A stretch of DNA of 64,000 nt, taken from positions 1,756-65,755 of the forward strand of contig MGVC01000014.1 of the NCBI GenBank assembly GCA_001800285.1, in the 5' to 3' direction. How positions within the stretch are numbered: the first letter of the stretch is position 1; each line of letters begins with the position of its first letter. This stretch comes from Elusimicrobia bacterium RIFOXYA2_FULL_39_19 (GTDB taxonomy: Bacteria > Elusimicrobiota > Endomicrobiia > CG1-02-37-114 > XYA2-FULL-39-19). Below are positions 1 to 64,000 of the stretch, piece after piece. Both the position numbers and the translations under genes were made by a program. The notes under the pieces are model-generated. The model saw nothing but the letters and a program-made list of their open reading frames with translations, did no database searches and had not been told where the DNA came from.

Positions 1-1119
1 TATGCCCAGCCTGCTTTCCACGCTTGCCTTGTAAGCGGCATCTGTTACTTCCGGGGACATATTTACGGTATCTGTGCTGTGCGCGCTTCTTGCATAGTCG
101 CATTTAAAGGTGGCGTATTTGAAGGACCCGATCATAAAATTAACACCCATTACCTTGTTCTGCAGGGGGTATACATCTGTGCCGGTATTAAGGATTGAAT
201 TTTTATCATCAGAGCTGGTAACGTAGTTAATGCTTACCGAATTATCATAAAAAATATCTATCTTTTCCTGGACTGCATAAACATACCTGGCAAAGTTGCC
301 GTTGGCTGTTATGGTACCGCTGGAATTTAGCGCCGCTTCTTTGGGGTCTACGCTTCTGGCGGCCACTATTGACGTTGTGGCAGGGCCTGTTCTTATAACC
401 GGCATTACGCCTCGCATACCGGCGTTGGACAGAGATAAAGCGCTGAAATTTGGCATTATGTCGCCGAAAGTAACATCAAACTTGCTGGAGCGGTAATCTA
501 AAATAAAGTTATATAAATCAAAGGTTTTTTCCGGAGTGTGGTAAGTATATACGTTGCAGACTACGCTTTTCTGATAAATGCTTCCCAGCACGTTTAAGCT
601 GATATTTCCCACATAATTTTTCCAGTTGTCTTTTGATTCGTTTTTATAAGCAATGGTTGCGTTGCCGCCAATCTGCACATCTTTGGGCGGTTTTACCTCC
701 GGGGCAATAACAGTAATAGGGGTTATGGTTAAGGGCTGGAAGTCGCTATAGGCAAGGCGCTGAGTGTTTTGAATATAGCTTACCTTATAATAATAGGCTC
801 CGCCGGCATTGGGAGGCACGTTGAAAGTTACAAAATCAAGAATGGTTCCGCCGGGCGCTACATCTTCTTTATTTTTTGCTTTATCTGATTTACCCAGATA
901 TACTTTATCTTTGTCATAAACTTCTACTTCCAGCTCACAGGTGCCGCTGCCCCAGGCAGTACCGCTTCTGTTGACAGTAATTACCTGAAAGGTTACTTTT
1001 TCACCGGCATTTACCGGATCCGGGGCGGGTACAATCAGCTGAAATTCAGCCAGGTCTGCCGCAAAAGCAAGAGAAACAACGGCTCCTACAATAAAGAAAG
1101 CGAACCCTAAAGTTCGCAT
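1..1119 (-). CDS. Secreted hypothetical protein, partial. The N-terminal signal peptide is in the window (MRTLGFAFFIVGAVVSLAFA); the C-terminus lies beyond the window start.
   Basis: Reverse frame is open from an ATG at 1117-1119 down to position 1; I checked every codon. The N-terminus has a hydrophobic signal-peptide-like segment. The ORF track omits it because it runs off the edge. Confidence 0.6.
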   Translation of the reverse strand, partial: MRTLGFAFFIVGAVVSLAFAADLAEFQLIVPAPDPVNAGEKVTFQVITVNRSGTAWGSGTCELEVEVYDKDKVYLGKSDKAKNKEDVAPGGTILDFVTFNVPPNAGGAYYYKVSYIQNTQRLAYSDFQPLTITPITVIAPEVKPPKDVQIGGNATIAYKNESKDNWKNYVGNISLNVLGSIYQKSVVCNVYTYHTPEKTFDLYNFILDYRSSKFDVTFGDIMPNFSALSLSNAGMRGVMPVIRTGPATTSIVAARSVDPKEAALNSSGTITANGNFARYVYAVQEKIDIFYDNSVSINYVTSSDDKNSILNTGTDVYPLQNKVMGVNFMIGSFKYATFKCDYARSAHSTDTVNMSPEVTDAAYKASVESRLGI

Positions 1120-1200
1120 TAAATTACTGCCTTTGTTCTCATAATTGTTTGTTTTCACAAGCAATATTCCCTGGCTTTCGGATTAAATAATCCTTTTATA

Positions 1201-1929
1201 TTACTTCTTGAATTTTAATTTAATTGTCTTTTCTTCGCCGGCATCTGTTTTTATTTTCATATTAAGCGTCTTTCTTTCTATTTTTATTTCTTCCTGCCAG
1301 CCTCGCTTTCCATCCATTTCATCTTTTTTCACTTCTTCGGGCTGGCCCGGGGCATTGCCACCGGTAGCTGTTGCCTGCTGGTTTTCTTTTACTTCCACTG
1401 AGCCGTATTCATTTTCAAACTGCACTATACCTTTTACTACCATTACGGTGGTATCTCCGTTTTCAGAGACATCCGTATCAAATTCCGTACCGCGCACGCT
1501 GACTACAGCCACGGGTGTTTTTACAGAAAACCTTAACCCGCCGCCTTTTTTTGCCCTTAAACTGCAGGTCCCCTGGCCTTTATTTATTCTTACCGTATCG
1601 GATTTGCCGGGCTCACTGATATCTATTGCAAATTCTGTATTCTGGTTTATTTTAACTTCTGCGCCGTTTGAAAACATGATAGCCGCTTTTGACTTTTTGG
1701 CTGTCCTTAACTTATCACCTTGATATAAAAACATGCCTGATTTTGCTCTCTCCCAAGTCGTTTTACCTTCTCGCTGAACTTCCATCTTACCCATAACCTG
1801 GGTAACCATAGCCGCCACATCTTTTTTAGCAGCATGAACGTCTGTAAGCAGGAAGTGGGAAGTAGTAAGTAGTAATAATAACAAAACAGTGATAAACGGG
1901 TTTAATTTATAATTTTTTAAAAAGTTCAT
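1201..1929 (-). CDS. FecR-domain protein. It has a signal peptide or membrane anchor and a beta-rich FecR-like core (..VAVVSVRGTEFDTDV..).
   Basis: 242-aa ORF with an N-terminal hydrophobic segment. The sequence pattern matches the FecR family (PF04773-like), which are anti-sigma / signal-transducer proteins. Confidence 0.65.
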   Translation of the reverse strand: MNFLKNYKLNPFITVLLLLLLTTSHFLLTDVHAAKKDVAAMVTQVMGKMEVQREGKTTWERAKSGMFLYQGDKLRTAKKSKAAIMFSNGAEVKINQNTEFAIDISEPGKSDTVRINKGQGTCSLRAKKGGGLRFSVKTPVAVVSVRGTEFDTDVSENGDTTVMVVKGIVQFENEYGSVEVKENQQATATGGNAPGQPEEVKKDEMDGKRGWQEEIKIERKTLNMKIKTDAGEEKTIKLKFKK

Positions 1930-2201
1930 GAATGCTCTCTCTTTGTATGATTTTTACTTGCGACTTGCGAATCACAACTTACAACTTACGTTTTTTATTT
2001 TTTTTCTTTTTTCTATTCCCTTATTTCCCTATGAACATTTCTTCTGAAAGACCTTTACAGTTAAACAACGCGAAGAAACATTTATGAAGAAAACCTCTTG
2101 GTGGCGACTTGGGCTAACTTGGAGCCACCAAAAGAGTGAGCTGCCGGCGAACGTTTTTCGGAAGAAATGTTTCTGAGCGGTGTGCGCAGAAATGTTCACC
2201 C

Positions 2202-3773
2202 CTACTCTTTTTCCTCTTCTACCGTATAACTCACAATAGTCGCTTTCTTGTCTTTGAGCATATAGAAAAGATCCTGTATATTGCCTGCAGGCTCTAATAC
2301 AATCTCTGTCAGATTAAACCCTTCAAACTGGTCAATCACTTTTTTATCTTTTATCAAATCCTTGGTAATATTTAGCATATCCTGCGGTGTAATATCTGCG
2401 CGCTTGGCTTCCTCTTTCTTTTCTTCCTGCTTTTTTTCTTCTTCTTTTGCCTTTAATTCCAGTTCAAAATCCGTATTCGGATAAGCCTTATGTTTGCTTA
2501 CTGTTACCGTAAGGGCTTCTGAATCCTTATAATCCGGGTGCGTTACTTTTATAGAATAATCGCCTAACGCCAGGTTTTCTATTTTATATTCCCCGCCGTT
2601 ATTGGTTTTAACTATTCCGCTGGCCGGCCCGCTGAACATAATGGTAGCTTCGGCTACTTTTTTGGTTTTGCTTCCTTTTTCTATTACGCTTCCCAATATT
2701 TTTGCTTTTTCCTTTATAGGAACTCTTATGACTTTGGTTAAAATATTGTTCTTTGGGTTATCATCAAAAATATTTAAAGTGGCGCTTACGGTAACTGCCT
2801 CACCGGTTAAGGACCCGCAGTTAAACACAACGGTTTTTGTATCACTGGCTTCTATGGTATTTATGCTTTGTGAAGGGACTATGTTGCCGCCTACTATCAC
2901 CAGGTCCAGGCTGGTATTGGACTCAGTTTTATTGCCGAGATTTTTAATTAAAACACCCAGCATTAAAGCATCTACGGTGGTTCTTTCATCAAGAATAATA
3001 TCTGAAACCGCCAAATCCGAAGACATAACAGTTGCATCTTTTATAGTAAAAGAAAACGGAGATCTGGTTTCTGCTACAACGCGGTCCATGGAATCCAGGC
3101 CGTCAACTTTCCAATAATAAACAGGCCCGCTTTTAAGCTTTGCCATCTGGTCAGAGGGGTCCCTGGGATATTCTATCTGGGTAGTATAGGATTCACTGGT
3201 CCACAAGGGACGGTAAAAAGAAGCATTATCACCTACATGTATTTTATACTTGGTGGCGCCGCTGCCGCTCCAGCTGAAAATTAACGGCTGGGCTAAAATG
3301 TCTCTGGCGCCGTCATAGGGATAGGTTAATGAGATATTGGAAGAAGTAATGTTAAACATGGCGGTATTTGAAACAGTAACACCTTCCGCAGTTATAGCTT
3401 CACCCTTAAACTTATAATTGCCGGGTTTTGTATAAAAAGACATAGGAATATTTCTAAGTTCCGTACCCCCCATGCCAATAGTTCCCGGCATAGAGTTGCC
3501 ATCCTGGTAAAATACCTGCGCGCCGTTGGGGTCATACACATAGAACTTGAAATTGACGGTGCTTGAAAATGTATCGTTATAGATAGCTATTTTAAAAGTG
3601 ATGGTTTCGGTGTTTGAATAGGTGGTTCTCTGCATAAACGCGGAATCCAGCGTTTGTACGGCAGTAATGGATACGGCTCCTGCTGATGCCGCAAACATAA
3701 AACAAATTGCAACAGTTAATAATATGCTTAGTTTATTTTTTATTCCCATACTCTCTCTCTTATCTTTTTTCAA
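2202..3773 (-). CDS. Secreted protein with a carboxypeptidase-regulatory-like (CarboxypepD_reg) beta-sandwich domain and a Lys/Glu-rich C-terminal region.
   Basis: 523-aa ORF with a signal peptide (alternative start at M9, MGIKNKLSILLTVAICFMFAASAGA). It carries the motif GGEYKIENLALGDYSIKVTHPDYKDSEALTVTV typical of CarboxypepD_reg domains, then a KEEEKKQEEKKEEAKR low-complexity segment. Confidence 0.6.
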   Translation of the reverse strand: MKKDKRESMGIKNKLSILLTVAICFMFAASAGAVSITAVQTLDSAFMQRTTYSNTETITFKIAIYNDTFSSTVNFKFYVYDPNGAQVFYQDGNSMPGTIGMGGTELRNIPMSFYTKPGNYKFKGEAITAEGVTVSNTAMFNITSSNISLTYPYDGARDILAQPLIFSWSGSGATKYKIHVGDNASFYRPLWTSESYTTQIEYPRDPSDQMAKLKSGPVYYWKVDGLDSMDRVVAETRSPFSFTIKDATVMSSDLAVSDIILDERTTVDALMLGVLIKNLGNKTESNTSLDLVIVGGNIVPSQSINTIEASDTKTVVFNCGSLTGEAVTVSATLNIFDDNPKNNILTKVIRVPIKEKAKILGSVIEKGSKTKKVAEATIMFSGPASGIVKTNNGGEYKIENLALGDYSIKVTHPDYKDSEALTVTVSKHKAYPNTDFELELKAKEEEKKQEEKKEEAKRADITPQDMLNITKDLIKDKKVIDQFEGFNLTEIVLEPAGNIQDLFYMLKDKKATIVSYTVEEEKE

Positions 3774-3909
3774 TAACGGGCATAAGACCCGTCTTGCTTA
3801 ATTGCTATATTAAGTTTATAAGATTATAAGTTGATAGGTTGATATGGTAATATTTGTTTTCTGTCCGTTCTTATCAACTTATCAACATATCAACCATTTA
3901 TCATCTATA

Positions 3910-6900
3910 CTATTTGATTATAGCAAATTTGCCTATAAACCTGGCTTTCTCGCCGTTGGCATTATCTTTCACTTCAAGAATAAACAGGTAAACTCCGCTG
4001 GCCGCCAGGTCTCCTGCGTCATTTCTGCAATTCCATACATATTTACGGTTGGCATTGGTTTCTATGATAACATCTATTTCAGCATCGTTTATAGTTTTTA
4101 CAAGTTCGCCGGCAATGGTGTATACCTTTATTTGTGATTCCGGCACATTATAACCGGTGTAATACTTTAAGGTTAGGCTTCCTATAGTGCTGGGGTTAGG
4201 ATAAGAAATAGTTTTGCCGTCTAATATTCCCTGGAATGAAAGTGTTATAGAAACACGCTGGCCCTCTTTTACATCCAGGACTTTCATAGTGCTGTAAACA
4301 ACTCCGTTATAACCCTTCACCACATATTTACCGGGCAGAAGATTCGGAATTTCATATTTGCCGCTGTTATCTATGGGAATACGCAGTGTTGTGCCGGGGC
4401 CGTCTTTTAAGTGGTAAATTTCCACATAACCTATGCCGTTACCCGGTACCAGCGCTTTTGCGCGGAATTTATAATCGCTGAATTTTGCTGCGCTCATGGC
4501 AGATAGTTTGCCGGTTGCTTTATAACCCGCCATCTGGCCGGATATGGTAGCAAGTTCATAATCTATTTCCAGGGTAAAGTTAACGCTCTTGGTGCCTGTT
4601 TTAACTTCTCTGTACACCAGGGATACTTTTTCTCCCTCATACAGAGACACCCTGATGATGTAAGTTGTATTTTCTGTTAAACCCGTGAAGTTATAAGTAC
4701 CGTCCGTATAAGTATAAACTTTTTTTACTACGGTATCATTTAACAGGGCTTCACACGGAATAGTGGAAAGAGGCGTGCCGTCTTTCTGCGTAACTTTTCC
4801 TAATATTGTATCCGGTGCTATGATTTCATAAGGAAGCGCTTTTTCCGGGCCGATATGGCCTGATTCATAATCCGCTGTATCTACTGCTGTTACCTTATAA
4901 TAGTAGGTTACGCCGTTTTCCAGGTTATCGGTATCGGTAATGCCTGCTACAGTAACAGTTCTTATTTTTTCATAGGCATTCTGCGTGCCGTCCGCTGAAA
5001 CACTGGAACGGTAAACAAAATATTTACTGAAAGATACCGTGTTGCTCATGGTCCAGGTAAGCACAGCCTGTTTGTCGCTGGCTGTTACCGCAAGGGAAGC
5101 AGGATTGAACATTATATGCACATCATCAAACTGGGCATAAGTGGCATTGGCATACAAGCCCACATACCCGCCGGTATAATCATTGCTTACGGTTTCTTCG
5201 CAGACAAGCGTGTAGGTTACGCCGTCAGCAGACATATAAACTCTCTTGGTTGTGCCTGAAGTGTATACTTTTACATAATACCAGGTGCCGTTTGAAATAT
5301 TATAAGTTCCCTGGGAAAGCTGTGTGCCGCTTAAAGTTTTTAAAGTAAAGGTAAAGGTTGAGCCTTCATTGCTGAATTTATAACCCTGGGTGCCGTCTGC
5401 ACGGAAGACTACGCCGGCATCCAGCCCTTCTACCATTTTCATTTTTGTATAATAGGTAAAATCAGTATAAGTGCGCGTGGTAAGCAGGCTTACTTTATTT
5501 CCCGCCCTGGTATCCTGCTGGCTATAAACAGTGTTGCCGGCAGAACCTTCTTCAAGCGCCCAGACACCCGAATTCTGCTGCCAGATGCCGCCGGTAGTAT
5601 TTACGCCGCTGACCATTCTTAAATCATCAACAATAACAGAAGCTGTTTTTCCCGGCATGGATACCGCATCAATGTGGACAGCTACTACATTATTCCAGAA
5701 GAAGGTGCCTGCCTTTGCGCCGTCTGCGCGGGTAATATTTACTTTATTCCAGCCGGTAGTGAGATTATTTATGGTATATTCAATTCTGTTTGCAAAATCC
5801 GCAGTATAGCCGAATACAAGTTTTATATAAGACAGGTTGTTCTGGTCATCTACGTTTATCCATAATGACAAGCCGTCACTGTCGTTAAGTTTTGAGTAAG
5901 TCATACCGGTCACAAAGTTAAAGGTGCTGGCAACTACAGCTGAGTTCATGGAAGTCAGCAACAGTGCAGAAGAGCCTTCCTTATAACCCGTTGATACGCT
6001 TACCGCGCCTACCCAGGTTTCTGAAGCTTCAAATCTGGTAATGGTGCTGTAATACTGGTTATATTCTGAGAAGGTTATATGCACGCTTCCTGCGGTAAAT
6101 AGCATTACCGGGCAGCCGTTAACTTCGCTGGAAGCGGAACTTTCATAATTGGTGTTATCAATGGCGGTTAACTGATAATAATAGGTAGTATTGTTTGCCA
6201 CTGATTTATCCTGATAACTTACGCTTGGATTTAAAATGGTGGCAATGTAACTCTTTGATGCCAGGTTTCCGCTGGCAATGCTTCTGTATAATTTGTACGC
6301 CTTTATATCCGGCTCAGAGCTTGTCAGCCAGGAAAGGTTTAACTGCCCGCCTTCCGGCTGAACGGTAAGCTGTAAACTTGCCGGTGCTGCAGGCGCCAGA
6401 TTTCTGGCATAAGTGGTTGCGGCATTTGAAATATCGCTGTAGTTGCCGTAATCATCAACAGCCCATATTCTAAAGTAATAGGTAGCATCCGGATATAAGC
6501 CCGCTAATTTATAGGCCATTGTTGTGCCGGATGAAATACCGGCAGTGGAAATTGTTATCTGGGCATTGGTATAAGCCCAACCCACGGAGGCAGAGGTGGC
6601 GTACGCTATACGGAAAGCTCCGTTAAAAATTCCTGAAACATCATCATCACCCGTTGAATTCCAGGAAAGCAGTATTTCGCCTTCACTGTCTCCCGTGTTA
6701 GCAGAAAGCGTGGTAATAGCCGCAGGGCTGACTTTATCTGCAGTATCAATAACGAATTTTATTTCCTGAGAACTGAATGTGGTTAAACCAGAATTATCTA
6801 CTGCCGCAACTTTCCAGTAATAGGTGTTATCAGAAAGGAAAGCAAAATTATAAATTGAAGGGACAAGCCCTGTGACCGTCATAGTATTTGCAAAAGTTAT

Positions 6901-9900
6901 ATAGGTTGAATAATAAATTGAATAAGTTAAGCTGGCACCGAGGTCCGCATCAGAAGAATCCTGCCAGTCAAGTGTAATAGTGGTGGTACCATTTATTACA
7001 CCGTCAGCCGGTGACAATAGATTAAATGCCGCCGGCGCATTTGGCACTGTATCTACCGTGAAAGCGCCCATGAAAGTGCTCGTGCTGGACAAAGTTGAAC
7101 CGCCCGTAGCATAGGACCTTATTCTCCAGTAATAGGAAGCGTTATCCATAAGCGGTGTCGCTAATGTATAACCTGTTGTACCAGTAATTCCTGAAACAAA
7201 ACTGTACCCGCCAAATCCTGAGTCTGTGGTATATTGCACTTCATAACTTACCGGGTCTGCTTCCGGGTCTGTGGCAGCAGTCCAGTTAAAATAAGGATTT
7301 AACGTGGTTACTACCGTAGAAGCTACCGGATAAATCAAGTTAACCGCTGTCGGCGGGCCATTGGGCACTCTGTCTGTTATTATTGAAATAGTGCTGTTGA
7401 AATTCGTAAATATGCTGTCAGTATTCTGCGCTCTTACCTTAATATAATAAGTTGTGCCCTGAGTAAGAGTGGTTATAGTTGAAGTGGTGCCGGCAGTCAG
7501 TGTGCCAAGTGTTGTTGTGGCAAAGGAGGTATCTGTGGCTCTGGCTACCTGATAGTTTGTGCCTGCCGGGTTTGTATCTCCCCAGGTTATTGTGGTACTT
7601 GATAGGCCCACCATAACCATAGCTGCAGAACCCGGAACTTCGGCCATGGAGTATTTAGTTAATGCTGTAGAATTTGCAGTACCTGACGGATTATAAGCCT
7701 GCACATAAACGTTTGAAGATGAATTTACAGAAAGCCCTGTCATTATCCAATAAGTTACACTGGCAGCTAAGTCACCGCTTAAATTTGCATTATCCGCATC
7801 GCTTCTTACACGGTGGCCGAAAGCAAACGTGCCAGGTACCCAGCTCCACTGAATTGAATTAGTAGATAAAGGTGTACCGGATAATGTTGGAGCAAGCGGC
7901 GCAGGCAAAATAGTCAGCGTTGAAATAACGCTGTCAAAGTTTGTCGGCTGGCTGTTTTCAGAGTAAGCACAGACCTTGTAGTAATAAGTTGTGTAAATTG
8001 TCAGTCCGGTATCTGTGTAATTTGTGCCGGTTAGGCCGTTAGAGAAATCTCTTACGGTAACGGTGGTGGCCCACACGCTGTCTGATGAACGGAGGATGCC
8101 GTATTTGGTGTAGGATGGGTTTTGGTTATTGCTCCAATTTACTGTGATGCTGTATGATGTTACATTGTTTACATACGAACCTGACGGGAAATTAGCCAGG
8201 GTCATATTATAGGCAGGCAAACCGCTTGAAACACTGGCAGCAGTACGGCTGATAACAGTAACTCTTCCGTAGTATGTAGTGTTAGGCGTAAGGTTTATTA
8301 TTTGCTTTTGTGCTGTATCTGACTTCACGCTTTCAGAACTTCCTTGAATTGAAGAAAAAGCCGCCTGGCTTGACACTTCAAAAACATATCTTGTATCGGC
8401 CGGATTTGAGGTAGCATCAGATGACCAGTCAGCAATAAGCGAAGATTGAGTGACTGTACCCCAGTTTAAACCATTGGGAGATTCCGGAAGAGTAGCATTC
8501 CATGGCTGAGCTGCATAACCTACGGTTTGCAGGCCAACACGGTTTCCTGCAAGAATTCTTATATAGTATGTCGTGTTTGGGTTCAAGCTTCCAAGAGTAC
8601 CTGAAGCATCAGATCTCAATCTGGACTGCTGGCTGGTTATAGTTGAAAAATCGCTGGAAGTTGCTGCCTGCACTACATAAGGCGTATCTGCCGGGTTATC
8701 AGGCACTGAGGCAACCCAGATAATTTCTATTGAATTACTCAATACTGTTCCATAACCGGTTGAATTCGGAGTGTTGCAAAGGGTAACTTTGGTTGTCAAA
8801 TCAATATATTGACTGTCAATGCTATTGCCATTTCTTGCCATAACCTGGAAGTAATAAGTTGTATTTGGGTCAAGATTCCAGAATTCTGCATAAATATTCT
8901 TCGTGTCGGATGAAACAAATACCGGCCCGGCTGTGCTGACGGATGAACATTCCACAACATAATCTGTGCCATTTGCATTGCCATTCTGGGTCCAATCTGC
9001 CTGTATATAGTTATTCCCCACGCTGGAGAAAACAGCAAACCCGGGCACTGTTGCCAGTGCGTACTTTAACTGCGGGCCGGACGGTGCTGAACCTTCAGCA
9101 TTAAAGGATTCTACATAAACATTTGTTGATATGTTTGCGCTTAAGCCCTGCTGGTTCCACCAGGTGGTAGAGGCACTTAAATCACCGCTTAAGTTTGCAT
9201 CACCTGTAAAACTTCTGATTCTGTAACCATCTGCAAAGGATACCGTGTTCCAGTTCCACATAATTATATTTGTTGAAAGAGCTGTTCCGGTTAAACCTGC
9301 CGGAGCGTCTAAGGACCCCATCTTTGTTCTTGTGGAAACCACAACATCCGGCACGGTAACTGCACCTGTTTCATTATAAGCACTCACTCTGTAATAATAG
9401 CTGGAGTCGCTTAACAGCAATGAATCTGCATAAGAATAAGTAACCCAGTTGCTGGCAAAATTAAGAAGCGTTACTGAAGTAGCAAAATTGTCAGTAGATC
9501 TTTCCAGGGCAAATTTGGTATACCCCGGATTTGTATTATCTGACCAGTTAACAGTGATAGTAGTTGATGTAACTGCATTTAAGTACGAAGAAACCGGCGG
9601 CTGTGCAAAAGTAAGTTTTGCTATTGAGCTTGTATATTGTGTTTCGTTGCTTAAAGAATCCTTTACTTTTACTCTCAGCCAGTAAGTAGTGTTTGGAGTA
9701 AGAGTTGTAAATGTAGCGCTTGAGGTCCAGCCTTCGTTGAAATTACCCCAGGTAATATTATCCGTTGAAAGCTGTAAATAATAAGGCGTGCCTGCAAGGC
9801 CCAACAGTTCATCATTTGCGCTTAAGTTTGCCTGCAACACCGTTATGGAAGTTACATAAATATTATTTGTATCAAAGGTTAAGTTAACCGGCGGCACGGT

Positions 9901-12900
9901 ATCTACCAGCAGGCTGAAAGTGGATGAAAATGCGGAATAATTGCTTAAGGAATCTTTAGAACGTACTTTCCAGAAATATCCTTTTGAACCCATATTTAAA
10001 AGAGTTACTGCTGATATCGCCGGTACAGAGCTGTAGGAAATAGCGCCGAAGTCCGCAGAAGTAGAAACCAGCAATTCATATTCAGCTATGCCTGCTATAT
10101 CGCTTGAGTCAGACCAGTCAAAAGATACGTTGCCCAGGTTTACCGCGCTGGTGTCTGTTGGAGTTAATAATGACGGCACGGAAGTATTTGTGTTGTCATA
10201 GGTAAAGGTGAATGTTGAATAAATGTCTGACCAGTTTGTGCTTGAATCCTGAGATTTTGCAATTACCGTGTAAGAAGAATCGCTTACCCAGGCAGGAACA
10301 GGATTGTAAGTCCAGGTAGGATTTGTAAATACAGTTACGCCGTTCCAGGCAGGGCCCGCGGTAAATGTTGAACCATTCCACTCATTGTTATCTGAAAGTC
10401 TGATTATTCTTACCTGCACGGTTGAAACTTCTATGTTATCATCTGCGGTGCCTGTTATGCTGGCAAGCGCGCTGTAAAATGCCAGCGACGGTTTTGTAAC
10501 ACCAACCGTAGGCGCAACATAATCCGGCGCGTTACTGGTATAAGATGAAGCGGTAGTATCAAAGATAGTAGGTGTGCCTGTTTCATTATAAGCACAGACT
10601 TTATAATAATAAGTATTGCCGGATGAAAGGCCCGTATCTATGTAGTTGTTTACCTGCAGGCTGTCAGTAAAGGTTTTAATTGTGGTGGTGCTGGTAAAGT
10701 TATCCACGGACCTTAAAATACCGTAACGGGTATAGTCAGGGTTGGAATTTTTTAACCAGTTTATTCTTAAGGTTGATGAAGTGATATTGTCTATATAAGT
10801 GCTTAACGGCTGGTTTGCATAAGTTATGTTTGCCACCGGCGCCGGTGAAGCGACGCCTGTTGAATTTTCCCAGTTAACAGCCCAGATTCTACCGTAATAA
10901 GTTGTGTTTGGTGTCAGGTTTGCTACCACTGCATTACCGGCACCTTTTACTGTAGAGCTTGTGAAATATGGGGCCGACATACTGCTTGAAGTTGAAACCA
11001 CAGCGGTATAAACAGTATTGGCAGGATTTGTTGCAGTGTCACCCGACCAATCAAGCTGTAATGATGTTGGCGTAATACCAGTCCAATTTATATTGTTTGC
11101 AAGTTCAGCATTTGTTACTTTTACACCAAGATTATAAATTTCATCTTTTCCGGCATGGTTTCTGGCTATCAATCTGCCATAGTAAGTTGTGTTAGGAATA
11201 AGAGGGCTAATGTTTGCTGTGCCATTTTGAATATTCGTAAATGAAGAACCATCTATTGAAGAAAAATCATTTGCCAGAGAAATCTGCGCAATGTAAACTG
11301 TATTCTCAGGATTATTGGTTGTATCTGACCAATTTATATCAAGGTATGTGTCTCCGGGCCCATAGGTAACGCCGGCCGGAACAGCACAGTAAGTTACACT
11401 GGTAACAGGTAAAGTATAAACCGCATCTTCAAGTTCGCGGTTTCTGGCAATAAGCCTGCCGTAATATGTTGTATTGGCTGTTAGAGAATCCAGAGTAACC
11501 GCGCCTGTTTCTTTGGTTGTCTGGGATGAAATGACAATGGTTGTGAAATCTGTTGCTGTTGAAATCTGCGGTATATAAGTTGTATCAGCCGGATTACCGG
11601 AAGAATCTGACCACCAGTCAATATCTAATGAATCCAGAGACTGGTAAGACCAAATTATGTTTACCGGCGTGTTGCAGTTTGTTGCTTTCCAGTCTGGTGA
11701 CGGCTGGACTGAATTTTTGATATGGAATCTATTAATTGCGGCAACAATAACATAATAAGTTGTATTAGGTGACAAACCGGTAATTTCTGCATTACCTGCA
11801 GATCTTACTGTTTCACTGGTATAAACTGTTATAAAATCAGGAGTGCTTGATACTTTCAATTGATATGTAGTATCTGAAGGATTATCAGGTGTTGAGGCAC
11901 CCCAGCTTACCTGCATAGTTGTTGAAGTAACTGTACCATAAGTTACGCTTGCCGGCTGACTGCAATAGGTAACCGTTGAAACTTCTGAATTAAAAGTACT
12001 GTATCCGCCCCTTACATTCTTTGCGCGTACCTGATAATAATATGTTGTATTAGGATCAAGGGTATTATGTGTTACAGGGCCCGCGCCAATTCCGGATGAA
12101 ATCAAACCATAAGATAAATTATCACCGGTTGAAGCAAAAACTTCATACTCTGTCCATACCTGGTTTGACTGTCCCCACGAAACACCGGCACTGCTAATTC
12201 CAATAGAAACTACATTTAAAGTTCCCGGAACATTAACTGCGGTTGCAGTATCAATATTTGCAGCATAATTTGAATAAACATTATCACCGTTTCTTGCCCT
12301 GATACGGTAATAATATGATGTATCGGGATTTAGTGTATTATGCACCACATTGGCAGTCCAGACATTTTCATAAATTATTCCCCAGGAATAGTCAACCATT
12401 GTTGAAACTTCTACGCAATAAAATGTTCCTGCAGAATTGTTGTCTGAACCAAAATCTACCTGAATATTGTCCGTTCCAATACTCCCGAAAGAAATCGGGT
12501 TAGGCATATCAGCCAATGTATACTTTGAGTAACTACCGGAAGCTGAAGAGCCCATAACATTGAAAGATTCGATGTATATGCTGGTTGAAATATTCGCAGT
12601 AAAACCTGTTTGGTCCCAGTAAGTTACGTTTTGCGCCAGGTCACCGCTTAAATTAACATCATCACCTGAACTTTTTACTCTGTGCCCGTCAGCATTAGTA
12701 CCTTTTGTCCAATTCCACTGAATTGAATTGACAGTTGCAATAGCAGAAATGCCTGCAGGTGCATCCGGAGCCAGCGGAATTGTAAGAGTTGAAACAGTAA
12801 TATCATAAGCAGTTATAATACCACTTTCATTGTAAGCACAAATCTTATAGAAGTAGGAAGTATCTATTTGAAGAGAGGAATCCGTATAAGAGTTTGTATT

Positions 12901-15900
12901 CCAGTTTGCTGATTCGTTTATTACTGTTATGTTGCTTGTTGTAAAATTATCTGTTGAACGGATAATACCGTAACGGGTATAATCCGGGTTTCCGTTTTTA
13001 TACCAGTTAACAACTATGCTGAATGTAGTTACGTTATTTAAGTAAGAACCAGTTGCAGGGTTTGCCAATGTTGGTTTTGGGGTTGATATATCTGAAGGTG
13101 ATGATTGCTGGCCCTCCCTATTAACCGCTGTTACTCTTCCATAATAAGTAGTATTTACTGTAAGCCCTGTTATAGTAGTTGTACTTAAATAATTTACAGT
13201 AATGGAAGAATAATTTGTTGAAAAATCTGATGAAGTGGACACTTCTGTAATAAATACTGTATCTGGTGGATTAGCTACATCAGACCATACTATTTCAAGA
13301 GTATCAATTGAACTATTGCTTCCCCAGCCTGCTCCGCCGGGCATAGAACATAAAGTCGGTTTTGGAATTCCTGAATAAACATCAATTGATTTTTCGCTTC
13401 CTGCATGATTGCGTGCATAAAGTTTTCCATAATAAGATGTATTAGCCGTTAAACCGTTAAAACTTACAAAATTATCAGATTTAATTCCTGTTTTTTCCTG
13501 ATAAGACGACATATCAGAAGAAGTTGAAATTCTTCCAATGTAAACTGTATCATCCTGATTGTTTGTAGTATCACCGGTCCAATTAATTTGTATTGAAATT
13601 GCTGATACCCCGCTCCAGTTAGCAACATCCGGCGTTTCACAAGCTGATACTGCACTATTGCCTGATGCAACATTTGTTGTATTGCTTGGTATGCCTTCAC
13701 GGTTGATGGCACGAACCTGCATGAAATAAGTTGTATCAGGAACAAGGTTTGTTACTACTATGGTTCCGGAAGCTTTTGTACCCGTACTGGCTGTAACTGT
13801 TGAAAAATCTGCAGCTGTTGAAGCTTCAATGGAGTATAAGGTATCATCAGGATTTGATGAAGTATCAGTCTGGCTGATAGATATGTAATCTGAATTTATA
13901 ACTAAATAAGTAAAAGACCCTGCTGGCTGTTGGGTGTAAGTAGCTTTCCAGTTTTGTCCGGCAACGGAATAATACTGCTCATTGGCTTCACGGTTACGCG
14001 CAACCAGCCTGATGAAATAAGTTGTGTTTTCAGTTAAGGCTGTAACAGTTCCGGCCAAATCCAAACGCAGGCCAGAATATTGTTTTGTAATTGTGCTGAA
14101 GTTAGTGCTTGTGGCTGTCTGTACCAGATAAATTGTATTATCCGGGTTTGCCGGAACTTCAGATGTTCCCCAGTTTAAACCTATGGTTCCGGTAGATATA
14201 GTTCCATAGCTGGCAGCATCAGGTGCGGTGCAAAGGGTGGCCTTCCAGGTTTGAGGCAGCTGTGACAACACAGCAGAACCTGCCCAGTTGCGTGCTATTA
14301 ATCTGACGAAATAGGTTGTGTTTGGATTTAATGATGGTATTGTTACGTTTAAATCTGACCTCAGCCTTACAATTTCCGGTGAAGACAGGAACGAAAAACT
14401 TTCATCAGTTGAAGCCTGCAGTATGTACTGGGTATTATCCGGGTTTGCAGGAGATTCACCAGTTCCCCAGTTTACAATTATTGAATTATTGGTAACCGTG
14501 CCGTAACTGGTTATGTCCGGAGGCATGGCATCCGTTACTCTTAACGTGCCAACATCCGTTGAGTTGCCTACAGAAGCTCTGTTGTACGCTGTAACTTTTG
14601 CATAGTAAGATGTATTAGGTAAAATATTGTTTACTAACAACGTACTGCCGTTTCCGCCGCCGCTTCTGAAAGCAGAAGAACTGGTAACTACTGTTGAGAT
14701 ATCCGAAGAAGTACCGATGGTAACTATATAAACTGTATTATCAGGATTGCCTGTTGTGTCTGTCCAGTTTACTCTTAAGCTTGTAGCGCCTGACGAACCC
14801 CACGCCAAACCATTGGGCGCTTCACAAAGAGTGGCCTTACCATTACCTGAATCAAATGTGTTTTCAACCATAGTACCCATTCTGTTTGTGGCAATTAATT
14901 TTCCATAATAAGTTGTATTGATTAAAAGTCCTGTTACATTAAGAGTGCTGCTGGCTTTTGTACCTTCCTGTGTTTTTATGGTTGAGAAATCTGTTGATGA
15001 TGAAAGCACTGCGGTATAAATAGTATCTGCCGGGTTTGCTGTTGCATCCGCTGAAAAATCTACTATCATTGAATTTGACGCGGCCGTACCCCAGACAATA
15101 TTATCCGGCTGCTGGCATACGGTAGCGCTGGAATTTGGGATATTGTATATGGCTTCCACTCCGGCGCGGTTACGCGCTATCAGCCTGCCATAATATGTGG
15201 TATTAGGAGTCAAAGCTCCTACTCCCCAGCCTAATACAGATCTGGTTGTCTCGCCTTCTTTGGATATCGTGCTGAAATTTGCCGCAGTGGCTACCTGAAT
15301 AATATAAATCGTGCTTGAAGGATTTCCTGAGGCATCTCCATTCCAGTTAATATTATGCTGGACATCAGTGGTCAGGCTCCAGTTTGCGCTGGTAGGTGTT
15401 TCGCATAGAGTAACCCCGGTCCATACAAAGGTATAAGTGGTTAAAACATTATCATAATTTTTTGCGCTTATTCTAAACCAGTAAGTTGTGTTAATATTTA
15501 AACCGGTAAACATATAATAAGTGGTATTCTGCCAGGCACTGCTGTAATTATAAGGCCCGCCAATTGATTCTGATGAGGTTTCCGCAAGATATGAAGTTCC
15601 GGCTGGGTTGCTGTTTGTTGTCCAGTTAAGCATTATGGTGCCTGTAGTAATATCTGTTATGCCGTACAAACCAGGTACGTTACAAAGGGTATGGGTGCTT
15701 CCTAAGGGAGTATCAACCGTAGACATATTGTCTACGCTGACAGCTTTTACCTGGAAATAATATGTTACGTTTGGAGAGAGGGCGGCAAAATCTGCATAAT
15801 TGTTTTTTGTGATTGAAGATATTACTACCGGCCCGCCGATACTAATGCTTGAACATTCTGCCAGATAATTAGACCAGCCCGGGTTTGCCGGAGTACCCGT

Positions 15901-18900
15901 GAGCCAGTTTATTCTTAAAGCCTGGGATGTTATATTGCTTGCCGGACTTGGCGGCATACCGGGCACTGAGCAAAGAGTAGCTGTTGAAACCAGGTTAACC
16001 CAGCCCGTTTCTGTGTTTTCCAGGTTTCTTGCCTTGATGCGGAAATAATACTGGGTGTTTGGTACAAGAGTATTAGAAACTGTCCAGAATCCTGCGCCTG
16101 CTACCCAGCCGGTATTAACAGTGGCAGGTTGAAACCCGTATGAAACGGATGAACATTCCACGTAGTATTCTGTATACGGCGGGTTTGCACCGGTGGACCA
16201 ATAAACTGCCATGCTTGATACATAAACATTTGAAAATGAATAAACCGGCTGTTGCGCGTTAGTCCAGACAACTGATGAGCCCGATGAAGTTACCACACCG
16301 CCGGCATTTACCGCTGTTACATAGCACTGCCAGGAAGTATTGGGTGTAATATTTGTCTGTACCCAGCTTCCGTTAGAGCCGGTACCGCCTACTGCAGAAA
16401 TTGTATTTGTATCTGCAAGCATTATATAAGGAACAGAAGTGGCTGAATAAACCCTGAAACCAAGTTCGTTTGATGCATTATCTGTCCACTGCCAGGTGAT
16501 TGATGATGTATTAACCGCTGAAGCAATAAAGTTTACCGGTGATTGTACTTTTCCGCGCGCATTGCCGCCCATTGGGGCCGCCAGGCTTGCGCCTGTCCAA
16601 TGCGCCGCTTTAAGGTCAGAGTTGGTTACATCCAGATAAACTATATGCGCATCGCCATTACCATCTATTGAAAGCGAAGTATACTGCCCCGCATCATTTA
16701 ATGAATCAACCGTTGATATATCCCACTGTGATCCTGTAAATCTGGCAAACTTTAAATTACCTATACTGCTTTCATAATAGGCAATGACCGGGTTTTCAGA
16801 ACCGTCTAATGCAATAGATATATAACCGCCTACGTTTGAAGAATCAACAGTTGACACTGTCCAGGTACTGCCGGTGAATCTTGCATATTTGAGGTCATAA
16901 TTCACTGAATCCCAGTAAGCGATATGCGGATCACCTGAACCGCCTATTGCAAGAGCTGTGTATTGACCTACATTTCCATTGGCATCAATAGTGGAAGTGG
17001 ACCATTGCAAGCCATCATAGCTTGCATATTTCAGGTCACCGTCTGTTGAGAAGTAATGCGAAATATGGGCATTGCCCTGGGCATCAATTGCCAGGGAGCT
17101 ATTTGTACCGCAACTGTGTAAAGAATCTGCCGTGTGCGTTGACCAGTTTACACCATCGTATTTTGCAAATTTAAGATATTGGAAACCTACATAATCATGC
17201 CAGTATGAAATATTGGGGTTACCCTTTGGGTCAATGGCTATAGATGTCTGAGCACCGTTTATGTCCATAGAATCAATGGTATAAGTTGACCAGGCAACAC
17301 CATTATACTTTGCGTATTTCAAATCAAAATTGTCATCATCAACATAAGAGACATGCGGGTTATTATTAACATCAACGGCAATAGAAAAATAACTCTTTGA
17401 CATGCCCGGGTCAATTTCTACAGAGCCTCCCCAGGAAATACCGGTACGTTTATTATAAAACAGGGAGCCGGCAATATTTCTATAAACTGCGTGTATGTTA
17501 TTGCTTTTGTCAATTGCCTGAGACACGTACTGTCCCAGGGTTTGGCCGGCGCCGTCTACCGTCTCAAAAGTAAACGGTGAATTATATGCGTTTGGGGAAG
17601 AAGAAATCACAGACCAGTTGTTTGATTCATCTTTGGTCCAGACTCTGAAATAATATTCCGCATTAAGAGGAAGCGCTACGCTTACAGTAACTCTGGTGCC
17701 AGGGGTAACCGCTGAGGTTGAAAGAGAAACAGCAACAGAAGTTGACCAGGTTACGCCGGTCCAGGTGGAATATTGGATTCTGTATTCAGACCCTGAAGCC
17801 AGAGTATTAGAATACCCGTTATCCCCTGGTGTCATCCAGGAAAGTTTTATTGTATTGGCTGTACCGCTCTGGTATGCTTCCAGTGTTGTTATCTGACCGG
17901 GGGCCTGCGTATCTATATAAACGGTATATTTCACAGACGATATCTCTTCGTTGCCTATATCATCTGTGCCGAAAACATAAATTAAGTTTTCATTATCAGA
18001 CTGCCAGTCTACATTTTCAGATGATTTCCAAACGGTGTAATTGGGCTGGGCCGGATTGTCGGGTATACAGTCGCGCGTAGAAACCGTAACTATCCAGCTA
18101 ACCCCGTTCCAGTATTTATTTGTGGTATTATCAAAAATTACCATTTTCACAGAACCGGATTTTGCAAGGGAGGTTGATACGCCCACCATGTAGGCACCCG
18201 CAGTTATATCTGCCACGGTACCGCTGATAGTTGGCAGTGAATTTAAATAAGTGCCTGTAGGGAATGTCACAAAAGTTTCCGGAGCTTCGTTATCATAAAT
18301 GAAAGTATTTGAAGAAGTGCCGGCTGTAAAAACTGTCTGGTCATTTTCTGCATTATCTATTGCCATTGCAATGATGGTATATTCACTGCCGGTAGTTTTA
18401 TTTGCGTCACTAAAATTATAGGACCAGCTGGAACCCGCCAGTGAGAAATTAACTGGCTCTCCTGCAGTGGAGGTAGTAAGCCATATTTCCGCACCCCACC
18501 CGCTGCCTGTCCAGAACTGGCCGTCACTTCTTCTGATTTTTAAGTTTACAGTAGAAACCGTACCGGGTGATTTATCATTAAACGTTCCGGTGATTGATGC
18601 CAACTGTCCGCCCTTGTATGGCTGGGAATTCACAGGTATAGCAATAGTGGCCGTAGGCTTGGTAACATCGTAATAGAATGACGAAACCGGAGAAGTATCG
18701 CCATTATTGTTTGCCGCATCTATGGCACGAACAGCCAACTGTATCTGATGACCTTCGGGCCAGGTAATGCCGGAAGCATCATAAGTCCAAATTTCGTTGG
18801 TTGAGTTAAAGGTACCATCTTGCGCAGAAACATAAACCCAGGTAGAAAAATCAACCCAGGCAGAACCATTATAATAGGTAGCAGGATACACCAAGTCTTT

Positions 18901-21900
18901 TATTTCAAGCAGAACATCCTGAATTCTTACGTTATCAATAGAAGTTCCTGTTATGGAAGTAAGGGCTTTATAGGAAGCAGAATTTGCCGGATAGCTTACC
19001 AGAGCTATAGGCGTGCTGATATCAAACACAAAATTTGCAGTGGCATAAACGGTTGAATAATTGCTGGAACTATCTTTTGACCTGGCAACAGCCTGATAAC
19101 TAAAACCGCTTTCAAAAGAAATTACTGAACTATTAAAATCCCAGGCGCTATACGGCTGATTTACGTTATACCAGTTTGAACCAGAAGCGAAAGACGAACC
19201 ATTCCATTCATAACCATCTGCAACACGTACAAATTTAATTTCTGTCTGAGTTACAAGCACATTATCCTGCGCCTGGCCCTGGGTAGAGTTTAATTCTTTT
19301 GTGTAAGAATTATTTGCCGGCGTAGATATTGAAATTGTTGGCGGGGTAAGGTCTTTCTGGGTTTTTGTAGAAGTTGTTACTGAAAATACCGAATCAATGG
19401 AAACACCATTTTTAGCCCTGCCTCTAAAGTAATAATTAGTATCGCCGTCTAAACCATTAAACGTTGTAGTATTACCTGTAAAATTCAGGCCAAACGGTAT
19501 GGGCGTGGATATGTCATTAACAAAATTATCTGATGAAAAAGATATTTCATAAGGAGTTCCATCAGGATTACTATTTTTGCTCCAAGTAAAAGTAATTGAA
19601 GAAAATCCTATATAATTCCAAATCATTGCATCTAAATCCGGGGGGTTGGCAAGTGTATATTGTCCGTTTGAAGGAGCATCTTTTGTACCTAACGGATTGT
19701 ATGTCTGAACATATCTTGAATATGTAGTATTTGGCATGAGATTGGACTCAATAAAATATGTTGTGTTGGATTGAACTGTTCCAATAATACCGCCTGTAGA
19801 AGCAAATACTTTATAGAGCTGCTCATCATCTGCCATGTCAGTCCAGCCCCATTCAATTGAAGCAGCAGATTTTGCGGTTCCCATAAAACCAGCCGCTTGT
19901 GCAAGGATATCATGAATCCAAAACGTTACATTGTTAGGATCTTTTTCATAAGCTATGCCGAAATGCCCGCCGGCAGAATAGGGCATGGCTACATAACCCG
20001 GATATACAAGATTCGGCACATAAACATTTGAGCTTACTGTTGCATCAAAACTGAAATTCGGGAATGTATAGTTAGAAGTGCCGTTTTGCAGCAGAGTCAA
20101 TGCTGATTTGCCGTATTCGCAATTGGTGAATGTTACTGAACTAAAGGCCTGCAGGAAAGAACCGTCAGCTACCGTTATTCCCCTGGAATGGTCCAAGCTT
20201 AAAGCGGTTATGTTAACAGAACCGCCGTTTACGTCAAAGTTAAAATAATTTGTTGAAGCGGTGGAGGTGATAACATCAAGCAATGAATCCGTTTTTACTA
20301 AACCGCCGGGGTACACTGTCAACCCGTCGCCAAGTTCCACAATGCCGGAATTGGAATTTGTCATATCCAGCACACCGCTGTCATTTATATTTACCGGGCC
20401 TACTGCATTGAAAGTTCCTGTTTTTACGTTAAAATTACTGTTTATGTTGCTATATTGAATAACAGTGAGCTTATTGTTGAGCTCAATTTTACCGGAATTA
20501 AACTGAAAATATTTATTAGCCTTTACCGGTTGATTTATTACCAGTTCCTGGCCGGTATTTTTATTTACCTGCACTGAATCAAATACAATGGTTTTTATAC
20601 CGTTAACAGCTGAACTGCTTCCGGCAAACACAAAGGTAGAACCATAAACCGTAAAATCACCGTTTGTATCTAAAGAAACATTGCCGTTTGAAAGGGTTAC
20701 TTTTTTATTGGCAAAATCAAACCAGCCGGTGGTAACCAAAAGCTCTCCTGTAATTTCCAGGTCATTAACTGTGGATACGGCCCAGGTGGAAAGCGACTTA
20801 TTTATATACAGTGATTTTATAGAATAATTAGCGGGCAAATTAAGGCTGACATTATTTTCGTTAATAAAACAGAGGTTCTGGACGTTTAAAACACCCGGAT
20901 TTATCAAGGTAATATTTCCATCAACATTGGTGTTGTTTGAAGTCTGGCGGAAAACGCCGTTTGAAACTGTCAGACTGCCTGTAATATTAATATCCGAAAG
21001 GATAGTTACCGTGCTTTGGTTTACTTTATTTATTTCCAGATTTGAAAAAGTATTAGAGGAATTATTAATTGTCTGATTTCCATTTTTATCTAATATCCAG
21101 GTTCCATTATTTGCAAAAACACCATTCCCCCCTGAATTATTGATATCTCCCCTGAAACTTATAGTTGAGCCGTTTGTGTTTAACCAGCCATAATAAAAAT
21201 TCAGGTTTCCGTTAATTTGAATACGTTTATCCTGTAAAAAAACATTTCTCGTATTAGAAACATCATTGTCAATAAATAAACTATAAAAAGTTGTTCCGGG
21301 CAGGACATTTATGTTTTGATTGTAGAAACTCTTATTTGAAAAGCAGATAGTACTGGTATTTGCCGAAAACATTCCTGCGGTATAGGTTAAATTGCCCTTA
21401 ACTGTTATACTGCTGGCATTTATATTAAAAATTCCGGTACTGATATTTAAGTCATCAATTATGATATTTGTATTTATGTTAACATTTGATGAATAGCCGT
21501 CCTGAATAGAAAATGTGGAAAAGGCAACATTTGAAGGCAAGTCCCAGTCACAATATTTGGTTGGATTAATTGAACCAAAGATTACCGAATCCCCTGATGA
21601 AGGAACTATATCACCTACCCAGTTTAAATTATTGCTTGCAAAATTATCCGCCCCGCCCCCATCCCAGGTATGAACTGTCATATCGGCAGTATAAGTAGTA
21701 GCCGAATTTGAAAGTTCTGACCAATTACCGGCTTTATCCTGGGTCCAGGCTCTGAGATAATATGTAGTTTTTTCAAGCAGATTTGTTACTCTCCAAATCT
21801 GAGGTTCCCCAAAACTTACATTTGCAGTAGATATGGTTATCTGGGCGCTTGTTACGCTCCAGGTTAGGTTTGCGGTATAACTTGCATGCTGAATATTGAA

Positions 21901-24480
21901 CTGGCCGTGAGGGATTGTTTTATTTAACCCGTTATCGCCTTTTGAGGACCACCACAGGGTCATCTGGCCGGGTATTGAGTTGTCAATAACGCTTAAATTA
22001 TCAATCGGCGCAGGAGCTATGTTATCCAACAGGTAGATACTTGGCGTGGCGGTAGCGACAGTATAAATATCATTGCCATTTTTTGAAACTACCGTAATCC
22101 AGTAAGTAGTATCAGAGAAAAGATTTTCAACGGTTGTAAACCCGCCTGTTGCCCATACGGTGGTAGTGAGGTCTACCTGAAAGTTATCTGATGAAACTGA
22201 AATCCTGTACTGAGTATAGGTTGAATTGTTGTTTGTACCCCAACCTACAGACAAGCTCCAGGAAGTAGCATTAATGGCATATGTGCCGGTAGCCGGGTTT
22301 GCCAGAGTATATTTTACAACAGGGGTGCAGGATGATGTACCAATGGGGTTGTACGCTTCAGCGTATCTATAATAGGAAGTGTTAGGTGACAGACTGGCTT
22401 CCAGATAATCAGTTACATTGGCCCCAAGCACACCAAAAAGGCCGCCGGTTGAATTCTTAATTCTATAACCTAATTCTTCGTTTGAGTTATCTATCCAGCT
22501 CCAGTTTATGGCACAGGTTGAAAGTACCAATCCGTTAAAACTTCCTACTGCAGTAGGGGAGGACCAGAAAATTACATTATTAGGGTCGTATTCAAATGCC
22601 GGGCCTGATTTGGGGCCTGCGGCAAACTGCATGGCAATATAACCGGGATAAAACAAATTAGGAGCAGATACGTTTGTTGATATGGATGCATCAAAATAAA
22701 GATTATCAAATGTATATTGAGTTGTACCGCTTTGTAAAATCTGTAAAGCTATTGCGCTATTCTGGAAATTTTGAAAAGCAACTGTACTTAATTTTTGTAT
22801 ATAAGAACCATTTTCAATAACTAATCCCTGATCATTAAGCCCTTCAAGTGTTAAACCTGAAACATTCACGCTGCCGCCGGCTATTACAAACATAATGTAT
22901 TCACCGGTTGTTGAAGAACGGATTACATCTCCCGTTGTATTGGCTGTAACTCCTGCGCCGGTACTTATAATAATTGAACCTGCCACCCTAATAGTACTGT
23001 TATCAGCGTTTCCAAGATCCAATGATCCGCCGTCATAAAACTTCATCTGCCTCCAGATTGTTACGGTGGCAAGCTGTACATCAAATCTGCCGGAAGCATT
23101 CATGTCTTGTTCAACAGTAAGACGGGCGCCGCCGTTAGTAAAATACAGATATGAACCTTTATCCATAGTCAAAGTCTTTTTTACTCTTACCGGTATGCCC
23201 TGTATATACCCGCTTCCCCCGGGATAATTCACAATCCTGAAAGTATCAAGCGTAAGCTGCCCGGTACCGTACATCTGGGAAGCACCTGTGTTATTGGGAA
23301 TTACAACAGTTGAGCCGTCAACCAGGAAAGAACCGTAATTTGTGTTGTTCAAACCATGCATTTTCAGGAGCTTGTTCTGAATATCAAAAACAGCCGATCC
23401 GCCGCCAAAGAATGAGCAACTTCCAGTGATGCTCAAGCTTGGCTTTGCTATGTTTATGATGCCTACGGTCTTATTAGACAGGTAAAGACCCGGCAGAGTA
23501 GTTTCCTCAGGAACATCTATCACAACGTCGTTCCCTGAATCTGATAAAGAAATAGTGCCGTTAGCATAATTAAGCATTGCCCCGGGGTAAACAGTGATAT
23601 TACCGCCAATGGCCGGATTACCGGAACTTGACCACCTATACACACCGCTTTTCACAGTCAGGTCATTTTGTATGCTGAAACCCCAGTTATATGCGTTAAA
23701 TGTACTCATGTTAACCTTATTTATTTCCAAATTATACACATTGCTCGCCGGGCCTCCGCTGTCTGCAATGAATTGTTCATCTGTCCCGTCAATGATAACC
23801 TTGGAATTTGTGTTACTTTCGTCAAAAGTACCGTACCAGCTGCTAAAATCACCTCTGATGTATATAGTTGAACCAGAGATGTTGAAACGTCCATCTCCAC
23901 CCTGGCCTGATATATAACCGCTGTGTCTCATATTTGTAAGGAACAAATAATTGTTATTAAAATAAAGCTTAGCGCCTGTTTTTTTGATGTGAGATATGCA
24001 GTAGAACGTTGTTCCGGGAAGAAGGTACATATACTGGTGGTTGGTCCAGTGGGTGAAAGCGATGGTACTTGTATTTGCTGTGAACTGGCCGCCATTATAC
24101 TTCATGTCACCCAGTATCGAAACGCTGGTGGTAAGCACGTTAAAATTACCGCCGGAAATTGTAAGGTTATTATCTATTGTTATAGTTGTTGAAATATCAA
24201 CATTTGCCAAATAATCAGAATATATATTAAAACTACCAATTCTGACTGTATATGGTATATCCCAGGTACACGGTTTTGAAGGGTTAATGTTTGTGAAGGT
24301 TATATTATCTCCTGGGTTTATAGGATTGTCTGCAACCCAGTTAAACTGGTCAGAAGCAAGATTGCTGGCGCCGCCGCCATCCCATACTTTGTCTTCTGCT
24401 AAAACAGGGATAATAGAAGAAATAACCAATAGGGTGGTTGAAATGATGAATGTTATGAAGAATTTTTTTATGTTTACCAT
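3910..24480 (-). CDS. Giant (~6,857 aa) secreted cell-surface repeat protein (adhesin-like). It carries a T9SS-type C-terminal sorting domain (TIGR04183 / Por_Secre_tail-like).
   Basis: A single uninterrupted 20.6-kb ORF. I placed the start at the ATG at 24478-24480, where a signal peptide begins (MVNIKKFFITFIISTTLLVISSIIPVLA). The track's TTG at 24501 is an alternative start. It has two duplicated ~900-aa N-terminal modules that each begin WDGGG. It has dozens of ~90-100-aa FN3-like repeats (..NTTYYFRV.A.N..G..). The C-terminus (..KVYTIAGELVKTI..VWNCRNDAGDLAASGVYLFILEV..KFAIIK) matches the T9SS CTD seen on the S8 protease at 31634..33193. Confidence 0.85.
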   Translation of the reverse strand: MVNIKKFFITFIISTTLLVISSIIPVLAEDKVWDGGGASNLASDQFNWVADNPINPGDNITFTNINPSKPCTWDIPYTVRIGSFNIYSDYLANVDISTTITIDNNLTISGGNFNVLTTSVSILGDMKYNGGQFTANTSTIAFTHWTNHQYMYLLPGTTFYCISHIKKTGAKLYFNNNYLFLTNMRHSGYISGQGGDGRFNISGSTIYIRGDFSSWYGTFDESNTNSKVIIDGTDEQFIADSGGPASNVYNLEINKVNMSTFNAYNWGFSIQNDLTVKSGVYRWSSSGNPAIGGNITVYPGAMLNYANGTISLSDSGNDVVIDVPEETTLPGLYLSNKTVGIINIAKPSLSITGSCSFFGGGSAVFDIQNKLLKMHGLNNTNYGSFLVDGSTVVIPNNTGASQMYGTGQLTLDTFRIVNYPGGSGYIQGIPVRVKKTLTMDKGSYLYFTNGGARLTVEQDMNASGRFDVQLATVTIWRQMKFYDGGSLDLGNADNSTIRVAGSIIISTGAGVTANTTGDVIRSSTTGEYIMFVIAGGSVNVSGLTLEGLNDQGLVIENGSYIQKLSTVAFQNFQNSAIALQILQSGTTQYTFDNLYFDASISTNVSAPNLFYPGYIAMQFAAGPKSGPAFEYDPNNVIFWSSPTAVGSFNGLVLSTCAINWSWIDNSNEELGYRIKNSTGGLFGVLGANVTDYLEASLSPNTSYYRYAEAYNPIGTSSCTPVVKYTLANPATGTYAINATSWSLSVGWGTNNNSTYTQYRISVSSDNFQVDLTTTVWATGGFTTVENLFSDTTYWITVVSKNGNDIYTVATATPSIYLLDNIAPAPIDNLSVIDNSIPGQMTLWWSSKGDNGLNKTIPHGQFNIQHASYTANLTWSVTSAQITISTANVSFGEPQIWRVTNLLEKTTYYLRAWTQDKAGNWSELSNSATTYTADMTVHTWDGGGADNFASNNLNWVGDIVPSSGDSVIFGSINPTKYCDWDLPSNVAFSTFSIQDGYSSNVNINTNIIIDDLNISTGIFNINASSITVKGNLTYTAGMFSANTSTICFSNKSFYNQNINVLPGTTFYSLFIDNDVSNTRNVFLQDKRIQINGNLNFYYGWLNTNGSTISFRGDINNSGGNGVFANNGTWILDKNGNQTINNSSNTFSNLEINKVNQSTVTILSDINITGSLTVSNGVFRQTSNNTNVDGNITLINPGVLNVQNLCFINENNVSLNLPANYSIKSLYINKSLSTWAVSTVNDLEITGELLVTTGWFDFANKKVTLSNGNVSLDTNGDFTVYGSTFVFAGSSSAVNGIKTIVFDSVQVNKNTGQELVINQPVKANKYFQFNSGKIELNNKLTVIQYSNINSNFNVKTGTFNAVGPVNINDSGVLDMTNSNSGIVELGDGLTVYPGGLVKTDSLLDVITSTASTNYFNFDVNGGSVNITALSLDHSRGITVADGSFLQAFSSVTFTNCEYGKSALTLLQNGTSNYTFPNFSFDATVSSNVYVPNLVYPGYVAMPYSAGGHFGIAYEKDPNNVTFWIHDILAQAAGFMGTAKSAASIEWGWTDMADDEQLYKVFASTGGIIGTVQSNTTYFIESNLMPNTTYSRYVQTYNPLGTKDAPSNGQYTLANPPDLDAMIWNYIGFSSITFTWSKNSNPDGTPYEISFSSDNFVNDISTPIPFGLNFTGNTTTFNGLDGDTNYYFRGRAKNGVSIDSVFSVTTSTKTQKDLTPPTISISTPANNSYTKELNSTQGQAQDNVLVTQTEIKFVRVADGYEWNGSSFASGSNWYNVNQPYSAWDFNSSVISFESGFSYQAVARSKDSSSNYSTVYATANFVFDISTPIALVSYPANSASYKALTSITGTSIDNVRIQDVLLEIKDLVYPATYYNGSAWVDFSTWVYVSAQDGTFNSTNEIWTYDASGITWPEGHQIQLAVRAIDAANNNGDTSPVSSFYYDVTKPTATIAIPVNSQPYKGGQLASITGTFNDKSPGTVSTVNLKIRRSDGQFWTGSGWGAEIWLTTSTAGEPVNFSLAGSSWSYNFSDANKTTGSEYTIIAMAIDNAENDQTVFTAGTSSNTFIYDNEAPETFVTFPTGTYLNSLPTISGTVADITAGAYMVGVSTSLAKSGSVKMVIFDNTTNKYWNGVSWIVTVSTRDCIPDNPAQPNYTVWKSSENVDWQSDNENLIYVFGTDDIGNEEISSVKYTVYIDTQAPGQITTLEAYQSGTANTIKLSWMTPGDNGYSNTLASGSEYRIQYSTWTGVTWSTSVAVSLSTSAVTPGTRVTVSVALPLNAEYYFRVWTKDESNNWSVISSSPNAYNSPFTFETVDGAGQTLGQYVSQAIDKSNNIHAVYRNIAGSLFYNKRTGISWGGSVEIDPGMSKSYFSIAVDVNNNPHVSYVDDDNFDLKYAKYNGVAWSTYTIDSMDINGAQTSIAIDPKGNPNISYWHDYVGFQYLKFAKYDGVNWSTHTADSLHSCGTNSSLAIDAQGNAHISHYFSTDGDLKYASYDGLQWSTSTIDANGNVGQYTALAIGGSGDPHIAYWDSVNYDLKYARFTGSTWTVSTVDSSNVGGYISIALDGSENPVIAYYESSIGNLKFARFTGSQWDISTVDSLNDAGQYTSLSIDGNGDAHIVYLDVTNSDLKAAHWTGASLAAPMGGNARGKVQSPVNFIASAVNTSSITWQWTDNASNELGFRVYSATSVPYIMLADTNTISAVGGTGSNGSWVQTNITPNTSWQCYVTAVNAGGVVTSSGSSVVWTNAQQPVYSFSNVYVSSMAVYWSTGANPPYTEYYVECSSVSYGFQPATVNTGWVAGAGFWTVSNTLVPNTQYYFRIKARNLENTETGWVNLVSTATLCSVPGMPPSPASNITSQALRINWLTGTPANPGWSNYLAECSSISIGGPVVISSITKNNYADFAALSPNVTYYFQVKAVSVDNMSTVDTPLGSTHTLCNVPGLYGITDITTGTIMLNWTTNSNPAGTSYLAETSSESIGGPYNYSSAWQNTTYYMFTGLNINTTYWFRISAKNYDNVLTTYTFVWTGVTLCETPTSANWSLTTDVQHNINWNGDASGNPSSTIYIIQVATAANFSTISKEGETTRSVLGWGVGALTPNTTYYGRLIARNRAGVEAIYNIPNSSATVCQQPDNIVWGTAASNSMIVDFSADATANPADTIYTAVLSSSTDFSTIKTQEGTKASSTLNVTGLLINTTYYGKLIATNRMGTMVENTFDSGNGKATLCEAPNGLAWGSSGATSLRVNWTDTTGNPDNTVYIVTIGTSSDISTVVTSSSAFRSGGGNGSTLLVNNILPNTSYYAKVTAYNRASVGNSTDVGTLRVTDAMPPDITSYGTVTNNSIIVNWGTGESPANPDNTQYILQASTDESFSFLSSPEIVRLRSDLNVTIPSLNPNTTYFVRLIARNWAGSAVLSQLPQTWKATLCTAPDAASYGTISTGTIGLNWGTSEVPANPDNTIYLVQTATSTNFSTITKQYSGLRLDLAGTVTALTENTTYFIRLVARNREANEQYYSVAGQNWKATYTQQPAGSFTYLVINSDYISISQTDTSSNPDDTLYSIEASTAADFSTVTASTGTKASGTIVVTNLVPDTTYFMQVRAINREGIPSNTTNVASGNSAVSACETPDVANWSGVSAISIQINWTGDTTNNQDDTVYIGRISTSSDMSSYQEKTGIKSDNFVSFNGLTANTSYYGKLYARNHAGSEKSIDVYSGIPKPTLCSMPGGAGWGSNSSIDTLEIVWSDVANPPDTVFITEVSTSSDFSTNYSSITVNYLSTTTITGLTVNTTYYGRVTAVNREGQQSSPSDISTPKPTLANPATGSYLNNVTTFSIVVNWYKNGNPDYTRYGIIRSTDNFTTSNITVINESANWNTNSYTDSSLQIDTSYFYKICAYNESGIITAYDITVSTLTIPLAPDAPAGISAIATVNSIQWNWTKGTNADGHRVKSSGDDVNLSGDLAQNVTYWDQTGFTANISTSIYIESFNVMGSSASGSYSKYTLADMPNPISFGSIGTDNIQVDFGSDNNSAGTFYCVEVSTMVDYSWGIIYENVWTANVVHNTLNPDTSYYYRIRARNGDNVYSNYAANIDTATAVNVPGTLNVVSIGISSAGVSWGQSNQVWTEYEVFASTGDNLSYGLISSGIGAGPVTHNTLDPNTTYYYQVRAKNVRGGYSTFNSEVSTVTYCSQPASVTYGTVTSTTMQVSWGASTPDNPSDTTYQLKVSSTPDFITVYTSETVRSAGNAEITGLSPNTTYYVIVAAINRFHIKNSVQPSPDWKATNCNTPVNIIWSYQSLDSLDIDWWSDSSGNPADTTYIPQISTATDFTTIVISSQTTKETGAVTLDSLTANTTYYGRLIARNRELEDAVYTLPVTSVTYCAVPAGVTYGPGDTYLDINWSDTTNNPENTVYIAQISLANDFSSIDGSSFTNIQNGTANISPLIPNTTYYGRLIARNHAGKDEIYNLGVKVTNAELANNINWTGITPTSLQLDWSGDTATNPANTVYTAVVSTSSSMSAPYFTSSTVKGAGNAVVANLTPNTTYYGRIWAVNWENSTGVASPAPVANITYANQPLSTYIDNITSSTLRINWLKNSNPDYTRYGILRSVDNFTSTTTIKTFTDSLQVNNYIDTGLSSGNTYYYKVCAYNETGTPTIFDTTASSYTSNAPDYVAPTVGVTKPSLAFYSALASITGTADDNIEVSTVQVRIIRLSDNNEWNGSTFTAGPAWNGVTVFTNPTWTYNPVPAWVSDSSYTVIAKSQDSSTNWSDIYSTFTFTYDNTNTSVPSLLTPTDTSAVNLGNVSFDWSDSSDIAGIAEYELLVSTSADFGAISYSSVPAISAVTLLNMGSKGYFWKVRSKDSLSNYSAFSSTFSLLVDTVPPVNLTFDTNNIYVTSITVLQANLSANDELLGLAGTPYYLQLSTDNITWGNFNEGWTSSATFTTLTPNTTYWLRVKVKDSLSNETQYTSSIAKLTFAQPPVSSYLNAVTSTTITVNWSDNTNPGYTKFALERSTDNFATSVTLLNFASNWVTYSYADSLLLSDSSYYYRVSAYNETGAVTVPDVVVSTRTKMGSLDAPAGLTGTALSTNIIMWNWNTVSFADGYRIRSFTGDANLSGDLSASTTWWNQQGLSANISTNVYVESFNAEGSAPSGPQLKYALATVPGFAVFSSVGNNYIQADWTQNGNANGTDYVVECSSVSTAGPVFVSSDTKNIYAEFWNLDPNTTYYFQVMARNGNSIDSQYIDLTTKVTLCNTPNSTGYGTVLSNSIEIIWVASVPDNPADTPYVVQAATSSDFSTITSQQSRLRSDASGTLGSLNPNTTYYIRILAGNRVGLQTVGYAAQPWNATLPESPNGLNWGTVTQSSLIADWSSDATSNPADTRYVFEVSSQAAFSSIQGSSESVKSDTAQKQIINLTPNTTYYGRVTVISRTAASVSSGLPAYNMTLANFPSGSYVNNVTSYSITVNWSNNQNPSYTKYGILRSSDSVWATTVTVRDFSNGLTGTNYTDTGLTIYTTYYYKVCAYSENSQPTNFDSVISTLTILPAPLAPTLSGTPLSTNSIQWSWVPGTFAFGHRVRSDADNANLSGDLAASVTYWIMTGLSVNSSSNVYVQAYNPSGTANSTALTKYSMAEVPGSAAMVMVGLSSTTITWGDTNPAGTNYQVARATDTSFATTTLGTLTAGTTSTITTLTQGTTYYIKVRAQNTDSIFTNFNSTISIITDRVPNGPPTAVNLIYPVASTVVTTLNPYFNWTAATDPEADPVSYEVQYTTDSGFGGYSFVSGITGTTGYTLATPLMDNASYYWRIRSYATGGSTLSSTSTFMGAFTVDTVPNAPAAFNLLSPADGVINGTTTITLDWQDSSDADLGASLTYSIYYSTYITFANTMTVTGLVPSIYNFAFLSDNTYYWKVAAVDNSGLTTFSSQEIKFVIDTADKVSPAAITTLSANTGDSEGEILLSWNSTGDDDVSGIFNGAFRIAYATSASVGWAYTNAQITISTAGISSGTTMAYKLAGLYPDATYYFRIWAVDDYGNYSDISNAATTYARNLAPAAPASLQLTVQPEGGQLNLSWLTSSEPDIKAYKLYRSIASGNLASKSYIATILNPSVSYQDKSVANNTTYYYQLTAIDNTNYESSASSEVNGCPVMLFTAGSVHITFSEYNQYYSTITRFEASETWVGAVSVSTGYKEGSSALLLTSMNSAVVASTFNFVTGMTYSKLNDSDGLSLWINVDDQNNLSYIKLVFGYTADFANRIEYTINNLTTGWNKVNITRADGAKAGTFFWNNVVAVHIDAVSMPGKTASVIVDDLRMVSGVNTTGGIWQQNSGVWALEEGSAGNTVYSQQDTRAGNKVSLLTTRTYTDFTYYTKMKMVEGLDAGVVFRADGTQGYKFSNEGSTFTFTLKTLSGTQLSQGTYNISNGTWYYVKVYTSGTTKRVYMSADGVTYTLVCEETVSNDYTGGYVGLYANATYAQFDDVHIMFNPASLAVTASDKQAVLTWTMSNTVSFSKYFVYRSSVSADGTQNAYEKIRTVTVAGITDTDNLENGVTYYYKVTAVDTADYESGHIGPEKALPYEIIAPDTILGKVTQKDGTPLSTIPCEALLNDTVVKKVYTYTDGTYNFTGLTENTTYIIRVSLYEGEKVSLVYREVKTGTKSVNFTLEIDYELATISGQMAGYKATGKLSAMSAAKFSDYKFRAKALVPGNGIGYVEIYHLKDGPGTTLRIPIDNSGKYEIPNLLPGKYVVKGYNGVVYSTMKVLDVKEGQRVSITLSFQGILDGKTISYPNPSTIGSLTLKYYTGYNVPESQIKVYTIAGELVKTINDAEIDVIIETNANRKYVWNCRNDAGDLAASGVYLFILEVKDNANGEKARFIGKFAIIK

Positions 24481-24591
24481 TATTTCTGTTAAATCCTGCA
24501 AATTTAAATTATATTTTATTTATATACAACAAATTAAAGTAAGAAGTGTAATTAATAATACTATCTGCCCTGGGGTTTATCTACTGTTATA

Positions 24592-24620
24592 GTAATAGCC
24601 CATAAAGGCCTAAAAGTCAA
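24592..24620 (-). promoter_or_regulatory. Candidate sigma70-type promoter for the giant adhesin gene: -35 TTGACT, 17-nt spacer, -10 TATTAC (minus-sense).
   Basis: Plus-strand agtcaa (24615-24620) and gtaata (24592-24597) read in reverse complement as TTGACT-N17-TATTAC, about 110 nt upstream of the ATG. Direct repeats gtgacaaaaatcac / gtgacaaaaaacac lie just upstream, at 24627-24660. Confidence 0.3.
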
Positions 24621-24697
24621 TGGACAGTGACAAAAATCACCTGCTGTGACAAAAAACACGAAAAACTATGAAAAATGCTCTTTTTTGGATATGGTGT

Positions 24698-25567
24698 TTA
24701 CTGAGAAAGAAATGATTTTAATTCGTCGTCTTTGGGGTTTAGCTTAAAAGCTTCGCGCCAAACTTGTATGGCTTTTGATTTTTTATTAAGTGCATAATAA
24801 GCCGACCCTAAACGTTTCATGGCCATAGCATTGGATGGTTCAAGTTCTAAAACACTATTGCATTCTACTATAGCTCTGTCATATTTAGCATCGTAAATAT
24901 AATTTAATGAAGCTACTAATTTCTGTTCTACCAGGGTCATTCCTGGCACAACCTCCACCGCTTTCAGCTGGTTGGGGTACTCTTCTTCAATCACGTTGAC
25001 AAATTTTTCAATCCTACCATCCGAAGGGTTTAACTGGCCTGCATAAATTATGGAATGCAGAGCAGTTTTAAACTTTGCGCTGGGTTTAATGTATTCCCTC
25101 ACAGCAAACCTTATTAATTTGCCGTTTTTTGTTTGAGCTGTTTCATCGCCGAAAGCTTCCTGGATTTTTCTTATTTTACCGTAAAGTTTTTTTAATTCCG
25201 TGTTATTTGGTGAGGTTTCCAGTGCGGTTTTCATATTGCTTAAAGCATCGGTATACCTGCCGGCATTGTAACTTTCCTCAACACTTTTTAGGACTTTGCT
25301 GTATTTTTCCATCAATTTCTGTTTGGCAAATTCTATAAGTTTCGGCGGCTGTACCTGTGTAGGGTCCAGTTTTAAAATCTGTTCCCAGTAAGAAATGGCT
25401 TTGCTGAAATCATTGGCCTGAAAGGACCTTATGGCAGTATCATAGTACGCTTTTATTAAACTCTGTTTTTCTTTTTCTGATAATACTTTTTCCTGCGCAA
25501 AAACATTTGCACCGGTAATTATCGGAATAAGCATAATTGCTAAAAATATTTTAGTTTTTCTTTTCAT
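24698..25567 (-). CDS. Periplasmic TPR-repeat protein with a signal peptide. It overlaps the upstream motB-like gene by 17 nt, which suggests translational coupling.
   Basis: 289 aa with an N-terminal signal peptide (MKRKTKIFLAIMLIPIITGANVFA). It has repeated TPR-like A..Y...G.Y..A helix pairs. Confidence 0.7.
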   Translation of the reverse strand: MKRKTKIFLAIMLIPIITGANVFAQEKVLSEKEKQSLIKAYYDTAIRSFQANDFSKAISYWEQILKLDPTQVQPPKLIEFAKQKLMEKYSKVLKSVEESYNAGRYTDALSNMKTALETSPNNTELKKLYGKIRKIQEAFGDETAQTKNGKLIRFAVREYIKPSAKFKTALHSIIYAGQLNPSDGRIEKFVNVIEEEYPNQLKAVEVVPGMTLVEQKLVASLNYIYDAKYDRAIVECNSVLELEPSNAMAMKRLGSAYYALNKKSKAIQVWREAFKLNPKDDELKSFLSQ

Positions 25568-26243
25568 CTTTTTTATCGCTTTTCCCCTGGCTTCTTAAAA
25601 TACTTATTTCAATTCTTCTATTTTTTGCGCGGCCTTCTTCCGTATCATTGGATTCCAAAGGATGAAACTCGCCGTAACCATAAACAGTAAAACGTTTTGA
25701 ATCTATTTTTTCTTCGTCCATAAGATATTTTATTACGCTAAAAGCCCGGGCTGCGGATAATTCCCAGTTTGAATCATACTTTCCCACTCCGGCTCTTACC
25801 GGAATGTTGTCCGTATAACCTTCTACTACAATATTATTCGGCATGTCCTTTATAATTTTCGCTATGCCTGACAAACTTTTTGCCGCTTCCGGTTTTAAAG
25901 CCGCTTCACCTGAATTATAAAGCACGGGTGCCGGCAGGGATATTTTTATTCTTTGAGAATTAATTTCTATTCTTGCAGTATCCTGCAGTTCGGATGACAA
26001 TTTATTTGCTGCGTCCGATTCTTTTGATTTCTGGCTGGCATCTTCATCTACCTTGCCACCCATGGCTGACTGTACGTTTGAAAGCAGTTTTTCTGACTCC
26101 AGACCCCCCATTGCTGATACGGAGTATAACAATAGGAAGAAGATCATTAAAGTAGTTATCAGGTCAGCATAAGGGACAACCCAACTGGATGGGTCATAAA
26201 GTGCCCTTTTATCTACCTTACCGCCAATATCTCCACCAGACAT
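25551..26243 (-). CDS. motB: MotB/OmpA-family stator protein, paralog 1. It has a single TM with the conserved Asp and a C-terminal peptidoglycan-binding OmpA-like domain.
   Basis: N-terminus ..VVPYADLITTLMIFFLLLY matches the MotB TM/plug region with the essential Asp. The C-terminus ..VVEGYTDNIPV..SNWELSAARA..NRRIEISIL matches the OmpA/MotB peptidoglycan-binding domain. A GAGG Shine-Dalgarno sits 11 nt upstream of the ATG. Confidence 0.8.
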   Translation of the reverse strand: MSGGDIGGKVDKRALYDPSSWVVPYADLITTLMIFFLLLYSVSAMGGLESEKLLSNVQSAMGGKVDEDASQKSKESDAANKLSSELQDTARIEINSQRIKISLPAPVLYNSGEAALKPEAAKSLSGIAKIIKDMPNNIVVEGYTDNIPVRAGVGKYDSNWELSAARAFSVIKYLMDEEKIDSKRFTVYGYGEFHPLESNDTEEGRAKNRRIEISILRSQGKSDKKDEKKN

Positions 26244-26247
26244 AAAT

Positions 26248-26552
26248 AAAACCTCAAGTTTTATTTACCCAGACGCTTTGGTTTTTTAAGCCGCATGGTG
26301 CGGATGAAAAACCAGTCAGGGTATAAAACCTCAATTTCCTTTACCCAGACGTTTTGGTTTTTTAAGCCGCATGGTGCGGATGAAAAACCAGTCAGGGCAT
26401 AAAACCTCAATTTCCTTTACCCAGACGTTTTGGTTTTTTAAGCCGCATGGTGCGGATGAAAAACCAGTCAGGGTATAAAACCTCAATTTCCTTTACCCAA
26501 ACGTTTTGGTTTTTTAAGCCGCATGGTGCGGATGAAAAACCAGTCAGGGTCA
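26248..26552. repeat. Tandem array of four ~76-77-bp direct repeats (>90% identical). Each unit contains an imperfect hairpin: ggtttttt-aag-CCGCA-tgg-TGCGG-atg-aaaaacc.
   Basis: Units begin at 26248, 26325, 26401 and 26477. They are contiguous with no unique spacers. They lie in the 400-bp gap between the two motB paralogs. Unit 1 supplies the Shine-Dalgarno/leader of motB paralog 1. Confidence 0.85.
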
Positions 26553-26573
26553 TAATTTCAAAAAGTGATTAAG

Positions 26574-26640
26574 TGATTAGGTTGTTAAGTGGTTAGTAAA
26601 TTATTTTAACTAAACACTAACCACTTAATCACTATTCACT
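26574..26640. repeat. Imperfect palindrome. The core is a 13-bp perfect inverted repeat, ttaagtggttagt (26586-26598) and actaaccacttaa (26616-26628), with flanking gtgatta direct repeats.
   Basis: Seen directly in the sequence. It lies immediately 3' of the motB paralog 2 stop and 5' of the tandem repeat array. Confidence 0.6.
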
Positions 26641-26645
26641 ATTTT

Positions 26646-27305
26646 TTATCTAATTACATTTATTTCAATTCTTCTGTTTTGTGCCCTGTTTTCGGGTGTA
26701 TCGTTCGGGTAAAGGGGCCTGAACTCGCCATACCCTGCCACTATAAACTTTTCTGACGACATTCCCTTTACTTTGGTAAAATAGTCAATTACACTTACAG
26801 CCCGGGCAATAGACAATTCCCAGTTGGTTGTATATCTCCCCGCTTTTAACGGTATATTATCAGTATGCCCTTCAACAACAACTTTATTGGGCAGTGCTTT
26901 CAGAGACTTGGCTATTTCATCTAATCCCAACGCTGTTTCTTTAGTAATTTCTACTTTACCTGTTTCAAAAAGCACAGGAGAAGTAAGCAGGATACGTATC
27001 ATTTTATCATTAACTTCAAGTTTTGCCAGTTTATCCAGTTTTTCTTTTTCTGAATCCAGCTTGCTTACCGCTTCCTGTTCCTGAATCTGCTTTAAAATTC
27101 TTTGGGCGCGGTCCGTCATGGCGGCATCCTTGCTTACCATGCTGGTTAGGGCAGACTGAATATTAGTTCTTTTGCTTTCATCCATACGGGTAAAAGCATA
27201 GGACATTAGAAAGAACAAAGTCAGGTTTGTAATAATATCCGCATATATTGTCAGCCAGATGGAACTTTGCTGCATTATTCTTACCGGCCGTTTACGTTTT
27301 TTCAT
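26646..27305 (-). CDS. motB: MotB/OmpA-family stator protein, paralog 2.
   Basis: N-terminus ..SSIWLTIYADIITNLTLFFL is a MotB-type TM with the conserved Asp. The C-terminus ..VVEGHTDNIPLKAG..TNWELSIARA..NRRIEINVIR is the OmpA-like domain. Confidence 0.8.
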   Translation of the reverse strand: MKKRKRPVRIMQQSSIWLTIYADIITNLTLFFLMSYAFTRMDESKRTNIQSALTSMVSKDAAMTDRAQRILKQIQEQEAVSKLDSEKEKLDKLAKLEVNDKMIRILLTSPVLFETGKVEITKETALGLDEIAKSLKALPNKVVVEGHTDNIPLKAGRYTTNWELSIARAVSVIDYFTKVKGMSSEKFIVAGYGEFRPLYPNDTPENRAQNRRIEINVIR

Positions 27306-27369
27306 GATTAACGAACAATGTTAGGGGATTAATTTATTGTTTATGGGCAAATAAGTTTGCCCTTATATT

Positions 27370-28149
27370 TTATAACTTGCTGTTAGCCAGCGACTGTTCT
27401 CTTAAGATTGCAGATAAATAACCCTCAAGTTTTTTTGCCGTTATTACAGGCACATCACCTTTATGAATTGAAACAATGCCTTCAGTAATGAGTTCCATGT
27501 TAAGAATTTCATCTTCACTGTATTCAGACAGTTTTACAGCAACGGGTAAAAAAGCAAAATTAGCGGCAAATATGCCGAAAAATGTAGCAGCCACAGCTGT
27601 TGCCATAGCGGCACCCATGGAAGTAGGGTCGGTAATATTTCTTAATACCTGCACAACACCCAGCAGGGTTCCCAGCAATCCGAAAATAGGCGCTACAGTA
27701 GCCATCATTCTAAATACGCTGGCAACTTTCTGATGCCTTTCTCTTACGTACAAAATTTCTTTTTCCAGATTGTCTTCGATAATGTCTATATCGTAACCGT
27801 CTATGAGCATTTGCAGGGCATTTCTAAAGAACTTGTCTTTTAATCCGGCTACTTCAGGCTGGAGGCCGGAAAACCCTGAACGTTTGGATTTTTCTGAAAG
27901 GCCTACAACAAGTTCTATCATTCTCAAAGATGATTCTCTTTTATTTGGGAAGAAAGCCAGACTGAAAGCCTTAGGTATGGCTTTGATAGTTGTCCAGGGA
28001 TAAGCAATGAGAGTAGAGGAAAGAGTACCTATTACAACCAGCAGAAACGCATCAAGATTAAACAACATATGCACAATTTCACCGCGCGCCATGACTATGT
28101 AAATTGCAACTACTCCGATAATTGCTCCGCCAACCGTTAACAAATCCAT
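27370..28149 (-). CDS. motA: MotA/PomA-family proton-channel stator protein. It has four TM segments with a large cytoplasmic loop between TM2 and TM3.
   Basis: 259 aa. The TM1-TM2 pair sits at the N-terminus. A ~100-aa charged loop (..RESSLRMIELV..) follows. Conserved prolines are present in TM3 (TVAPIFGLLGT) and TM4 (AFLPVAV), as in MotA. A GGGGGA Shine-Dalgarno lies upstream. Confidence 0.85.
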   Translation of the reverse strand: MDLLTVGGAIIGVVAIYIVMARGEIVHMLFNLDAFLLVVIGTLSSTLIAYPWTTIKAIPKAFSLAFFPNKRESSLRMIELVVGLSEKSKRSGFSGLQPEVAGLKDKFFRNALQMLIDGYDIDIIEDNLEKEILYVRERHQKVASVFRMMATVAPIFGLLGTLLGVVQVLRNITDPTSMGAAMATAVAATFFGIFAANFAFLPVAVKLSEYSEDEILNMELITEGIVSIHKGDVPVITAKKLEGYLSAILREQSLANSKL

Positions 28150-28171
28150 TTATTTTCCCCCAAAAATATTT

Positions 28172-29608
28172 TTAAATAAGTTCAATTATGCCTTCGGCAT
28201 TTAATTTTCTTATGCTTTCAATAACCCGGCGTTTTTCTTCGATGATTCTTTGTGCTGATAAAGGTTTACCCAACTCCATTTCCTGTTGAAGCCTTTTTCT
28301 GCCGGCTTCAGTAAGCGCTTCCATGATTTTTGCTGTATATTGTTCCGGCATGGTTTTAAGAATCTGCGCAAAAGCTGAAAGATTTATCCTGCGCATAACG
28401 GTTTGCAGAGTTTCACCGCTGAAATTGACTATATCCTCAAAACTGAAGACGGATTTCATTAATTTGGCTGCAAGGGGCGGATTCTTGGCCTTAAAATTAG
28501 CAATGATTTTGTCCTGAGTTGCTTTATCGCTGTAATCAAGCAGTTTAACAAGTATTTCATCACCGCCAAGAGAATAATTAAGGGTGTCTCTAACTTTCTG
28601 TTCAAGGGATTTTACAGCGTCAGGGTCCATCTGTTTCACGTTTGAAAATAATTCGGATACTTTCATTTTCTGATCCGCATTTAAATCAGCAAACAACTTG
28701 GAAGCCATATCTCTGTCAATGTAATTTAGAATTACCGCTATGTTTTCAGAACTTTCTGTTTTAATTGATTCTCTTAACTGATTTATTTCCTGAGGGACAA
28801 TAAACCAGAATGGTTTTCTGTTTTCACTATCGTGAGATAAAGATGCAGTCTGAGCTGACGCAGTTTCTACGGAAGTTGACTGCTGGTTTTGCGCGCCAAA
28901 ATCCTGACTTGAAGTGTTTGCTTCTTTTTGGGCCGCTACCAGTCCGGCAATAACTTCTACCAGGCTTTTTGAAAATATTTTAAATGGATTGAACAAAAAC
29001 AATACTGAGCCGAAAACAAAAAATGTTGCAAGGGCAATTATAATAACCCAGTATAGATTAGGCGGATAAAGCAGAGAATACCAGTAAAAAGGATTTTGTT
29101 TAAAATTCATTCTTTCAATTATCAGCTGGTCCCCGCGGGTTTCATCGATACCCAGTAACCCGAAAGCCACTTTTTTCATAATTTCTATCACGCTTGCGGA
29201 GACAGCTTTATCAACTATAATGGTTGCACTGATTTTCTTTATGGCGGTTTTTGTTTTTCCTATATCCAGCGGCGCTAATAAATCCTCTATTTTTCTTTCT
29301 CCGATATTTTCTTTAACAGGCACTCCTGGCAGTACCATTTTAGGCCGTTCATCAACAGTTTTAATCTGAAGTTCCTTTTTTTCTTTTTCACTGTACATCT
29401 CTGTATTGATGATAATGATAATTTTTTCCGTACCGGCAATTTCAGTAAGAACCTTTCTTAACCTGTCTTCCAGGCTTGTTTCTATCTGGATTTTTGTTTC
29501 AATACTGGTTTCGGCAATATCCGCCGCAAAGATTTGTTTGGGAGCCTGAAAAACCAACAATGAAGCAAAAATAAATAGCGCCACGAACTGATAAAACCTT
29601 TTTTTCAT
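28172..29608 (-). CDS. Membrane-anchored protein with FliG middle + C-terminal-like (FliG_MC / MgtE_N-like) domains. It has a signal peptide, a ~170-aa N-terminal domain and a central TM segment; the FliG-like region is C-terminal and presumably cytoplasmic.
   Basis: The C-terminal ~230 aa align to the FliG M and C domains. The segment NIAVILNYIDRDMASKLFADLNADQKMKVSELF matches the EHPQ-region ARM repeat. The segment ..KLMKSVFSFEDIVNFSGETLQTVMRRIN..LAFAQILKTMPEQYTAKIMEALTEAGRKRLQQEMELGKPLSAQRIIEEKRRVIESIRKLNAEGII resembles the FliG_C MFvFEDI..D..iq.vlrev...LalALkg...elrek....mskRaaemlkedle.lgpvrl.dve.aq..I. Signal peptide is MKKRFYQFVALFIFASLLVFQA. TM is VIIIALATFFVFGSVLFLF. An AGGAGA Shine-Dalgarno is present. 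Confidence 0.7.
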   Translation of the reverse strand: MKKRFYQFVALFIFASLLVFQAPKQIFAADIAETSIETKIQIETSLEDRLRKVLTEIAGTEKIIIIINTEMYSEKEKKELQIKTVDERPKMVLPGVPVKENIGERKIEDLLAPLDIGKTKTAIKKISATIIVDKAVSASVIEIMKKVAFGLLGIDETRGDQLIIERMNFKQNPFYWYSLLYPPNLYWVIIIALATFFVFGSVLFLFNPFKIFSKSLVEVIAGLVAAQKEANTSSQDFGAQNQQSTSVETASAQTASLSHDSENRKPFWFIVPQEINQLRESIKTESSENIAVILNYIDRDMASKLFADLNADQKMKVSELFSNVKQMDPDAVKSLEQKVRDTLNYSLGGDEILVKLLDYSDKATQDKIIANFKAKNPPLAAKLMKSVFSFEDIVNFSGETLQTVMRRINLSAFAQILKTMPEQYTAKIMEALTEAGRKRLQQEMELGKPLSAQRIIEEKRRVIESIRKLNAEGIIELI

Positions 29609-29686
29609 AATTTTCTCCTAATGTCTTTATATATTATTTATTGTGTAACTTTTCAAATATTTTGCGCTTTCTTCCAGTAGAGCAGC

Positions 29687-29715
29687 ATTTATATACATAC
29701 CAGACCCAATTTCAA
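29687..29715 (-). promoter_or_regulatory. Candidate promoter for the fliG-like/motA/motB operon: TTGAAA-N17-ATAAAT (minus-sense).
   Basis: Plus-strand tttcaa (29710-29715) and atttat (29687-29692). It sits in the 125-bp gap upstream of the fliG-like start at 29608. Confidence 0.3.
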
Positions 29716-29733
29716 GACTGGCCATATTTCTGA

Positions 29734-30009
29734 CTATTCCATAATTTTGAAATTGCTGGTGTCTTCCGGAATTAAAGCAGGGAATTTGTTTGGTACTACC
29801 CTTACTTTCCAGCCAAAGGAATCTTTGACAGCGTATTTATCTATTGATGGTATATTTTCATTGCCCATGCAAAAAGGGCATTCTGACAGGTATGAAGGTA
29901 AGTCTTTTTTTACTATTTTTTTATCTGAAAAATCTTTCGGTCTTTTTGCTCTTTCGGTAGCGATAATAACCCATTCTCTTACTGCTATATTCTGTCTGAG
30001 TTGAGGCAT
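29734..30009 (-). pseudogene. N-terminal fragment (91 aa) of a galactose-1-phosphate uridylyltransferase (GalT/HIT-like) family gene. It is truncated after the zinc-binding CPFC region.
   Basis: The fragment ..REWVIIATERAKRP...CPFCMGNE...VVPNKFPAL matches the GalT N-terminus. Full-length members are ~320 aa and carry a downstream HxH active site. Here the ORF stops after 91 aa, and no continuation exists in any frame before the next gene. Confidence 0.45.
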
Positions 30010-30153
30010 AAAACCCCTTAATAGTTATGAGTTTTAGAGCACTTGAAGGTATATTCTATATATCATTTTATTTATCAAAAAACAACGTTTTTTTAATAAT
30101 TATAATGATTTAAACCGTGCAGGCTCATTTCAAATGGGTGTTTTTCCTTAAAC

Positions 30154-30182
30154 TTGACAAAATATATATGAAATGATAGAAT
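30154..30182 (+). promoter_or_regulatory. Candidate sigma70 promoter P2 upstream of tRNA-Glu: TTGACA-N17-TAGAAT.
   Basis: Exact -35 hexamer at 30154-30159. The -10 is at 30177-30182. It lies ~110 nt upstream of the tRNA. Confidence 0.4.
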
Positions 30183-30258
30183 ACGGAATTACAAAATTCT
30201 GAGAACATTTAGTAATTTTTTTGAATTTTCGCTCTTTTGGATGTATGTTATCTGAAAC

Positions 30259-30286
30259 TTGAGATTTGAAATTTGAAATCTATAAT
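30259..30286 (+). promoter_or_regulatory. Candidate sigma70 promoter P1 immediately upstream of tRNA-Glu: TTGAGA-N16-TATAAT.
   Basis: A consensus -10 TATAAT at 30281-30286 sits 4 nt before the tRNA 5' end. The -35-like hexamer is at 30259-30264. Confidence 0.5.
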
Positions 30287-30290
30287 TCAC

Positions 30291-30362
30291 GCCCCCATCG
30301 ACTAGCGGTTAGGTCATCGCCCTTTCAAGGCGGTAACACCAGTCCGAATCTGGTTGGGGGCG
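30291..30362 (+). tRNA. tRNA-Glu (anticodon UUC), 72 nt, no encoded CCA.
   Basis: Cloverleaf folded by hand. Acceptor GCCCCCA/TGGGGGC. Anticodon stem TCGCC/GGCGG with loop CTTTCAA. T-arm ACCAG-TCCGAAT-CTGGT. The overall sequence is close to bacterial tRNA-Glu(UUC). A T-run follows. Confidence 0.85.
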
Positions 30363-30485
30363 TTTTTTTATTTTTATAGGCTACCGCCGCAGAAAGGCGA
30401 TACGCCCTTTCAAGGGTTGCAATGCGACGAATAAGGAGCATTGGCTGCAACGGGTTCGAGACGGTGAGAACCCTGGGCCGAAGGC

Positions 30486-30523
30486 TAACACCAGTCCGAA
30501 TCTGGTTGGGGGCGTTTTTTTAT
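30486..30523 (+). repeat. 38-nt direct repeat of the tRNA-Glu 3' portion (variable loop, T-arm, 3' acceptor strand, discriminator and T-run). It is identical to 30334-30371.
   Basis: The exact string taacaccagtccgaatctggttgggggcgtttttttat occurs twice, 152 nt apart. The intervening 114 nt also contain a second copy of cgccctttcaagg. Confidence 0.8.
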
Positions 30524-30670
30524 GCCCCAAAACCGTACTTTTGTGCTGACTGATAAAACACCTACCCCGTGCAGTTTTCAATCCTGATTTATCCTTTTAT
30601 AATTGGATATCTGGATATTGCTCATAAACAAAACAATTTGAAAACTATCGCAGGGATAAATGTCACACAT

Positions 30671-30703
30671 GCATTCATCTCCACTTTAGGTGGATATGAA
30701 TGC
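30671..30703. terminator. Near-perfect 14-bp inverted repeat hairpin 7 nt downstream of the PorV-like gene stop. It is a possible bidirectional terminator.
   Basis: Arms gcattcatctccac (30671-30684) and gtggatatgaatgc (30690-30703) with one mismatch and a 5-nt loop. A T-rich tract follows on the plus side; only a weak T-run follows on the minus side. Confidence 0.3.
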
Positions 30704-30709
30704 TGCCAT

Positions 30710-31630
30710 TTAATTTTTCGGAAGAAAATCTATCTGGAAAGTTACTCTGTGGGATAACCCTAAATCTGAATGCGGAATGTAGGCATAATCCAGCTTTACC
30801 GGACTGAAATTAAGCCCGAAACCTGCCGACAGACTGCTTGTCTGCTGGTAAACCCCGCCAAATCTGAAGGCAATATATTTGTTTGCAGAAACTTCAAAAC
30901 CAAGCCCTAATTTCATCTTTGAATCATTTTCCTGAACAATATCAAAAGAAGAATTGTAGCCTTTTGACATAAAACCCGTACCCGCTCTGATAGTAAAAGG
31001 AAGCAAAGAACCCCTGATTTTTGAACCGATATTCTGTACCACAATGCCTGAGGTGTTGCCGGATCTTGAATTTCTATAGTACAAACCTGCGTCAAAAGCA
31101 GCTACAGATGCGCTGTTTTTGTTTAACTCTTCATTTATATATTTTACAGATACACCTATCTTGATTGACCTGCTGTCTTCGCGATAAGGCATATTATGGG
31201 AATATCCCAGCACTACCAGTGTATCTCTAAGGCTTATTGCCGTACCTTCTGTAATAACATCATTTACTACAGACCGTTGAAAATCACTGATGCCTAAATT
31301 TGTTATACCAAAACCCAGGGCATTTTCTCCTGAACTAAAAACAGCTAATACCGTATTGGCGGATATGTCGCCATAGATGAGCGCCTGCGAAAAAGAATAT
31401 TGAGAACCCTGCACGTTTGATAAACCGGCAGGATTATATTCAAGCGCGGATACATCATCTGAAATTGCTGTAAAATTACCCGCCATTCCCTGTGCTCTTG
31501 CTGTGTAACCAATTTTTAGAAACGGAACAGCGGAAATACCGGCCGTTCTTACAAGCTCTTCTGCAAACAAACCGGCATTAAAAAACAAAACAGAATAAAT
31601 GATATAAAATAGTCTGAAATATATTTTCAT
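30710..31630 (-). CDS. Outer-membrane beta-barrel of the PorV/PorQ (FadL-like, T9SS-associated) family.
   Basis: 306 aa with a signal peptide. The N-terminal motif ..TARAQGMAGNFTAISDDVSALEYNPAGLSNV matches the G.GGAFTAvADDASAiyYNPAGL signature of PorV/PorQ-type proteins. The rest has beta-barrel-like alternating hydrophobicity and a C-terminal aromatic residue. It is adjacent to a T9SS-CTD cargo gene. Confidence 0.55.
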   Translation of the reverse strand: MKIYFRLFYIIYSVLFFNAGLFAEELVRTAGISAVPFLKIGYTARAQGMAGNFTAISDDVSALEYNPAGLSNVQGSQYSFSQALIYGDISANTVLAVFSSGENALGFGITNLGISDFQRSVVNDVITEGTAISLRDTLVVLGYSHNMPYREDSRSIKIGVSVKYINEELNKNSASVAAFDAGLYYRNSRSGNTSGIVVQNIGSKIRGSLLPFTIRAGTGFMSKGYNSSFDIVQENDSKMKLGLGFEVSANKYIAFRFGGVYQQTSSLSAGFGLNFSPVKLDYAYIPHSDLGLSHRVTFQIDFLPKN

Positions 31631-31633
31631 AAA

Positions 31634-33193
31634 TTATCTTGCAATCATTAATTTGCCTTTTACTTTGCCTTTATCGGTTTCTGCTACATACAAATACACA
31701 CCATCAGAAACCAGTTCACCGGTGTCATTTTTGCCGTCCCATTCTGCGCTGGTAGGATAATCAGGTTCAATGGTCCTTACCTGTTGGCCGGCCAGATTAT
31801 AAATACGAACCGTCAGGGACACGCCTTTCAAATTATCTGAAAGATAAATTCTTGTTGTCTGGCCGTTTGCTGGATTAAAAGGATTTGGTGAGTTTACTGC
31901 TACGCTTTCTTTAACAACTGCAGGGACTGTATAACCTACGGCAGAAGCCGCATTTATTAAACCATAACCTGTATATAAATCCTTGCCGGGAGTATCTAAA
32001 TCAATGGCGGTACTGGTAATTTTTTCATAAACGCTGGCAAAAGTTGCATTTGGTTCATAAGAAAAAATAAGTGCTACCACACCGGCCACGAAAGGCGATG
32101 CCATGGAAGTTCCATCCGAATATTCATAACCGTCTGAATGCCATATATCCATAGAATCATTCCCAAGGCCGCCTGGATTAGTAGGAGGAACTGTACTATA
32201 AATTTCAACACCGGGAGCCATTATATCAAGCTCAGAACCGTAATTCGAAAAACCGGCCCGCTGGTTTTCTGAATCAGAAGCACCTACCGCAATAGCATGT
32301 GGTAAAGCCGCTGGGAACATTACAAAATCATTTGTCGGATCCCCGTCATCGGCAAAATTTCCCGCCGCCGCAATACAAATAACTCCATTATTATAGGCAT
32401 AATCTATGGCTATCCGTTCAAGGTTCGACAGCATTTCACCGCCAAGGCTCATATTAATTACCTTTGCTCCCGCATCAACTGCATAGGGTACACAGCTTGA
32501 AATTGCTATTGATGCACCGGAGCCTTCATTATCGAGCGCCTTGATAGGTATAAGCCTTGCGCCCCAGCTTACACCAGCTACGCCTCTGTTATTATTTGTC
32601 ATGGCGGATATTATTCCCGCTACGTGAGTTCCGTGGCCATTATCATCCATAGCATCTGAATCATCATTTACAAAATCATAGCCTAAAGAAGTGTCAACGC
32701 TGCCGGCTAAATCCGGGTGCAGATAATTTATTCCCGTATCTATTATGGCTACTTTAACACTCCAACTAGCCTTGGTTATTTCCCAGGCTGATGGGCAATC
32801 AATTTTTTTTACTCCCCATTGGCTATTATATGAGGTATCATTTGGTATAACAAACATTTTCCTTATGTAATTCGGCTCGGCAAATTCCACTTCCGGCTGA
32901 TGGCTGTAATATTCAAGAGCTGTTTCCACGCTCATGTTATCAGACAGAGTAACAACCTCAGCGTTAAACTTTTCTAAACCACCTTTGTTTTGATGGTTCA
33001 TTTTGCTTAACATGCCCTTTTTCTGTGCTTTAGTTGTGCCTTGCTTGTAGACAACAACTATTTCATCTTTTACAACTTCTACGCTTTTATTTAATTTTTG
33101 TGAATAGAAACGGCTTTTCTGCATAGCAGGTAAACTGCAGGTTAAAAACAGGATGGAAAAAAACAGGATAGGTCCAGCAAGGTTCTTTTTCAA
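31634..33193 (-). CDS. Subtilisin-like S8 serine protease with a T9SS type-A C-terminal sorting domain.
   Basis: A signal peptide is present. The catalytic triad motifs are AIIDTGI (Asp), HGTHVAG (His) and GTSMASPFVAG (Ser). The C-terminal ~80 aa are ..SPNPFNPANGQTTRIYL..LTVRIYNLAGQQVRTI..WDGKNDTGELVSDGVYLYVAETDKGKVKGKLMIAR, a canonical Por_Secre_tail. Confidence 0.85.
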   Translation of the reverse strand: MKKNLAGPILFFSILFLTCSLPAMQKSRFYSQKLNKSVEVVKDEIVVVYKQGTTKAQKKGMLSKMNHQNKGGLEKFNAEVVTLSDNMSVETALEYYSHQPEVEFAEPNYIRKMFVIPNDTSYNSQWGVKKIDCPSAWEITKASWSVKVAIIDTGINYLHPDLAGSVDTSLGYDFVNDDSDAMDDNGHGTHVAGIISAMTNNNRGVAGVSWGARLIPIKALDNEGSGASIAISSCVPYAVDAGAKVINMSLGGEMLSNLERIAIDYAYNNGVICIAAAGNFADDGDPTNDFVMFPAALPHAIAVGASDSENQRAGFSNYGSELDIMAPGVEIYSTVPPTNPGGLGNDSMDIWHSDGYEYSDGTSMASPFVAGVVALIFSYEPNATFASVYEKITSTAIDLDTPGKDLYTGYGLINAASAVGYTVPAVVKESVAVNSPNPFNPANGQTTRIYLSDNLKGVSLTVRIYNLAGQQVRTIEPDYPTSAEWDGKNDTGELVSDGVYLYVAETDKGKVKGKLMIAR

Positions 33194-33200
33194 TTTAATT

Positions 33201-34001
33201 TTATAGGTCTTCTTCTTTCCTTAGGGGCAACGATATACTCCAGGCTTCAAAGAAACCGGCTAAAAATGCGCCTACATAATAGCCCCACCACTGGTTTGGC
33301 ACGCGGACAAATATCCATATAAAACCTACGCAAAGCATGGACAAACTGAAACAATACGTTCCAATGCTTGAAAGTATAAGTTTTTTCGGCATATTGCTGT
33401 AAAGCTGTTTACGGTCAAGAGGATAAGTAACCGCCCTGACAAGAGCAATGGTAGCCCCTATAACTAAAAGAATAACCGGGCTTATTAGCCTGCAGATAAA
33501 AAGTATTTTCATTAAAAAAGACCTTTCTGCGGAAACATCCTTAAACCACATACCGTCATAAGCTGGATAGCTGCCGATATAAAATATGGGTTCACTGCCG
33601 CCGATAGCTTTAACATTAACAATAACAAACACTGTTGCACAAATAAACCCTATACCATAAAAAACAATTTTGTATATTTTCTTTACGCTTTCACCGCCGA
33701 ATGCCAGTCCGTAAATGGCCAGCAATACCGAGGGACCAAAAATGCCTATCATAAAAAATTCACGGATATTATTTATTATCAGCGGCATTGGATGCGGGCC
33801 GAGCAAAATTTGCAAAGGTCTGGTAGCCAAATAAATGCCAAATGCAATAAATCCAAAATACGCTGCATCATATGTAGCTTTGCCTGCAGAAAAATGTCTG
33901 ATAGGGGCAATGTGCCTGACGTATCTGGCTAAAGCAAGAAATATGAGCCCGGCGCATATTGGTACAAAAATGTTCACAATGATGTTTGGAAGGTATTGCA
34001 T
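33201..34001 (-). CDS. Polytopic integral membrane protein (~7 TM), function unknown.
   Basis: 266 aa with multiple hydrophobic helices throughout. I recognise no family motif. Confidence 0.45.
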   Translation of the reverse strand: MQYLPNIIVNIFVPICAGLIFLALARYVRHIAPIRHFSAGKATYDAAYFGFIAFGIYLATRPLQILLGPHPMPLIINNIREFFMIGIFGPSVLLAIYGLAFGGESVKKIYKIVFYGIGFICATVFVIVNVKAIGGSEPIFYIGSYPAYDGMWFKDVSAERSFLMKILFICRLISPVILLVIGATIALVRAVTYPLDRKQLYSNMPKKLILSSIGTYCFSLSMLCVGFIWIFVRVPNQWWGYYVGAFLAGFFEAWSISLPLRKEEDL

Positions 34002-34062
34002 TTTTCAGTGGTCTCCTGTCAATAATTTTAATTTGTTCTTGTAGTTTTATTATTGAAACAAT

Positions 34063-34971
34063 TTAGATGTTTGTAAATTTTTTTACTTCCTGAAATCTTT
34101 TCTGTATATCGGCACGGCTGATTTTGCTTAACTTGCTTAAACTGAAACCCTGACAGCAGAAAGAACCCATTACTGTTCCATACGTGACTGCCTGCCTGAT
34201 ATTTTTATCTGATAATGAACCGCTTTTTGCAATATATCCCACAAAACCCCCGGCAAAACTGTCACCGGCACCCGTGGGGTCACAGACACTTTCCAGAGGA
34301 TAGGCAGAGGCTGAAAACATGGTTGATTTGCTGTAATAAAGCGCGCCGTATTCTCCTTTTTTTATTACTACGCCTTTCGGGCCCAGAGCTAATATTTTTT
34401 TTGCGGCTTTTACCAGGTTAAGTTCTCCGGCAAATTCTTTTGCTTCTGATTCGTTTATCAAAAGCACATCTACTTTTTTAAGTACTTTTATAAGTTCGTT
34501 TTTTTTGTTCTGTATCCAGAGGTTCATAGTATCCAGAGCAACAAACTTTGGCCGGCCTTTTTTGCTGACCTGCATTAGCACTTCATATTGCAGGCTGGGG
34601 TCAATATTTGCAAGAAAAACATTTTGTATGCCCAGATATTCTTTTGGAATTTTGGGTGAAAATGTTTCAAAAACGTTCAGGTCAGTGCTCAGGGTACGCC
34701 TGTTATTCATATCCACTTCATAAACACCGGACCATCTGAAAGTTTTTCCTTCCTGTTTTTCAAGGCCGGCAGTATCTATATTATGTTTTTTAAGCAGTTT
34801 TACGTGTTCCTGCGGAAAATCCGTGCCTACTACACCTACAAGTTTTACATCCGTAAAGTGGCTGGCGGCTACAGAAAAATAAGTAGCAGAGCCGCCTAAA
34901 GCATCAGCTGCTTTGCCGAAAGGCGTTTCCACTGTATCAAGCGCTATTGAACCGACTACTAAAATTGACAT
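34063..34971 (-). CDS. PfkB-family carbohydrate/nucleoside kinase (ribokinase/adenosine-kinase-like).
   Basis: The N-terminal MSILVVGSIALDTVETPFG and the C-terminal anion-hole motif DPTGAGDSFAGGFVG are characteristic of the ribokinase/pfkB family. Confidence 0.8.
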   Translation of the reverse strand: MSILVVGSIALDTVETPFGKAADALGGSATYFSVAASHFTDVKLVGVVGTDFPQEHVKLLKKHNIDTAGLEKQEGKTFRWSGVYEVDMNNRRTLSTDLNVFETFSPKIPKEYLGIQNVFLANIDPSLQYEVLMQVSKKGRPKFVALDTMNLWIQNKKNELIKVLKKVDVLLINESEAKEFAGELNLVKAAKKILALGPKGVVIKKGEYGALYYSKSTMFSASAYPLESVCDPTGAGDSFAGGFVGYIAKSGSLSDKNIRQAVTYGTVMGSFCCQGFSLSKLSKISRADIQKRFQEVKKFTNI

Positions 34972-34986
34972 AACTCCTCCGGATAA

Positions 34987-35871
34987 TTATTTTATATACT
35001 TTCCTAAAAGCAAATCGAGATTTTTTAATGTTTTCTTATTAGCTTTGTCTTTGCTGGTAAATACGGCATATTTAAGAGTAGTTGAGCACTTACACTTTCT
35101 TTCTGTTTCAGGAATCCTGGGAATCAATTTTCTCAACATATTTTTAACATTATTTACATTGGCATTTAAATTGCCTATTACCATTTCACTGGTTACTTCT
35201 TCGCCTTCTTTCCATACATCATAATCCGTAATAGCGGCTACTGTGGTATAACACATTTCAGCTTCTCTTGCCAATTTGGCTTCGGGCAGAGCCGTCATGC
35301 CTACAATACTAAAATCCAGTTTTCTATTTACCTGAGATTCGGCTTTTGTAGAAAATTGCGGGCCTTCAATACATACATAGGTTCCGTCATAGTGCACAGT
35401 TGCGCCTACTTCTTTCAGACAGTCTGCTGTAAGTTTTCTTAAGTTATCACAATAGGGATGGGCAAATTCAATATGGGCCACTAAACCGTTTCCAAAAAAT
35501 GTTGATCTTCTCTGGCGGGTTCTGTCAAAAAGCTGGTCCGGAATTACAAATTCTCTTGGTTTTAATTCCTCTTTAAGTGACCCGCAGGCAGAGATACTGA
35601 TTAAGTGTTCCACTCCCAAAGATTTCATAGCATATATATTTGCACGGTAATTAACTTCTGTAGGCATAATCCTGTGGCCTCTGCCGTGCCTGGGCAAAAA
35701 AGCTACTTTTTTTCCTTCGAAAGTTCCTATTACTATAATATCAGACGGGTCACCGAACGGTGTTTTTATTTTTACTTCCTTTATATCCTTTATGCCTTCA
35801 ATATTATAAACACCGCTGCCGCCAATGATACCAATTTTTACGTTTTCTGTTTTATTTTGCTTTTTTGCCAT
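34987..35871 (-). CDS. Purine nucleoside / 5'-methylthioadenosine phosphorylase (PNP/MTAP family).
   Basis: ..IGIIGGSGVY..PFGDPSD..GRHGRGHRIMPTEVNYRANIYAMKSLGVEHLISISACGSL matches the MTAP/PNP trimeric family. Confidence 0.8.
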   Translation of the reverse strand: MAKKQNKTENVKIGIIGGSGVYNIEGIKDIKEVKIKTPFGDPSDIIVIGTFEGKKVAFLPRHGRGHRIMPTEVNYRANIYAMKSLGVEHLISISACGSLKEELKPREFVIPDQLFDRTRQRRSTFFGNGLVAHIEFAHPYCDNLRKLTADCLKEVGATVHYDGTYVCIEGPQFSTKAESQVNRKLDFSIVGMTALPEAKLAREAEMCYTTVAAITDYDVWKEGEEVTSEMVIGNLNANVNNVKNMLRKLIPRIPETERKCKCSTTLKYAVFTSKDKANKKTLKNLDLLLGKYIK

Positions 35872-35988
35872 TTCTTTCTCCCTTTTTTTGTTGATATATT
35901 TATAAGTTTATACGATGATACGCAAAAGTCTAATTTTAAACCAGCTGTTACTTATCATCTTATCCACTTATAAACTTATCAGTTGTTT

Positions 35989-38142
35989 TTATAGAACAGG
36001 CTTCATGTCAAGTATCTGTAATTGTACGTTTTCTTTATTCTGCCAGCGGTTTATTTCAACCTGTACAACCACATCAATAAATTTTGAAAGGTTCAATACC
36101 GTTGATGACATTTCACCCAGGTTCCAGCCGATGGCGTAAATATTATTCCCATTTTCCTGCATTTTTAAACGCAGGTGGTTATACCCTGCCCCTACTTGCG
36201 AATGTTCCTCTACCTTTACATTATTAATAAGAAAAACAGGATAAGGATTTTCTATACCAAACGGTTCTAATTCGTTAAGTTCATTTACAAGTTCAATTTT
36301 TATTTTAGAAAGGTTAAGTTCAGAGTCTATCTCTATTTTTTGTTCCATCATTTCTTTGTTTATTTCATTTTCCGCCATTTCAAGCATGCGTTTTTTAAAC
36401 TCAGGTATTTTATCTGTCATTACCGTAAAACCAACTGCCTGGGAATGACCGCCGAATTTTACCAGCAGGTCAGCGCATTTTTCTATAGCAGAATAAATAT
36501 TAAAACCTTCTATAGACCTGCCTGTGCCTACCGCCTCGGTTCCTTCCGAAATCAGAAGCATGGTAGGCCGGTGATACTGGCGCACTATCTGAGAAGCGAC
36601 TATTCCTGTTACTCCATGTTCCATGCCGGAACCTGTTACAAAAAACAGTTTATCTTTCTCAATACTGCATTGTTTCCTTAAAAGGTCTATGAATATATCA
36701 ATATTTTCAGACTGCAGTTCTTTACGTTCTTCGTTAAGTTTGATTATCTGATCTAAGATTTTTTCCGCTTTCTGGACATCTTCCGCTATTAGAAGTTCTA
36801 CCGCCAGCTCAGCCCTGCCAAGCCTTCCGCAGGCGTTTAAAAGCGGTATAATGTTAAATGAAATTGTTTTTGTATTTAAATCTTCGCTTTTTGAATACTG
36901 TTCTATCAAAAGTTTTAACCCAATACGTTTTGTTTTCTTTAAAGAACCTATACCTTCTTTTACAATTATCCTGTTTTCTGATATCAGGGGCATCATATCA
37001 CTTATGGTGGCTATACAGGCAACATCCATATTGTCCTGCAGGAAATATTTCAATCTGTTGTTTCTTATTCGTTCAAGCCTCTCAAAAACCTTGCAGGTAA
37101 GCAGGGCGTCTTCCAGAGCTTTTTTTGAATGAATCTGTTCCAAACCCAGGTTTCCCGTTACAGAACCCAGGCCGTAGGATTCAAAAGGAAAGTAATCTCT
37201 TGAAAGAACCAGTGTATCAATAACTTCATTTTCAAAATCTTTTCCTAAATACTTTTTTGTAAACTGCCTGATAAAACCGATATTAAACTCTGCGTTATGC
37301 GTAACAACGGTACTTTTTTCTATGAATTCAAGCAGTTTTTTTACGGCATTTTCTGAACTACCTTTTTCTACCTGCAGCTGGAAACTTTCCTGAACAACGA
37401 AGTTTTTAATTTTAAGTGCGCCTATTTCAGTAATGTCGTCAAAAACCGGATGGAGGCCGCTGGTTTCAATATCAAACACCACAATTTCTTTGTCATAATA
37501 TTTGTCATAGGACATCATAAGTCCTTCACAGAATTTCAATGCTACGGAACAACCGGAGAGTTCACAGAAAGGATATTTTGAATCTTTTCTCTTTGGATCC
37601 ACTACGGCTACAGCATCCTGAGGAAGAATTTTAGGAGGTTCGTGATGGTCTGTTACTATAACTTCTGCTCCCAGGGATTTTGCATACGTAATCTCATTTG
37701 AATTTGTTATACCGCAGTCAACAGTAATTATCAGTTTTACGCCCTGCTGGATATATTTATCAATTACGTTTTTGTGCATCCCGTAACCTTCATTAGAAGG
37801 AATATACCACAAAGGCTCATCACCAAGCATTTTCAGCGTGGAATAGACAACTGTCACGGAAGAAACGCCGTCTAAATCTCTGTCACCGTAAATAAGAATC
37901 TTTTCTTTTTTTTCAACAGCCTGGCGTACTCTGGCTACAGCTTTGCTCATGTCTGTCATGAGAAACGGGTTTGCCAGGTCATAAAACGAAACATTCATAA
38001 ACATATTTGCTTCTTTTATGCTTTTTATGCCTCTGTTTACCAGAACTGTTGCTAATGTTACGGAAACATTAAGGCCTTGGGAAATATCATCCACAATCCG
38101 GGAATTATGCTGTTTTAAAATCCATTTTTTAGGAATATTCAT
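35989..38142 (-). CDS. recJ: RecJ-like DHH/DHHA1 single-strand exonuclease with a DnaQ-like DEDDh 3'-5' exonuclease domain inserted into the DHH domain.
   Basis: DHH motifs are present (..ILIYGDRDLDGVSS.., VTDHHEP). RecJ motif IV (ACIATISDMMPLISENRIIVKEG) and the DHHA1 GGH motif (FGGHSQAVGF) are present. Between them lie ExoI (VVFDIETSGL), ExoII (THNAEFNIGF) and ExoIII (H..ALEDALLTCKVF) motifs of the epsilon/DnaQ family. Confidence 0.75.
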   Translation of the reverse strand: MNIPKKWILKQHNSRIVDDISQGLNVSVTLATVLVNRGIKSIKEANMFMNVSFYDLANPFLMTDMSKAVARVRQAVEKKEKILIYGDRDLDGVSSVTVVYSTLKMLGDEPLWYIPSNEGYGMHKNVIDKYIQQGVKLIITVDCGITNSNEITYAKSLGAEVIVTDHHEPPKILPQDAVAVVDPKRKDSKYPFCELSGCSVALKFCEGLMMSYDKYYDKEIVVFDIETSGLHPVFDDITEIGALKIKNFVVQESFQLQVEKGSSENAVKKLLEFIEKSTVVTHNAEFNIGFIRQFTKKYLGKDFENEVIDTLVLSRDYFPFESYGLGSVTGNLGLEQIHSKKALEDALLTCKVFERLERIRNNRLKYFLQDNMDVACIATISDMMPLISENRIIVKEGIGSLKKTKRIGLKLLIEQYSKSEDLNTKTISFNIIPLLNACGRLGRAELAVELLIAEDVQKAEKILDQIIKLNEERKELQSENIDIFIDLLRKQCSIEKDKLFFVTGSGMEHGVTGIVASQIVRQYHRPTMLLISEGTEAVGTGRSIEGFNIYSAIEKCADLLVKFGGHSQAVGFTVMTDKIPEFKKRMLEMAENEINKEMMEQKIEIDSELNLSKIKIELVNELNELEPFGIENPYPVFLINNVKVEEHSQVGAGYNHLRLKMQENGNNIYAIGWNLGEMSSTVLNLSKFIDVVVQVEINRWQNKENVQLQILDMKPVL

Positions 38143-38180
38143 TTTTATAAGTTAAAAGATGTTTTTTGAATTACTTCCGG

Positions 38181-39875
38181 TTACATTATCAAATCTTTAT
38201 GTTTTGTAAGGGTAATATCTAAGGCCAGGTTTAAATATCTGTAATCTTTATTGAGCTCATCCCAGGACAAATATTGAAGCGATATTTTTGCGTTTTCCAT
38301 TATTGCAGTGATATTTGACATAAAATCTTCCGAATGAACATTTGCTTCCGGCGGAGGTCCGATTACCACCGTAATGCTTACTTTATTTGTTTTGCATAGT
38401 TCAGAAAACATATTGTAATTCATTTTTGAATTACCAATATAACTTCTGTCAAATACGCTTTCCAGCCTGAATTTAAGATTATGTTTTTTAATAACGTCCC
38501 TGAATTTTTCTTTAGCTTTAATAAGTTCCTGTTCTTTGCCTTCCGGAAAGAAAAAAACAATATCAATGGCCCTTAGGTTTTTGTCTACTCCGTCTATTTC
38601 AACCGGTTTTTGAACCGCTGTAATAGGAACTTGCGCGGCTTGCGGGGGCTTTACAGGTGCCAGCGTTGGGGCAGGTTGTGGTTTTACAATTGGCTGAACC
38701 GGTACTGAATAAACCTGGGCAGGCGGTTGAGGTGTAATTTGCTGCACTTCCGGCGACGGAGCTTCATCTTCCGGATCGTTCGGCAATAAATCTTTCATCA
38801 ATGATTTTACCATTTCCATATCAACAGTCTGATTTGTTATAGAAGCATAAGCATTGATTCTTTTTAAAAATCCTTCTAATTCCCTTATGTTTGATTTTAA
38901 TTTTGAAGCAACATATAAAAGCATATTATCATCAAGATTTACCTGTTCCGTCTCACCTTTTCTTTTCAAAATAGCTACACGGGTTTCAAGTGACGGTGAC
39001 TTTATGTCCGCTATTAAACCCCATTCAAACCTTGATTTTAGCCTGTCCTCAAGGGTAGTCAGCTGCTTAGGTGGCCTATCACTTGTGAGCACAATTTGCT
39101 TCCCGCTCTGGTGTAAAATATTAAATGTATGAAAAAACTCTTCCTGTGTTGATTCCGATTCGGCAAGAAACTGGATATCATCTACTAAAAGCAGGTCCAT
39201 CTGGCGGTACCTGTCTCTGAATTGTGCAAGAGTACCGCGCCCGATTGAATCTATAACTTCGCTTATGAATTTTTCCGATGTTACATAGAATACTTTCAGG
39301 TCCGGGTATTTTTTGCAAGCAAAATGTCCTATAGCCTGCATAAGGTGTGTTTTGCCCAGGCCTACTCCGCCGTAAATAAAAAGCGGATTGTAAACTTTCC
39401 CAGGATTTTCTGCTACAGCCATGCCGGCGGCATGGGTAAAACGGTTGCTTGAACCGACTACAAATTCTTCAAATGTGTATTTTGCGTTCATTGACAATTT
39501 AAAGAAATCATCATTTCCTGAAACAGCTTTTTGGCGGGCAGGAGTTGTTGTTTCCGGCTGAGGAACCTGAGCCGGCGGTTCCGGAATCGGATTGGGTGCA
39601 GCAGGAAGGGGCACATCCGGGATAACTGCTTTTTGAGGCTGGGTTGATTTGTCTGTTAAAATATTTCTTAAATCATCAAGCTTCTGGTCATTTAAATCAT
39701 AAATATAAATACCGAAATTATATTCATCACTGAAAGAAGCAAAGGGACGGCCGCTGTCGACTTTTAATGCCTGAAGCAGATCATTTAGTTCTTCTTCAAC
39801 AATTCTGATTTTCAGGCGGTACCTATTTTTATCTTTATCGCTGGGTGAATGTGCAAGTTCAAATTTTTCAAGCAT
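38181..39875 (-). CDS. DnaA-like AAA+ ATPase lacking the C-terminal DNA-binding domain IV. It carries instead a Pro-rich linker plus a ~120-aa C-terminal domain of unknown function.
   Basis: Core ..NAKYTFEEFVVGSSNRFTHAAGMAVAENPGKVYNPLFIYGGVGLGKTHL..LLVDDIQFL..SNIRELEGFL shows the DnaA domain III Walker A/B and sensor 2. No HTH/DnaA box-binding region follows sensor 2. The Pro/Gln-rich segment ..PQPPAQVYSVPVQPIVKPQPAPTLAPVKPPQAAQVP.. follows, then a domain homologous to the C-terminus of the 39881..40858 product. Confidence 0.7.
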   Translation of the reverse strand: MLEKFELAHSPSDKDKNRYRLKIRIVEEELNDLLQALKVDSGRPFASFSDEYNFGIYIYDLNDQKLDDLRNILTDKSTQPQKAVIPDVPLPAAPNPIPEPPAQVPQPETTTPARQKAVSGNDDFFKLSMNAKYTFEEFVVGSSNRFTHAAGMAVAENPGKVYNPLFIYGGVGLGKTHLMQAIGHFACKKYPDLKVFYVTSEKFISEVIDSIGRGTLAQFRDRYRQMDLLLVDDIQFLAESESTQEEFFHTFNILHQSGKQIVLTSDRPPKQLTTLEDRLKSRFEWGLIADIKSPSLETRVAILKRKGETEQVNLDDNMLLYVASKLKSNIRELEGFLKRINAYASITNQTVDMEMVKSLMKDLLPNDPEDEAPSPEVQQITPQPPAQVYSVPVQPIVKPQPAPTLAPVKPPQAAQVPITAVQKPVEIDGVDKNLRAIDIVFFFPEGKEQELIKAKEKFRDVIKKHNLKFRLESVFDRSYIGNSKMNYNMFSELCKTNKVSITVVIGPPPEANVHSEDFMSNITAIMENAKISLQYLSWDELNKDYRYLNLALDITLTKHKDLIM

Positions 39876-39880
39876 TTATG

Positions 39881-40858
39881 TTAGCCTTTATGAAGCATCA
39901 GTTCTATTACCAAATCCACATACGTTAATTTTCTATTTATCTGGGTGACGGGTATTGCATAGAAAAATATACCGGTCCCCTGGATTCTGTTTTTAATTTC
40001 CGAAGGGTCATAACCGTCAGGATGAATAACAAAAATATCTTTTACCTGTTTCTCCCGGCACAAGTCTATCATCTGTTTCCAGTCTATAGTTAAAATATCA
40101 ATACCGCATTCAAGAGCACATTCCGGAACTCCGGGCTTCTTGCTGGTTTTCTTAAATACATCTACAAGATTTTTTGCAAAGGTGTCTTTTAAATCGTTTT
40201 GGCCTGCCGGATAAAAACATGCAAAACTTAATGCTTCTTCTTTTGTTTTAGTTTCGACCGGCGGTTGGACCTGAGGAACTGCCGGTACTACGGGCACAGT
40301 GACGGGCGCCGCAGGTTTAGCAACAACGGGTACTTCAGGAACCTGCGTAACATTTACAGAAGGTGTTTGTTCAATGAATAATGGTTTAAACGGTGATGGT
40401 GGGCCTGCCAGTGGTACGGCAGGATGCTGTTTTATTGATTGCTGAAAAGGAGATGGCGCAGGTTGTTGTACGGGTTTTGGCGGGACTGCCTGCTGAGGCG
40501 GCACCGGAGTAACTGGATACTGAGGTACCTGTGGTTTTACCGGTACCTGAGCTGCCGGAGGCTGAAATCTCGGCATTTCGGGCTGAACTTTGACAGCCGG
40601 AGGCTGTTGAGGGACTGATGGTTTAAGTTGGGGTTCAGCAGCAGGTTTAGCCGGCACGTACTGCTGTTGTGCCGCTTTTGGATAAAATTTATCTACGGCT
40701 TCTTTTGCCTGCGAGGAAAATATATCGCTTCCCACCTCGCCAAGTTTTTTTTCTATCTTATTTACTACCTGCTGTTTTTCTTCCTTGGTCAGGTCTGTTA
40801 AAACTTTTTTCAGTTCACCTAGAATGTCCTGAAGGTCCTGCTTGTCTTCACCCGGCAT
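39881..40858 (-). CDS. Coiled-coil / proline-rich protein. Its C-terminal domain is shared with the DnaA-like protein.
   Basis: The N-terminal ~70 aa are predicted coiled coil. The central ~130 aa are P/Q/V-rich. The C-terminus ..FACFYPAGQNDLKDTFAKNLVDVFKK...KDIFVIHPDGYDPSEIKNRIQGTGIFFYAIPVTQINRKLTYVDLVIELML aligns with ..VFFFPEGKEQELIKAKEKFRDVIKK...VSITVVIGPPPEANVHSEDFMSNITAIMENAKISLQYLSWDELNKDYRYLNLALDITL of the DnaA-like protein. Confidence 0.55.
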   Translation of the reverse strand: MPGEDKQDLQDILGELKKVLTDLTKEEKQQVVNKIEKKLGEVGSDIFSSQAKEAVDKFYPKAAQQQYVPAKPAAEPQLKPSVPQQPPAVKVQPEMPRFQPPAAQVPVKPQVPQYPVTPVPPQQAVPPKPVQQPAPSPFQQSIKQHPAVPLAGPPSPFKPLFIEQTPSVNVTQVPEVPVVAKPAAPVTVPVVPAVPQVQPPVETKTKEEALSFACFYPAGQNDLKDTFAKNLVDVFKKTSKKPGVPECALECGIDILTIDWKQMIDLCREKQVKDIFVIHPDGYDPSEIKNRIQGTGIFFYAIPVTQINRKLTYVDLVIELMLHKG

Positions 40859-40876
40859 AATATTTCCCCAAAATAC

Positions 40877-41953
40877 TTACATCATTTCCTGGAACATACC
40901 CTTAAGCTTAAGCTGCAAATCTTCCGGATTTGTAGCTTTATCCAGAGCTTCTTCCAGTCTAATTTTCTTTTCTGTATATAGCTTATTTAAATACTGATCA
41001 AAGGTGTGCATTCCATAATACTCGCCCTGCTCCATTGCTTTATATAATTCCTGTGTTTTATTTTCCAAAATAAGTTTCCTTACTAATGATGTACCTACCA
41101 GTACTTCTGTAGCAGGTATTCTTCCTTTGCCGTCAATAGTTGTACATAACCTCTGGGCAACTACACCTCTGAGTACATTTGAAAGTTGAATTCTTGCCTG
41201 GCGCTGTTGATGCTCCGGATAAGTATCTAAAATCCTGTCTATGGTCTGTACAGCATCAATGGTATGAATAGTCGAAAGCACAAGATGGCCGGTTTCTGCA
41301 GCTGTAATACCTGCAGAGATTGCTTCGTATTCTCTCATTTCGCCCATTACTACTATGTCCGGGTCCTGCCTTAATACATATTTCAAGGCGTTTTTAAATG
41401 ATTTTGTGTCTATTCCTATTTCTCTCTGGGAAATGGATGATTTTTTGTCTTTGTGATAAAACTCAATGGGGTCTTCAACGGTAATTATATTATAGCTGAA
41501 ATTTGCATTTATATGATCCAGTATTGAATTCATTGTCGTGGTTTTTCCCGCACCTGTTACACCGGTAACAAGTATCAAGCCCCTGGGCTGGGCTGCTAAT
41601 TTTTTCAGTGTTTCTCCCGGCAGGTTTAATTCATCAAATGTTTTTATTTTAACCGGCACCACCCTTAATGTAAGTGCCATGGTGTTTCTCTGCCTGTAGA
41701 TATTTATTCTGAAACGGGATACGTTTTCAACAGCGTAAGACACGTCAAGTTCATTTTCCATATTGAACTTTTCTTTTTGCTCTTTCGTCAGCATGGTATC
41801 CGCAAGCTCTTCAATCTGTTTTGAAGTAAAATTTTCAAAATCCGATGACATAAGCTTGCCGTATATTCTTATAAGCGGGGGTGCATCTGCTTTAAAATGG
41901 ATGTCGGAAATACCTGCTTTCACCATTAGCTTTAATAATTCATTAATGTTCAT
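40877..41953 (-). CDS. pilT: Type IV pilus retraction (twitching motility) ATPase PilT.
   Basis: MNINELLKLMVKAGISDIHFKADAPPLIRIYG is a PilT N-terminus. Walker A is GVTGAGKTTT, Walker B is DPDIVVMGEMRE, and His/Asp boxes are present. Start taken at the internal ATG at 41953 (M7 of the track ORF). Confidence 0.85.
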   Translation of the reverse strand: MNINELLKLMVKAGISDIHFKADAPPLIRIYGKLMSSDFENFTSKQIEELADTMLTKEQKEKFNMENELDVSYAVENVSRFRINIYRQRNTMALTLRVVPVKIKTFDELNLPGETLKKLAAQPRGLILVTGVTGAGKTTTMNSILDHINANFSYNIITVEDPIEFYHKDKKSSISQREIGIDTKSFKNALKYVLRQDPDIVVMGEMREYEAISAGITAAETGHLVLSTIHTIDAVQTIDRILDTYPEHQQRQARIQLSNVLRGVVAQRLCTTIDGKGRIPATEVLVGTSLVRKLILENKTQELYKAMEQGEYYGMHTFDQYLNKLYTEKKIRLEEALDKATNPEDLQLKLKGMFQEMM

Positions 41954-41971
41954 TGCCATAATTGCCCCCAA

Positions 41972-43384
41972 TTACCACCAATATTTTACTGTATACGTTA
42001 TATTTGATTCACCATTTTTCGGAATGATTGTTTTAAATTCTATTGTTTTCGAATCCGCCTTTTCAAAATCTGCAGATTTCTGTGTTATTTTCCAGTTTGA
42101 CCATCTGTATAAATGCTCTACAACATTTACGGCAACCTGTTCATCTTTATGATTTCTAATTGTTATTTTAAATGTTTCTTCACACCAGTCATTTCCGGTT
42201 TTAAAATCTGTCTGTGTTTTTTCTGCAGTTATATCAAAAGCATTACCTAAAAATATTCTTATTTTTTCATCTTTTGGGGTATGGTCTATCTCATCTTCTC
42301 CAACAAATTCCAAGCCGCCATCTGTATCCTGTTTATAAACTTTTATTTTACCTTTTGGCAAAGCCATGCCTATGTTATTATCCTTTGAATTCTTAAATTC
42401 CAGCATAACAGATACTTTTTTACTGCTTTCTCCATAAATATCCCTATTGGTCCTGTACCATTGCTGATAGCCATAAAACGGAATTCGCGAACCGTCGTAG
42501 GTAAAAATCTTGTTAACTGCTACTTCATTGCCTTTAACAAATTCAATCTGTTTTGTTTCTTTATCTTTAATAGTTGTTCTGCGCGAAAGCGTGTACATAT
42601 GGTATTCAAAAAAAGATTTTTCCTGAAATTGTGCAGCAGGAGCCTTCATAGCAAACCTTTTTGACTCCATAAGCCCGTCAGCTGCACCGTAATTTGAGGG
42701 AGAGATTCTGTTTACATCCCCAGCAATAAGTTTTAACTTTGCATCGTTATATACCGCTCCGGACCTATTGTTTATAGTAACCCAGCCGGTTAAATCTATT
42801 TTTTTATCTTCTTTATCAGTAACTACCACATAATCTGCATTCCAGTTTATGCCGTTTGTTAAATAATCTATTTCAATGTTATGTTTCCCGGGTTTTTCAT
42901 TTTCCAGAAGCCAGGAAAGAGTGGGCTTTATAATAAGGCCTTCCGGTAACTTTGAAAGTATTGCTTCTCCTTCAGGATTAAGCAGGATTTTATCATCAAC
43001 CTTTAGTATAAGTCCGCCTGAAATGCTTAGCAAAGTGCCTTTTATGATTTCTCTTTTATCATTTATGTGTTTTTCAAATTCTATTTCTCTGCCTAAATAT
43101 TTTTCAAGCAATTTTTCCCTGCTGATAAGGTCGTATTCAAAATTCTGTTCAAGCACCCTGCAACCATCCGGGGCCGTTAAAGATTTGAAACGCACACTTT
43201 CCGGCTCTATCAGGACAGGCACATCAGAAAAATCAAGTTTTTTTATTCCTTTTTCAATTTCAAGTGAACGTTTTTCTTTTACGAGTGCAAAGTTTTGGTT
43301 ATATACCGTAAGCTCTATTTCCTGTGAGAACAAATAACCTGTAACTGAAAAAAATACCAAAATTATGGATATTATTCTTATCAT
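41972..43384 (-). CDS. DUF4139/DUF4140-like secreted protein (mucoidy-inhibitor-like family).
   Basis: Signal peptide is present. The N-terminus ..ELTVYNQNFALVKEKRSLEIEKGIKKLDFSDVPVLIEPESVRF matches the conserved opening of DUF4140/DUF4139 proteins. Length is ~470 aa. Confidence 0.5.
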   Translation of the reverse strand: MIRIISIILVFFSVTGYLFSQEIELTVYNQNFALVKEKRSLEIEKGIKKLDFSDVPVLIEPESVRFKSLTAPDGCRVLEQNFEYDLISREKLLEKYLGREIEFEKHINDKREIIKGTLLSISGGLILKVDDKILLNPEGEAILSKLPEGLIIKPTLSWLLENEKPGKHNIEIDYLTNGINWNADYVVVTDKEDKKIDLTGWVTINNRSGAVYNDAKLKLIAGDVNRISPSNYGAADGLMESKRFAMKAPAAQFQEKSFFEYHMYTLSRRTTIKDKETKQIEFVKGNEVAVNKIFTYDGSRIPFYGYQQWYRTNRDIYGESSKKVSVMLEFKNSKDNNIGMALPKGKIKVYKQDTDGGLEFVGEDEIDHTPKDEKIRIFLGNAFDITAEKTQTDFKTGNDWCEETFKITIRNHKDEQVAVNVVEHLYRWSNWKITQKSADFEKADSKTIEFKTIIPKNGESNITYTVKYWW

Positions 43385-43947
43385 CTTAATCCTGTAAATG
43401 ATTTTACCATATAATAAACATTGCTTTCTATGGCTGTTTGTATATCAAAACCTTCGTATGTGTATGAATTTGTCCAGACAACTTCTCTTGTTTTAGGGTC
43501 AACAATCCTTACATTTAACCCCACCATGGCATTTGTGACAACTATTTCCGCATTTTCACCCATACCATATGCCTTGCCTACAGAATAACCATTGACACCG
43601 GTTACTTCCGTAGGAGATACTACTATAGTTTTATCTGCTGATTTTGGTTTGTAAAATAAATACTTTTTCTCCGGAATATACTGATTTACAGAACCCTCAA
43701 CAACAACATCTCCTTCGGTATCAGACCATTTCACGTTATAACCTGCGCTCAACAACTGGCGTGCAAACTCATTCCTTACAGTTTCGCCTGATGCATTGCT
43801 TGAATCCGAAGGTGAAAACTTTCCTATGCCTATGGTAGATATTTTGCCAAAATCATATCCCGGCTTAACAACAGCACGCTTCGTGCTCACGCAGGAAGTT
43901 AATAATAATAATACAACAAGAAATAGCGCGATTTGCCTGTTTTTCAT
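43381..43947 (-). CDS. Lipoprotein of unknown function.
   Basis: Lipobox-like LLLTSCVS follows a signal peptide. The start overlaps the downstream gene by 4 nt (ATGA). Confidence 0.5.
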   Translation of the reverse strand: MKNRQIALFLVVLLLLTSCVSTKRAVVKPGYDFGKISTIGIGKFSPSDSSNASGETVRNEFARQLLSAGYNVKWSDTEGDVVVEGSVNQYIPEKKYLFYKPKSADKTIVVSPTEVTGVNGYSVGKAYGMGENAEIVVTNAMVGLNVRIVDPKTREVVWTNSYTYEGFDIQTAIESNVYYMVKSFTGLR

Positions 43948-43951
43948 ATTT

Positions 43952-44362
43952 TTATTTTTTAAGCTGGCGAATATGTTTCTGAGCCAGAGTTTTTAATTTA
44001 TTATTGTTCGACAGGGAGATTACTTTTTCCCACTGATCAATTGCATCTTCCGGACGTTTCTGTTTTTCATAAAGCATAGCCAGGCTATATCTGACCATAA
44101 GGGAATCGGCATTTTCTTTAAGCGCTTCATTTAACACAGTCTCTGCTTCGGCATACTTTGAAGTTTGCAGGTAAATAACCGCCTGCAGTATTTTTTTATC
44201 CGTTGTATCGGGCAGTGCATTAAGAAGGGACATTGCCTCTTCGTATTTTTCTTCGTTTATTAGAATACTTACCTTTTCATATTGTTCCTGTGCACAGATT
44301 TGCAAGACAGGAAAAAAAATTGTTGTCATAGCGAAAATAGAAAAAATTAATATCTTTTTCAT
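43952..44362 (-). CDS. Small secreted TPR-repeat protein.
   Basis: Signal peptide plus ~3 TPR-like helix pairs. A 4-nt overlap with rpiB upstream. Confidence 0.5.
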   Translation of the reverse strand: MKKILIFSIFAMTTIFFPVLQICAQEQYEKVSILINEEKYEEAMSLLNALPDTTDKKILQAVIYLQTSKYAEAETVLNEALKENADSLMVRYSLAMLYEKQKRPEDAIDQWEKVISLSNNNKLKTLAQKHIRQLKK

Positions 44363-44817
44363 TTACACCTCATTTTATTCTTTTCATCAAGATTGTTCAT
44401 CTTATCAACTCTTTTGGTATGCCTGCCGCCCTCAAAAGGAGTGGACAGCCAGATTTTTATCCAGTTGTTGATTTGGTTGGTAGAAAAGAATCTTGTACCT
44501 ACGCATAAAACATTTGCGTTATTATGTTTTGAAGCCAGGGATGCTGTTTCATCGTTATAACACAATGCCGCTCTGATTCCCTGGATTTTGTTTGCAGTAA
44601 TACTCATACCTATTCCTGAACCGCAGGCCAATATACCCTTATCACAATTACCCTGAGCTACCTGTTTAGCCACCTCTTCTGCATAATCCGGATAATCACA
44701 GCTTTCAGTGCTGAAACATCCGCAATCTATAACTTTATGGCCTTCTGATTTCAGGAATTCAAGTATTTTCTCTTTTTCAGAAAAAGCTGCGTGGTCACAG
44801 CCAAACGCTACTATCAT
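44359..44817 (-). CDS. rpiB: Ribose-5-phosphate isomerase B (RpiB/LacAB family).
   Basis: MIVAFGCDHAAFSEKEKILEFLKSEGHKVIDCG..ACGSGIGMSITANK.. is the RpiB signature. Confidence 0.8.
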   Translation of the reverse strand: MIVAFGCDHAAFSEKEKILEFLKSEGHKVIDCGCFSTESCDYPDYAEEVAKQVAQGNCDKGILACGSGIGMSITANKIQGIRAALCYNDETASLASKHNNANVLCVGTRFFSTNQINNWIKIWLSTPFEGGRHTKRVDKMNNLDEKNKMRCK

Positions 44818-44835
44818 ACAAACTCCATAAATATG

Positions 44836-45861
44836 CTACTTATTAGGTTCGATAATTACTTTTATTGAATCTTTTGCTTCGGCAGTAAGCTTAAAACCAA
44901 GTCCTATTTCCGCCATGGGCAGTTTATGCGTTATCATTTTATTTAAAGGCATTTTTTTTGAACGTATATATGTGATAGCCGACTGTATGTCATTTGGTGC
45001 GCCACCATAAGAGAACAACATCTTTATCCCATTTCTCCAATGATCGTTAATTGGCAGGGCAACGGGTTCACCTTTTGAATTTGGCGCAAAAAATAAAATT
45101 GTTCCGCCTTTATCAATACACTCAAAAGCCTGAGCAAAAGCTATGGGGGCTCCTGTAGAAACTATTATATAATCCGCTTTTCTACCGTCATTTGCTTTAA
45201 GAACAGCTTCAAGCACGTTATCTTTTGAATTTATAGAAACATCCGCACCCATTTCTTTTGCGGCATTTAAACGGTATTCACTGATATCTGTTGCAATGAT
45301 TTTTCCCATACCTATAACCCTGGCCAGTGCAATATGTAGCAATCCAGCCATGCCGCTGCCAAGCACAAGCAATGTTTTCCCAGGTTTAAAACCTGCTGTT
45401 CTCTGGCCGCGGACTATGCAGGCAAGAGGCTCTATAAACACACCGTCATCAAAGCTCATGTCTTCAGGCAGCACTTCAATGCCTCTATCAACATTAATTT
45501 CCGGCACACGCAGATATTCCGCAAAACCACCTGGATAAAAATTTGTTTTCTGAAGTGTTTCACAGGCAGTATGTTCGCCGTTAAGGCAGTAAAGGCAGAT
45601 ATTGCATGGAACATGATGGGAAACAAATACCCTGTCACCAACTTTATATTTTTTTACTTCTGTGCCGGTTTTCACTATCTCGCCGGTTATTTCATGTCCC
45701 AAAACCAGAGGAGCTTTTTTTATTCTGTACCATTCAAGCACGTCGCTGCCACAGATACCGCTGGCAATTACTTTTACCAGCACTTCTTTGGGGCTGATTT
45801 CCGGCACGGGCATTTCCTGCACCCGCACATCGCTGTTGTTGTACCACATGGCAACGCGCAT
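44836..45861 (-). CDS. Zinc-dependent medium-chain alcohol dehydrogenase (threonine/sorbitol dehydrogenase-like).
   Basis: The catalytic-zinc motif GHEITGEIV, the structural-zinc Cys cluster (C..C..C......C) and the Rossmann motif GSGMAGL are present. Confidence 0.8.
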   Translation of the reverse strand: MRVAMWYNNSDVRVQEMPVPEISPKEVLVKVIASGICGSDVLEWYRIKKAPLVLGHEITGEIVKTGTEVKKYKVGDRVFVSHHVPCNICLYCLNGEHTACETLQKTNFYPGGFAEYLRVPEINVDRGIEVLPEDMSFDDGVFIEPLACIVRGQRTAGFKPGKTLLVLGSGMAGLLHIALARVIGMGKIIATDISEYRLNAAKEMGADVSINSKDNVLEAVLKANDGRKADYIIVSTGAPIAFAQAFECIDKGGTILFFAPNSKGEPVALPINDHWRNGIKMLFSYGGAPNDIQSAITYIRSKKMPLNKMITHKLPMAEIGLGFKLTAEAKDSIKVIIEPNK

Positions 45862-45882
45862 TTTTTTACCTTGTACTAAAAA

Positions 45883-46665
45883 CTATTTTTTCTTCAGAGA
45901 ATTAAAAAGGTTAAACGCTTCTTCAACCGATGCTTTTTTATGTACCACAGCCCTGACAGCCTGAATCATGGCCACAGGATAATCTGACTGGAATATATTT
46001 CTTCCCATATCTACGCCGACAGCGCCGTTTGATATGGCATTATGCGCAAGTTTAAGGGCTTCTTTTTCTTCAAGTTTTTTGCCGCCGGCAATAACTACAG
46101 GCACAGGGCAGGTTTCTACTACTTTTTCAAATTCATCGCAGTAGTAGGTTTTTACAATGTGTGCCCCAAGCTCTGCGCAGATTCTGCAGGCTAAGCTTAA
46201 ATACCTGGCGTCACGCACCATATCTTTGCCTACAGCCGTTACTGCTAAAACTGGAATACCGTATCTTTGGCCGGCATCTACAAGTTTGCCTAAATTTATA
46301 AGAGTTTCTTTTTCGTTTGGAGAACCTACAAATACCTGCAGGGCTACACCGCAGACATTCAGCCGAATGGCATCTTCCATGGCTACTGTAAGGCTTTCGT
46401 TGGAAAGTTCGCTTAAAATACTTGTGCCTCCGGAAACTCTTAAAACTATGGGTACAGGGGTTTCAGGATTTACGCTTGAACGCAACACGCCTCTTGTAAG
46501 CATAAGTGTATCTGCGTACGGCAATAAAGGTTCTATGGTTTTCCCCGGTACTTCAAGGCCGGACGTAGGCCCCAGAAAATAGCCGTGGTCAACGGCAAGC
46601 ATAACTGTTTTACCTGTATCCGGTTTTATTATTCTAGCTAATCTGTTTTTTAATCCCCAATCCAT
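45883..46665 (-). CDS. Class I aldolase of the DhnA/FbaB (DeoC/LacD-like) family.
   Basis: ..[21 protein letters not shown].. and a TIM-barrel-like pattern typical of DhnA-type fructose-bisphosphate aldolase. Confidence 0.65.
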
Positions 46666-46712
46666 ACTGAAAATCCTCCGGTTGTAATCGATAGAAATTA
46701 TTTATAATTCCG

Positions 46713-46740
46713 TTGCAAACCCGAAGGTTTGCAATTTTTA
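46713..46740. other. Perfect 9-bp stem-loop (ttgcaaacc-cgaa-ggtttgcaa) with a T-run on the plus side, between pduL and the aldolase gene. It may be a terminator/attenuator-like element.
   Basis: Seen directly. The loop reads UUCG in minus-sense. The T-tract is on the plus side only, so it is not a classical terminator for the minus-strand genes. Confidence 0.3.
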
Positions 46741-46753
46741 TAATATTTTTTAT

Positions 46754-47341
46754 TTACAGTATTACTATTTTATCGCCGTTTTTGAGCAAACAGGCATTTG
46801 CTTCATCTGTATCCAGGTGGCATTCTGCTGCAAAATCGCTTTTTACCCTGCATATTACATCACCGAATATTGTTTCTCTACCGGTGCCAATACCTACTTT
46901 AATCTGTACAACTTCAGTATCTTTTATACCAAGTTCCTGCGCATCTGCCGGAGCAAGATGAACGTGTCTTTTTGCTATAACACAACCTTCTTTAAGGTCA
47001 ACTTTTCCTTTTGGACCTATTAGAGTTATCGGTGTTGAGGCTTCAAGTTTACCAGATTCCCGTACCGGCGGGTTTACGCCAAGGAAGAAACTGTCTGTTT
47101 TTGATACTTCTACCTGAGTCTGTTTTCTGGTAGGGCCGATTATCCTTACGTTTTCAATTTTATTTTTTGGGGTGACTATTGTTACTGTTTCTTTGCATGC
47201 ATACTGGCCGGGCTGAACAAGGTCTCTAATATTGGTGAGTTTTGATCCTGCTCCGAAAAGTATTTGCAAATCTTCTTCTGATACGTGGAGATGCCTGTTT
47301 GATATGTTTGCCATTATTGGTTTTTTTGATCTGTCTGTCAT
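46754..47341 (-). CDS. pduL: Phosphate propanoyltransferase / phosphotransacylase PduL family.
   Basis: Two internal repeats with ..ISNRHLHVSEEDLQILFG.. and ..IAKRHVHLAPADAQELG.. motifs characteristic of PduL. Size is ~195 aa. Confidence 0.65.
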   Translation of the reverse strand: MTDRSKKPIMANISNRHLHVSEEDLQILFGAGSKLTNIRDLVQPGQYACKETVTIVTPKNKIENVRIIGPTRKQTQVEVSKTDSFFLGVNPPVRESGKLEASTPITLIGPKGKVDLKEGCVIAKRHVHLAPADAQELGIKDTEVVQIKVGIGTGRETIFGDVICRVKSDFAAECHLDTDEANACLLKNGDKIVIL

Positions 47342-47347
47342 TTTAGT

Positions 47348-48103
47348 TTACCTCTGGAATTTTATAAGTTTAGTATATGAATCTACTTCTAACGCTGCTC
47401 CACCCACTAACCCACCATCAATATCCGGTTGTTTCATGAGTTCTGATACATTATCCGGTTTAACTGACCCGCCATAAAGAATTCTTACTTTTGCGGCAGC
47501 ATCTTTCCCGTACATTTCTGTAAATGTTTTTCTTACAAATTCATGAACTTCCTGTGCCTGTGCCGGACTGGCTGTTTTGCCTGTTCCTATGGCCCATACC
47601 GGTTCATAAGCAATAACTACTTCTGAGCTTTGATTTCCTGTAAGACCTGCAAGGCCTTCTTTCACCTGTTTGCCGACCACATCAAATGTGATGTTTTTTT
47701 CTCTTTCGGCAAGAGTTTCACCTATGCAGACTATCGGAACAAGGCCGTGTTTAAAAGCGGACAGCATTTTCTTATTCACTGTTTCGTTAGTTTCACCGAA
47801 ATACTGCCTTCTTTCAGAATGCCCAATGATAACATATTTGCATCCTGCGTCCAGAAGCATTTTAGGAGAAATCTCACCTGTAAATGCCCCCTTCTCTTCC
47901 CAGTGCATGTTTTGCGCACCTATACAGACATTGGTACCTTTTGCAGCATCTGCAACTGATTTTAATGCTGTAAAAACCGGACAAACTACAATTTCACAAT
48001 CTTTTACATCTGAAACATTACTTTTAACTTTTGAAACAAAATCTACAGATTCGGCAATGGTTTTGTGCATTTTCCAGTTGCCGGCCATAATTGGTTTTCT
48101 CAT
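47348..48103 (-). CDS. tpiA: Triosephosphate isomerase.
   Basis: ..MAGNWKMH.., ..IIGHSERR.. and ..YEPVWAIGTG.. are present. Start taken at the internal ATG at 48103, which has an AAGGAGAG Shine-Dalgarno 8 nt upstream. The track's longer ORF adds 22 hydrophobic residues. Confidence 0.85.
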   Translation of the reverse strand: MRKPIMAGNWKMHKTIAESVDFVSKVKSNVSDVKDCEIVVCPVFTALKSVADAAKGTNVCIGAQNMHWEEKGAFTGEISPKMLLDAGCKYVIIGHSERRQYFGETNETVNKKMLSAFKHGLVPIVCIGETLAEREKNITFDVVGKQVKEGLAGLTGNQSSEVVIAYEPVWAIGTGKTASPAQAQEVHEFVRKTFTEMYGKDAAAKVRILYGGSVKPDNVSELMKQPDIDGGLVGGAALEVDSYTKLIKFQR

Positions 48104-48514
48104 TTGAAAACTCTCCTTTCTTATTATTTTTAGCCTAATCATTATAATAAATATAAACATTAAATTCAAACACAGTTCTATTAAATATTTAAAATATTTA
48201 ACAAGTGGTTTTTTAAGAAAAATAGGTGGGTTGACAGTTTGTATAGCCTTTTTTTGTTAAAAAAATTGAAAAATGAAAGATTAAACGTTTGATTGTGTGT
48301 ATTTTGGATGGTTTTGGATCTACATTAAAACTAAGTGGTAGGCAAGTTTACTAGTACTATCTCATATTTAGCGACTTGTTTCTTTTGAGACATGTTTTCA
48401 ATACGGCGAATAGCCGTAATTATCAATAATTTGATTATTGAGGCGGCTTAGTTCCGTCGAATTATATTTTTGATGCAGCGGATAGCTGCGGTTATCAAAA
48501 ATATGTCAATGAGA

Positions 48515-48601
48515 CGGAGAGGGCGAGATTCGAACTCGCGCTCCGGAAAACCGAAGACTGGTTTTCGAGACCAGCGGTTTCAACCGCTCACCCACCTCTC
48601 C
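48515..48601 (-). tRNA. tRNA-Ser (anticodon CGA), class II with a long variable arm, 87 nt, no encoded CCA.
   Basis: Hand-folded. Acceptor GGAGAGG/CCTCTCC. Anticodon stem CTGGT/ACCAG with loop CTCGAAA. Variable arm CTTCGG-tttt-CCGGAG. T-arm GCGAG-TTCGAAT-CTCGC. Discriminator G. Near-identical in layout to E. coli serU. Confidence 0.85.
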
Positions 48602-48689
48602 ATTACACTTCTTTTCTTTCCGAGTTGTGTTCGGGAACCGCCCCCGATGCTTCCAAATGACTGCTGATTATCGGGGCTCCTTTCAGTCG

Positions 48690-48703
48690 TCACCCACCTC
48701 TCC
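48690..48703. repeat. 14-nt exact duplicate of the tRNA-Ser 5' end (tcacccacctctcc). It lies ~100 nt upstream of the tRNA in the tRNA's orientation.
   Basis: Exact match to 48588-48601. The intervening segment contains an 8-bp hairpin, gccccgat..atcggggc. Confidence 0.6.
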
Positions 48704-48790
48704 TTGATTTTGCTCTGCAAAATATAAGCAATCGAAAATAAATCTTAGAGATTCGATTACGGTCTATTTTCTAATTTCAAATATTTAGGG

Positions 48791-49255
48791 TTATCTTTTG
48801 TATCTTTTTACCAAACTATCCCTGCGAACTTCACGTTCTATGTCACGCTCTTTCAACATTTCTCTTTTATCAGGACCTTTTTTTCTGGTAGAAAGCGCTA
48901 TTTCTAGTTTTGCTATGCCATCATTGTTAAAATATAACTCAACCGGTATCAAGGTAAAACCCCGCTGACTGGTTTTTCCCAGTAATTTATTAATTTCCGT
49001 ACGATGCATAAGAAGTTTTCTTTTTCTTTTTGGGTCAAATTTGAAATGCCCTGAATATTCATAGGGAGCAATATGCATATTATATACAAACAATTCGCTT
49101 CTTTCTACCATACAGTAACTGTCCTGCAGATTGGCCCCGCCGTTACGGACAGACTTCACCTCGCTACCGTTAAGGACAAGCCCCGCTTCGTATTTTTCAA
49201 TCATATTATAATCATGAAAAAACTTTCTGTTTGTAACAATAGTTTTTTTATCCAT
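48791..49255 (-). CDS. smpB: SsrA-binding protein SmpB.
   Basis: 154 aa. ..IVTNRKFFHDYNMIEKYEAGLVLNGSEVKS..GFTLIPVELYF.. is the SmpB signature. Confidence 0.85.
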   Translation of the reverse strand: MDKKTIVTNRKFFHDYNMIEKYEAGLVLNGSEVKSVRNGGANLQDSYCMVERSELFVYNMHIAPYEYSGHFKFDPKRKRKLLMHRTEINKLLGKTSQRGFTLIPVELYFNNDGIAKLEIALSTRKKGPDKREMLKERDIEREVRRDSLVKRYKR

Positions 49256-49272
49256 AGATTGATGCTTTCAAT

Positions 49273-49301
49273 TGACTTTCCGTGTTAATTTTTATAAGAT
49301 T
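49273..49301 (+). promoter_or_regulatory. Candidate sigma70 promoter for tRNA-Leu: TTGACT, then TATAAG or TAAGAT.
   Basis: The -35 is at 49273-49278. A -10-like hexamer follows 15-17 nt downstream. This leaves a ~35-nt leader before the tRNA. Confidence 0.35.
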
Positions 49302-49341
49302 TGTATTCTAATTTTGTTTATCTCACCAACAACTGCTTTAT

Positions 49342-49424
49342 GGGCGCGTGGCGGAATGGCAGACGCGTTAGGTTCAGGACCTAATAATCTCACGATTGTG
49401 GAGGTTCAACTCCTCTCGCGCCCA
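49342..49424 (+). tRNA. tRNA-Leu (anticodon CAG), class II, 83 nt.
   Basis: Acceptor GGGCGCG/CGCGCCC. D-arm GTGGCGGAATGGCAGACGCG as in bacterial tRNA-Leu. Anticodon stem TTAGG/CCTAA with loop TTCAGGA. Long variable arm. T-arm GGAGG-TTCAACT-CCTCT. Discriminator A. Confidence 0.8.
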
Positions 49425-49494
49425 GTTTCTTACCTGATATTATAGCAAAAACCCAAACCGATAAGAATAATTCTCTAATTTTTCGTAGGATGTC

Positions 49495-49857
49495 TCATTT
49501 GGAAAGCTGGTACAGCAGGTTTTTCATGTAGTCAAAATTGAATGGTTTTAATAGGCAATCTGTAGCACCATACCTGAAAGCCTCTATTACTTTTTCTGCT
49601 TCTTTATAACCTGTTATCATTATTACCGGCAGATTTTTATTAATTTGCTTTATTTCCTTTAAAACATCAATACCATCTTTGTCCGGAAGCCTTATATCAA
49701 GAAATACTATATTTGGTTCAAAAACCACAACCTGTTTTAGGCCTTCTGTAGCATTAGTTATCTGAACACTTTCATATCCGAGGCTCTTAAAAAACACATT
49801 TAGCATTTCCTGAACTTCCAAATCATCGTCAATTATAAGTATTTTCATTAAAAACAC
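49495..49857 (-). CDS. Single-domain response regulator (CheY-like receiver).
   Basis: 120 aa. Acidic pocket DD, phospho-acceptor D in ..VFLDIRLPDKDG.., and a conserved K near ..LLKPF.. are present. Confidence 0.75.
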   Translation of the reverse strand: MFLMKILIIDDDLEVQEMLNVFFKSLGYESVQITNATEGLKQVVVFEPNIVFLDIRLPDKDGIDVLKEIKQINKNLPVIMITGYKEAEKVIEAFRYGATDCLLKPFNFDYMKNLLYQLSK

Positions 49858-49915
49858 TCCTTGCTTAAAGCTGTTTTCTGAATAATCTTAACATTTTAAT
49901 GGTTAAAATTCAAGG

Positions 49916-50830
49916 TTAACGGAAATTAAATATTTTCTTCCACAAAGGCTTGCTTATTTCGTTCATTACTGTTACTTTTGTATTAGGTTTTAGTTTCACA
50001 ATACCGGCAATTCCAGAAGAGATACAAAGCCTGACATATATTTCCTTATTTTTATACTCAGTTTTTTCTATTTTTACTGGTATGTATTCAGAATCCTTAT
50101 CCGTAATCAGCCTTGCGAGGTATTTTGCTATCTCCCGGTCATCCGTTATCTGGGCCATAACCACTTCATCTTCAAGCAGGTGTTTTGCTTTTTTACCGTC
50201 TTCGTTTTCCTGTAAAGTTGACTCTATGAATAAGCGCCTCGGTTCTTTTTCCGAAGATATTTTTCGAATTTCACTTTTTGATTCCACTTCCTGTTTGTCA
50301 TCCACCTGCTGATACTGGGCCAAGTTTATTTCTTCAATACTTATTTCAAGGCTGATATTTTTAATTGTTAAATCTGATGTTAAAATGTCGCATATTTTAT
50401 TTTTATCTAAATCGGTCAAGGCCTTGTAAAACTTATCTTTTTTTTCAGCAAATCCGTTAACAAGACGCAACTCTGTTTCTCTTGTTAACCCCGGCACGCT
50501 GCCTTCCATCAAGCGAAAATTAAATATATTTTTTTCAAATAAGTTCCAGTCACTGTTTAAATCTACTTCATAAATTATTGGATTGTAGGACACTACACCG
50601 GTTAATCTAATTAGTATTTCAGCACGTTTATCAAGAATAGCTACAAATAACCCATAAATATTATCATCAGGGGAAAAGAACCTTCCTTTTATGACAACTA
50701 TATTTCTTAAAATTCCTTTTATTATATGAATTGCTTTTTCAAAATCGTCATTAGCCAATTCAAGAGCCAGTTGGGCTTCACCTTGAGCACAACCTGTTTC
50801 TTCCATCAATAAAATAAGTTTTTCTTCCAT
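49916..50830 (-). CDS. Hypothetical protein with an N-terminal UBA-like helical region.
   Basis: 304-aa ORF. No family is confidently recognised. Confidence 0.45.
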   Translation of the reverse strand: MEEKLILLMEETGCAQGEAQLALELANDDFEKAIHIIKGILRNIVVIKGRFFSPDDNIYGLFVAILDKRAEILIRLTGVVSYNPIIYEVDLNSDWNLFEKNIFNFRLMEGSVPGLTRETELRLVNGFAEKKDKFYKALTDLDKNKICDILTSDLTIKNISLEISIEEINLAQYQQVDDKQEVESKSEIRKISSEKEPRRLFIESTLQENEDGKKAKHLLEDEVVMAQITDDREIAKYLARLITDKDSEYIPVKIEKTEYKNKEIYVRLCISSGIAGIVKLKPNTKVTVMNEISKPLWKKIFNFR

Positions 50831-50859
50831 AGCTTTGTATTTAGAGTAAATGGCCTTTA

Positions 50860-51756
50860 TTAAGTGCGCGGATGCGCTTTTTCATATACTTTTTTTAGTC
50901 TTTCTGTTGTTACGTGAGTATAAATTTGAGTTGTTGCCAGATTTTTGTGGCCCAGCATTTCCTGTACGCTTCTTAAGTCACAACCTGCATCAAGCATGTG
51001 CGTTGCAAAAGTATGGCGTATTACATGAGGTGAAATGTGTTTATTTAGTGATACTTTTTGAACCCATTTATCCAGTATTTTTCTTACAAATCTATCTGAA
51101 ATGCGTGTTCCTTTATAATTCAAAAATAGTGCGTTTTCTTGTTTGCCTGGAACCATTTTCTTTCTTCCATCAATATATTTATACAAAACTTTCAACGCAG
51201 TATCTCCTACCGGCACAATCCTTTCCTTATTTCCTTTGCCAATAACTCTTACTGTATTGCTAAAAAAATCTATACTATCAAAATTCAATGATACCAACTC
51301 ACTAATTCTTAATCCGCAGGAATACAACAATTCCAGCATTGACTGGTCCCTAAGACCAAATTCAGAAGAGTTTTTTTCTAAATCAAGTAATTTCCCCATT
51401 TCTTCTTTGCTAAGAAACATAGGGAGTGTTTTTTTTACTTTGGGCGAGGTGACATATTTTGAAATATTCTTTAGAGTTATTCCTTCTTGAATGAGGAATT
51501 TCGAAAATGATTTTATAGAATATATTTTTCTTGATACTGTTGTAGAATGCAGGTTTTTATCAGCTAAATAAGCAAGATAAGCTCGTATGATTAATCTGGC
51601 ATTTTTCTCCAGATTAGCATCGGTTCCGAATTTATTTGTTATAAACAACGAAAACTCAACCAGGTCGTGCTGATAGGCATGTATTGTATGAAGGGAAAAA
51701 CTTCTTTGCCTTAAAGCTAATATAAATTTTTTTATCAGGATGCTTAAATCATCCAT
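50860..51756 (-). CDS. Tyrosine site-specific recombinase XerC/XerD family.
   Basis: The C-terminal catalytic motifs ..RHTFATHMLDAGCDLRSVQEMLGHKNLATTQIYTHV (R..H-R-Y) are present. Start taken at M30 (51756) so the gene does not overlap topA. Confidence 0.8.
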   Translation of the reverse strand: MDDLSILIKKFILALRQRSFSLHTIHAYQHDLVEFSLFITNKFGTDANLEKNARLIIRAYLAYLADKNLHSTTVSRKIYSIKSFSKFLIQEGITLKNISKYVTSPKVKKTLPMFLSKEEMGKLLDLEKNSSEFGLRDQSMLELLYSCGLRISELVSLNFDSIDFFSNTVRVIGKGNKERIVPVGDTALKVLYKYIDGRKKMVPGKQENALFLNYKGTRISDRFVRKILDKWVQKVSLNKHISPHVIRHTFATHMLDAGCDLRSVQEMLGHKNLATTQIYTHVTTERLKKVYEKAHPRT

Positions 51757-53647
51757 TGTATTGCTGTTTTCCTTTACACCTTGGAAAGTTTGAACATGAA
51801 TAGAATTTACCGAATCTGCTGGTTCGCAAATACATATTCGCACTGCATAAAGGGCATTTTATCTCTGTTAATATAGGTTTTTGTTTTTCTTCGATCTTGC
51901 TTTCAGCATGATCCATCTTTGCGTTAAACGGGGTATAAAATTCACTTACTACTTTTTCCCATTCCATTTTTCCATCAGCTATTTCATCAAGTTTTTCTTC
52001 GACGCTTGCGGTAAAATTAATATCCACAATTTCACTGAAATAGGACTTCAGTAAATCATTAACAGATATACCTATCTCCGACGGATAGAATTTTCTACTT
52101 TGAATAAACACATATTTTCTATTAAGAATATTAGATATTGTTGGCGCATAAGTTGAAGGTCGGCCTATGCCGTGTTTTTCAAGAGTTTTAATCAAGCTTG
52201 CTTCATTGTATCTTGGTGGAGGTTCTGTCTGATGCTGGCTATAAAGTACTTCGAGAAGTTTTAATATTTCATTAACTTCCATCTCAGGAATTATTTTTTC
52301 CTGAGGTGTATCTTCTCCGGAATCTTCTTCCTCTATTTCGTTCATTACTTTCAAGAATCCGGGAAAAATCAGAGTTCTGCCGGCCGCGCTGAACAAGTAT
52401 TCCCCTGCCGTAATTTGCACGTTTACACCGTCATATCTGGCTTCAGACATTTGGCTGGCAACAAATCTCTGCCAAATCATTTTATATAACTTCATCTGAT
52501 CTGGGTTTAAGTATTTACTAATTGTTTCCGGGTCCCGAAACACACTGGTAGGCCTTATTGCTTCATGCGCTTCCTGAGCTCCTTTTGATTTTGTTTTGTA
52601 GATGCGTGGTTTTTCGGGAAGATATTCTTTTCCTATTTTTTCTGTTATGTATTTTGTTGCTTCCACCTGAGCCTCTTTTGCTACGTTTACCGAATCAGTT
52701 CTCATGTAAGTTATTAAACCCACAGTACCTTCCGGAAGGTCAATACCTTCATACAAAGACTGGGCTATACTCATAACCCTGAATGAAGATAAACTTAGTT
52801 TTCTGACAGCATCTTGCTGAAGTGTAGATGTGGTATAAGGTGCCGATGGGTTTCTGTTTATTTTCTTTTTCGTTATTTCTTTTACCTGATACTGGGCTTT
52901 CTGAAGTTCCTGAATTATTGAATCACAGTTTTCTTTTGTTTTTATTGTTGAGCTTCCTGCAGTATATTTTTCGGCAAAAAACTCATGCACGGTCTGTTCC
53001 TGGAATTTAACATTGTTTTTTGAAATAAGGTCTGCAGAAAACTCAATGTTATCTTTAGAAAGCATAGCACTTATTTTATAGTATTCGCTGGATTTGAAGT
53101 TTTTTATTTCAAACTCTCTTTCTACAATAAGCCGTACCGCAACCGACTGAACTCTTCCTGCAGAAAGACCTGATGCAACTTTTCTCCATAATAGAGGGGA
53201 AAGTTTGTAACCCACAAGACGGTCCAGTATTCTGCGGGCCTGCTGAGAATCTACAAGCGTTAAATCAAGTTTTCTCGGCTTTTTTACTGCTTCCCTGATT
53301 GCTTCCTTTGTAATTTCATGAAAGGTTATTCTTTTCGCTTTCTTTTCATCTATTTTCAGTATTTGCGATAAATGCCATGCAATAGCTTCACCTTCCCGGT
53401 CAAAGTCAGTTGCAAGATATACATTATCCGCTTTTGAAACAAGCTGGGTTAATCCGGCGACAATTTTTTTTGCTCTGGATATTACCAGATAGGTAGGTTT
53501 AAAACCCTTTTCAACATCAACACCAAGAGATGTTTTCGGCAAATCCCTAACGTGTCCATAAGAACTTTTTACAATAAATTCTTTTTTGTCTAAAAATTTT
53601 GAAATGGTCTTTTCTTTTGTTGGTGACTCAACGATAACTAAGTTCAT
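51749..53647 (-). CDS. topA: DNA topoisomerase I.
   Basis: The TOPRIM N-terminus is MNLVIVESPTKEKTISKFL. The active-site region and a C-terminal C4 zinc ribbon (..CPLCSANM..CSNFPRC..) are present. Confidence 0.85.
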   Translation of the reverse strand: MNLVIVESPTKEKTISKFLDKKEFIVKSSYGHVRDLPKTSLGVDVEKGFKPTYLVISRAKKIVAGLTQLVSKADNVYLATDFDREGEAIAWHLSQILKIDEKKAKRITFHEITKEAIREAVKKPRKLDLTLVDSQQARRILDRLVGYKLSPLLWRKVASGLSAGRVQSVAVRLIVEREFEIKNFKSSEYYKISAMLSKDNIEFSADLISKNNVKFQEQTVHEFFAEKYTAGSSTIKTKENCDSIIQELQKAQYQVKEITKKKINRNPSAPYTTSTLQQDAVRKLSLSSFRVMSIAQSLYEGIDLPEGTVGLITYMRTDSVNVAKEAQVEATKYITEKIGKEYLPEKPRIYKTKSKGAQEAHEAIRPTSVFRDPETISKYLNPDQMKLYKMIWQRFVASQMSEARYDGVNVQITAGEYLFSAAGRTLIFPGFLKVMNEIEEEDSGEDTPQEKIIPEMEVNEILKLLEVLYSQHQTEPPPRYNEASLIKTLEKHGIGRPSTYAPTISNILNRKYVFIQSRKFYPSEIGISVNDLLKSYFSEIVDINFTASVEEKLDEIADGKMEWEKVVSEFYTPFNAKMDHAESKIEEKQKPILTEIKCPLCSANMYLRTSRFGKFYSCSNFPRCKGKQQYNG

Positions 53648-54765
53648 AATTTCATGTATACCTTTCCGGGTAAAGATTTTAGCTTCTGTTTTATTTCAAG
53701 AGCTATTAAAGCTTCCGAGAGTTCCCCAAAACTACATTCGGAAGATTTGCGCAATTTATCAATATTCACACCTTCCGGTGAATCATCTAATATGGAAAGA
53801 ATTTTAATTTCCAAAGGGTTTAAAATTGTAAACTCGTTATGTTGGCTTTCAATTACCGCTGATTTTGAACGCTCTTTCAGCCAGTCTGCCAGTAAAGAGA
53901 TTTCATCAACTACATCATTAGCGTTTTCAATTAATTTTGCTCCCTGCTTTATCAGAAAATGCGGGCCTGTGCTGACTTTTGAAAATATGCTTCCTGGAAC
54001 TGCAAATACATCTTTTCCCTGTTCAAGTGCGCACTTGGCAGTTATAAGCGTACCGCTTTTTTCATCACCTTCTATAACAATAGTTCCCAGGGAAAGCCCT
54101 GCAATTAATCTGTTTCTTCTCGGAAAATTAAATTTTTCCGGGCCATAATCAAAAGGAAACTCGCTTATCAAAGCGCCCTGAGCGCATATCTTATCTTCAA
54201 GTTTTCTGTTTTCCGGAGGATAATGCTTTCCTAAACCGTTTCCAAGTACTGCTATAGTACGCGCATTGTTGTTTAAAGCCGTCTTGTGCGCTATTGTGTC
54301 AATTCCCCTGGCTAATCCGCTGACAATGGTTACCTGAAGTTTTGCAAAATCTTTTGTAATTATTTCTGTTACAGCATTTCCGTACTGTGTTGGTTTTCTT
54401 GTACCAACAACTGCTACAGAATATACATCATCATTTTTCAGGCTGCCCTTAACATAAAGCACCTGCGGATAATCCTGTAAAGTCAGCAATTGCTGAGGAT
54501 AATTCCTGTTTGAAGGAATTAATATTTCTATCCCGTTTTCTTTTGTCTTCAATATTTCTTTGTCAACATCAATGTTATTTCTGCTTTTCAACACTTTTGA
54601 AGCAATTTCGGCAGTAAACTCTCCTGCGGCACATATTTCTTCAACCGTACTATCAAATATCTTTGATGCATTTCCAAAATAGTTCACCAGTTTCCCGGCG
54701 CGTATACAACCTATTTCAGGAACCATGTTAAGCAATACGCTGGCATGTAATTCTGTTAATTGCAT
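53644..54765 (-). CDS. dprA: DNA processing protein DprA (Smf).
   Basis: A Rossmann-like DprA core (..VVGTRKPTQYG.., ..GLARGIDTIAH..) and a C-terminal winged-helix are present. It sits in the common dprA-topA arrangement. Confidence 0.85.
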   Translation of the reverse strand: MQLTELHASVLLNMVPEIGCIRAGKLVNYFGNASKIFDSTVEEICAAGEFTAEIASKVLKSRNNIDVDKEILKTKENGIEILIPSNRNYPQQLLTLQDYPQVLYVKGSLKNDDVYSVAVVGTRKPTQYGNAVTEIITKDFAKLQVTIVSGLARGIDTIAHKTALNNNARTIAVLGNGLGKHYPPENRKLEDKICAQGALISEFPFDYGPEKFNFPRRNRLIAGLSLGTIVIEGDEKSGTLITAKCALEQGKDVFAVPGSIFSKVSTGPHFLIKQGAKLIENANDVVDEISLLADWLKERSKSAVIESQHNEFTILNPLEIKILSILDDSPEGVNIDKLRKSSECSFGELSEALIALEIKQKLKSLPGKVYMKL

Positions 54766-54799
54766 AGAAAATTTGTTTATTACCTGTGGCGGGAAGATA

Positions 54800-55186
54800 T
54801 CAGTAGCCTTTTAGAACCCCGATTCTTTTTTCGGAAAAATTGCAATCCGTAGATTCCGGATAAAGATCAATCAGTTTTTTGTATTCTTCTATGGCTTTTT
54901 TTCTATCTTCTTTTTCATCATATAAATGAGCAAGACCGAATTGTGCTTTGGGTGCCCATTGTGTATCAGGATAATTTTTAAGAATTTTTTTGTAATTGCT
55001 TATACCGTTATCCCAGTTAGAAAATATCGTATTGAATTGGCCCAGATTATAATAGACAACAGGAATATATTTCCAGTCTTTGTGGGCATCTAAATATTCT
55101 TCAATTTTGCCCGTTTCCGACAAATACTTTATTCCGTGATAAGAGCCATAAACCAGTAAAATGATTATTACTATTTTACGTATCAT
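54800..55186 (-). CDS. Small TPR-like protein with a signal peptide or membrane anchor.
   Basis: 128 aa with an N-terminal hydrophobic segment and TPR-like helices. Confidence 0.45.
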   Translation of the reverse strand: MIRKIVIIILLVYGSYHGIKYLSETGKIEEYLDAHKDWKYIPVVYYNLGQFNTIFSNWDNGISNYKKILKNYPDTQWAPKAQFGLAHLYDEKEDRKKAIEEYKKLIDLYPESTDCNFSEKRIGVLKGY

Positions 55187-55192
55187 CAGCGC

Positions 55193-56107
55193 TTATTCCT
55201 CGCTTATTTTTACGTAATCGCCTTTAACCAGGGGTTCGTAAGATTTCAAAACTATTGCAGTAGAACTGGTCCTGTTAACTTCTCTTGTTATTTCCAGTAT
55301 GCCTACTCTTAAAACCTGATAGCCTATTAGATTACCATCGTTGTCACGAACCTTATCCTTCTTTCGGTAAACATCAAGCCTGATTCCTTCTTTAATTCCT
55401 GAATTTGAACCAATGTCAATAAAAACAGTATCGCTTTGAGAAATTAGCGTTCTGCCGTCTTTTGAACCTACAATTTTTCCATCAAGATTATAGTTCATGG
55501 GCACTACAAAACTGTTGGGTGCACCGTATTTTGTTTTTCCTTTTGTTTTTTTTGGTTTTATTGCTTTTTTGGGAGGCTCTACTACCGGTTTTTCTTCTTC
55601 AACTTCTTCTACTATTTCCGGCTCACTTTCTTCTGCTACAGGTTCTTCAATAGTTTGTTCGGGAACCGGTTCTTCTACGGGAGCCTGTTGTACTGTTTCA
55701 GCTGTTTCTTCAACAGGAGCAGGCGGTTCCGGTGAAACTTCAGGCTCTTCTGTTTTTGCTTCCGGCGAAGGGGGTTCTGCCAGGGCTACCTCCTGCACAG
55801 GTTCTGCTTCCTGTACTGCTTCAGGTTCTTCAGCAATTGCCGGAGGTTCTGCCAAAACATCAACAGAATTTAAACCAGGGATAATGATTTCCTGATTTGG
55901 ATAAATTAAATCAGGATTTTTTACAGTTTCTGAATTGGCTTCAAATATTTTTTTCCATAACCAGGGGTTTTGATAATGTTTTCCGGCTAAATCCCAAAGA
56001 GTGTCTTTTTCTACAACCTTGTAATTTAAATCTTCAGAAAAAATACCTAGGCTGCATACCAAAATAATTATAAACGTATTAACAAAAAATAATCCTTTTT
56101 TTAACAT
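55193..56107 (-). CDS. LysM-domain protein with a Pro/Glu-rich linker and a C-terminal beta-rich domain.
   Basis: LysM motif is YKVVEKDTLWDLAGKHY..IYPNQEIIIP. A long EPxxEE low-complexity region follows. Confidence 0.6.
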   Translation of the reverse strand: MLKKGLFFVNTFIIILVCSLGIFSEDLNYKVVEKDTLWDLAGKHYQNPWLWKKIFEANSETVKNPDLIYPNQEIIIPGLNSVDVLAEPPAIAEEPEAVQEAEPVQEVALAEPPSPEAKTEEPEVSPEPPAPVEETAETVQQAPVEEPVPEQTIEEPVAEESEPEIVEEVEEEKPVVEPPKKAIKPKKTKGKTKYGAPNSFVVPMNYNLDGKIVGSKDGRTLISQSDTVFIDIGSNSGIKEGIRLDVYRKKDKVRDNDGNLIGYQVLRVGILEITREVNRTSSTAIVLKSYEPLVKGDYVKISEE

Positions 56108-56193
56108 TTATTACCTCTCTTTATGGGTTTTTTACCCTGCTCTATAATTAATTATTTTAATTATTATAAAATAAAAATTAAAAGTCAACTGTT

Positions 56194-56829
56194 CTAGGTA
56201 TTTCCGGTATTCTTTTCAAACTTAAAAAACCAGAAGTACGATTCGGTTAAAATAATTCCTATTATGGCCCCAGCTATAACATCACTAAGATAATGAACCC
56301 CAACATAAATCCTGCTTATCCCCACTACCATTGCAACCGCAAAAAATATCCATGCACGTTTTTTTATTGTTTTACTTAAAAAAACAGCTGAGGTAAATAT
56401 TGCCTGGGTGTGCCCTGAAGGGAACCCGTGTTCTCTCATCTCCGGAGACAGCAGTTTTATATCATGAATCCTCTGAAGAGGCCTGGGTCTGTTGAAAATA
56501 TACTTTAAAATCTGTATTACAAGCCCACCAATTATTAAAATAGTCATGAAATATGTAAAATTGTATTTGAAATTCTTTTTATCATGAAAATAAAGAATTA
56601 ATCCTACCATAGGTATTATTACTCTGCCATCACCAAGCATGGTCATAAAAATCATAAACCCATCACAAATATCAGAATTTGTAGAATGATTTATGTAAAT
56701 AACCGCTCTGTCATCAAAATTATTAAACTCAGATTTGAACTTCTCCCATCTGGATTGGCCAAAAGCAGCGGACGTGAGAAAAAAACCAAAAAATATTAAA
56801 AAAACAATTATTCTTCTGATGATTTTCAT
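56194..56829 (-). CDS. PAP2-family phosphatase (undecaprenyl-diphosphatase-like).
   Basis: PAP2 motifs KxxxxxxRP (..FNRPRP), PSGH (FPSGHT) and SRxxxxxHxxxD (SRIYVGVHYLSDV) are present. Start taken at M12 of the track ORF. Confidence 0.7.
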   Translation of the reverse strand: MKIIRRIIVFLIFFGFFLTSAAFGQSRWEKFKSEFNNFDDRAVIYINHSTNSDICDGFMIFMTMLGDGRVIIPMVGLILYFHDKKNFKYNFTYFMTILIIGGLVIQILKYIFNRPRPLQRIHDIKLLSPEMREHGFPSGHTQAIFTSAVFLSKTIKKRAWIFFAVAMVVGISRIYVGVHYLSDVIAGAIIGIILTESYFWFFKFEKNTGNT

Positions 56830-56836
56830 ATATACC

Positions 56837-58450
56837 TCAATTTTCCAGTAGAATATAACCACCGGATTCCTTTCTTATGTTTACATCATATGATAATAAA
56901 TTATCTACCAGCCTTTTTTGAGTTAAAACAAATGTTTTCACGCCAATCGTCTGATTATTTAACAAAATGCATTCAAATCTGTACTTTTCTTCTTCTGATA
57001 AAAACACAGTCTTGTGCCTTGAATAAAACACAACACTTGGCTGCTGCAGCGCATAAACTATAAGGGTATCATTATCTTTCATGTTTGACTTGGCTTCAAG
57101 CGTTAAATCCGTTATGGGTCCCTGCATAATTTTCCAACCGGCAGGCATTACATATCCAGAGAAAATAAAGTTAAAAATAAACATTCCCGAAACTATAACA
57201 ATAAAAGCTTCTACTTTTCTTTTTATCTTGAAACAAAAATAAATGGAACCCGTATAAATAACTAAAAAAACAGACAGAAGAATTGCTGGAATACCTAACG
57301 AAACATGTTCCGATAAAAAAGGATTACTAAAGTTTGTCCGGGCAATATTTATCAGCTGTTCATTTAATCCAAATAAAATACCAAAAGAAAAAGCAACAAC
57401 GGACAGCAAAAGTAGTGCTAATGAAATTTCTTTTTTGTAGTATCTTTCTGTTTTAAAATAGCTGTTCCACCAGTTAGCAACCATGATACTTATAGGAACA
57501 AATACCGGAAAAATGTAATTCGGCAATTTTGTTTGAGCTATGGTGAAAAAGATAAAAGGAATAACAGCCCATAAAAAAATCAACAATGTTTTTTTATCTC
57601 TCTGTATCATTCTGAATATACCTGCCGGCAAAAACCCGGACCAGGGGAAAAAACCGAAAAGAATTACAAAAAAGTAGTAAAACACATTTCCGGAATGGCC
57701 TTCAAAAGAAGATGAAAAACGGGTTATATTATGGTAAAGAAAAAAATCTTTAATAAAATATCCATTGGTTGCTACTGAAACTATAATGTACCAGGGAAGA
57801 CTGATAAGCAAAAATATACCTAGCCCTTTAAGTAATTGCATTTCTTTCACTTTTCGTAAGTCCTTGCATATTGTCAGAAATGTTACAACAATCATGAATG
57901 GAATTACTATTCCAAAAGGCCCTTTCGTTAATGTAGCCAAAGCAGAAAACACGTAAAACCATAAATAGTATTTTTTTTTGTTGTTAAAGTATGCGGTCAT
58001 AAAACTGAATATTGCACAGGTCATTGTCAAAACCATTAATGTATCCATAGTGGCAGCCTTGCCTACAACTATAGCCTCAACATTTGTAGCCAAAATAACA
58101 GCCGCCATTATTCCTATGGACTTATCAAATAATTTCCTTGAAAAATAGTAAGTTATGCCAAAAAGCAAAAACATAAATACCACACTTGGCATTCTGGAAG
58201 CAAACTCTGTTACACCTAAAATTTTATAACTTATTCCTGCAAACCAGTAATAAAGTACAGGCTTATGTAAAAACGGCAGATAATTAAATTGCGGCACAAA
58301 AATATTTCCTGTTTCAACCATTTCCCGGGCAACTTCTGAATAATATGCTTCGTCTTCGTCAAATAATCCGCACTTGTCTATTCCATAAAACAAGTAAAAC
58401 ACCAGCAATAAACCTAAAACTGAATATTTGATTATTTCCTTTGTTTTCAT
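56837..58450 (-). CDS. GT39/GT83 ArnT/PMT-like membrane glycosyltransferase.
   Basis: Polytopic. The conserved N-terminal DE..Y motif region is ..FDEDEAYYSEVAREMVETGN... Confidence 0.7.
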   Translation of the reverse strand: MKTKEIIKYSVLGLLLVFYLFYGIDKCGLFDEDEAYYSEVAREMVETGNIFVPQFNYLPFLHKPVLYYWFAGISYKILGVTEFASRMPSVVFMFLLFGITYYFSRKLFDKSIGIMAAVILATNVEAIVVGKAATMDTLMVLTMTCAIFSFMTAYFNNKKKYYLWFYVFSALATLTKGPFGIVIPFMIVVTFLTICKDLRKVKEMQLLKGLGIFLLISLPWYIIVSVATNGYFIKDFFLYHNITRFSSSFEGHSGNVFYYFFVILFGFFPWSGFLPAGIFRMIQRDKKTLLIFLWAVIPFIFFTIAQTKLPNYIFPVFVPISIMVANWWNSYFKTERYYKKEISLALLLLSVVAFSFGILFGLNEQLINIARTNFSNPFLSEHVSLGIPAILLSVFLVIYTGSIYFCFKIKRKVEAFIVIVSGMFIFNFIFSGYVMPAGWKIMQGPITDLTLEAKSNMKDNDTLIVYALQQPSVVFYSRHKTVFLSEEEKYRFECILLNNQTIGVKTFVLTQKRLVDNLLSYDVNIRKESGGYILLEN

Positions 58451-59997
58451 ACCAACCTTCTATCAACGGACCTGTATTGAATTGCTTCCGACACATCCAT
58501 AGCTTCAATACTGTCTCTTTGGCTTAAATCAGCGATGGTCCTTGCCACCTTTAAAACGCTGTCATAAGCTCTTGCTGATAATCCCAACCGCTCAATGGAC
58601 TGTTTTAATACTTTTTTTGACGGCTCATCTAATTTACAGTGTTTTTTTATAAGTTTGGAGGTCATTCTTGTATTTGAATATATTTTTTCATTCTTAAGTC
58701 TTTCAATCTGCATTTCCCTGGCCTTGAGAACTCTTTTTCTTATTTCTGAAGATGACTCCGAAGGTGATTTGTCTTCAATCATTTCAGAAGATTTTAATGA
58801 AGGAACATCAAGATGTATATCAATTCTATCCATCAAGGGGCCTGAAATTCTGTTTATATATTTCTGTATTTGAAAAAGATTACAAACACATTCTTTTTCC
58901 GGGTGTCCGTAGTAGCCGCACGGACAGGGGTTCATTGCGGCAACCAGCATAAAACTTGCCGGAAAAGTAAGACTTGTCTGGGCTCTGGATATTGTTACTA
59001 CGCCATCCTGAAGCGGCTGTCTCAGTACTTCAAGCACATCCCTGTGAAATTCCGGCAGTTCATCTAAAAATAATATACCGTTATGAGCCAGGCTTACTTC
59101 CCCCGGTTTCGGATAGGTCCCTCCGCCTATAAGCGCAACATTTGAAATTGTATGATGCGGGGAACGAAACGGCCTGAATGAAAGCAGTCCTTTGTTTCCT
59201 GAAATATAGCCTGCAACAGAATGTATTTTTGTTGTTTCCAGGGATTCATCAAAATTCAGCATAGGAAGTATGGTGGGCATTCTTTTTGCAAGCATTGTTT
59301 TTCCTGCCCCGGGCTGACCGATCATAAGTACATTATGTCCGCCTGCCGCAGCTATTTCCAAAGCTCTTTTAGCAAATTCCTGCCCTTTTACTTCTGAAAA
59401 ATCCAAATCTTCAGGATGTTTTATATTTTTTATATCAAGACCCTCAACAACTACCGGATCTAAAGAAATTTCATTATTAAGAAAATCTACAACTTCCTTC
59501 AAGTTATTCACCGCTATGATATTTTTACAATTAAGCATTGCCGCTTCATGGGCATTGCCTTTAGGCAAAATTATACCTTCTATTTCCGGGTTTTTAGTTT
59601 CGGATATCTCTCTTACTGCAAGGGTAATGGGCAGAATACCCTTAACTTCCCTCAAACTTCCGTCCAATGCCAGCTCTCCGATTAAAACATACTTTTTCAG
59701 CTTATCTGTTTTAACTGTTTCGGATGCCGCCAGTATTCCAATGGCTATGGGAAGGTCAAATCCGACTCCTTCTTTCTTTAAATCAGCTGGAGCAAGATTA
59801 ACCGTAATTTTTCGCATCTGGTGATCATAACCGGAATTTTTTATTGCAGCTATTACCCGGTCTTTTGATTCCGTTATGGCCCTGTCAGGAAGGCCTATAG
59901 TAGCAAAGGTAGGCAACCCGGAAGATATATCTACCTCCACTTGTACTATATATCCGTTAATTCCATGAATTGTTGCTGACAATACCTGAGATAACAT
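58447..59997 (-). CDS. comM: Mg-chelatase-like AAA+ protein YifB/ComM.
   Basis: An N-terminal Lon-like domain is present. Walker A is GQPGAGKT. The ..GVLFLDELPEF.. box and the C-terminal Mg-chelatase ChlI region are present. Confidence 0.85.
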   Translation of the reverse strand: MLSQVLSATIHGINGYIVQVEVDISSGLPTFATIGLPDRAITESKDRVIAAIKNSGYDHQMRKITVNLAPADLKKEGVGFDLPIAIGILAASETVKTDKLKKYVLIGELALDGSLREVKGILPITLAVREISETKNPEIEGIILPKGNAHEAAMLNCKNIIAVNNLKEVVDFLNNEISLDPVVVEGLDIKNIKHPEDLDFSEVKGQEFAKRALEIAAAGGHNVLMIGQPGAGKTMLAKRMPTILPMLNFDESLETTKIHSVAGYISGNKGLLSFRPFRSPHHTISNVALIGGGTYPKPGEVSLAHNGILFLDELPEFHRDVLEVLRQPLQDGVVTISRAQTSLTFPASFMLVAAMNPCPCGYYGHPEKECVCNLFQIQKYINRISGPLMDRIDIHLDVPSLKSSEMIEDKSPSESSSEIRKRVLKAREMQIERLKNEKIYSNTRMTSKLIKKHCKLDEPSKKVLKQSIERLGLSARAYDSVLKVARTIADLSQRDSIEAMDVSEAIQYRSVDRRLV

Positions 59998-59998
59998 T

Positions 59999-60364
59999 TT
60001 AGTAAAATATTTTCCCTTCTATCTGAAATGCATTCTTTATTAATTCAATTTTTTCGTTTGTGATTGCAACCACATCAAAACGCATATTCTTATTAATCAG
60101 ATTTTTTGATTTCAGGTACATTAACGCGGTCTTAGCAATTTTCAGCTGTTTCCTTCTGTCTATTGCTTCCTGCGGCAAACCATAATTCATACTGCTGCGA
60201 TTTTTTACTTCTATAAAAACCACATCTTTTTTATCTTCTGCTATTATATCAACTTCACCGTAACGGGTTTTAAAATTGTTTTCTAAAATTTTATAACCGT
60301 TTTTCAAAAGGTATTCGGCTGCTTTCTGTTCTCCAATATTTCCAAACTCTTTTCTTTTTTCCAT
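59999..60364 (-). CDS. yraN: YraN-family (UPF0102) endonuclease-like protein.
   Basis: ..GEVDIIAEDKKDVVFIEVKNRS.. matches the PD-(D/E)xK YraN family. Confidence 0.8.
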   Translation of the reverse strand: MEKRKEFGNIGEQKAAEYLLKNGYKILENNFKTRYGEVDIIAEDKKDVVFIEVKNRSSMNYGLPQEAIDRRKQLKIAKTALMYLKSKNLINKNMRFDVVAITNEKIELIKNAFQIEGKIFY

Positions 60365-60374
60365 TAATCGTTTT

Positions 60375-60968
60375 CTACTTAAAATTAAATGTTAGTCTGT
60401 GTATTTTTGTAAGCCCGTATTTTTTTATGGCTTCTTTATGCGCTTTTGTTGGATATCCTTTATGTACATTGAACCCGTATTGAGGATAACTGGTGTGCAT
60501 TTTGTACATAATATTATCCCTTGTAACTTTTGCTATGATGGACGCAGCAGCTACACAGGCACTTTTTGTATCACCTTTTATGATGGGTTTTTGTTTGTTT
60601 TTCAGTTTAGGAATTGTAAACGGGCCGTCAATGAGTACTAAATCGGGGTTTATTTTTAATTTTTTTACTGCTTTTTTCATGGCCAAGTAGGTTGCATTAA
60701 AAATATTGATGCGGTCTATTGTTTTGTGACTGCAAATACCGATACCTATGGAAACTGACTTCTGCTGTATTAACTTAAAAATTTCTTTTCTTTTAGCTTC
60801 AGTAAGGGTCTTGCTGTCATTTATTCCCTTGATATGTATATTTTTTGGCAGGATAACCGCAGAAGCTACCACCGGACCGGCCAGAGGCCCTCTTCCGGCT
60901 TCATCAACTCCTGCAATATATTTGAAGTTTTTGTAATACTTTTTGTCAAATCCAAAAAGCGAAGACAT
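60375..60968 (-). CDS. rnhB: Ribonuclease HII.
   Basis: ..IAGVDEAGRGPLAGPVVASAV.. and ..DSKTL.. motifs are present. Confidence 0.85.
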   Translation of the reverse strand: MSSLFGFDKKYYKNFKYIAGVDEAGRGPLAGPVVASAVILPKNIHIKGINDSKTLTEAKRKEIFKLIQQKSVSIGIGICSHKTIDRINIFNATYLAMKKAVKKLKINPDLVLIDGPFTIPKLKNKQKPIIKGDTKSACVAAASIIAKVTRDNIMYKMHTSYPQYGFNVHKGYPTKAHKEAIKKYGLTKIHRLTFNFK

Positions 60969-61345
60969 TAAGCCTTTGCGGCTGTATTTTCAGCTGCTGG
61001 TGCTTCTTCTTTTAATTCATCTTCAACTTTTGAAGCTTTTCCGGTAAGAGCTCTTAAATAATAGAGTTTTGCTCTTCTTACCTTGCCTTTTTTGACCACT
61101 TCAATTTTATCAATGGAAGGTGAATGCATGGGAAATATTCTTTCTATACCCACACCAAAAGAAACCTTTCTTACTGTAAATGTTTCATTAAGCCCACCGC
61201 TGTGCTTTCTAATTACAATACCCTCAAAAGCCTGCAGCCTTTGCGCTTCGCCTTCTTTGATTTTTACAACCACTCTTACAGTATCTCCGTGGTTGAATTT
61301 TGTGATGTTGGTTTTTTTCTGCGATGCTAGAATTTCATCAATCAT
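60968..61345 (-). CDS. rplS: 50S ribosomal protein L19.
   Basis: ..[23 protein letters not shown].. is the L19 signature. Confidence 0.9.
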
Positions 61346-62081
61346 TTTTCTGCTCCTTTTTTAGTTCTTTCACTAATTTTATTTCTTCTTCCGTCAAATT
61401 TTTGTTTTTAAAGAGTTCCGGCCTTTTTAAAAGCGTGTTTTTAAAAGATTGTTTTTTTCTCCACTTTTCTATTTCTTTATGATTACCTGATAATAAGACG
61501 TCCGGAACTTTTGCTTTTTTAAAAATCCTGGGCCGGGTATAATGCGGATAATCAAGCAGGCCGTTAAAAAAAGAATCTTTTTCTACCGATTCATTCTCTT
61601 TTATTACTCCCGGCATGAACCTGGCTATAGCATCAACAACAACCATGGCAGGCAGTTCCCCGCCAGTTAAAACATAGTCGCCTATTGATATTTCTGAATC
61701 TATCAGTTTCATTACTCTTTCATCTACGCCTTCATAATGCGCACAAATGAAAATCAGATGTTTTTCTTTTGAAAGATCTATTGCAACTTTATTATTCAGT
61801 GCTTTCCCTTGGGGAGAAAGAAAAATTATCTTTGATTTCAGTTTTTTTGTAACTTTTTTTATATACCCTACTGCTTTATAAACGGGTTCGGCTTTCAGTA
61901 CCATGCCGCTGCCGCCGCCGAAGGGCCTGTCATCTACTATTCTGTGTTTATTTTCAGAAAAATCCCGGAGATTATGAATCTTAATATCCAATATTCCGTT
62001 TTTTCTGGCTCTTCCTATCATACTCTCTTCAAAGATCTGGTCAAACATTCTAGGAAAAATCGTAATAATATCAATTTTCAT
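61338..62081 (-). CDS. trmD: tRNA (guanine37-N1)-methyltransferase TrmD.
   Basis: [14 protein letters not shown].., the SPOUT knot motifs and ..[14 protein letters not shown].. are present. Confidence 0.9.
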
Positions 62082-62089
62082 ATAAAGAA

Positions 62090-62611
62090 TTAAACTTCTT
62101 TATCATCAAGCAATCCGCTGAGAGGCTTAATAACTACTTTCTTGTTTTCTGTATCAATACTTTTTATGATTTCTTTTGTTACCGGTATAAGGCGTTCTGT
62201 ATTATCTTTTCTTTTTACTATAAGAACATCATTTGAACCGGTTTTAAACAACTCGGTTACTTTTCCGATATTTTCATTAGCATCCGAAAACACTTCACAA
62301 CCTATCAAATCATCAACCCAAAATACATTTTCCGGAAGTTTTTCAAGGTTGATACCGATACTATAACCCTGAACCTTTTTTGCTATATCTATATTGTCTA
62401 TTTTTATTATTTTAAGCAGCCAAAGGTTATTAAACTGTCGGATGGATTCTATTTCAAAAGGGCCTTGCAAATCATCTTTTTTTTCAAGAAATATGTGCTG
62501 ACCCGGGGTTAGGCAGTGTTTACTGTTAATCTCAGCGGAAAGTTCGCCCTTAATACCATGAGTTTTAACTATAAAACCAACCTTTAACAGTCGCTTTTCA
62601 AATGTTCCCAT
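62090..62611 (-). CDS. rimM: 16S rRNA processing protein RimM.
   Basis: The RimM N-terminal barrel is ..KVGFIVKTHGIKGEL.. and the PRC barrel is C-terminal. Confidence 0.85.
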   Translation of the reverse strand: MGTFEKRLLKVGFIVKTHGIKGELSAEINSKHCLTPGQHIFLEKKDDLQGPFEIESIRQFNNLWLLKIIKIDNIDIAKKVQGYSIGINLEKLPENVFWVDDLIGCEVFSDANENIGKVTELFKTGSNDVLIVKRKDNTERLIPVTKEIIKSIDTENKKVVIKPLSGLLDDKEV

Positions 62612-62646
62612 TACCTACCTTAACTTTTTCTAAATTTTCCGGCAGG

Positions 62647-62901
62647 TTATTCAATAATCTCAACCGTTGCTCTTTTATCAAGTTTTGCTGCTGCAGAGCT
62701 TACTATGGTGCGGATTGATTTGATAATCCGGCCCTCTTTTCCGATTATTTTACCACGGTCTGTATCAGATACTTTAAGCTCTAGTATTGTAGATTTGTCT
62801 CCCTGAATCTCTTTTACTTCTACGCTTTCCGGGTTATCAACAAGTGCTTTTGCAATCTGCACTACCAACTCTTTCATTTTCATCCTCCGACTAAGTAACA
62901 A
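62647..62901 (-). CDS. KH-domain RNA-binding protein (YlqC-like).
   Basis: ..GKIIGKEGRIIKSIRTIV.. is a KH GxxG motif. It sits between rpsP and rimM, as is typical. The true start is probably an internal Met (MKMKEL / MKEL). Confidence 0.75.
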   Translation of the reverse strand: MLLSRRMKMKELVVQIAKALVDNPESVEVKEIQGDKSTILELKVSDTDRGKIIGKEGRIIKSIRTIVSSAAAKLDKRATVEIIE

Positions 62902-62915
62902 TCACTTTCAACTGG

Positions 62916-63164
62916 CTACGCAACTACTTCTTTTGCAGATTTCTTAACCAGCACGGAAACAATATCAGAAGGCTGGGCTCCGCATTTTATCCAATAATCG
63001 TATCTTTCGTTGTCTAAAGTAATCTTACTTTTTTGCTTTTTGGGATCATAATGGCCTAAAGTTTCGATAACTTTACCGTCTCTTTTCTTACGGGAATCGC
63101 ACACAATTATTCTGTAAACAGGTTCTTTTGGACGTCCGCATCTTTTTAATCTAATTTTTACCAC
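62916..63164 (-). CDS. rpsP: 30S ribosomal protein S16.
   Basis: MVKIRLKRCGRPKEPVYRIIVCDSRKKRDGKVIETLGHYDP is a canonical S16. Confidence 0.9.
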   Translation of the reverse strand: MVKIRLKRCGRPKEPVYRIIVCDSRKKRDGKVIETLGHYDPKKQKSKITLDNERYDYWIKCGAQPSDIVSVLVKKSAKEVVA

Positions 63165-63248
63165 GACTTATGTAATCACCTCCTGACAAATACTACAAAG
63201 ATAGGTCATTTTACTTTTAAATAATGATTTTGTCAATGGTTCCGGCTG

Positions 63249-63932
63249 TTAAAACTGGACGGATACTGACTCAATTACTTTTTGCAGTTTTTGGTAGGTT
63301 TGTTTTGGTGTTTTTGCGCCAAAAACAGAATTTCCACAAACAAGCAACTGGGCTCCTGAGCTTACAACCAATGGTATATTTGACTCATCAATGCCGCCAT
63401 CAACTTCAATTATACAGTTCAAATTTTTTGATTTTATGTATTTATTTAAGATTTCTATCTTGTTTTCCGAACCCGGAATGTACTTTTGGCCGCCAAATCC
63501 AGGCTCCACGCTCATTACAAGCACCAGGTCTAGCAAATGAATGTAAGGCATTACACTTTCAACAGAAGTGCCCGGTTTTATGGAAATGCCGGCTTTTTTA
63601 CCGTAGCTTTTGATTTTTTTGATTATTTCTTCCGGTTTCTGGCTGCCTGCTTCAAGATGAATTGTAATTAAATCAGCTCCTGCATTGGCAAACATCTCAA
63701 TGTATTTCATTGGGTCAGAAATCATAAGGTGCACATCAAAAACTGCTTTTGTACACTTCCTGATTGATTTTATTACACACTGACCGAAAGTAATATTAGG
63801 CACAAAGTGTCCGTCCATCACATCAATGTGCAGATACTCAACGTTTAATTCATCCAGCCAGCTTAACTGTTCGCTTAAACATGCAAAATCAGCAGATAAA
63901 AGCGAAGGAGCTATTTTAGCTTTCATTTCCAT
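63249..63932 (-). CDS. rpe: Ribulose-phosphate 3-epimerase.
   Basis: ..IAPSLLSADF.., ..LHIDVMDGHFVPNITFG.. and ..DVHLM.. motifs are present. Confidence 0.85.
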   Translation of the reverse strand: MEMKAKIAPSLLSADFACLSEQLSWLDELNVEYLHIDVMDGHFVPNITFGQCVIKSIRKCTKAVFDVHLMISDPMKYIEMFANAGADLITIHLEAGSQKPEEIIKKIKSYGKKAGISIKPGTSVESVMPYIHLLDLVLVMSVEPGFGGQKYIPGSENKIEILNKYIKSKNLNCIIEVDGGIDESNIPLVVSSGAQLLVCGNSVFGAKTPKQTYQKLQKVIESVSVQF

Positions 63933-64000
63933 TATAATTCCTTCTCTTCAACAAGTATATTGTTTATAAACACCCTTAATTTTGATTTGCCTTTTTTCAT

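Follow-up and report, generated by a model that had tools for sequence, protein, structure and literature searches.

The window, i.e., the whole stretch of 64,000 nt that was analysed, contains nine consecutive minus-strand open reading frames (ORFs). ORF listing and domain searches recovered every one of them at the place given in the original prediction. Just upstream of this run and on the same strand are genes for a PorV/PorQ-family protein, located 1.1 kb from the rotor gene, and for an S8 peptidase. The features are:

31634..33193, minus strand: subtilisin-like S8 peptidase with a C-terminal sorting domain (CTD; TIGR04183, 27.8 bits, cutoff 23)
30710..31630, minus strand: PorV/PorQ-family outer-membrane protein, a possible partner (NF033709, 120 bits, cutoff 90)
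28172..29608, minus strand: rotor protein FliGL, 478 aa (FliG_C, FliG_M, YscJ_FliF_C)
27370..28149, minus strand: MotA, flagellar-type stator A subunit, 259 aa, a PomA-like length (MotA_ExbB, 3e-26)
26646..27305, minus strand: MotB1, with plug, a TM helix that carries the conserved Asp, and an OmpA-like domain for peptidoglycan binding (Pfam MotB_plug and OmpA)
26246..26555, no strand: tandem repeat, 76 nt x 4.1, in the motB1-motB2 spacer
25551..26243, minus strand: MotB2, the second MotB paralog (MotB_plug and OmpA)
24698..25567, minus strand: secreted TPR protein, fifth core member (domain search; conserved after motB2)
3910..24501, minus strand: giant surface protein, 6,856-6,863 aa (FN3-like domains, CTD)
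2202..3773, minus strand: secreted CARDB/CarboxypepD_reg protein, 523 aa, conserved accessory gene (domain search, orthologs)
1201..1929, minus strand: secreted FecR-domain protein, LipL45/Lsa33-like, conserved accessory gene (domain search, orthologs)
1..1119, minus strand: N-terminal part of OMP640, 373 codons, running off the window edge (tblastn, 31-34% identity)

As predicted, no further flagellar gene was found in the 64-kb window by ORF listing, by Pfam searches of ten of the remaining ORFs, and by eye for the others, which were judged to be housekeeping genes. A pilT gene is located 11 kb upstream.

The proposed FliG relation of the 478-aa protein is borne out by matches to FliG_C (1.6e-18) and FliG_M (9.9e-11) in a Pfam-type domain search. 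The protein is related to FliF as well, with a match to YscJ_FliF_C (23.6 bits) just under the cutoff of 23.8. A signal/TM segment is followed by a periplasmic domain resembling RBM3 of FliF (residues ~30-182), a TM helix (~186-208), a disordered linker, FliG_M, and FliG_C; FliG_N is absent. RBM3 is the FliF-type ring-building domain that forms the flagellar S-ring. In the rotor protein, its alpha-beta-beta-alpha-beta fold carries an insertion of ~50 aa between beta1 and beta2, and an invariant LPGVPVKE loop is predicted to lie on the periplasmic side, at the position of the FliF beta-collar. The data show that this predicted covalent join of FliF-type and FliG parts through one TM helix substitutes for the FliF-C/FliG-N contact. 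Among FliG features, K264, D289 (an invariant Glu here), the GG linker, and the hinge (VFSFED, MFxF-like) are kept. The FliM-binding EHPQR motif is lost, and the equivalents of R281, D288, and R297 are uncharged; two of the five canonical torque-helix charges are retained. The rotor family comprises more than 100 clusters at 50% identity, and nearly all of the best 150 matches at this clustering cover both halves of the protein and have the fused architecture. All members with a taxon name are Elusimicrobiota. An alignment of 16 sequences with 35-67% identity to the window protein has 39 invariant columns, with reading frames intact.

The prediction of MotA and two tandem MotB/OmpA paralogs was confirmed by matches to MotA_ExbB, MotB_plug, and OmpA. 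Judged by sequence, MotA is of the flagellar type, not the Tol/Exb type: it scores 196 bits against NF005997 (MotA) and just 2.6e-4 against TolQ in NCBIfam, and its best matches in NCBIfam and in PDB (9e-46) are all flagellar MotA/PomA. The equivalents of P173 and P222 are kept, the R90 position is K/R, and the E98 equivalent is uncharged, such that one of two canonical charges is present. The FliM-binding EHPQR motif, FliG R281, and MotA E98 (the usual partner of R281) were lost together, and the MotA R90/FliG D289 pair is retained on both partners. This pattern is as would be expected for a co-evolved, simplified stator-rotor interface, and the predicted charge interface is canonical by half only. 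MotB1 and MotB2 share 43% identity and orthologous pairs were found across the family; MotB2 is an anciently diverged paralog. All MotB1 orthologs examined retain the equivalent of E. coli MotB Asp32, and in MotB2 this proton-carrying position is Asn in four loci (L001, L009, L010, and L013). The repeat array reported between the two motB genes is also present; its copies are 96% identical, sit in a 402-nt spacer, and the last one provides the GAGG ribosome-binding site of motB2. This array was not found in 20 relatives' loci (L001-L020).

The periplasmic TPR protein was described correctly in the original prediction, including the 17-nt overlap of its gene with motB2. This gene is kept after motB2 in nearly all loci, and its product has a weak match to tol_pal_ybgF (E 0.0025). 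The five-gene core (rotor, motA, motB1, motB2, and TPR) represents an Elusimicrobiota family kept from 24% to 67% rotor identity, and its synteny with the giant-protein block is conserved, with rearrangement, down to the lower figure. Of 18 informative independent loci, 14 have an accessory gene within 10 kb of the core, arranged in three different ways, and nine have a giant-protein gene adjoining the core. The core stands alone, with no accessory gene within reach, in four (L001, L004, L025, and L026), of which L004 also lacks the TPR gene; the accessory link is therefore not obligatory in cis.

The recurrent block combines a giant CTD gene with genes for CarboxypepD_reg and FecR proteins and for OMP640, a protein of ~640 aa whose C-terminus is of the outer-membrane type; where the block is complete (the window and L040), the genes run in this order, giant first. 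Linkage to the core is more frequent for the last three than for the giant. CARDB/CarboxypepD_reg orthologs (30-43% identity over 266-437 aligned aa), each adjoined by a FecR-domain ortholog, were found in L009, L010, L015, L018, L021, L028, L038, and L040. The OMP640 gene adjoins the core in L009, L010, L011, L013, L015, L018, L021, L028, L029, L030, L032, L037, and L040. In a divergent subtype, the core is linked instead to PorV/PorQ::TPR fusions and CTD giants. In L019, L020, and L022, a TPR homolog is fused to a PorV/PorQ-like barrel and the fusion gene is directly upstream of the rotor gene. These Rosetta-stone fusions adjoin CTD-tagged giants of at least 3,521 aa (L022) and 8,833 aa (L020), and a cluster of PorV genes and CTD proteins surrounds L019. 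The S8-PorV/Q pair of the window is also found upstream of the core in L005.

The ninth gene had been taken to encode a secreted protein. The gene and its signal peptide are present, but it is the N-terminal part of the conserved OMP640, which in full-length orthologs consists of a signal peptide, an Ig-like domain, and a long region ending in ...SYSF. OMP640 has no matches in Pfam (including Plug and TonB_dep_Rec), NCBIfam, or PDB, and no relation to PorV/Q by hhalign. From its C-terminal motif and signal peptide only, it is predicted to be an outer-membrane beta-barrel. The giant ORF spans 6,863 codons if started at TTG and 6,856 if started at the first ATG; it encodes a signal peptide, ~43 FN3-like domains, a LamG-like domain, CarboxypepD_reg, and a CTD. 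Its N-terminus has a duplicated module of ~610-650 aa with no Pfam match. The size and FN3-rich nature given in the original prediction hold, but the type IX secretion (T9SS) tag is borderline (TIGR04183, 23.6 bits, cutoff 23.0; Pfam Por_Secre_tail below threshold). The CTD is conserved in orthologous giants: those of L009 and L010 share the N-terminal module and 350-490 aa at the C-terminus (31-35% identity). Because such genomes often carry FN3-rich giants, some of the neighborhood could have arisen by chance, a reading that the specific orthologs of CarboxypepD_reg, FecR, and OMP640 speak against.

The retained torque-making parts (fused FliF-FliG, MotA, and two MotB), with no other flagellar gene in the window, point to an undescribed envelope rotary machine. 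The module is probably a functional non-flagellar motor, and we think it fairly likely that this motor works together with the accessory/giant block. With a modest degree of confidence, we favor a rotary motor that is made of flagellar parts, driven by ions, and independent of a flagellum, with an envelope-spanning accessory set acting on the giant surface protein. In such a machine, the fusion protein would oligomerise into a membrane ring, turned by peptidoglycan-anchored MotA5(MotB1/MotB2) units through the retained MotA K/R90-FliG E(D289) contact. The LPGVPVKE loop on the periplasmic ring face would hand motion to the TPR, FecR, and CarboxypepD_reg proteins, and these to outer-membrane barrels (OMP640, PorV/Q-like) holding the CTD of the giant. 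The adhesin would then be moved or tensioned on the cell surface, resulting in SprB-like gliding or adhesion with a flagellar-type motor replacing GldLM. From the stator-driven adhesin/gliding system first proposed, the FliG relation and conserved synteny stand. The data agree with several outputs: secretion, anchoring, or tensioning of the giant would fit as well as gliding does, and gliding as such is a tentative reading.

The same motor may instead serve secretion or assembly, supplying the energy by which CTD-tagged proteins, chiefly the giant, are exported, inserted into the outer membrane, or attached, in a role like that of GldLM/PorLM in T9SS rather than moving an adhesin already displayed. 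This overlaps with the surface-protein motor because one Bacteroidota motor does both jobs. The CTD-like domains on the giant and the S8 peptidase, the neighboring PorV/PorQ-family gene, the PorV/Q::TPR fusions, and the clustering around L019 all fit, and GldL/GldM-like genes were not found in the window or annotated relatives' loci. However, homologs of SprA/Sov, PorU, and GldK/N were seen in none of the loci examined, the CTD matches T9SS models only marginally, and the known T9SS layout does not pair a dedicated motor with a single cargo gene; we consider this account unlikely. FecR and CarboxypepD_reg domains are the usual companions of TonB-dependent receptors in Bacteroidota. This would suit a Tol-Pal/TonB-type energiser that powers a transporter/signalling unit (OMP640, FecR, and CarboxypepD_reg) or outer-membrane maintenance, with a CpoB-like TPR protein and the giant as a neighbor, not the load. 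The position of the TPR gene at the operon end, like cpoB in tol-pal, its weak tol_pal_ybgF match, and the more frequent linkage of these three accessory genes agree with it. Such an energiser is nevertheless improbable: MotA is not TolQ/ExbB-type, a TonB/TolA-like gene is absent, OMP640 lacks receptor domain matches, the giant gene is first in complete blocks, and a FliF-type ring with a FliG torque domain implies large-rotor rotation, unused by Tol and Ton.

Given the homology to flagellar parts, the genes could also be decaying leftovers of a flagellum that has been lost, or could serve a flagellum encoded elsewhere; their position beside the adhesin would then be accidental. Complete flagellar sets exist in a few Elusimicrobiota (bioRxiv 10.1101/2022.07.08.499144), and L020 has FlbD-motA-motB, a typical flagellar arrangement. 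However, flagellar structural genes are reported to be missing from most free-living Elusimicrobiota and from most carriers, although motAB, flbD, and fliG, whose role is unclear, are present (bioRxiv 10.1101/2022.07.08.499144), and flagellar genes were reported absent in sampled Elusimicrobia (PMC7031533). The intact frames and invariant columns, the many clusters with fused architecture, the conserved core order and non-flagellar partners, and the loss of FliG_N and the FliM-binding motif make either version very improbable. No flagellar gene other than FlbD was found in the Pfam-annotated relatives' loci, and the rotor fliG never adjoins fliF, fliH, or fliI in the loci examined. We give hardly any credence to a type IV pilus partner that modulates twitching or pilus function; we know of no precedent or mechanism joining FliG and pili, and a consistent pilus-gene link to the core is absent across more than 20 loci. 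What speaks for it is the pilT gene of the window, a secretin gene 2.4 kb downstream of the core in L001, and the twitching raised as a possibility by the authors of bioRxiv 10.1101/2022.07.08.499144.

The favored rotary motor shares with the flagellar motor core the RBM3-type fold, FliG_M and FliG_C, a PomA/MotA-type MotA, and MotB with plug, critical Asp, and OmpA domain; torque at the MotA-FliG_C interface is likely the mechanism common to both. Unlike in flagella, RBM1, RBM2, the FliF C-terminal peptide, and FliG_N are missing, because rotor and ring are one polypeptide. Two MotB paralogs are obligate, export gate, rod, hook, filament, and switch genes are not nearby, and the partners are TPR, FecR, CarboxypepD_reg, outer-membrane, and giant CTD proteins. 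In Chlamydiaceae, a lineage without flagella, a shortened FliF (signal sequence, RBMs, and TM) is naturally fused to a FliG-like cytoplasmic domain (Bergeron, bioRxiv 10.1101/023564). That protein (~330 aa) has RBM2, one more RBM, and only a FliG_M-like domain, without the torque-generating FliG_C; its proposed role is in type III secretion, together with CdsQ, and a MotAB partner has not been described for it (bioRxiv 10.1101/023564). In contrast, the Elusimicrobiota protein has RBM3, FliG_M, and FliG_C, and its gene is beside motA and motB. Salmonella and Vibrio FliF-FliG fusions engineered in the laboratory assemble rings (PMC10941966, PMC11481574; PDB 8z4d), but these constructs join full-length proteins inside a complete flagellum.

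Among gliding machineries, the Bacteroidota gliding/T9SS apparatus (GldLM, GldKN, SprA, PorV, and SprB with SprF) resembles the locus, on sequence grounds, in its inner-membrane ion-driven 5:2 motor, periplasmic links to outer-membrane barrels, giant repetitive adhesin of SprB-like size with a CTD, and PorV/PorQ-family protein, and the TPR and CarboxypepD_reg domains recall PorE. It differs in using GldLM, where the locus has MotAB and a FliF/FliG rotor, and Elusimicrobiota is a phylum outside the FCB group. Myxococcus Agl-Glt likewise pairs a single A subunit, AglR, with two distinct B subunits, AglQ and AglS, and its genes for TPR proteins, outer-membrane barrels, and a surface adhesin are grouped. 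However, AglRQS is TolQR-type, without a FliG-like rotor and with B subunits lacking OmpA domains, whereas the locus has a flagellar-type stator and a predicted ring-forming rotor.

All nine co-directional genes of the original prediction were located on the minus strand, together with neighboring genes on the same strand:

28172-29608, minus strand: FliGL, a rotor protein of 478 aa
27370-28149, minus strand: MotA
26646-27305, minus strand: MotB1
25551-26243, minus strand: MotB2
24698-25567, minus strand: TPR protein, with a 17-nt overlap with motB2
3910-24501, minus strand: giant protein, 6,863 codons from a TTG start or 6,856 from the first ATG
2202-3773, minus strand: CarboxypepD_reg/CARDB protein
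1201-1929, minus strand: FecR-domain protein
1-1119, minus strand: ninth gene, the N-terminal 373 codons of OMP640 (a conserved protein of ~640 aa with a predicted outer-membrane barrel), continuing beyond the window edge
29734-30009, minus strand: truncated galT of 91 codons, just upstream of FliGL
30710-31630, minus strand: PorV/PorQ-family gene (NF033709, 120 bits; cutoff 90), just upstream of FliGL
31634-33193, minus strand: S8 peptidase with a C-terminal sorting domain (CTD; TIGR04183, 27.8 bits; cutoff 23)

As had also been claimed, the window holds no other flagellar gene according to the ORF list and Pfam searches of ten other ORFs. Genes for the export apparatus, rod, hook, filament, and switch were found neither in the 64-kb window nor in the Pfam-annotated relatives, and the rotor gene is not part of a fliF-fliG-fliH cluster, the arrangement that marks a flagellum system. 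The locus has a torque core of the flagellar kind but does not fit the system-level definition of a flagellum. In simple scans of the locus, promoter and terminator counts did not exceed those of shuffled sequence, and the minus strand showed no terminator between genes; the latter result makes one or few transcripts, and thus co-transcription of the cluster, possible.

The 478-aa protein proposed to be FliG-like is a natural mini FliF-FliG fusion. Domain searches identified FliG_M (PF14841, 42.2 bits; cutoff 25) and FliG_C (PF01706, 67.4 bits; cutoff 23.3), and the profile of 16 family sequences matched T. maritima FliG at 3e-44. In Foldseek searches with the AlphaFold model, FliG structures took ranks 1-13, and FliF RBM3 entries took ranks 14-32 when the full model was used. 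The N-terminal half contains a signal/TM segment, a periplasmic domain of ~150 aa, and a TM helix (residues ~186-208). The best PDB match of the sequence profile of this periplasmic domain is FliF (E = 0.015), and the domain modelled alone adopts an alpha-beta-beta-alpha-beta ring-building fold. A low-confidence insertion of ~50 aa between strands 1 and 2 of the model occupies the position of the FliF beta-collar and carries an invariant LPGVPVKE motif. FliGL thus resembles the MS ring in having an RBM3 ring-building fold with a TM helix after it. Absent from FliGL are RBM1 and RBM2, which house the export gate in FliF, and the FliG-binding peptide of the FliF C-terminus; its ~150-aa periplasmic region is a single RBM. 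FliGL also has no separate FliG_N, the domain that binds the FliF C-terminus: the sole FliG_N match overlaps FliG_M (residues 287-357), and the score against the full-length FliG model TIGR00207 is 82.9 bits (cutoff 226.7).

FliG from E. coli and T. maritima was explicitly aligned with the 16 FliGL family sequences to call their motifs (E. coli numbering). Only the Glu of the FliM-binding EHPQR motif is retained, with variable, non-canonical residues at the H, Q, and R positions in all 16 members; this loss fits a rotor without a switch. The K264 equivalent is retained in 15 of the 16 sequences, and the D289 equivalent is an invariant Glu (Glu443). Other positions have changed, namely R281 (A/V/G), D288 (invariant Gln), and R297 (S/P/T/N). 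Most members retain the GG linker, and the MFxF hinge is present as VFSFED. One helical turn past the R281 position, all members have an Arg (R439); its assignment as the counterpart of E. coli FliG R281 was rejected, as the explicit alignment places it at position 285.

The neighboring genes encode a MotAB stator of the flagellar type, as anticipated. The best family matches (5.6e-58) and best PDB matches (9e-46) of MotA are all flagellar MotA/PomA/MotP, compared with only 2.6e-4 for the TolQ model. The NCBIfam equivalog score of MotA lies below the cutoff (196 vs 340), which indicates a diverged member of the flagellar type. The features of flagellar MotAB are present, namely, a large MotA cytoplasmic domain and the plug, Asp, and OmpA-type domain of MotB. 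Both MotB1 and MotB2 carry the plug and the OmpA domain; they are 43% identical to each other and are maintained as separate orthologs across the family. The equivalent of the proton-carrying Asp32 of E. coli is always kept in MotB1, and in MotB2 this position is Asn in four lineages (L001, L009, L010, and L013 among the fetched loci of relatives). MotB1 and MotB2 may form a heterodimer within the MotA pentamer, in which case the Asn in MotB2 would leave the stator with one functional proton site.

The accepted model for E. coli, reportedly that of Zhou, Lloyd and Blair from 1998, has two charge pairs between stator and rotor: MotA R90 with FliG D289, and MotA E98 with FliG R281. Among 13 MotA orthologs, position R90 is invariably K/R; position E98 holds Q/T/S/A and never an acidic residue, which is instead usually found two positions later. 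P173 and P222 both have counterparts. The R90-D289 pair is therefore retained on both proteins and the E98-R281 pair is lost on both. To judge from the sequences, this is what a co-evolved, simplified stator-rotor interface would look like.

For the gene neighborhood, ORFs of 40 fetched loci (L001-L040) were compared with the window proteins. The order of the five-gene core (FliGL, MotA, MotB1, MotB2, and TPR) is constant from 67% down to 24% FliGL identity, and the TPR gene is missing from the core in L004 only. A second block of genes for the giant, CarboxypepD_reg, FecR, and OMP640 proteins recurs in variable positions. The link between the motor genes and the giant-protein block, which the original prediction proposed to check by synteny in relatives, thus holds. 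This block is downstream of the core in the window, upstream in L009, L010, L028, and L038, and in convergent orientation on the opposite strand in L015, L018, L037, and L040, the last with the same giant-CarboxypepD_reg-FecR-OMP640 order as the window. In L005, the TPR gene is followed by the start of an FN3-rich giant-like gene at the contig end. OMP640 follows the TPR gene in L009, L010, and L028, i.e., in those contigs with an upstream block that reach past the TPR gene, and it flanks the core by itself in L011, L013, L029, L030, and L032. The order in L021 is OMP640-CarboxypepD_reg-FecR-core. Once duplicates were removed, 18 loci were informative: 14 carry one or more accessory genes no farther than 10 kb away, nine have a giant gene, and four (L001, L004, L025, and L026) have the core alone. 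In L011, a gene for a small cyclic-nucleotide-binding protein (11162-11611; cNMP_binding, 9e-17) lies between the TPR and giant genes and could provide a regulatory input.

A divergent subtype was found in L019 (8407-15630), L020 (1-21944), and L022 (1-13976). Its rotor proteins are 24-28% identical to FliGL, are 631-672 aa long, and have additional C-terminal TPRs. Immediately upstream of each rotor gene is a gene for a PorV/PorQ-like barrel fused to a domain homologous to the window TPR protein (33-37% identity over ~190-220 aa). Such Rosetta-stone fusions are classical evidence of joint action and suggest that the separate TPR and PorV/PorQ-type proteins of the window act together. In L020 and L022, the fusion gene is preceded by a gene for a CTD-ending giant (8,833 aa in L020, at minimum 3,521 aa in L022). 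A further gene downstream of the rotor gene encodes a long proline-rich/coiled-coil protein in L020 (1,091 aa) and L022 and an 830-aa protein with no Pfam match in L019, which also has a Roadblock/LC7 (MglB-like) gene nearby. In L020, genes for FlbD, MotA, a single MotB, and a Wzy_C/TPR protein come next.

The sorting domain of the window giant scores above the cutoff of TIGR04183 (23.6 vs 23.0 bits) and below that of PF18962 (20.6 vs 27 bits). We know of no study that credits Elusimicrobiota with type IX secretion. The gene at 30710-31630 encodes an outer-membrane protein of the PorV/PorQ family known from type IX secretion, and no GldL/GldM (PorL/PorM), GldK/N, SprA, or PorU was seen in the window or the fetched loci. 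The window giant has an N-terminal module (31% identity over >1,000 aa) and the last 350-490 aa including the sorting domain (31-35%) in common with those of L009 and L010, so these giants are true relatives rather than merely FN3-rich proteins. The OMP640 sequence combines a signal peptide with an Ig-like domain and ends in SYSF; it found no match in Pfam, NCBIfam, or PDB-sequence searches; a relationship to the PorV/PorQ family was rejected (hhalign probability 0.2). At its N-terminus, the window giant has a ~610-650-aa module in duplicate (residues 1-653 and 929-1537), each copy opening with a W-D-G-G-G...N-W motif. This module is common to the giants of the window, L009, L010, L011, and L028, and a Pfam search with the 900-aa N-terminal region returned no match. 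Repeats at residues ~2298-2656 with a D-L-K-Y-A motif resemble a beta-propeller by eye. In the window, L005 (1004-3525), and L019 (980-5327), a gene for a CTD-bearing S8 peptidase is accompanied by one or two genes of the PorV/PorQ family, which suggests a general pathway for handling CTD proteins in Elusimicrobiota.

A word-indexed search found 15 relatives. When 1.84 billion cluster representatives were searched exhaustively with the profile, 448 proteins scored E <= 1e-30; among the best 150 of these, nearly all cover both halves of the profile. The closest match in the collections has 67% identity. Every family member with a name belongs to an Elusimicrobiota or Endomicrobiales MAG. For the divergent TPR-fused subtype, the 668-aa long-form member P0088 is the only one tied to Elusimicrobiota.

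To our knowledge, Elusimicrobiota are regarded as a non-flagellate phylum, and torque generation by FliG-MotAB is considered a property of flagella alone. According to one preprint, full flagellar gene sets occur in only a few Elusimicrobiota, and most free-living members lack flagellar structural proteins yet possess motAB, flbD, and fliG homologs, whose role was called unclear by the authors (10.1101/2022.07.08.499144). Flagellar genes were also absent from sampled Elusimicrobia (PMC7031533). A recent survey of MotAB relatives considered stators with a plug, an OmpA domain, and a large cytoplasmic domain diagnostic of flagellar motility (PMC12505986), a view with which this locus is at odds. 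Neither the fusion architecture nor its gene neighborhood is analyzed in the literature that we could search; the only earlier mentions were a brief remark in the Uzun preprint and the chlamydial FliF-FliG fusion. The latter is the nearest natural precedent but has other RBMs and only a FliG_M-like domain, with no MotAB partner described (10.1101/023564).

Alongside these domain identities, motifs, and gene linkages, we infer a mechanism of five steps. RBM3 is the ring-forming part of FliF. Engineered FliF-FliG fusions also form rings (PMC10941966; PMC11481574), and on these grounds we propose that FliGL would oligomerize into a membrane ring. Peptidoglycan-anchored MotA5(MotB1/B2) units would rotate this ring, and its periplasmic face would contact the TPR, FecR, and CarboxypepD_reg proteins. 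These proteins may in turn reach outer-membrane barrels that hold the C-terminal domain of the giant, such that the giant FN3-rich protein would be moved or tensioned. The observation of the original prediction is confirmed and extended, and its interpretation is supported in part, by the motor identity and the conserved link to the giant-protein block, with gliding as a candidate output. The system-level gene set matches no described machine. Its layout of one A and two B subunits, TPR proteins, outer-membrane barrels, and an adhesin resembles Bacteroidota SprB/GldLM and Myxococcus Agl-Glt, but the motor belongs to neither family.

The most far-reaching reading, to which we give somewhat less than even chances, is a third bacterial rotary envelope machine in Elusimicrobiota, distinct from the flagellum and the GldLM motor. 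Its minimal rotor would be the single FliF(RBM3)-FliG(MC) polypeptide, driven by a flagellar-type MotA and a MotB1/MotB2 heterodimer and working without an export apparatus, rod, or filament. Torque passed through the TPR, FecR, and CarboxypepD_reg proteins to outer-membrane barrels bearing CTD-tagged giant adhesins would result in surface motility or active adhesion. Such a machine may have arisen by exaptation from a lost flagellum or be related to the pre-flagellar rotor. The data behind the five-step mechanism are also compatible with a motor for the secretion or assembly of CTD proteins, which we rank second to it. A Tol/Ton-like energizer of OMP640 ranks third; MotA is not of the TolQ type, the B subunits have OmpA domains, and no TolA/TonB-like ORF was found in the cluster. 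We consider it improbable that the locus is a flagellar relic or accessory, and likewise that it serves as a partner of type IV pili.

If this rotor-stator pair is used without a flagellum across the phylum, one polypeptide would replace FliF and FliG in a natural minimal rotor without a switch complex, available for structural and biophysical work, and the locus would bear on the origin of the flagellar motor or its recycling after flagellar loss. It would also suggest a mode of movement or surface attachment for non-flagellate Elusimicrobiota and provide a candidate explanation for their motAB/fliG genes, described as enigmatic by others, even in magnetotactic members (10.1101/2022.07.08.499144). 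The system further offers testable partners for the 3,500-8,800-aa surface proteins of candidate phyla.

Most of the 402-nt motB1-motB2 spacer is occupied by 4.1 copies of a 76-nt unit with 96% identity (26246-26555). Each unit has a CCGCA...TGCGG hairpin, a GAGG ribosome-binding-like site, and a 13-codon ORF (MRLKKPKRLGKGN), and the final copy supplies the ribosome-binding site of motB2. The motB1 stop codon is followed by a separate long hairpin (~26580-26625), and the 411-nt stretch 26240-26650, comprising the spacer and a few bases next to it, is much more stably folded than shuffled sequences (z = -7.4). The repeat was not found in 20 related loci (L001-L020), and the spacer in L005 is only 56 nt. 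A known RNA was rejected as its identity, as an Rfam scan of 24400-31000 matched no such family and returned only the tRNA-Glu and sub-threshold noise.

In L004 and L005, a full-length galT lies directly upstream of the rotor gene; only its first 91 codons are present in the window. Nearby, the 3' end of the tRNA-Glu gene (30290-30363) is copied perfectly over 38 nt (30334-30371 and 30486-30523), and the anticodon-loop sequence recurs between the copies. Together, the galT truncation and tRNA-Glu duplication resemble a scar left at the tRNA gene by an integration or deletion.

Elsewhere in the window, a 564-aa protein (38181-39875) has a DnaA ATPase domain (2e-72) and no match to the DnaA C-terminal DNA-binding domain. 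The cumulative GC skew has no turning point at this gene, so it may encode a DnaA paralog rather than the replication initiator. Just upstream, beside pilT, is a gene for a 325-aa proline-rich protein (39881-40858), the C-terminus of which is similar by eye to the C-terminal ~150 aa of the 564-aa protein.

Follow-up and report, generated by a model that had tools for sequence, protein, structure and literature searches.

A giant surface protein secreted by a groundwater Elusimicrobiota bacterium begins with two paralogous modules, each made of a WDGGG head, a long beta-solenoid core and a tail of fibronectin type III (FN3) domains. We interpret these, with moderate confidence, as diverged G8-capped beta-helix plus FN3 cassettes that would serve as distal ligand-binding rods on a C-terminally anchored giant protein. 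The gene lies in the 64-kb stretch of DNA that was analysed (hereafter the window; Table 1), and Pfam scans of its product give FN3 matches over the full length of the open reading frame. Homologues have their overall architecture and C terminus in common with it. To our knowledge, Elusimicrobiota have hardly any cultured representatives and none of their surface proteins has been characterised, and a literature search on giant or beta-helix proteins of Elusimicrobia returned nothing specific beyond giant genes being common in the phylum.

Table 1. Features of the giant gene and its neighbours in the window (nt, window positions; aa, residues of the giant open reading frame).
Feature	nt	Strand	aa	Remarks
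Conserved ~643-aa protein, start only	1-1119	-		runs off window
FecR-domain protein	1201-1929	-		downstream of giant gene
CarboxypepD_reg/CARDB protein	2202-3773	-		downstream of giant gene
Giant ORF, 6,863 codons	3910-24501	-		20.6 kb; contains the entire 19250-24400 region
C-terminal sorting domain, T9SS type A	3913-4194	-	~6770-6863	TIGR04183
Module 2 with FN3 tail	19252-21681		941-1750
FN3 pair after module 2	19252-19905	-	~1533-1750	Pfam fn3 and FN3 alignments
Module 2 core	19906-21681	-	941-1532	order head / rungs / tail as in module 1
Module 1 with FN3 tail	21682-24396		36-940
Extra FN3, 'W..KGDNG' type	21682-21951	-	~851-940	directly upstream of module 2 head
FN3 pair after module 1	21952-22551	-	~651-850	aligns with FN3 pair of module 2
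Module 1 core	22552-24396	-	36-650	head, narrow rungs, wider C-terminal rungs
Module 1 wider rungs			~517-646
Module 1 narrow beta-helix rungs			~91-515
Module 1 head			~36-155
Predicted Sec-type signal peptide	24397-24480	-	8-35	MVNIKKFFITFIISTTLLVISSIIPVLA / EDK; from translation
Likely start ATG	24480	-	8	MVNIKK...; AGGA 13 nt upstream
TPR protein	24698-25567	-		upstream block, 24698-29608
MotB/OmpA, second	25551-26243	-		upstream block
MotB/OmpA, first	26646-27305	-		upstream block
MotA	27370-28149	-		upstream block
FliF/FliG-fusion	28172-29608	-		upstream block
UPF0164/FadL/PorV-like barrel gene	30710-31630			weak candidate

A BLASTP comparison of aa 1-940 with aa 941-1800 returned a single collinear alignment, 40-859 against 946-1749, at 35% identity over 839 columns (E = 6.7e-116, composition-based statistics). 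The cores alone (aa 36-660 against 941-1545) align at 36% identity over 616 columns (E = 5e-80), or 38% with MAFFT. Copy against copy gave a Smith-Waterman score of 1137, compared with 76 +/- 12 (maximum 120) for 200 shuffles (z = 85), and aligning core 1 with an FN3 stretch of similar composition from within this protein yielded only 54. Module 2 is matched by the family HMMs at both head (E = 3.6e-39) and tail (E = 1.2e-64), and no third copy of the module was found within the window. These alignments bear out the first-pass annotation, which had proposed two paralogous modules of head, long core and FN3 tail, and the paired strings on which it relied are all present: VWDGGG at aa 39 and HTWDGGG at aa 944, PNLFYPGY at aa 614 and PNLVYPGY at aa 1496, and DPNNVIFW at aa 639 and DPNNVTFW at aa 1521, the last pair belonging to the core ends YEYDPNNVIFW (module 1) and YEKDPNNVTFW (module 2). 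Its figures need adjustment: the identity put at ~40% measures about 35-38%, and the twin modules of supposedly ~900 aa are 905 and 810 aa long with cores of ~600 aa, a gap in length that is explained by the one extra FN3 (aa ~851-940) found after module 1 only.

The duplication had also been called ancient and no assembly artefact, with which we concur: at 35% identity to each other, the copies match other Elusimicrobiota proteins as closely or more closely, copies 1 and 2 being 40% and 39% identical to one relative (P0001), at least the identity between the partners themselves. The two copies would have originated by an old duplication or by insertion of a cassette, rather than in a recent event or an assembly error. 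An artefactual repeat, whether from assembly collapse or duplication or from a chance similarity of low-complexity Asn/Ser/Thr-rich sequence, might be suspected in a compositionally biased region taken from a metagenome assembly, but copies at 35% amino acid identity have DNA much too diverged for an assembly duplication, which excludes that route. The collinear 839-residue alignment stands far above its shuffles and withstands composition correction, and the module is present in independent genomes, in two or three copies in some. Judging from these sequence comparisons, we regard an artefact as vanishingly improbable and the idea as effectively refuted already. The compositional description given earlier is accurate, with G, S, N and T each making up 9-15% of the cores. 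An 'NxT periodicity' did not hold up: N-x-S/T is mildly enriched in the cores (z = 1.8 and 2.3) and equally so elsewhere in the protein (z = 3.1), and hydrophobic autocorrelation of the raw core sequence is weak, so that neither NxT sequons nor Asn ladders are supported as a periodicity visible in the sequence.

Structure prediction of one module, a check that had been proposed for the beta-helix claim, returned an all-beta core with a solenoid pattern. AlphaFold2 modelled the core of module 1 (pLDDT 83.8, pTM 0.72; pLDDT 93.9 for the C-terminal third in a tail-only model) with ~53 short four-residue strands and an autocorrelation peak at 21-22 residues. Foldseek lists (PDB, BFVD) consist of weak matches, almost all of them right-handed parallel beta-helix proteins, including SepA, EspC, Ag43, EtpA, PL6, PL3, tailspikes and 'parallel beta-helix repeat' proteins, and the best structural match of the tail is the PL3 lyase 3t9g (TM 0.54). 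No Foldseek match reached E <= 1e-3 and whole-core TM-scores were 0.2-0.3; the fold call therefore rests on the class of the matches together with the strand pattern. At the level of fold class, the model supports a beta-helix, and the class of the weak Foldseek matches suggests that it is probably of the right-handed parallel type. We considered whether the conserved tail, with its longer DSSP strands, might be a separate beta-sandwich cap, and rejected this, as the structures that resemble the tail-only model are beta-helix lyases and tailspikes.

The description 'pectate-lyase-like' is apt for the fold class and not for the sequence profile. The window protein has no match to Pfam Beta_helix (PF13229), NosD (PF05048) or Pectate_lyase_3 (PF12708) at E <= 0.01, Pfam profiles of PbH1 type found none among 10 module sequences at E <= 1, and nothing significant was returned by searches of the window cores against Pfam and NCBIfam or of core and tail profiles against PDB sequences. 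A profile-level link to beta-helix repeats likewise failed to appear when the tail profile was compared by hhalign with the canonical PbH1 repeats of a relative, P0004 (probability 0.9%). Each module would comprise a cap followed by ~19 narrow three-stranded rungs and then by ~5 wider, strongly conserved rungs, with Y-E-x-D-P-N-N-V-x-F-W as the putative closing motif; a rise of 4.8 Å per rung would give a rod length of some 11-12 nm. Conservation is 44-50% in the caps and 25-35% in the middle, where 36 of the 44 gap columns also fall, a contrast that would suit caps conserved for folding, with a surface between them that diversifies. In a tail alignment of 30 sequences, the residues conserved at 90% or more are limited to G, N, G, G and W.

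The head, whose putative cap motif W-D-G-G-G ... N-W ... P..GD.V.F would open each beta-helix, is, on profile evidence from relatives, probably a divergent G8/Amnionless-type N-terminal cap. Of 28 family heads, 14 match Amnionless, the best at E = 1.6e-5 and still short of that profile's cut-off, and 4 match G8, and in two relatives (P0016 and P0029) G8 scores 27.9 and 27.5 bits (cut-off 22.9) exactly at the head positions. The window's own module 1 head and whole module 2 core match neither profile at E <= 1, and the homology is thus transitive, through relatives, rather than direct. The TMEM2 crystal structure places the G8 domain as the first turns of a right-handed beta-helix (PMC10206443).

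The FN3 pairs that follow the two cores align with each other (36% identity over 181 aa, E = 2e-31) as well as with many downstream FN3 domains, and Pfam fn3 (PF00041) matches within aa 8-1800 at E = 3.9e-11, its best stretch being the module 2 tail. The extra FN3 has relatives elsewhere in the protein, at aa 5888-6031 and aa 2196-2306, and its type occurs within 30 aa upstream of 10 of the 234 confident heads in relatives, the top full-length matches among them.

An exhaustive profile search found 412 relatives of the module at E <= 1e-3, which public records name only 'fibronectin type III domain-containing' or 'hypothetical'; those carrying a source name are mostly Elusimicrobiota. Related loci were collected with a tail-only alignment. 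Close relatives are Elusimicrobiota proteins that end in the same C terminus as the window protein and hold one to three copies, and distant ones hold up to seven or eight, as in P0009, P0012 and P0016, where the head-rungs-tail unit is concatenated head to tail. Most relatives carry the module inside the protein and not at its N terminus, so a tip position is not required of it. Parts of the module also turn up in other settings: P0042 is an exoprotein in which a head and rungs of this type accompany a TPS domain (94.5 bits), P0004 has canonical PbH1 repeats and, ~170 residues later, a copy of the tail motif, and marginal matches to the head lie at residues 890-994 of RemA (E = 0.0023) and 646-768 of Mfa5 (E = 0.032), both of them T9SS adhesins. 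The cassette is probably a mobile unit from which giant secreted proteins are put together, mainly of Elusimicrobiota among source-named relatives. The family is uncurated and sizeable, and tipping a giant, FN3-rich surface protein with a beta-helix is in itself an ordinary, familiar bacterial design. Boundaries and anatomy are now defined for a ~600-aa cassette that escapes sequence searches of Pfam, NCBIfam and the PDB, and a curated profile would improve the annotation of several hundred proteins.

At the other end of the protein, TIGR04183 (T9SS type A) matches at 23.3 bits, a borderline score against its cut-off of 23 (E = 4.6e-5), and the C-terminal domains of PorU and PorZ match the same region (E = 2.4e-9 and 1.4e-5). 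The n-h-c pattern and a VLA motif indicate a Sec signal peptide at the N terminus, directly after which the first head begins, with no match to the TPS domain (PF05860) in aa 8-1800. Autotransporter, PATR and Pertactin profiles found no match across all 6,863 aa, nor did Pfam scans of the whole protein find an SprB repeat. Because a signal peptide stands at the N terminus and a T9SS-like sorting domain at the C terminus, the modules are probably at the cell-distal end. The UPF0164/FadL/PorV-like barrel gene, recognised through its homologue in a related locus (L012), is a candidate shuttle for the C-terminal domain, and PorV/FadL-like barrels adjoin genes that bear the same C-terminal domain as the giant protein. 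No core T9SS component (SprA/Sov, PorV, PorU, PorK-N or GldK-N) was identified within the window, and a literature search on T9SS in Elusimicrobia/Elusimicrobiota found no relevant report.

We infer that the C terminus anchors the protein to the cell surface, an arrangement in which ~5,000 residues of putative FN3, Ig and propeller-like spacer would hold two rigid rods at the far end. There the modules would most likely bind ligands, probably glycans or cell surfaces, a function that is plausible; head and rungs recur in a secreted TPS exoprotein (P0042), the head has its marginal matches in the adhesins RemA and Mfa5, and no conserved binding-site signature was identified in the modules. They might instead be enzymes, tailspike-like or lyase-like polysaccharide depolymerases (CASH beta-helix) that cut a substrate, prey or host-surface polymer, and their structural neighbours do include PL3 and PL6 lyases, pectin methylesterase, GH110, GH55 and phage tailspike depolymerases; however, they match no glycoside hydrolase, lyase or PbH1 profile, and the residues conserved across the family are mostly Gly, Asn, Trp and hydrophobics located in the caps. 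An active-site groove would be expected in the central rungs, which show the lowest conservation in the module and carry the most indels. In related phyla, giant proteins have been proposed to serve in degrading cell walls or carbohydrates, and G8-capped beta-helices are found in TMEM2 and CEMIP, which are linked to hyaluronan degradation, yet the purified TMEM2 ectodomain is reported to have shown no hyaluronidase activity (PMC10206443). We consider an enzymatic role unlikely.

Conservation concentrated in the caps would also suit modules that are purely structural, either rods that extend or stiffen the fibre or agents of Ag43-like cell-cell self-association, that recognise no particular ligand outside the cell. 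The top structural neighbours include Ag43 and further autotransporter beta-helices that self-associate, and seven- or eightfold concatenation in P0009, P0012 and P0016 resembles rod building. Such a role, to which we assign a low probability, leaves unexplained why two units should sit at one end of a protein that already has ~5,000 residues of FN3/Ig spacer, and the variable, indel-rich middle, as a weak and indirect argument, sits better with a surface being driven to diversify than with an inert rod. Ligand binding by distal rods is the reading we prefer, and the core boundaries provide concrete constructs (aa 36-650 and aa 941-1532) for assays of binding or activity.

A larger question raised by the twin-module protein is its recurrent neighbourhood with flagellar-type motor genes. 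The FliF/FliG-fusion-MotA-MotB block adjoins giant homologues in L012 and L015 as it does in the window, and the trio of CarboxypepD_reg/CARDB, FecR and ~643-aa proteins follows the giant gene in L012, L013, L015 and the window. An obligatory linkage of FliG/MotAB to the giant gene is ruled out by two further loci (L016 and L017), which have the motor block and no giant gene within 10 kb; one giant-gene cluster lacks the block. The recurring motor block, the conserved trio and the PorV/FadL-like barrels leave room for speculation that the giant protein is the working end of an undescribed Elusimicrobiota envelope machine with a membrane-anchored FliF/FliG-fusion 'rotor' and a MotA/MotB stator, a proposal that we rate as quite improbable; against it, the block occurs without a nearby giant gene and a giant cluster without the block. 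In such a machine, rotor and stator (MotB_plug plus OmpA) would together power movement, tensioning or secretion of a surface fibre with a T9SS-like C-terminal domain. A literature search on FliG/MotA in Elusimicrobia found nothing specific.

Compared with proteins of the TMEM2/CEMIP/PKHD1 type (G8, PF10162; Amnionless, PF14828), the modules have in common the motif W ... N-W ... P ... D-x-V-x-F/I-P, which in both appears to run directly into a right-handed beta-helix. The window helix is longer, at a predicted ~24 rungs, and ends in the family-specific motif Y-E-x-D-P-N-N-V-x-F-W, and it forms a repeated cassette in bacterial giant proteins, whereas the TMEM2 type is a single ectodomain. With the pectate-lyase superfamily (PbH1, CASH) and tailspikes the likeness is one of fold class, the best structural neighbours of the tail being the PL3 pectate lyase (TM 0.54), the Sf6 and P22 tailspikes, pectin methylesterase and PL6 lyases, but the window modules lack a Beta_helix, NosD or Pectate_lyase profile match or an identified catalytic signature.

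Type V adhesins (Ag43, SepA, EspC; FHA, EtpA) are secreted surface proteins with a long right-handed beta-helix, of the kind predicted here, and the top of the Foldseek PDB list for the whole core is taken by the Ag43, SepA, EspC and EtpA types. The window protein has no TPS domain, PATR repeats or C-terminal beta-barrel, ending instead in a T9SS-type domain, although its relative P0042 provides a link to the TpsA type through a genuine TPS secretion domain. SprB and RemA of Flavobacterium johnsoniae and Mfa5 of Porphyromonas gingivalis are also repetitive proteins of several thousand residues with a T9SS type A-like C-terminal domain, and the adjoining motor-type gene block adds to this likeness. 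The window protein differs from these Bacteroidota adhesins in phylum and in lacking SprB repeats, its head matches to RemA and Mfa5 are marginal, and its neighbourhood differs from the SprB system in having motor genes of MotAB/FliG rather than GldLM type and no identified T9SS core genes. The proposed envelope machine would be a counterpart of SprB and the GldLM motor that drives it, assembled from flagellar-type components.

Positions 19250-24400 make up the 5' quarter of one 20.6-kb minus-strand ORF (3910-24501, 6,863 codons) that likely starts at the ATG at 24480, with AGGA 13 nt upstream; the translation opens with a signal peptide typical of Sec export (MVNIKKFFITFIISTTLLVISSIIPVLA/EDK). 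The first-pass annotation had placed two tandem paralogous modules at the start of this giant protein, and they are clearly there: in a BLASTP comparison of aa 1-940 with aa 941-1800, run with composition-based statistics, aa 40-859 and 946-1749 form a single collinear alignment (35% identity, 839 columns, E = 6.7e-116), and the cores alone align at 36% identity (E = 5e-80). The Smith-Waterman score of the two copies is 1137 versus 76 +/- 12 for 200 shuffles (z = 85), whereas an FN3 stretch elsewhere in the protein, just as rich in Asn, Ser and Thr, gives core 1 a score of only 54. Neither chance nor composition comes close to explaining such similarity, and the repeat is confirmed. An artefact is excluded. 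The sequence strings quoted in that annotation all occur where it placed them; its identity of ~40% was somewhat high, the actual value between copies being 35-38%. The window contains no third copy.

Each copy comprises a ~600-aa core and then two FN3 domains, so that the proposed plan of WDGGG head, core and FN3 tail stands for both, with one additional FN3 in copy 1 (aa ~851-940) that accounts for the copies' different lengths (905 and 810 aa). The FN3 pairs align with each other (36% identity, E = 2e-31) and include a Pfam fn3 match. The extra domain is of a 'W..PGDxG' type; among 234 confident heads in relatives, FN3 domains like this one directly precede 10, top full-length matches included. 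The core had no match among Pfam, NCBIfam or PDB sequences, and domain matches in relatives divide it into a head, a middle of variable length and a tail, heads and tails each recurring independently and repeatedly across other large proteins. Identity between the window's copies is 44% in the head and 50% over the final ~100 alignment columns, versus 25-35% for the middle, where 36 of the 44 gap columns fall.

Features of the module, by profile position, and of the genes around the giant gene, by window position
Feature	Position	Strand	Description
Head	1-120 (profile)		W-D-G-G-G .. A-S ... N-W ..... P..G-D.V.F
Tail	445-625 (profile)		ends Y-E-x-D-P-N-N-V-x-F-W
Trio, conserved unknown (~643 aa)	1-1119	minus	start of gene, signal peptide; runs off window
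Trio, FecR-domain protein	1201-1929	minus	downstream of giant gene
Trio, CarboxypepD_reg/CARDB protein	2202-3773	minus	downstream of giant gene
Motor block, five genes	24698-29608	minus	directly upstream of giant gene; order: 478-aa FliF/FliG-fusion, MotA, two MotB_plug+OmpA proteins, TPR protein
Barrel homologue, 306 aa	30710-31630	minus	27% identity, E = 2e-25 to barrel candidate of locus L012; no Pfam match
S8 subtilase	31634-33193	minus	FlgD_ig/CHU_C/Por_Secre_tail-like C-terminal domain; followed by 306-aa protein gene

An exhaustive profile search with both window cores defined a family of 412 proteins at E <= 1e-3, 22 of them at E <= 1e-30. A word-indexed protein search with the 626-aa core returned no matches, though the same collection includes relatives at E = 1e-183; its pre-filter, limited to 8,000 candidates, seems to be saturated by Asn/Ser/Thr-rich queries of low complexity. 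The top relatives are proteins from MAGs of Elusimicrobiota or Endomicrobiia, deposited as 'fibronectin type III domain-containing', 'FG-GAP-like repeat-containing' or 'hypothetical', and farther members come from Kiritimatiellia and Auribacterota. Six relatives (P0002 to P0006 and P0015) share the giant protein's overall architecture and C-terminus. Most relatives carry the module internally (in one protein of 5,976 aa, for instance, at aa 2788-3395). Close relatives have one to three copies, and P0009, P0012, P0016 and similar proteins have head-to-tail series of seven or eight; 113 confident tails are followed by an FN3 pair in 25 cases and directly by the next head in 26. It is joined to a TPS secretion domain in P0042 and to a C25 peptidase in P0108. 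The module tree does not place the window's copies next to each other: copy 1 shares 40% identity with P0001_a, a module of another relative, and copy 2 39% with P0001_a and P0003, versus 35% between the copies. Such closeness to other proteins' modules puts the duplication, or cassette insertion, before the divergence of these lineages. Another module, at aa ~505-1180 of P0004 (locus L013), runs from a head-like start (WKSVQGGGWSNGAIW..) through canonical PbH1 repeats (Pfam NosD, Beta_helix) to a copy of the same tail motif, so the tail is also used in a module built on classical CASH-type repeats.

When 28 diverse heads were scanned against Pfam, Amnionless (PF14828) was matched in 14 (best E = 1.6e-5) and G8 (PF10162) in four (best E = 0.0032); the window's module 1 head had no match. 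In the distant relatives P0016 and P0029, G8 exceeds its gathering cut-off (27.9 and 27.5 versus 22.9 bits) and coincides exactly with the head HMM matches. In the TMEM2 crystal structure, the predicted G8 domain lies within a continuous right-handed parallel beta-helix (PMC10206443). Together these point to the head as a divergent G8/Amnionless-type N-terminal cap.

An AlphaFold2 model of the core (aa 36-661, 10-sequence module alignment; pLDDT 83.8, pTM 0.72) is 49% strand with 1% helix. The 53 strands within residues 56-480 have a mean length of 4 and a mean spacing of 8 residues, and their autocorrelation peaks at 21-22 residues, implying about 19 turns of three strands each. Foldseek of the whole core against PDB and BFVD returned nothing at E <= 1e-3, and its lists are almost all right-handed parallel beta-helices (SepA, EspC, Ag43, EtpA, IgA1 protease, PL6 lyases, tailspikes, 'parallel beta-helix repeat' phage proteins). 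The tail, modelled alone from 30 sequences (pLDDT 93.9, pTM 0.87), best matches the PL3 pectate lyase 3t9g (TM 0.54, probability 0.94, E = 0.26), followed by Sf6 and P22 tailspikes, pectin methylesterase and PL6. Its longer DSSP strands had raised the option of a separate beta-sandwich, against which these matches argue; the tail is better read as a continuation of the one helix, wider and at its C-terminal end. The right-handed beta-helix foreseen from the raw sequence is thus largely borne out by the all-beta model and the Foldseek lists. Its basis, an 'NxT periodicity', is invalid, the sequons being only slightly enriched, and to the same degree elsewhere in the protein.

Beyond aa 1750 the protein continues with Ig-like repeats, a stretch of propeller-like repeats, FN3 domains by the dozen, and CarboxypepD_reg domains. 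At aa ~2310-2790 (16132-17574) some 8-9 tandem ~50-aa repeats ('..G.P.I.Y.......LKYA...G..W....VDS.') resemble a beta-propeller; neither Pfam nor NCBIfam recognized anything there beyond one weak choice-of-anchor U match, and the region recurs in P0003 and P0006. Near the C-terminal CarboxypepD_reg domains, aa ~6299-6463 (5113-5607) weakly match a 3-keto-disaccharide hydrolase/LamG-like family (E = 0.0012, below cut-off). The C-terminal ~95 residues match TIGR04183, the sorting domain of T9SS type A, at threshold (23.3 bits versus cut-off 23, E = 4.6e-5), and the PorU and PorZ C-terminal domains as well. Given the Sec signal at the start of the protein and this domain at its end, the simplest topology would have the protein exported and attached via its C-terminus, with both beta-helices at the far end. 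No T9SS core genes were identified in the 64-kb window, and a literature search found no paper on T9SS in Elusimicrobiota.

The motor block is conserved in Elusimicrobiota, and its linkage to the giant gene is recurrent, not obligatory. At loci L012 and L015 in other genomes motor-block and trio genes flank giant homologues in permuted order, the trio following the giant gene at both; at L013 the trio follows a giant homologue without the motor block; L016 and L017 have the block and no giant gene within 10 kb; and at L018 the contig stops right after the TPR gene of the block. The membrane-anchored FliF/FliG-fusion has a signal/TM, a periplasmic part weakly matching FliF_C, a second TM, and FliG middle and C-terminal domains; an identical copy of this FliG-like gene lies on contigs ANAN16-1_SAMN03842446 and JGI 3300002146. 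The window's DNA stems from Rifle aquifer metagenomes. The window has no flagellar genes beyond the block, and we consider it doubtful that the giant protein is the working end of a surface-fibre machine powered by it. The trio protein at the window's edge is 32-34% identical to 643-aa proteins without a Pfam match. A UPF0164/FadL/PorV-like outer-membrane barrel candidate lies just upstream of the L012 giant gene. The S8 peptidase's C-terminal domain is of the same kind as the giant protein's, and the peptidase-barrel pairing recurs in L008 and L018; barrel genes beside proteins with such domains hint that sorting domains of this phylum may be handled in a PorV-like manner. Strand bias is extreme here, the minus strand carrying 35 of the 37 ORFs >= 150 aa that overlap 15000-64000; these ORFs include one for a DnaA-ATPase protein (38181-39875), and cumulative GC skew peaks at ~20-22 kb, within the giant gene.

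The binding role first proposed for the modules is plausible as a prediction, evenly balanced in our estimation, with glycans or cell surfaces as probable targets. It is favoured because conservation is concentrated at the caps, with a variable middle between them, because neither a catalytic family signature nor conserved charged residues turned up across the wider family, and because TPS-type and T9SS-type surface proteins use the same head and rungs. The fold neighbours are the one argument that the modules might instead be depolymerases, which that missing signature makes us think unlikely, and a purely structural or self-associating role also seems improbable. The head profile aligns marginally with two T9SS-dependent surface adhesins, RemA of Flavobacterium johnsoniae (residues 890-994, 8gl6_D; E = 0.0023) and, from Porphyromonas gingivalis, Mfa5 (E = 0.032). 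The cassette itself is uncurated and of a known kind, probably a right-handed beta-helix with a G8-type cap, set on a giant surface protein that is secreted.

Follow-up and report, generated by a model that had tools for sequence, protein, structure and literature searches.

REP/BIME sequences, such as those in the malE-malF spacer of Escherichia coli, are imperfect palindromes in operon spacers that form stable RNA hairpins and are classically regarded as protecting the upstream mRNA; REPs are 20-40 nt long, number in the hundreds at dispersed sites and frequently switch orientation from one copy to the next. The MIRUs of Mycobacterium tuberculosis are found at about 40 loci and contain small ORFs that overlap the stop and start codons of the neighbouring genes. 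In the senX3-regX3 spacer of this species, MIRUs lie in direct tandem between two co-oriented genes of one operon, with three identical units of 77 bp in H37Rv and two units of 77 bp plus one of 53 bp in CDC1551, and their number thus differs between strains (PMC4213456). These units have been proposed to stabilise the upstream mRNA and to control downstream translation (PMC7884335), and the spacer that they occupy has documented promoter activity and drives regX3 (PMC4213456). Here we compare with these systems a tandem array of hairpin-forming units that separates two motB paralogues in a genome of the Elusimicrobia.

The array was studied in a window of 64 kb, by which we mean the whole stretch of DNA that was analysed. 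A protein of Elusimicrobia bacterium RIFOXYA2_FULL_39_19, a metagenome-assembled genome from the Rifle aquifer, matches the product of the downstream paralogue, MotB-b, at 100% identity. All genes in the neighbourhood of the array lie on the minus strand, and they comprise, in the order of transcription, a gene for a 478-aa FliG-like fusion, in which a FliF C-terminal-like segment is joined to FliG middle and C-terminal domains (FliF_C/FliG_MC; 28172-29608), the gene for MotA (27370-28149), the two motB paralogues, a TPR protein gene (24698-25567) and a giant ORF of 6863 aa (3910-24501). The upstream paralogue motB-a (26646-27305, 219 aa, stop TAA at 26648-26646) matches the Pfam families OmpA (1.7e-21) and MotB_plug (2.1e-7), and the downstream paralogue motB-b (25551-26243, 230 aa) matches MotB_plug and OmpA. 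The C-terminus and stop of the former and the start of the latter, MSGGDIGGK, are kept in relatives. The intervening spacer is 402 nt in length. The earlier note had placed the array inside a motility operon, which over-reads the locus: beyond the FliG-like fusion, MotA and the two MotB proteins, no other flagellar genes were found in the 64-kb window, and most free-living Elusimicrobiota are reported to have such orphan motAB and fliG homologues though they are without flagellar structural genes, the role of MotAB being called unclear (bioRxiv 10.1101/2022.07.08.499144). The label of a motility operon is, for this locus, unproven.

Between the motB-a stop and the array lies a long AT-rich imperfect hairpin of 87 nt (26559-26645, minus strand), an inverted repeat with a predicted energy of -25.6 kcal/mol (z -5.4), whose 5' arm is built of four 8-nt words, AAGTGATT (recovered by Tandem Repeats Finder, TRF, as an array at 26563-26595), and which is followed by a run of five U residues at 26564-26560. 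In its modelled fold it looks like a terminator or an mRNA-end stabiliser. It was not flagged by a consensus terminator scan, which found no terminator-like site anywhere in 26244-26645, and it is absent from the motB-a/motB-b spacers of the closest relatives.

From this hairpin up to 2 nt before the conserved ATG of motB-b, the spacer is filled by the array, which TRF places at 26246-26555 with a period of 76, 4.1 copies, 96% matches and a score of 567, and which is the sole array with a period above 27 in the whole window. The same 76-nt register was obtained by a separate repeat search of the window, and the 34-nt hairpin core GGTTTTTCATCCGCACCATGCGGCTTAAAAAACC occurs exactly four times in the window and not at all in 100 shuffles. 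A tandem repeat between the motB genes, directly 5' of motB-b and ending just before a start codon that relatives use too, is therefore real, as the earlier note had proposed. Its unit of about 77 bp needs a small correction, for the period is 76 rather than 77, and the unit starts given there are in the same phase with a shift of 2 nt. In transcript order on the minus strand the units occupy 26550-26475, 26474-26399, 26398-26323 and 26322-26246, with lengths of 76, 76, 76 and 77 nt, and TTAT is found at both borders of the repeat unit. Pairwise identity is 97.4-98.7% within the three upstream units and 93.5-94.8% between these and the start-proximal one; such high values bear out the recent expansion that the earlier note had read from the sequence.

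On the sense (minus) strand each unit is predicted to fold into a hairpin of 56 nt (-22.2 kcal/mol, z -2.7 against shuffles) with the layout ACCC.GAC-GGUUUUU..CCGCA-loop-UGCGG..AAAAACC..GUC.GGGU, an imperfect palindrome with the termini ACCCTGAC...GTCTGGGT. The hairpin previously described in each unit is thus present in all four, but it is longer than was claimed, the ACCC/GGGU and GAC/GUC pairings extending its core to 56 nt. Directly 3' of each upstream hairpin follows an open linker of 20 nt, AAAGGAAAUUGAGGUUUUAU; in unit 1, the 5'-most in the transcript (26475-26550), the hairpin spans 26550-26495 and the linker 26494-26475, in unit 2 (26399-26474) the hairpin spans 26474-26419 and is followed by its linker, with GAGG at 26408-26405, and in unit 3 (26323-26398) the hairpin, again with a linker behind it, spans 26398-26343. 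The linkers are predicted to be partly unpaired, and three AAGGA motifs (at 26492, 26416 and 26340) and four GAGG motifs are distributed across the array. The leader as a whole folds far better than its shuffles (z -8.3), largely because one hairpin is repeated four times. Unit 1 has a stem substitution, C51U, and unit 3 has another, A1G, which replaces the initial A of the unit by a G and gives a G.U closing pair; both result in G.U pairs on the sense strand, and this compatibility with wobble pairing hints, as a pattern of sequence, at constraint at the RNA level, in a sample of only two events for which the chance is about 0.25.

The start-proximal unit 4 (26246-26322, 77 nt) differs from the others in its linker. 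Its hairpin (26322-26267) is followed by AAAUAAAACUUGAGGUUUUAU, which lacks GGA, so that the statement that every unit carries GGGTAAAGGAAATTGAGG holds for three units but not for this one, which reads GGGTAAATAAAACTTGAGG and is likewise without GGA. As the earlier note had recognised, it is this unit that supplies the real Shine-Dalgarno (SD) sequence of motB-b, a GAGG that precedes the ATG by 8 nt. With the two U residues that come after it, the linker of unit 4 is predicted to form a weak A-U hairpin of 10 bp, AAAUAAAACU-UGA-GGUUUUAUUU (26244-26266, minus strand; -5.5 kcal/mol), which ends just before the ATG at 26243 and holds the real GAGG (26255-26252) half in its loop and half in its stem. 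At the border between units 2 and 3, the A1G substitution creates an AUG (26400-26398) 4 nt after the GAGG of unit 2, and the resulting GAGG-UUUU-AUG-CCC-UGA contains a two-codon mini-ORF, AUG-CCC-UGA, at 26400-26392.

The array does not look like a coding repeat. Its period is not a multiple of three (3x25+1), every frame contains stops, and the only database ORF that matches a read-through of the array is a gene call at the same locus, so we regard it as non-coding. ORFs of 26-51 aa do run across it, linked to one another through TTGA overlaps; the chain starts behind the 87-nt hairpin and stops 8-17 nt short of the motB-b ATG, touching neither flanking gene, and a search of 5.8e9 protein clusters with the read-through ORF matched only that 48-aa JGI call. 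Several other candidates were considered and discarded. ARAGORN finds no tRNA or tmRNA at the array that could account for a unit of 76 nt, and a CRISPR array is contradicted by the repetition of the whole 76-nt period, the identity of the supposed spacers and the lack of cas genes nearby. Judged from sequence alone, attC-like and iteron readings were discarded along with the CRISPR one, on the grounds of mismatched R'/R'' cores, a 76-bp spacing with identical spacers and a lack of associated genes.

The exact MotB-b protein is also encoded by eight other contigs, taken from assemblies of NCBI, JGI, ENA and Logan and all of the same population, whose flanks outside the array are at least 99.97% identical to the window. 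The array is present in all eight, and its copy number, which the earlier note had thought might vary, disagrees among them. The JGI contig L004 has the same four units as the window; the MEGAHIT contig L002 has three and lacks the G-start unit 3; L001 and L005 have scaffold gaps of 100 N within the array; and L003 and L006-L008 end inside it. The Logan contigs L003 and L007 start exactly where the diverged last unit turns unique, and the partial contigs L006 and L008 show the junction between the G1 unit and the last unit. The array may comprise three, four or more copies, and the differences may represent real variation within the population or collapse in assembly. That the repeat itself is real follows from the distinct unit variants, which independent assemblers have placed in one and the same order.

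Orthologous FliG-like/MotA/MotB/MotB/TPR loci were compared on nine relatives' contigs, from about six lineages with 50-84% protein identity. The gene order FliG-like, MotA, MotB, MotB, TPR is kept in these other Elusimicrobia, whereas their motB-a/motB-b spacers measure only 7-107 nt against 402 nt here. For a MotB-b identity of 84% (L009-L012, RIFOXYB2_FULL_48_7) the spacer is 56 nt, for 82% (L013) 39 nt, for 80% (L014/L015) 7 nt, for 78% (L024) 55 nt, for 54% (L017/L018) 12 nt and for 50% (L019) 107 nt. Nothing like the unit or the AT-rich hairpin was found in any of these loci by blastn-short or by alignment of the spacers, and therefore the array is lineage-specific; its fourfold reiteration is, by this comparison, private to the population. 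A conserved regulatory leader, as the earlier note had envisaged, is not what the relatives show, since those with a MotB-b 78-84% identical have spacers of 7-56 nt without an array. An alignment of the last unit to the relatives' spacers extends over no more than the SD and the start: the start context ATG TCT/AGY GGN GGA GAT and the SD are kept across relatives, and TGAGGTTTT, immediately before the start, is common to L014. The ATG-proximal part of the unit is in this way native sequence, for which reason the amplification is best placed in situ. Hairpins that are not homologous to the unit precede the SD in some of the relatives' spacers, with -28 kcal/mol (z -5.6) in L010 and -25.6 kcal/mol (z -3.3) in L019; the hairpin of L024 is weak (-13.4 kcal/mol, z -1.3), and RNA folding gave none for the spacer of L013. 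Set beside these, the amplified module looks like a local version of a recurrent inter-cistronic layout of hairpin plus SD, as far as predicted folds can suggest it. Given the recurrence of hairpins between motB paralogues, a role of the module at the RNA level, and hence of module dosage, is possible.

Four other explanations of the array can be weighed against amplification in place. That it is an artefact of assembly, with a single unit at the true locus, is scarcely credible: the assemblies do disagree (three units, four units or gaps) and short-read contigs do break within the array, but at least three distinguishable variants (T51, G1 and the diverged last unit) are joined in an identical order by NCBI and by JGI, whose assemblies are independent, the G1-unit/last-unit junction is recovered on two partial contigs, and the Logan contigs start where the last unit turns unique, as a true repeat would produce. 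The earlier note had named such an artefact, together with units scattered at many loci, as what would undo its reading, and the independent assembly of the locus in eight contigs speaks against the former. A further possibility, which we think unlikely, is that a small palindromic element of the interspersed type (REP/BIME-, MITE- or MIRU-like) inserted into the spacer and occurs at other loci too, the array being one tandem cluster of it. Most of the unit is indeed a 56-nt imperfect palindrome with the termini given above, and the whole 402-nt spacer is an insertion relative to the relatives. Against this, searches of the window that allowed up to 3 mismatches or used blastn-short turned up no second copy, and none is found in about 10 kb of extra flanks (L020 and L022), which brings the coverage to about 74 kb of a genome of probably several Mb; when both the unit and the AT-rich hairpin were compared by blastn-short with the window and with all 24 loci, this locus alone was matched, a hit of 14 nt inside smpB (48965-48978) being taken as chance. 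Scattering at many loci was thus not seen in the roughly 74 kb and the related loci searched. An exact 28-mer gave no match in a set with one genome per GTDB species, a weak negative in that the source genome is not among them and a protein-based scan of the set found no relative either; an exact 20-mer gave none in viral contigs and, in JGI metagenome contigs, one match on the GC-rich contig L016 with unrelated flanks, which is chance, and this negative is also weak, a known JGI contig having been missed by the scan. Elements of the MIRU kind have a density of about one locus per 100 kb, and because a low-density family of this sort would often show no second copy in about 74 kb, the absence of further copies there would be unremarkable. 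The size of the units, their position inside an operon and their tandem layout also mirror the 77-bp MIRU units of senX3-regX3 (PMC4213456). On the other side, the 5.8e9 protein clusters include no other called ORF that runs through a unit of this kind, a target-site duplication is not seen, and the unit holds a native SD context (TGAGGTTTT) that is common to a relative.

A selected platform at the RNA level, which would set the output of motB-b, the TPR gene and the giant gene by binding a regulator (CsrA-like or other), by RNase processing or stability, or by ribosome stand-by or decoy, would find its material in the partly unpaired linkers with their three AAGGA and four GAGG motifs, in the excess folding of the leader, in the wobble-compatible stem substitutions and in the non-homologous hairpins that recur in the relatives' spacers. 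We nevertheless consider it improbable, since even relatives with 84% protein identity lack the array, no Rfam family matches and the high z-score comes largely from the repetition of one hairpin. As for its CsrA form, known CsrA targets have been characterised by an A(N)GGA that overlaps the SD or lies near it (between -30 and +5 relative to the start), by three or more binding motifs and by two or more pairs of sites 10-60 nt apart (PMC4066749). The array provides three AAGGA motifs, but its start-proximal unit reads GGGTAAATAAAACTTGAGGTTTTATTTATG, with no GGA near the true start, and its primary sites are 76 nt apart in the linear sequence, so that it departs from two of these three sequence criteria; moreover, the GGA of the units sits in the linker and not in a hairpin loop, and a motif scan of the six-frame translation of the 64-kb window revealed no CsrA-like ORF. 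The binding platform for CsrA suggested earlier is therefore not supported, and neither is the attenuator suggested with it: the unit hairpins are followed by AAAGGAAAU without a U-run, the only U5 tail belonging to the AT-rich hairpin upstream, and Rfam 15 gave no relevant match in a permissive search of 25000-28000 or at the gathering threshold over the whole window, the sub-threshold matches (wcaG with 19 bits, where the gathering score is 42, and, for the AT-rich hairpin, a plant miRNA model) being of the kind expected by chance. Very improbable, finally, is an internal promoter in each unit, by which transcription would resume beyond the terminator-like hairpin and so reach motB-b, the TPR gene and the giant gene. 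It could draw on the hairpin and U5 that precede the array, and on the promoter activity documented for the MIRU spacer (PMC4213456), but promoter searches of the array (a sigma-70 scan with scoring, a sigma-54 GG-N10-GC scan and inspection by eye for sigma-28) gave nothing above chance. Inside the unit, the best sigma-70-like match reaches 8/12 without the key -7 T; a site at 26561, on the border between hairpin and array, reaches 9/12 without the -11 A; and for the GG-N10-GC of each unit, comparison with the sigma-54 consensus gives 6/12, a score that ranks low among the 309 chance sites of the window. The consensus scan, which yielded no site in the array, does find canonical promoters elsewhere in the window, such as one of 11/12 before tRNA-Glu.

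The array is probably, in our judgement, a young, lineage-specific intergenic minisatellite that arose by amplification in situ of a leader module made of a hairpin and an SD sequence; it is not a dedicated, conserved regulator. The ancestral spacer would have contained the long AT-rich hairpin and then one module of roughly 77 nt, composed of the 56-nt stem-loop and a purine-rich tail with the SD of motB-b. This module would have been duplicated in place, after which the copy adjacent to the ATG came to differ by about 5%; the upstream one may then have been amplified again, by slippage or by unequal recombination between units, to give three to four or more near-identical copies. Two rounds of duplication fit the data because identity is graded, at 97-99% within the upstream three units and about 94% to the last. 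Presumably transcribed together with motB-b, the array would yield an RNA with four stable hairpins parted by open linkers of 20 nt, three of which would be decoy SD-like sites, one of them with the two-codon mini-ORF, and only the last unit would serve the real start. Possible side-effects would include a longer and more structured inter-cistronic spacer, altered coupling between the two motB genes, buffering or protection of mRNA ends, and ribosome stand-by, with ribosomes soaked up or pre-loaded. The array could also modulate motB-b, the TPR gene and the giant gene in a manner that depends on its copy number.

A more far-reaching version of this idea would be a copy-number rheostat, in which gain and loss of 76-nt units with their hairpins and decoy SD sites, or a MIRU-like internal promoter, tunes motB-b, the TPR lipoprotein and the 6863-aa surface protein in sub-populations, or uncouples them from the FliG-like protein, MotA and MotB-a. 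We regard this as speculative and quite unlikely; if true, it would give an orphan rotor-stator module a switch of the contingency type, in a phylum that is non-flagellated. Taken as a minisatellite at the strain level in an uncultured groundwater Elusimicrobia genome, the finding is of little weight. Its practical value is one of caution, the locus being mis-assembled or broken in most short-read assemblies, and it might serve as a strain marker. Should the copy number truly vary and alter the expression of the downstream stator, TPR and giant-protein genes, the array would represent a MIRU-like regulatory VNTR internal to an operon outside the mycobacteria. The surroundings are of more interest than the repeat, consisting as they do of a conserved module of a FliF/FliG fusion, MotA, two MotB proteins and a TPR protein in a phylum that is mostly without flagella.

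Comparison with described systems helps to place the array. With CsrA/RsmA leaders and the CsrB/RsmZ sponge RNAs it shares reiterated GGA motifs in a structured RNA and a link to genes of the motility type, but it differs from them in having no GGA at the real SD, sites spaced 76 nt apart in linkers and no csrA in the window, and in not being conserved. The resemblance to REP/BIME lies in the imperfect palindrome in an operon spacer that forms a stable hairpin; unlike them, it has a hairpin of 56 nt and four direct copies, at the one locus where the unit was seen. Generic bacterial intergenic minisatellites (VNTR) are similar in every essential: a recent tandem repeat of a 10-100-bp unit, high identity, a copy number that either is unstable or resists assembly, and a lack of conservation between species. 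The array belongs to this general kind, with the particularity that the amplified unit is here a leader module of hairpin plus SD.

Within this kind, the closest correspondence is with the mycobacterial MIRUs. Here three to four direct tandem units of 76-77 bp lie between co-oriented motB paralogues on the minus strand, in counts that differ between assemblies. Direct tandem units of 40-100 bp, as in MIRUs, are found (period 76, 4.1 copies), and so is their position in a spacer between co-oriented operon genes, in a gene order that is kept in relatives. The copy number of MIRUs differs between strains; here the assemblies give three copies, four copies or gaps between flanks at least 99.97% identical, which may reflect either real variation or collapse in assembly. 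Whereas MIRUs are defined as interspersed, no second locus occurs in the roughly 74 kb covered here, and whereas the ORFs of MIRUs overlap the flanking genes, the TTGA-linked ORF chain of the array touches neither. The organisms belong to different phyla, and the likeness is one of architecture. By this analogy, the best counterpart of the array is the MIRU-VNTR of the mycobacterial senX3-regX3 spacer, which it resembles in architecture as a MIRU-like array and not as a member of the family.

Across Elusimicrobia, the contigs of relatives L009-L015, L017-L019 and L024 repeatedly carry the conserved five-gene module that occupies positions 24698-29608 of the window, comprising a fusion of FliF_C-like and FliG_M/FliG_C domains, MotA, two MotB paralogues and a TPR lipoprotein. 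The fusion protein has 478 aa and includes a signal/TM segment in addition to the FliF_C-like and FliG_M/FliG_C portions. Directly downstream lies a giant gene, a single 6863-aa ORF on the minus strand (3910-24501), which is preceded by a promoter-like site (TTGACT-17-TATTAC) at about 24620-24590, contains many internal repeats of roughly 290-300 nt each, and gives faint fn3/Ig-like matches. The order of TPR gene and giant ORF also occurs in L013 and L024; no giant ORF follows the TPR gene in L014, L017 or L019.

Three genes of the window (the giant gene, motB-a and recJ) each have an AT-rich imperfect hairpin directly 3' of the stop codon (3815-3909, 26559-26645 and 35885-35988, respectively, all minus strand), and another is found in L019 (4894-5000). 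These hairpins are 85-105 nt long, with folding energies of -19 to -31 kcal/mol (z -3 to -7), and their arms are composed of 7-8-nt words (TGATAAGT, GTGATTAA, GGTGATAT). Only one of these long hairpins has a U-run, and they may represent a 3'-end element typical of the lineage. The gene beside recJ (38181-39875, minus strand) encodes 564 aa and includes a DnaA ATPase domain, but no match to the DnaA C-terminal domain was listed at E<=1e-5; typical DnaA proteins are shorter.

Ahead of the FliG-like gene sits a 91-aa remnant of galactose-1-phosphate uridylyltransferase (29734-30009, minus strand), consisting of the N-terminal part only, where relatives L009 and L014 have a full-length enzyme of 324-333 aa. 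The remnant appears to be a truncated pseudogene, and the region has therefore experienced several small rearrangements. In L024, a 78%-identical relative, motB-b (804-1492) is called as two ORFs of 95 and 131 aa; the split reflects either a sequencing error or a frameshift that has turned the gene into a pseudogene. On the plus strand, a tRNA-Glu gene (30290-30363) is accompanied by a partial second copy (the pair spanning 30290-30523): the final 30 nt of the gene and the first 8 nt of the T-rich tail behind it reappear without mismatch 152 nt later (38 nt; 30334-30371 = 30486-30523), and between the two copies lies a fragment, CGCCCTTTCAAGG, resembling the tRNA-Glu anticodon arm. Possible origins of this arrangement are duplication of part of the tRNA gene, a scar left by integration, or disruption of a second tRNA gene.

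No further flagellar genes were found near the five-gene module in the loci across Elusimicrobia. Most free-living Elusimicrobiota are reported to lack flagella yet retain motAB/fliG homologues whose role is unclear (bioRxiv 10.1101/2022.07.08.499144). The module may function as a minimal rotor-stator machine.
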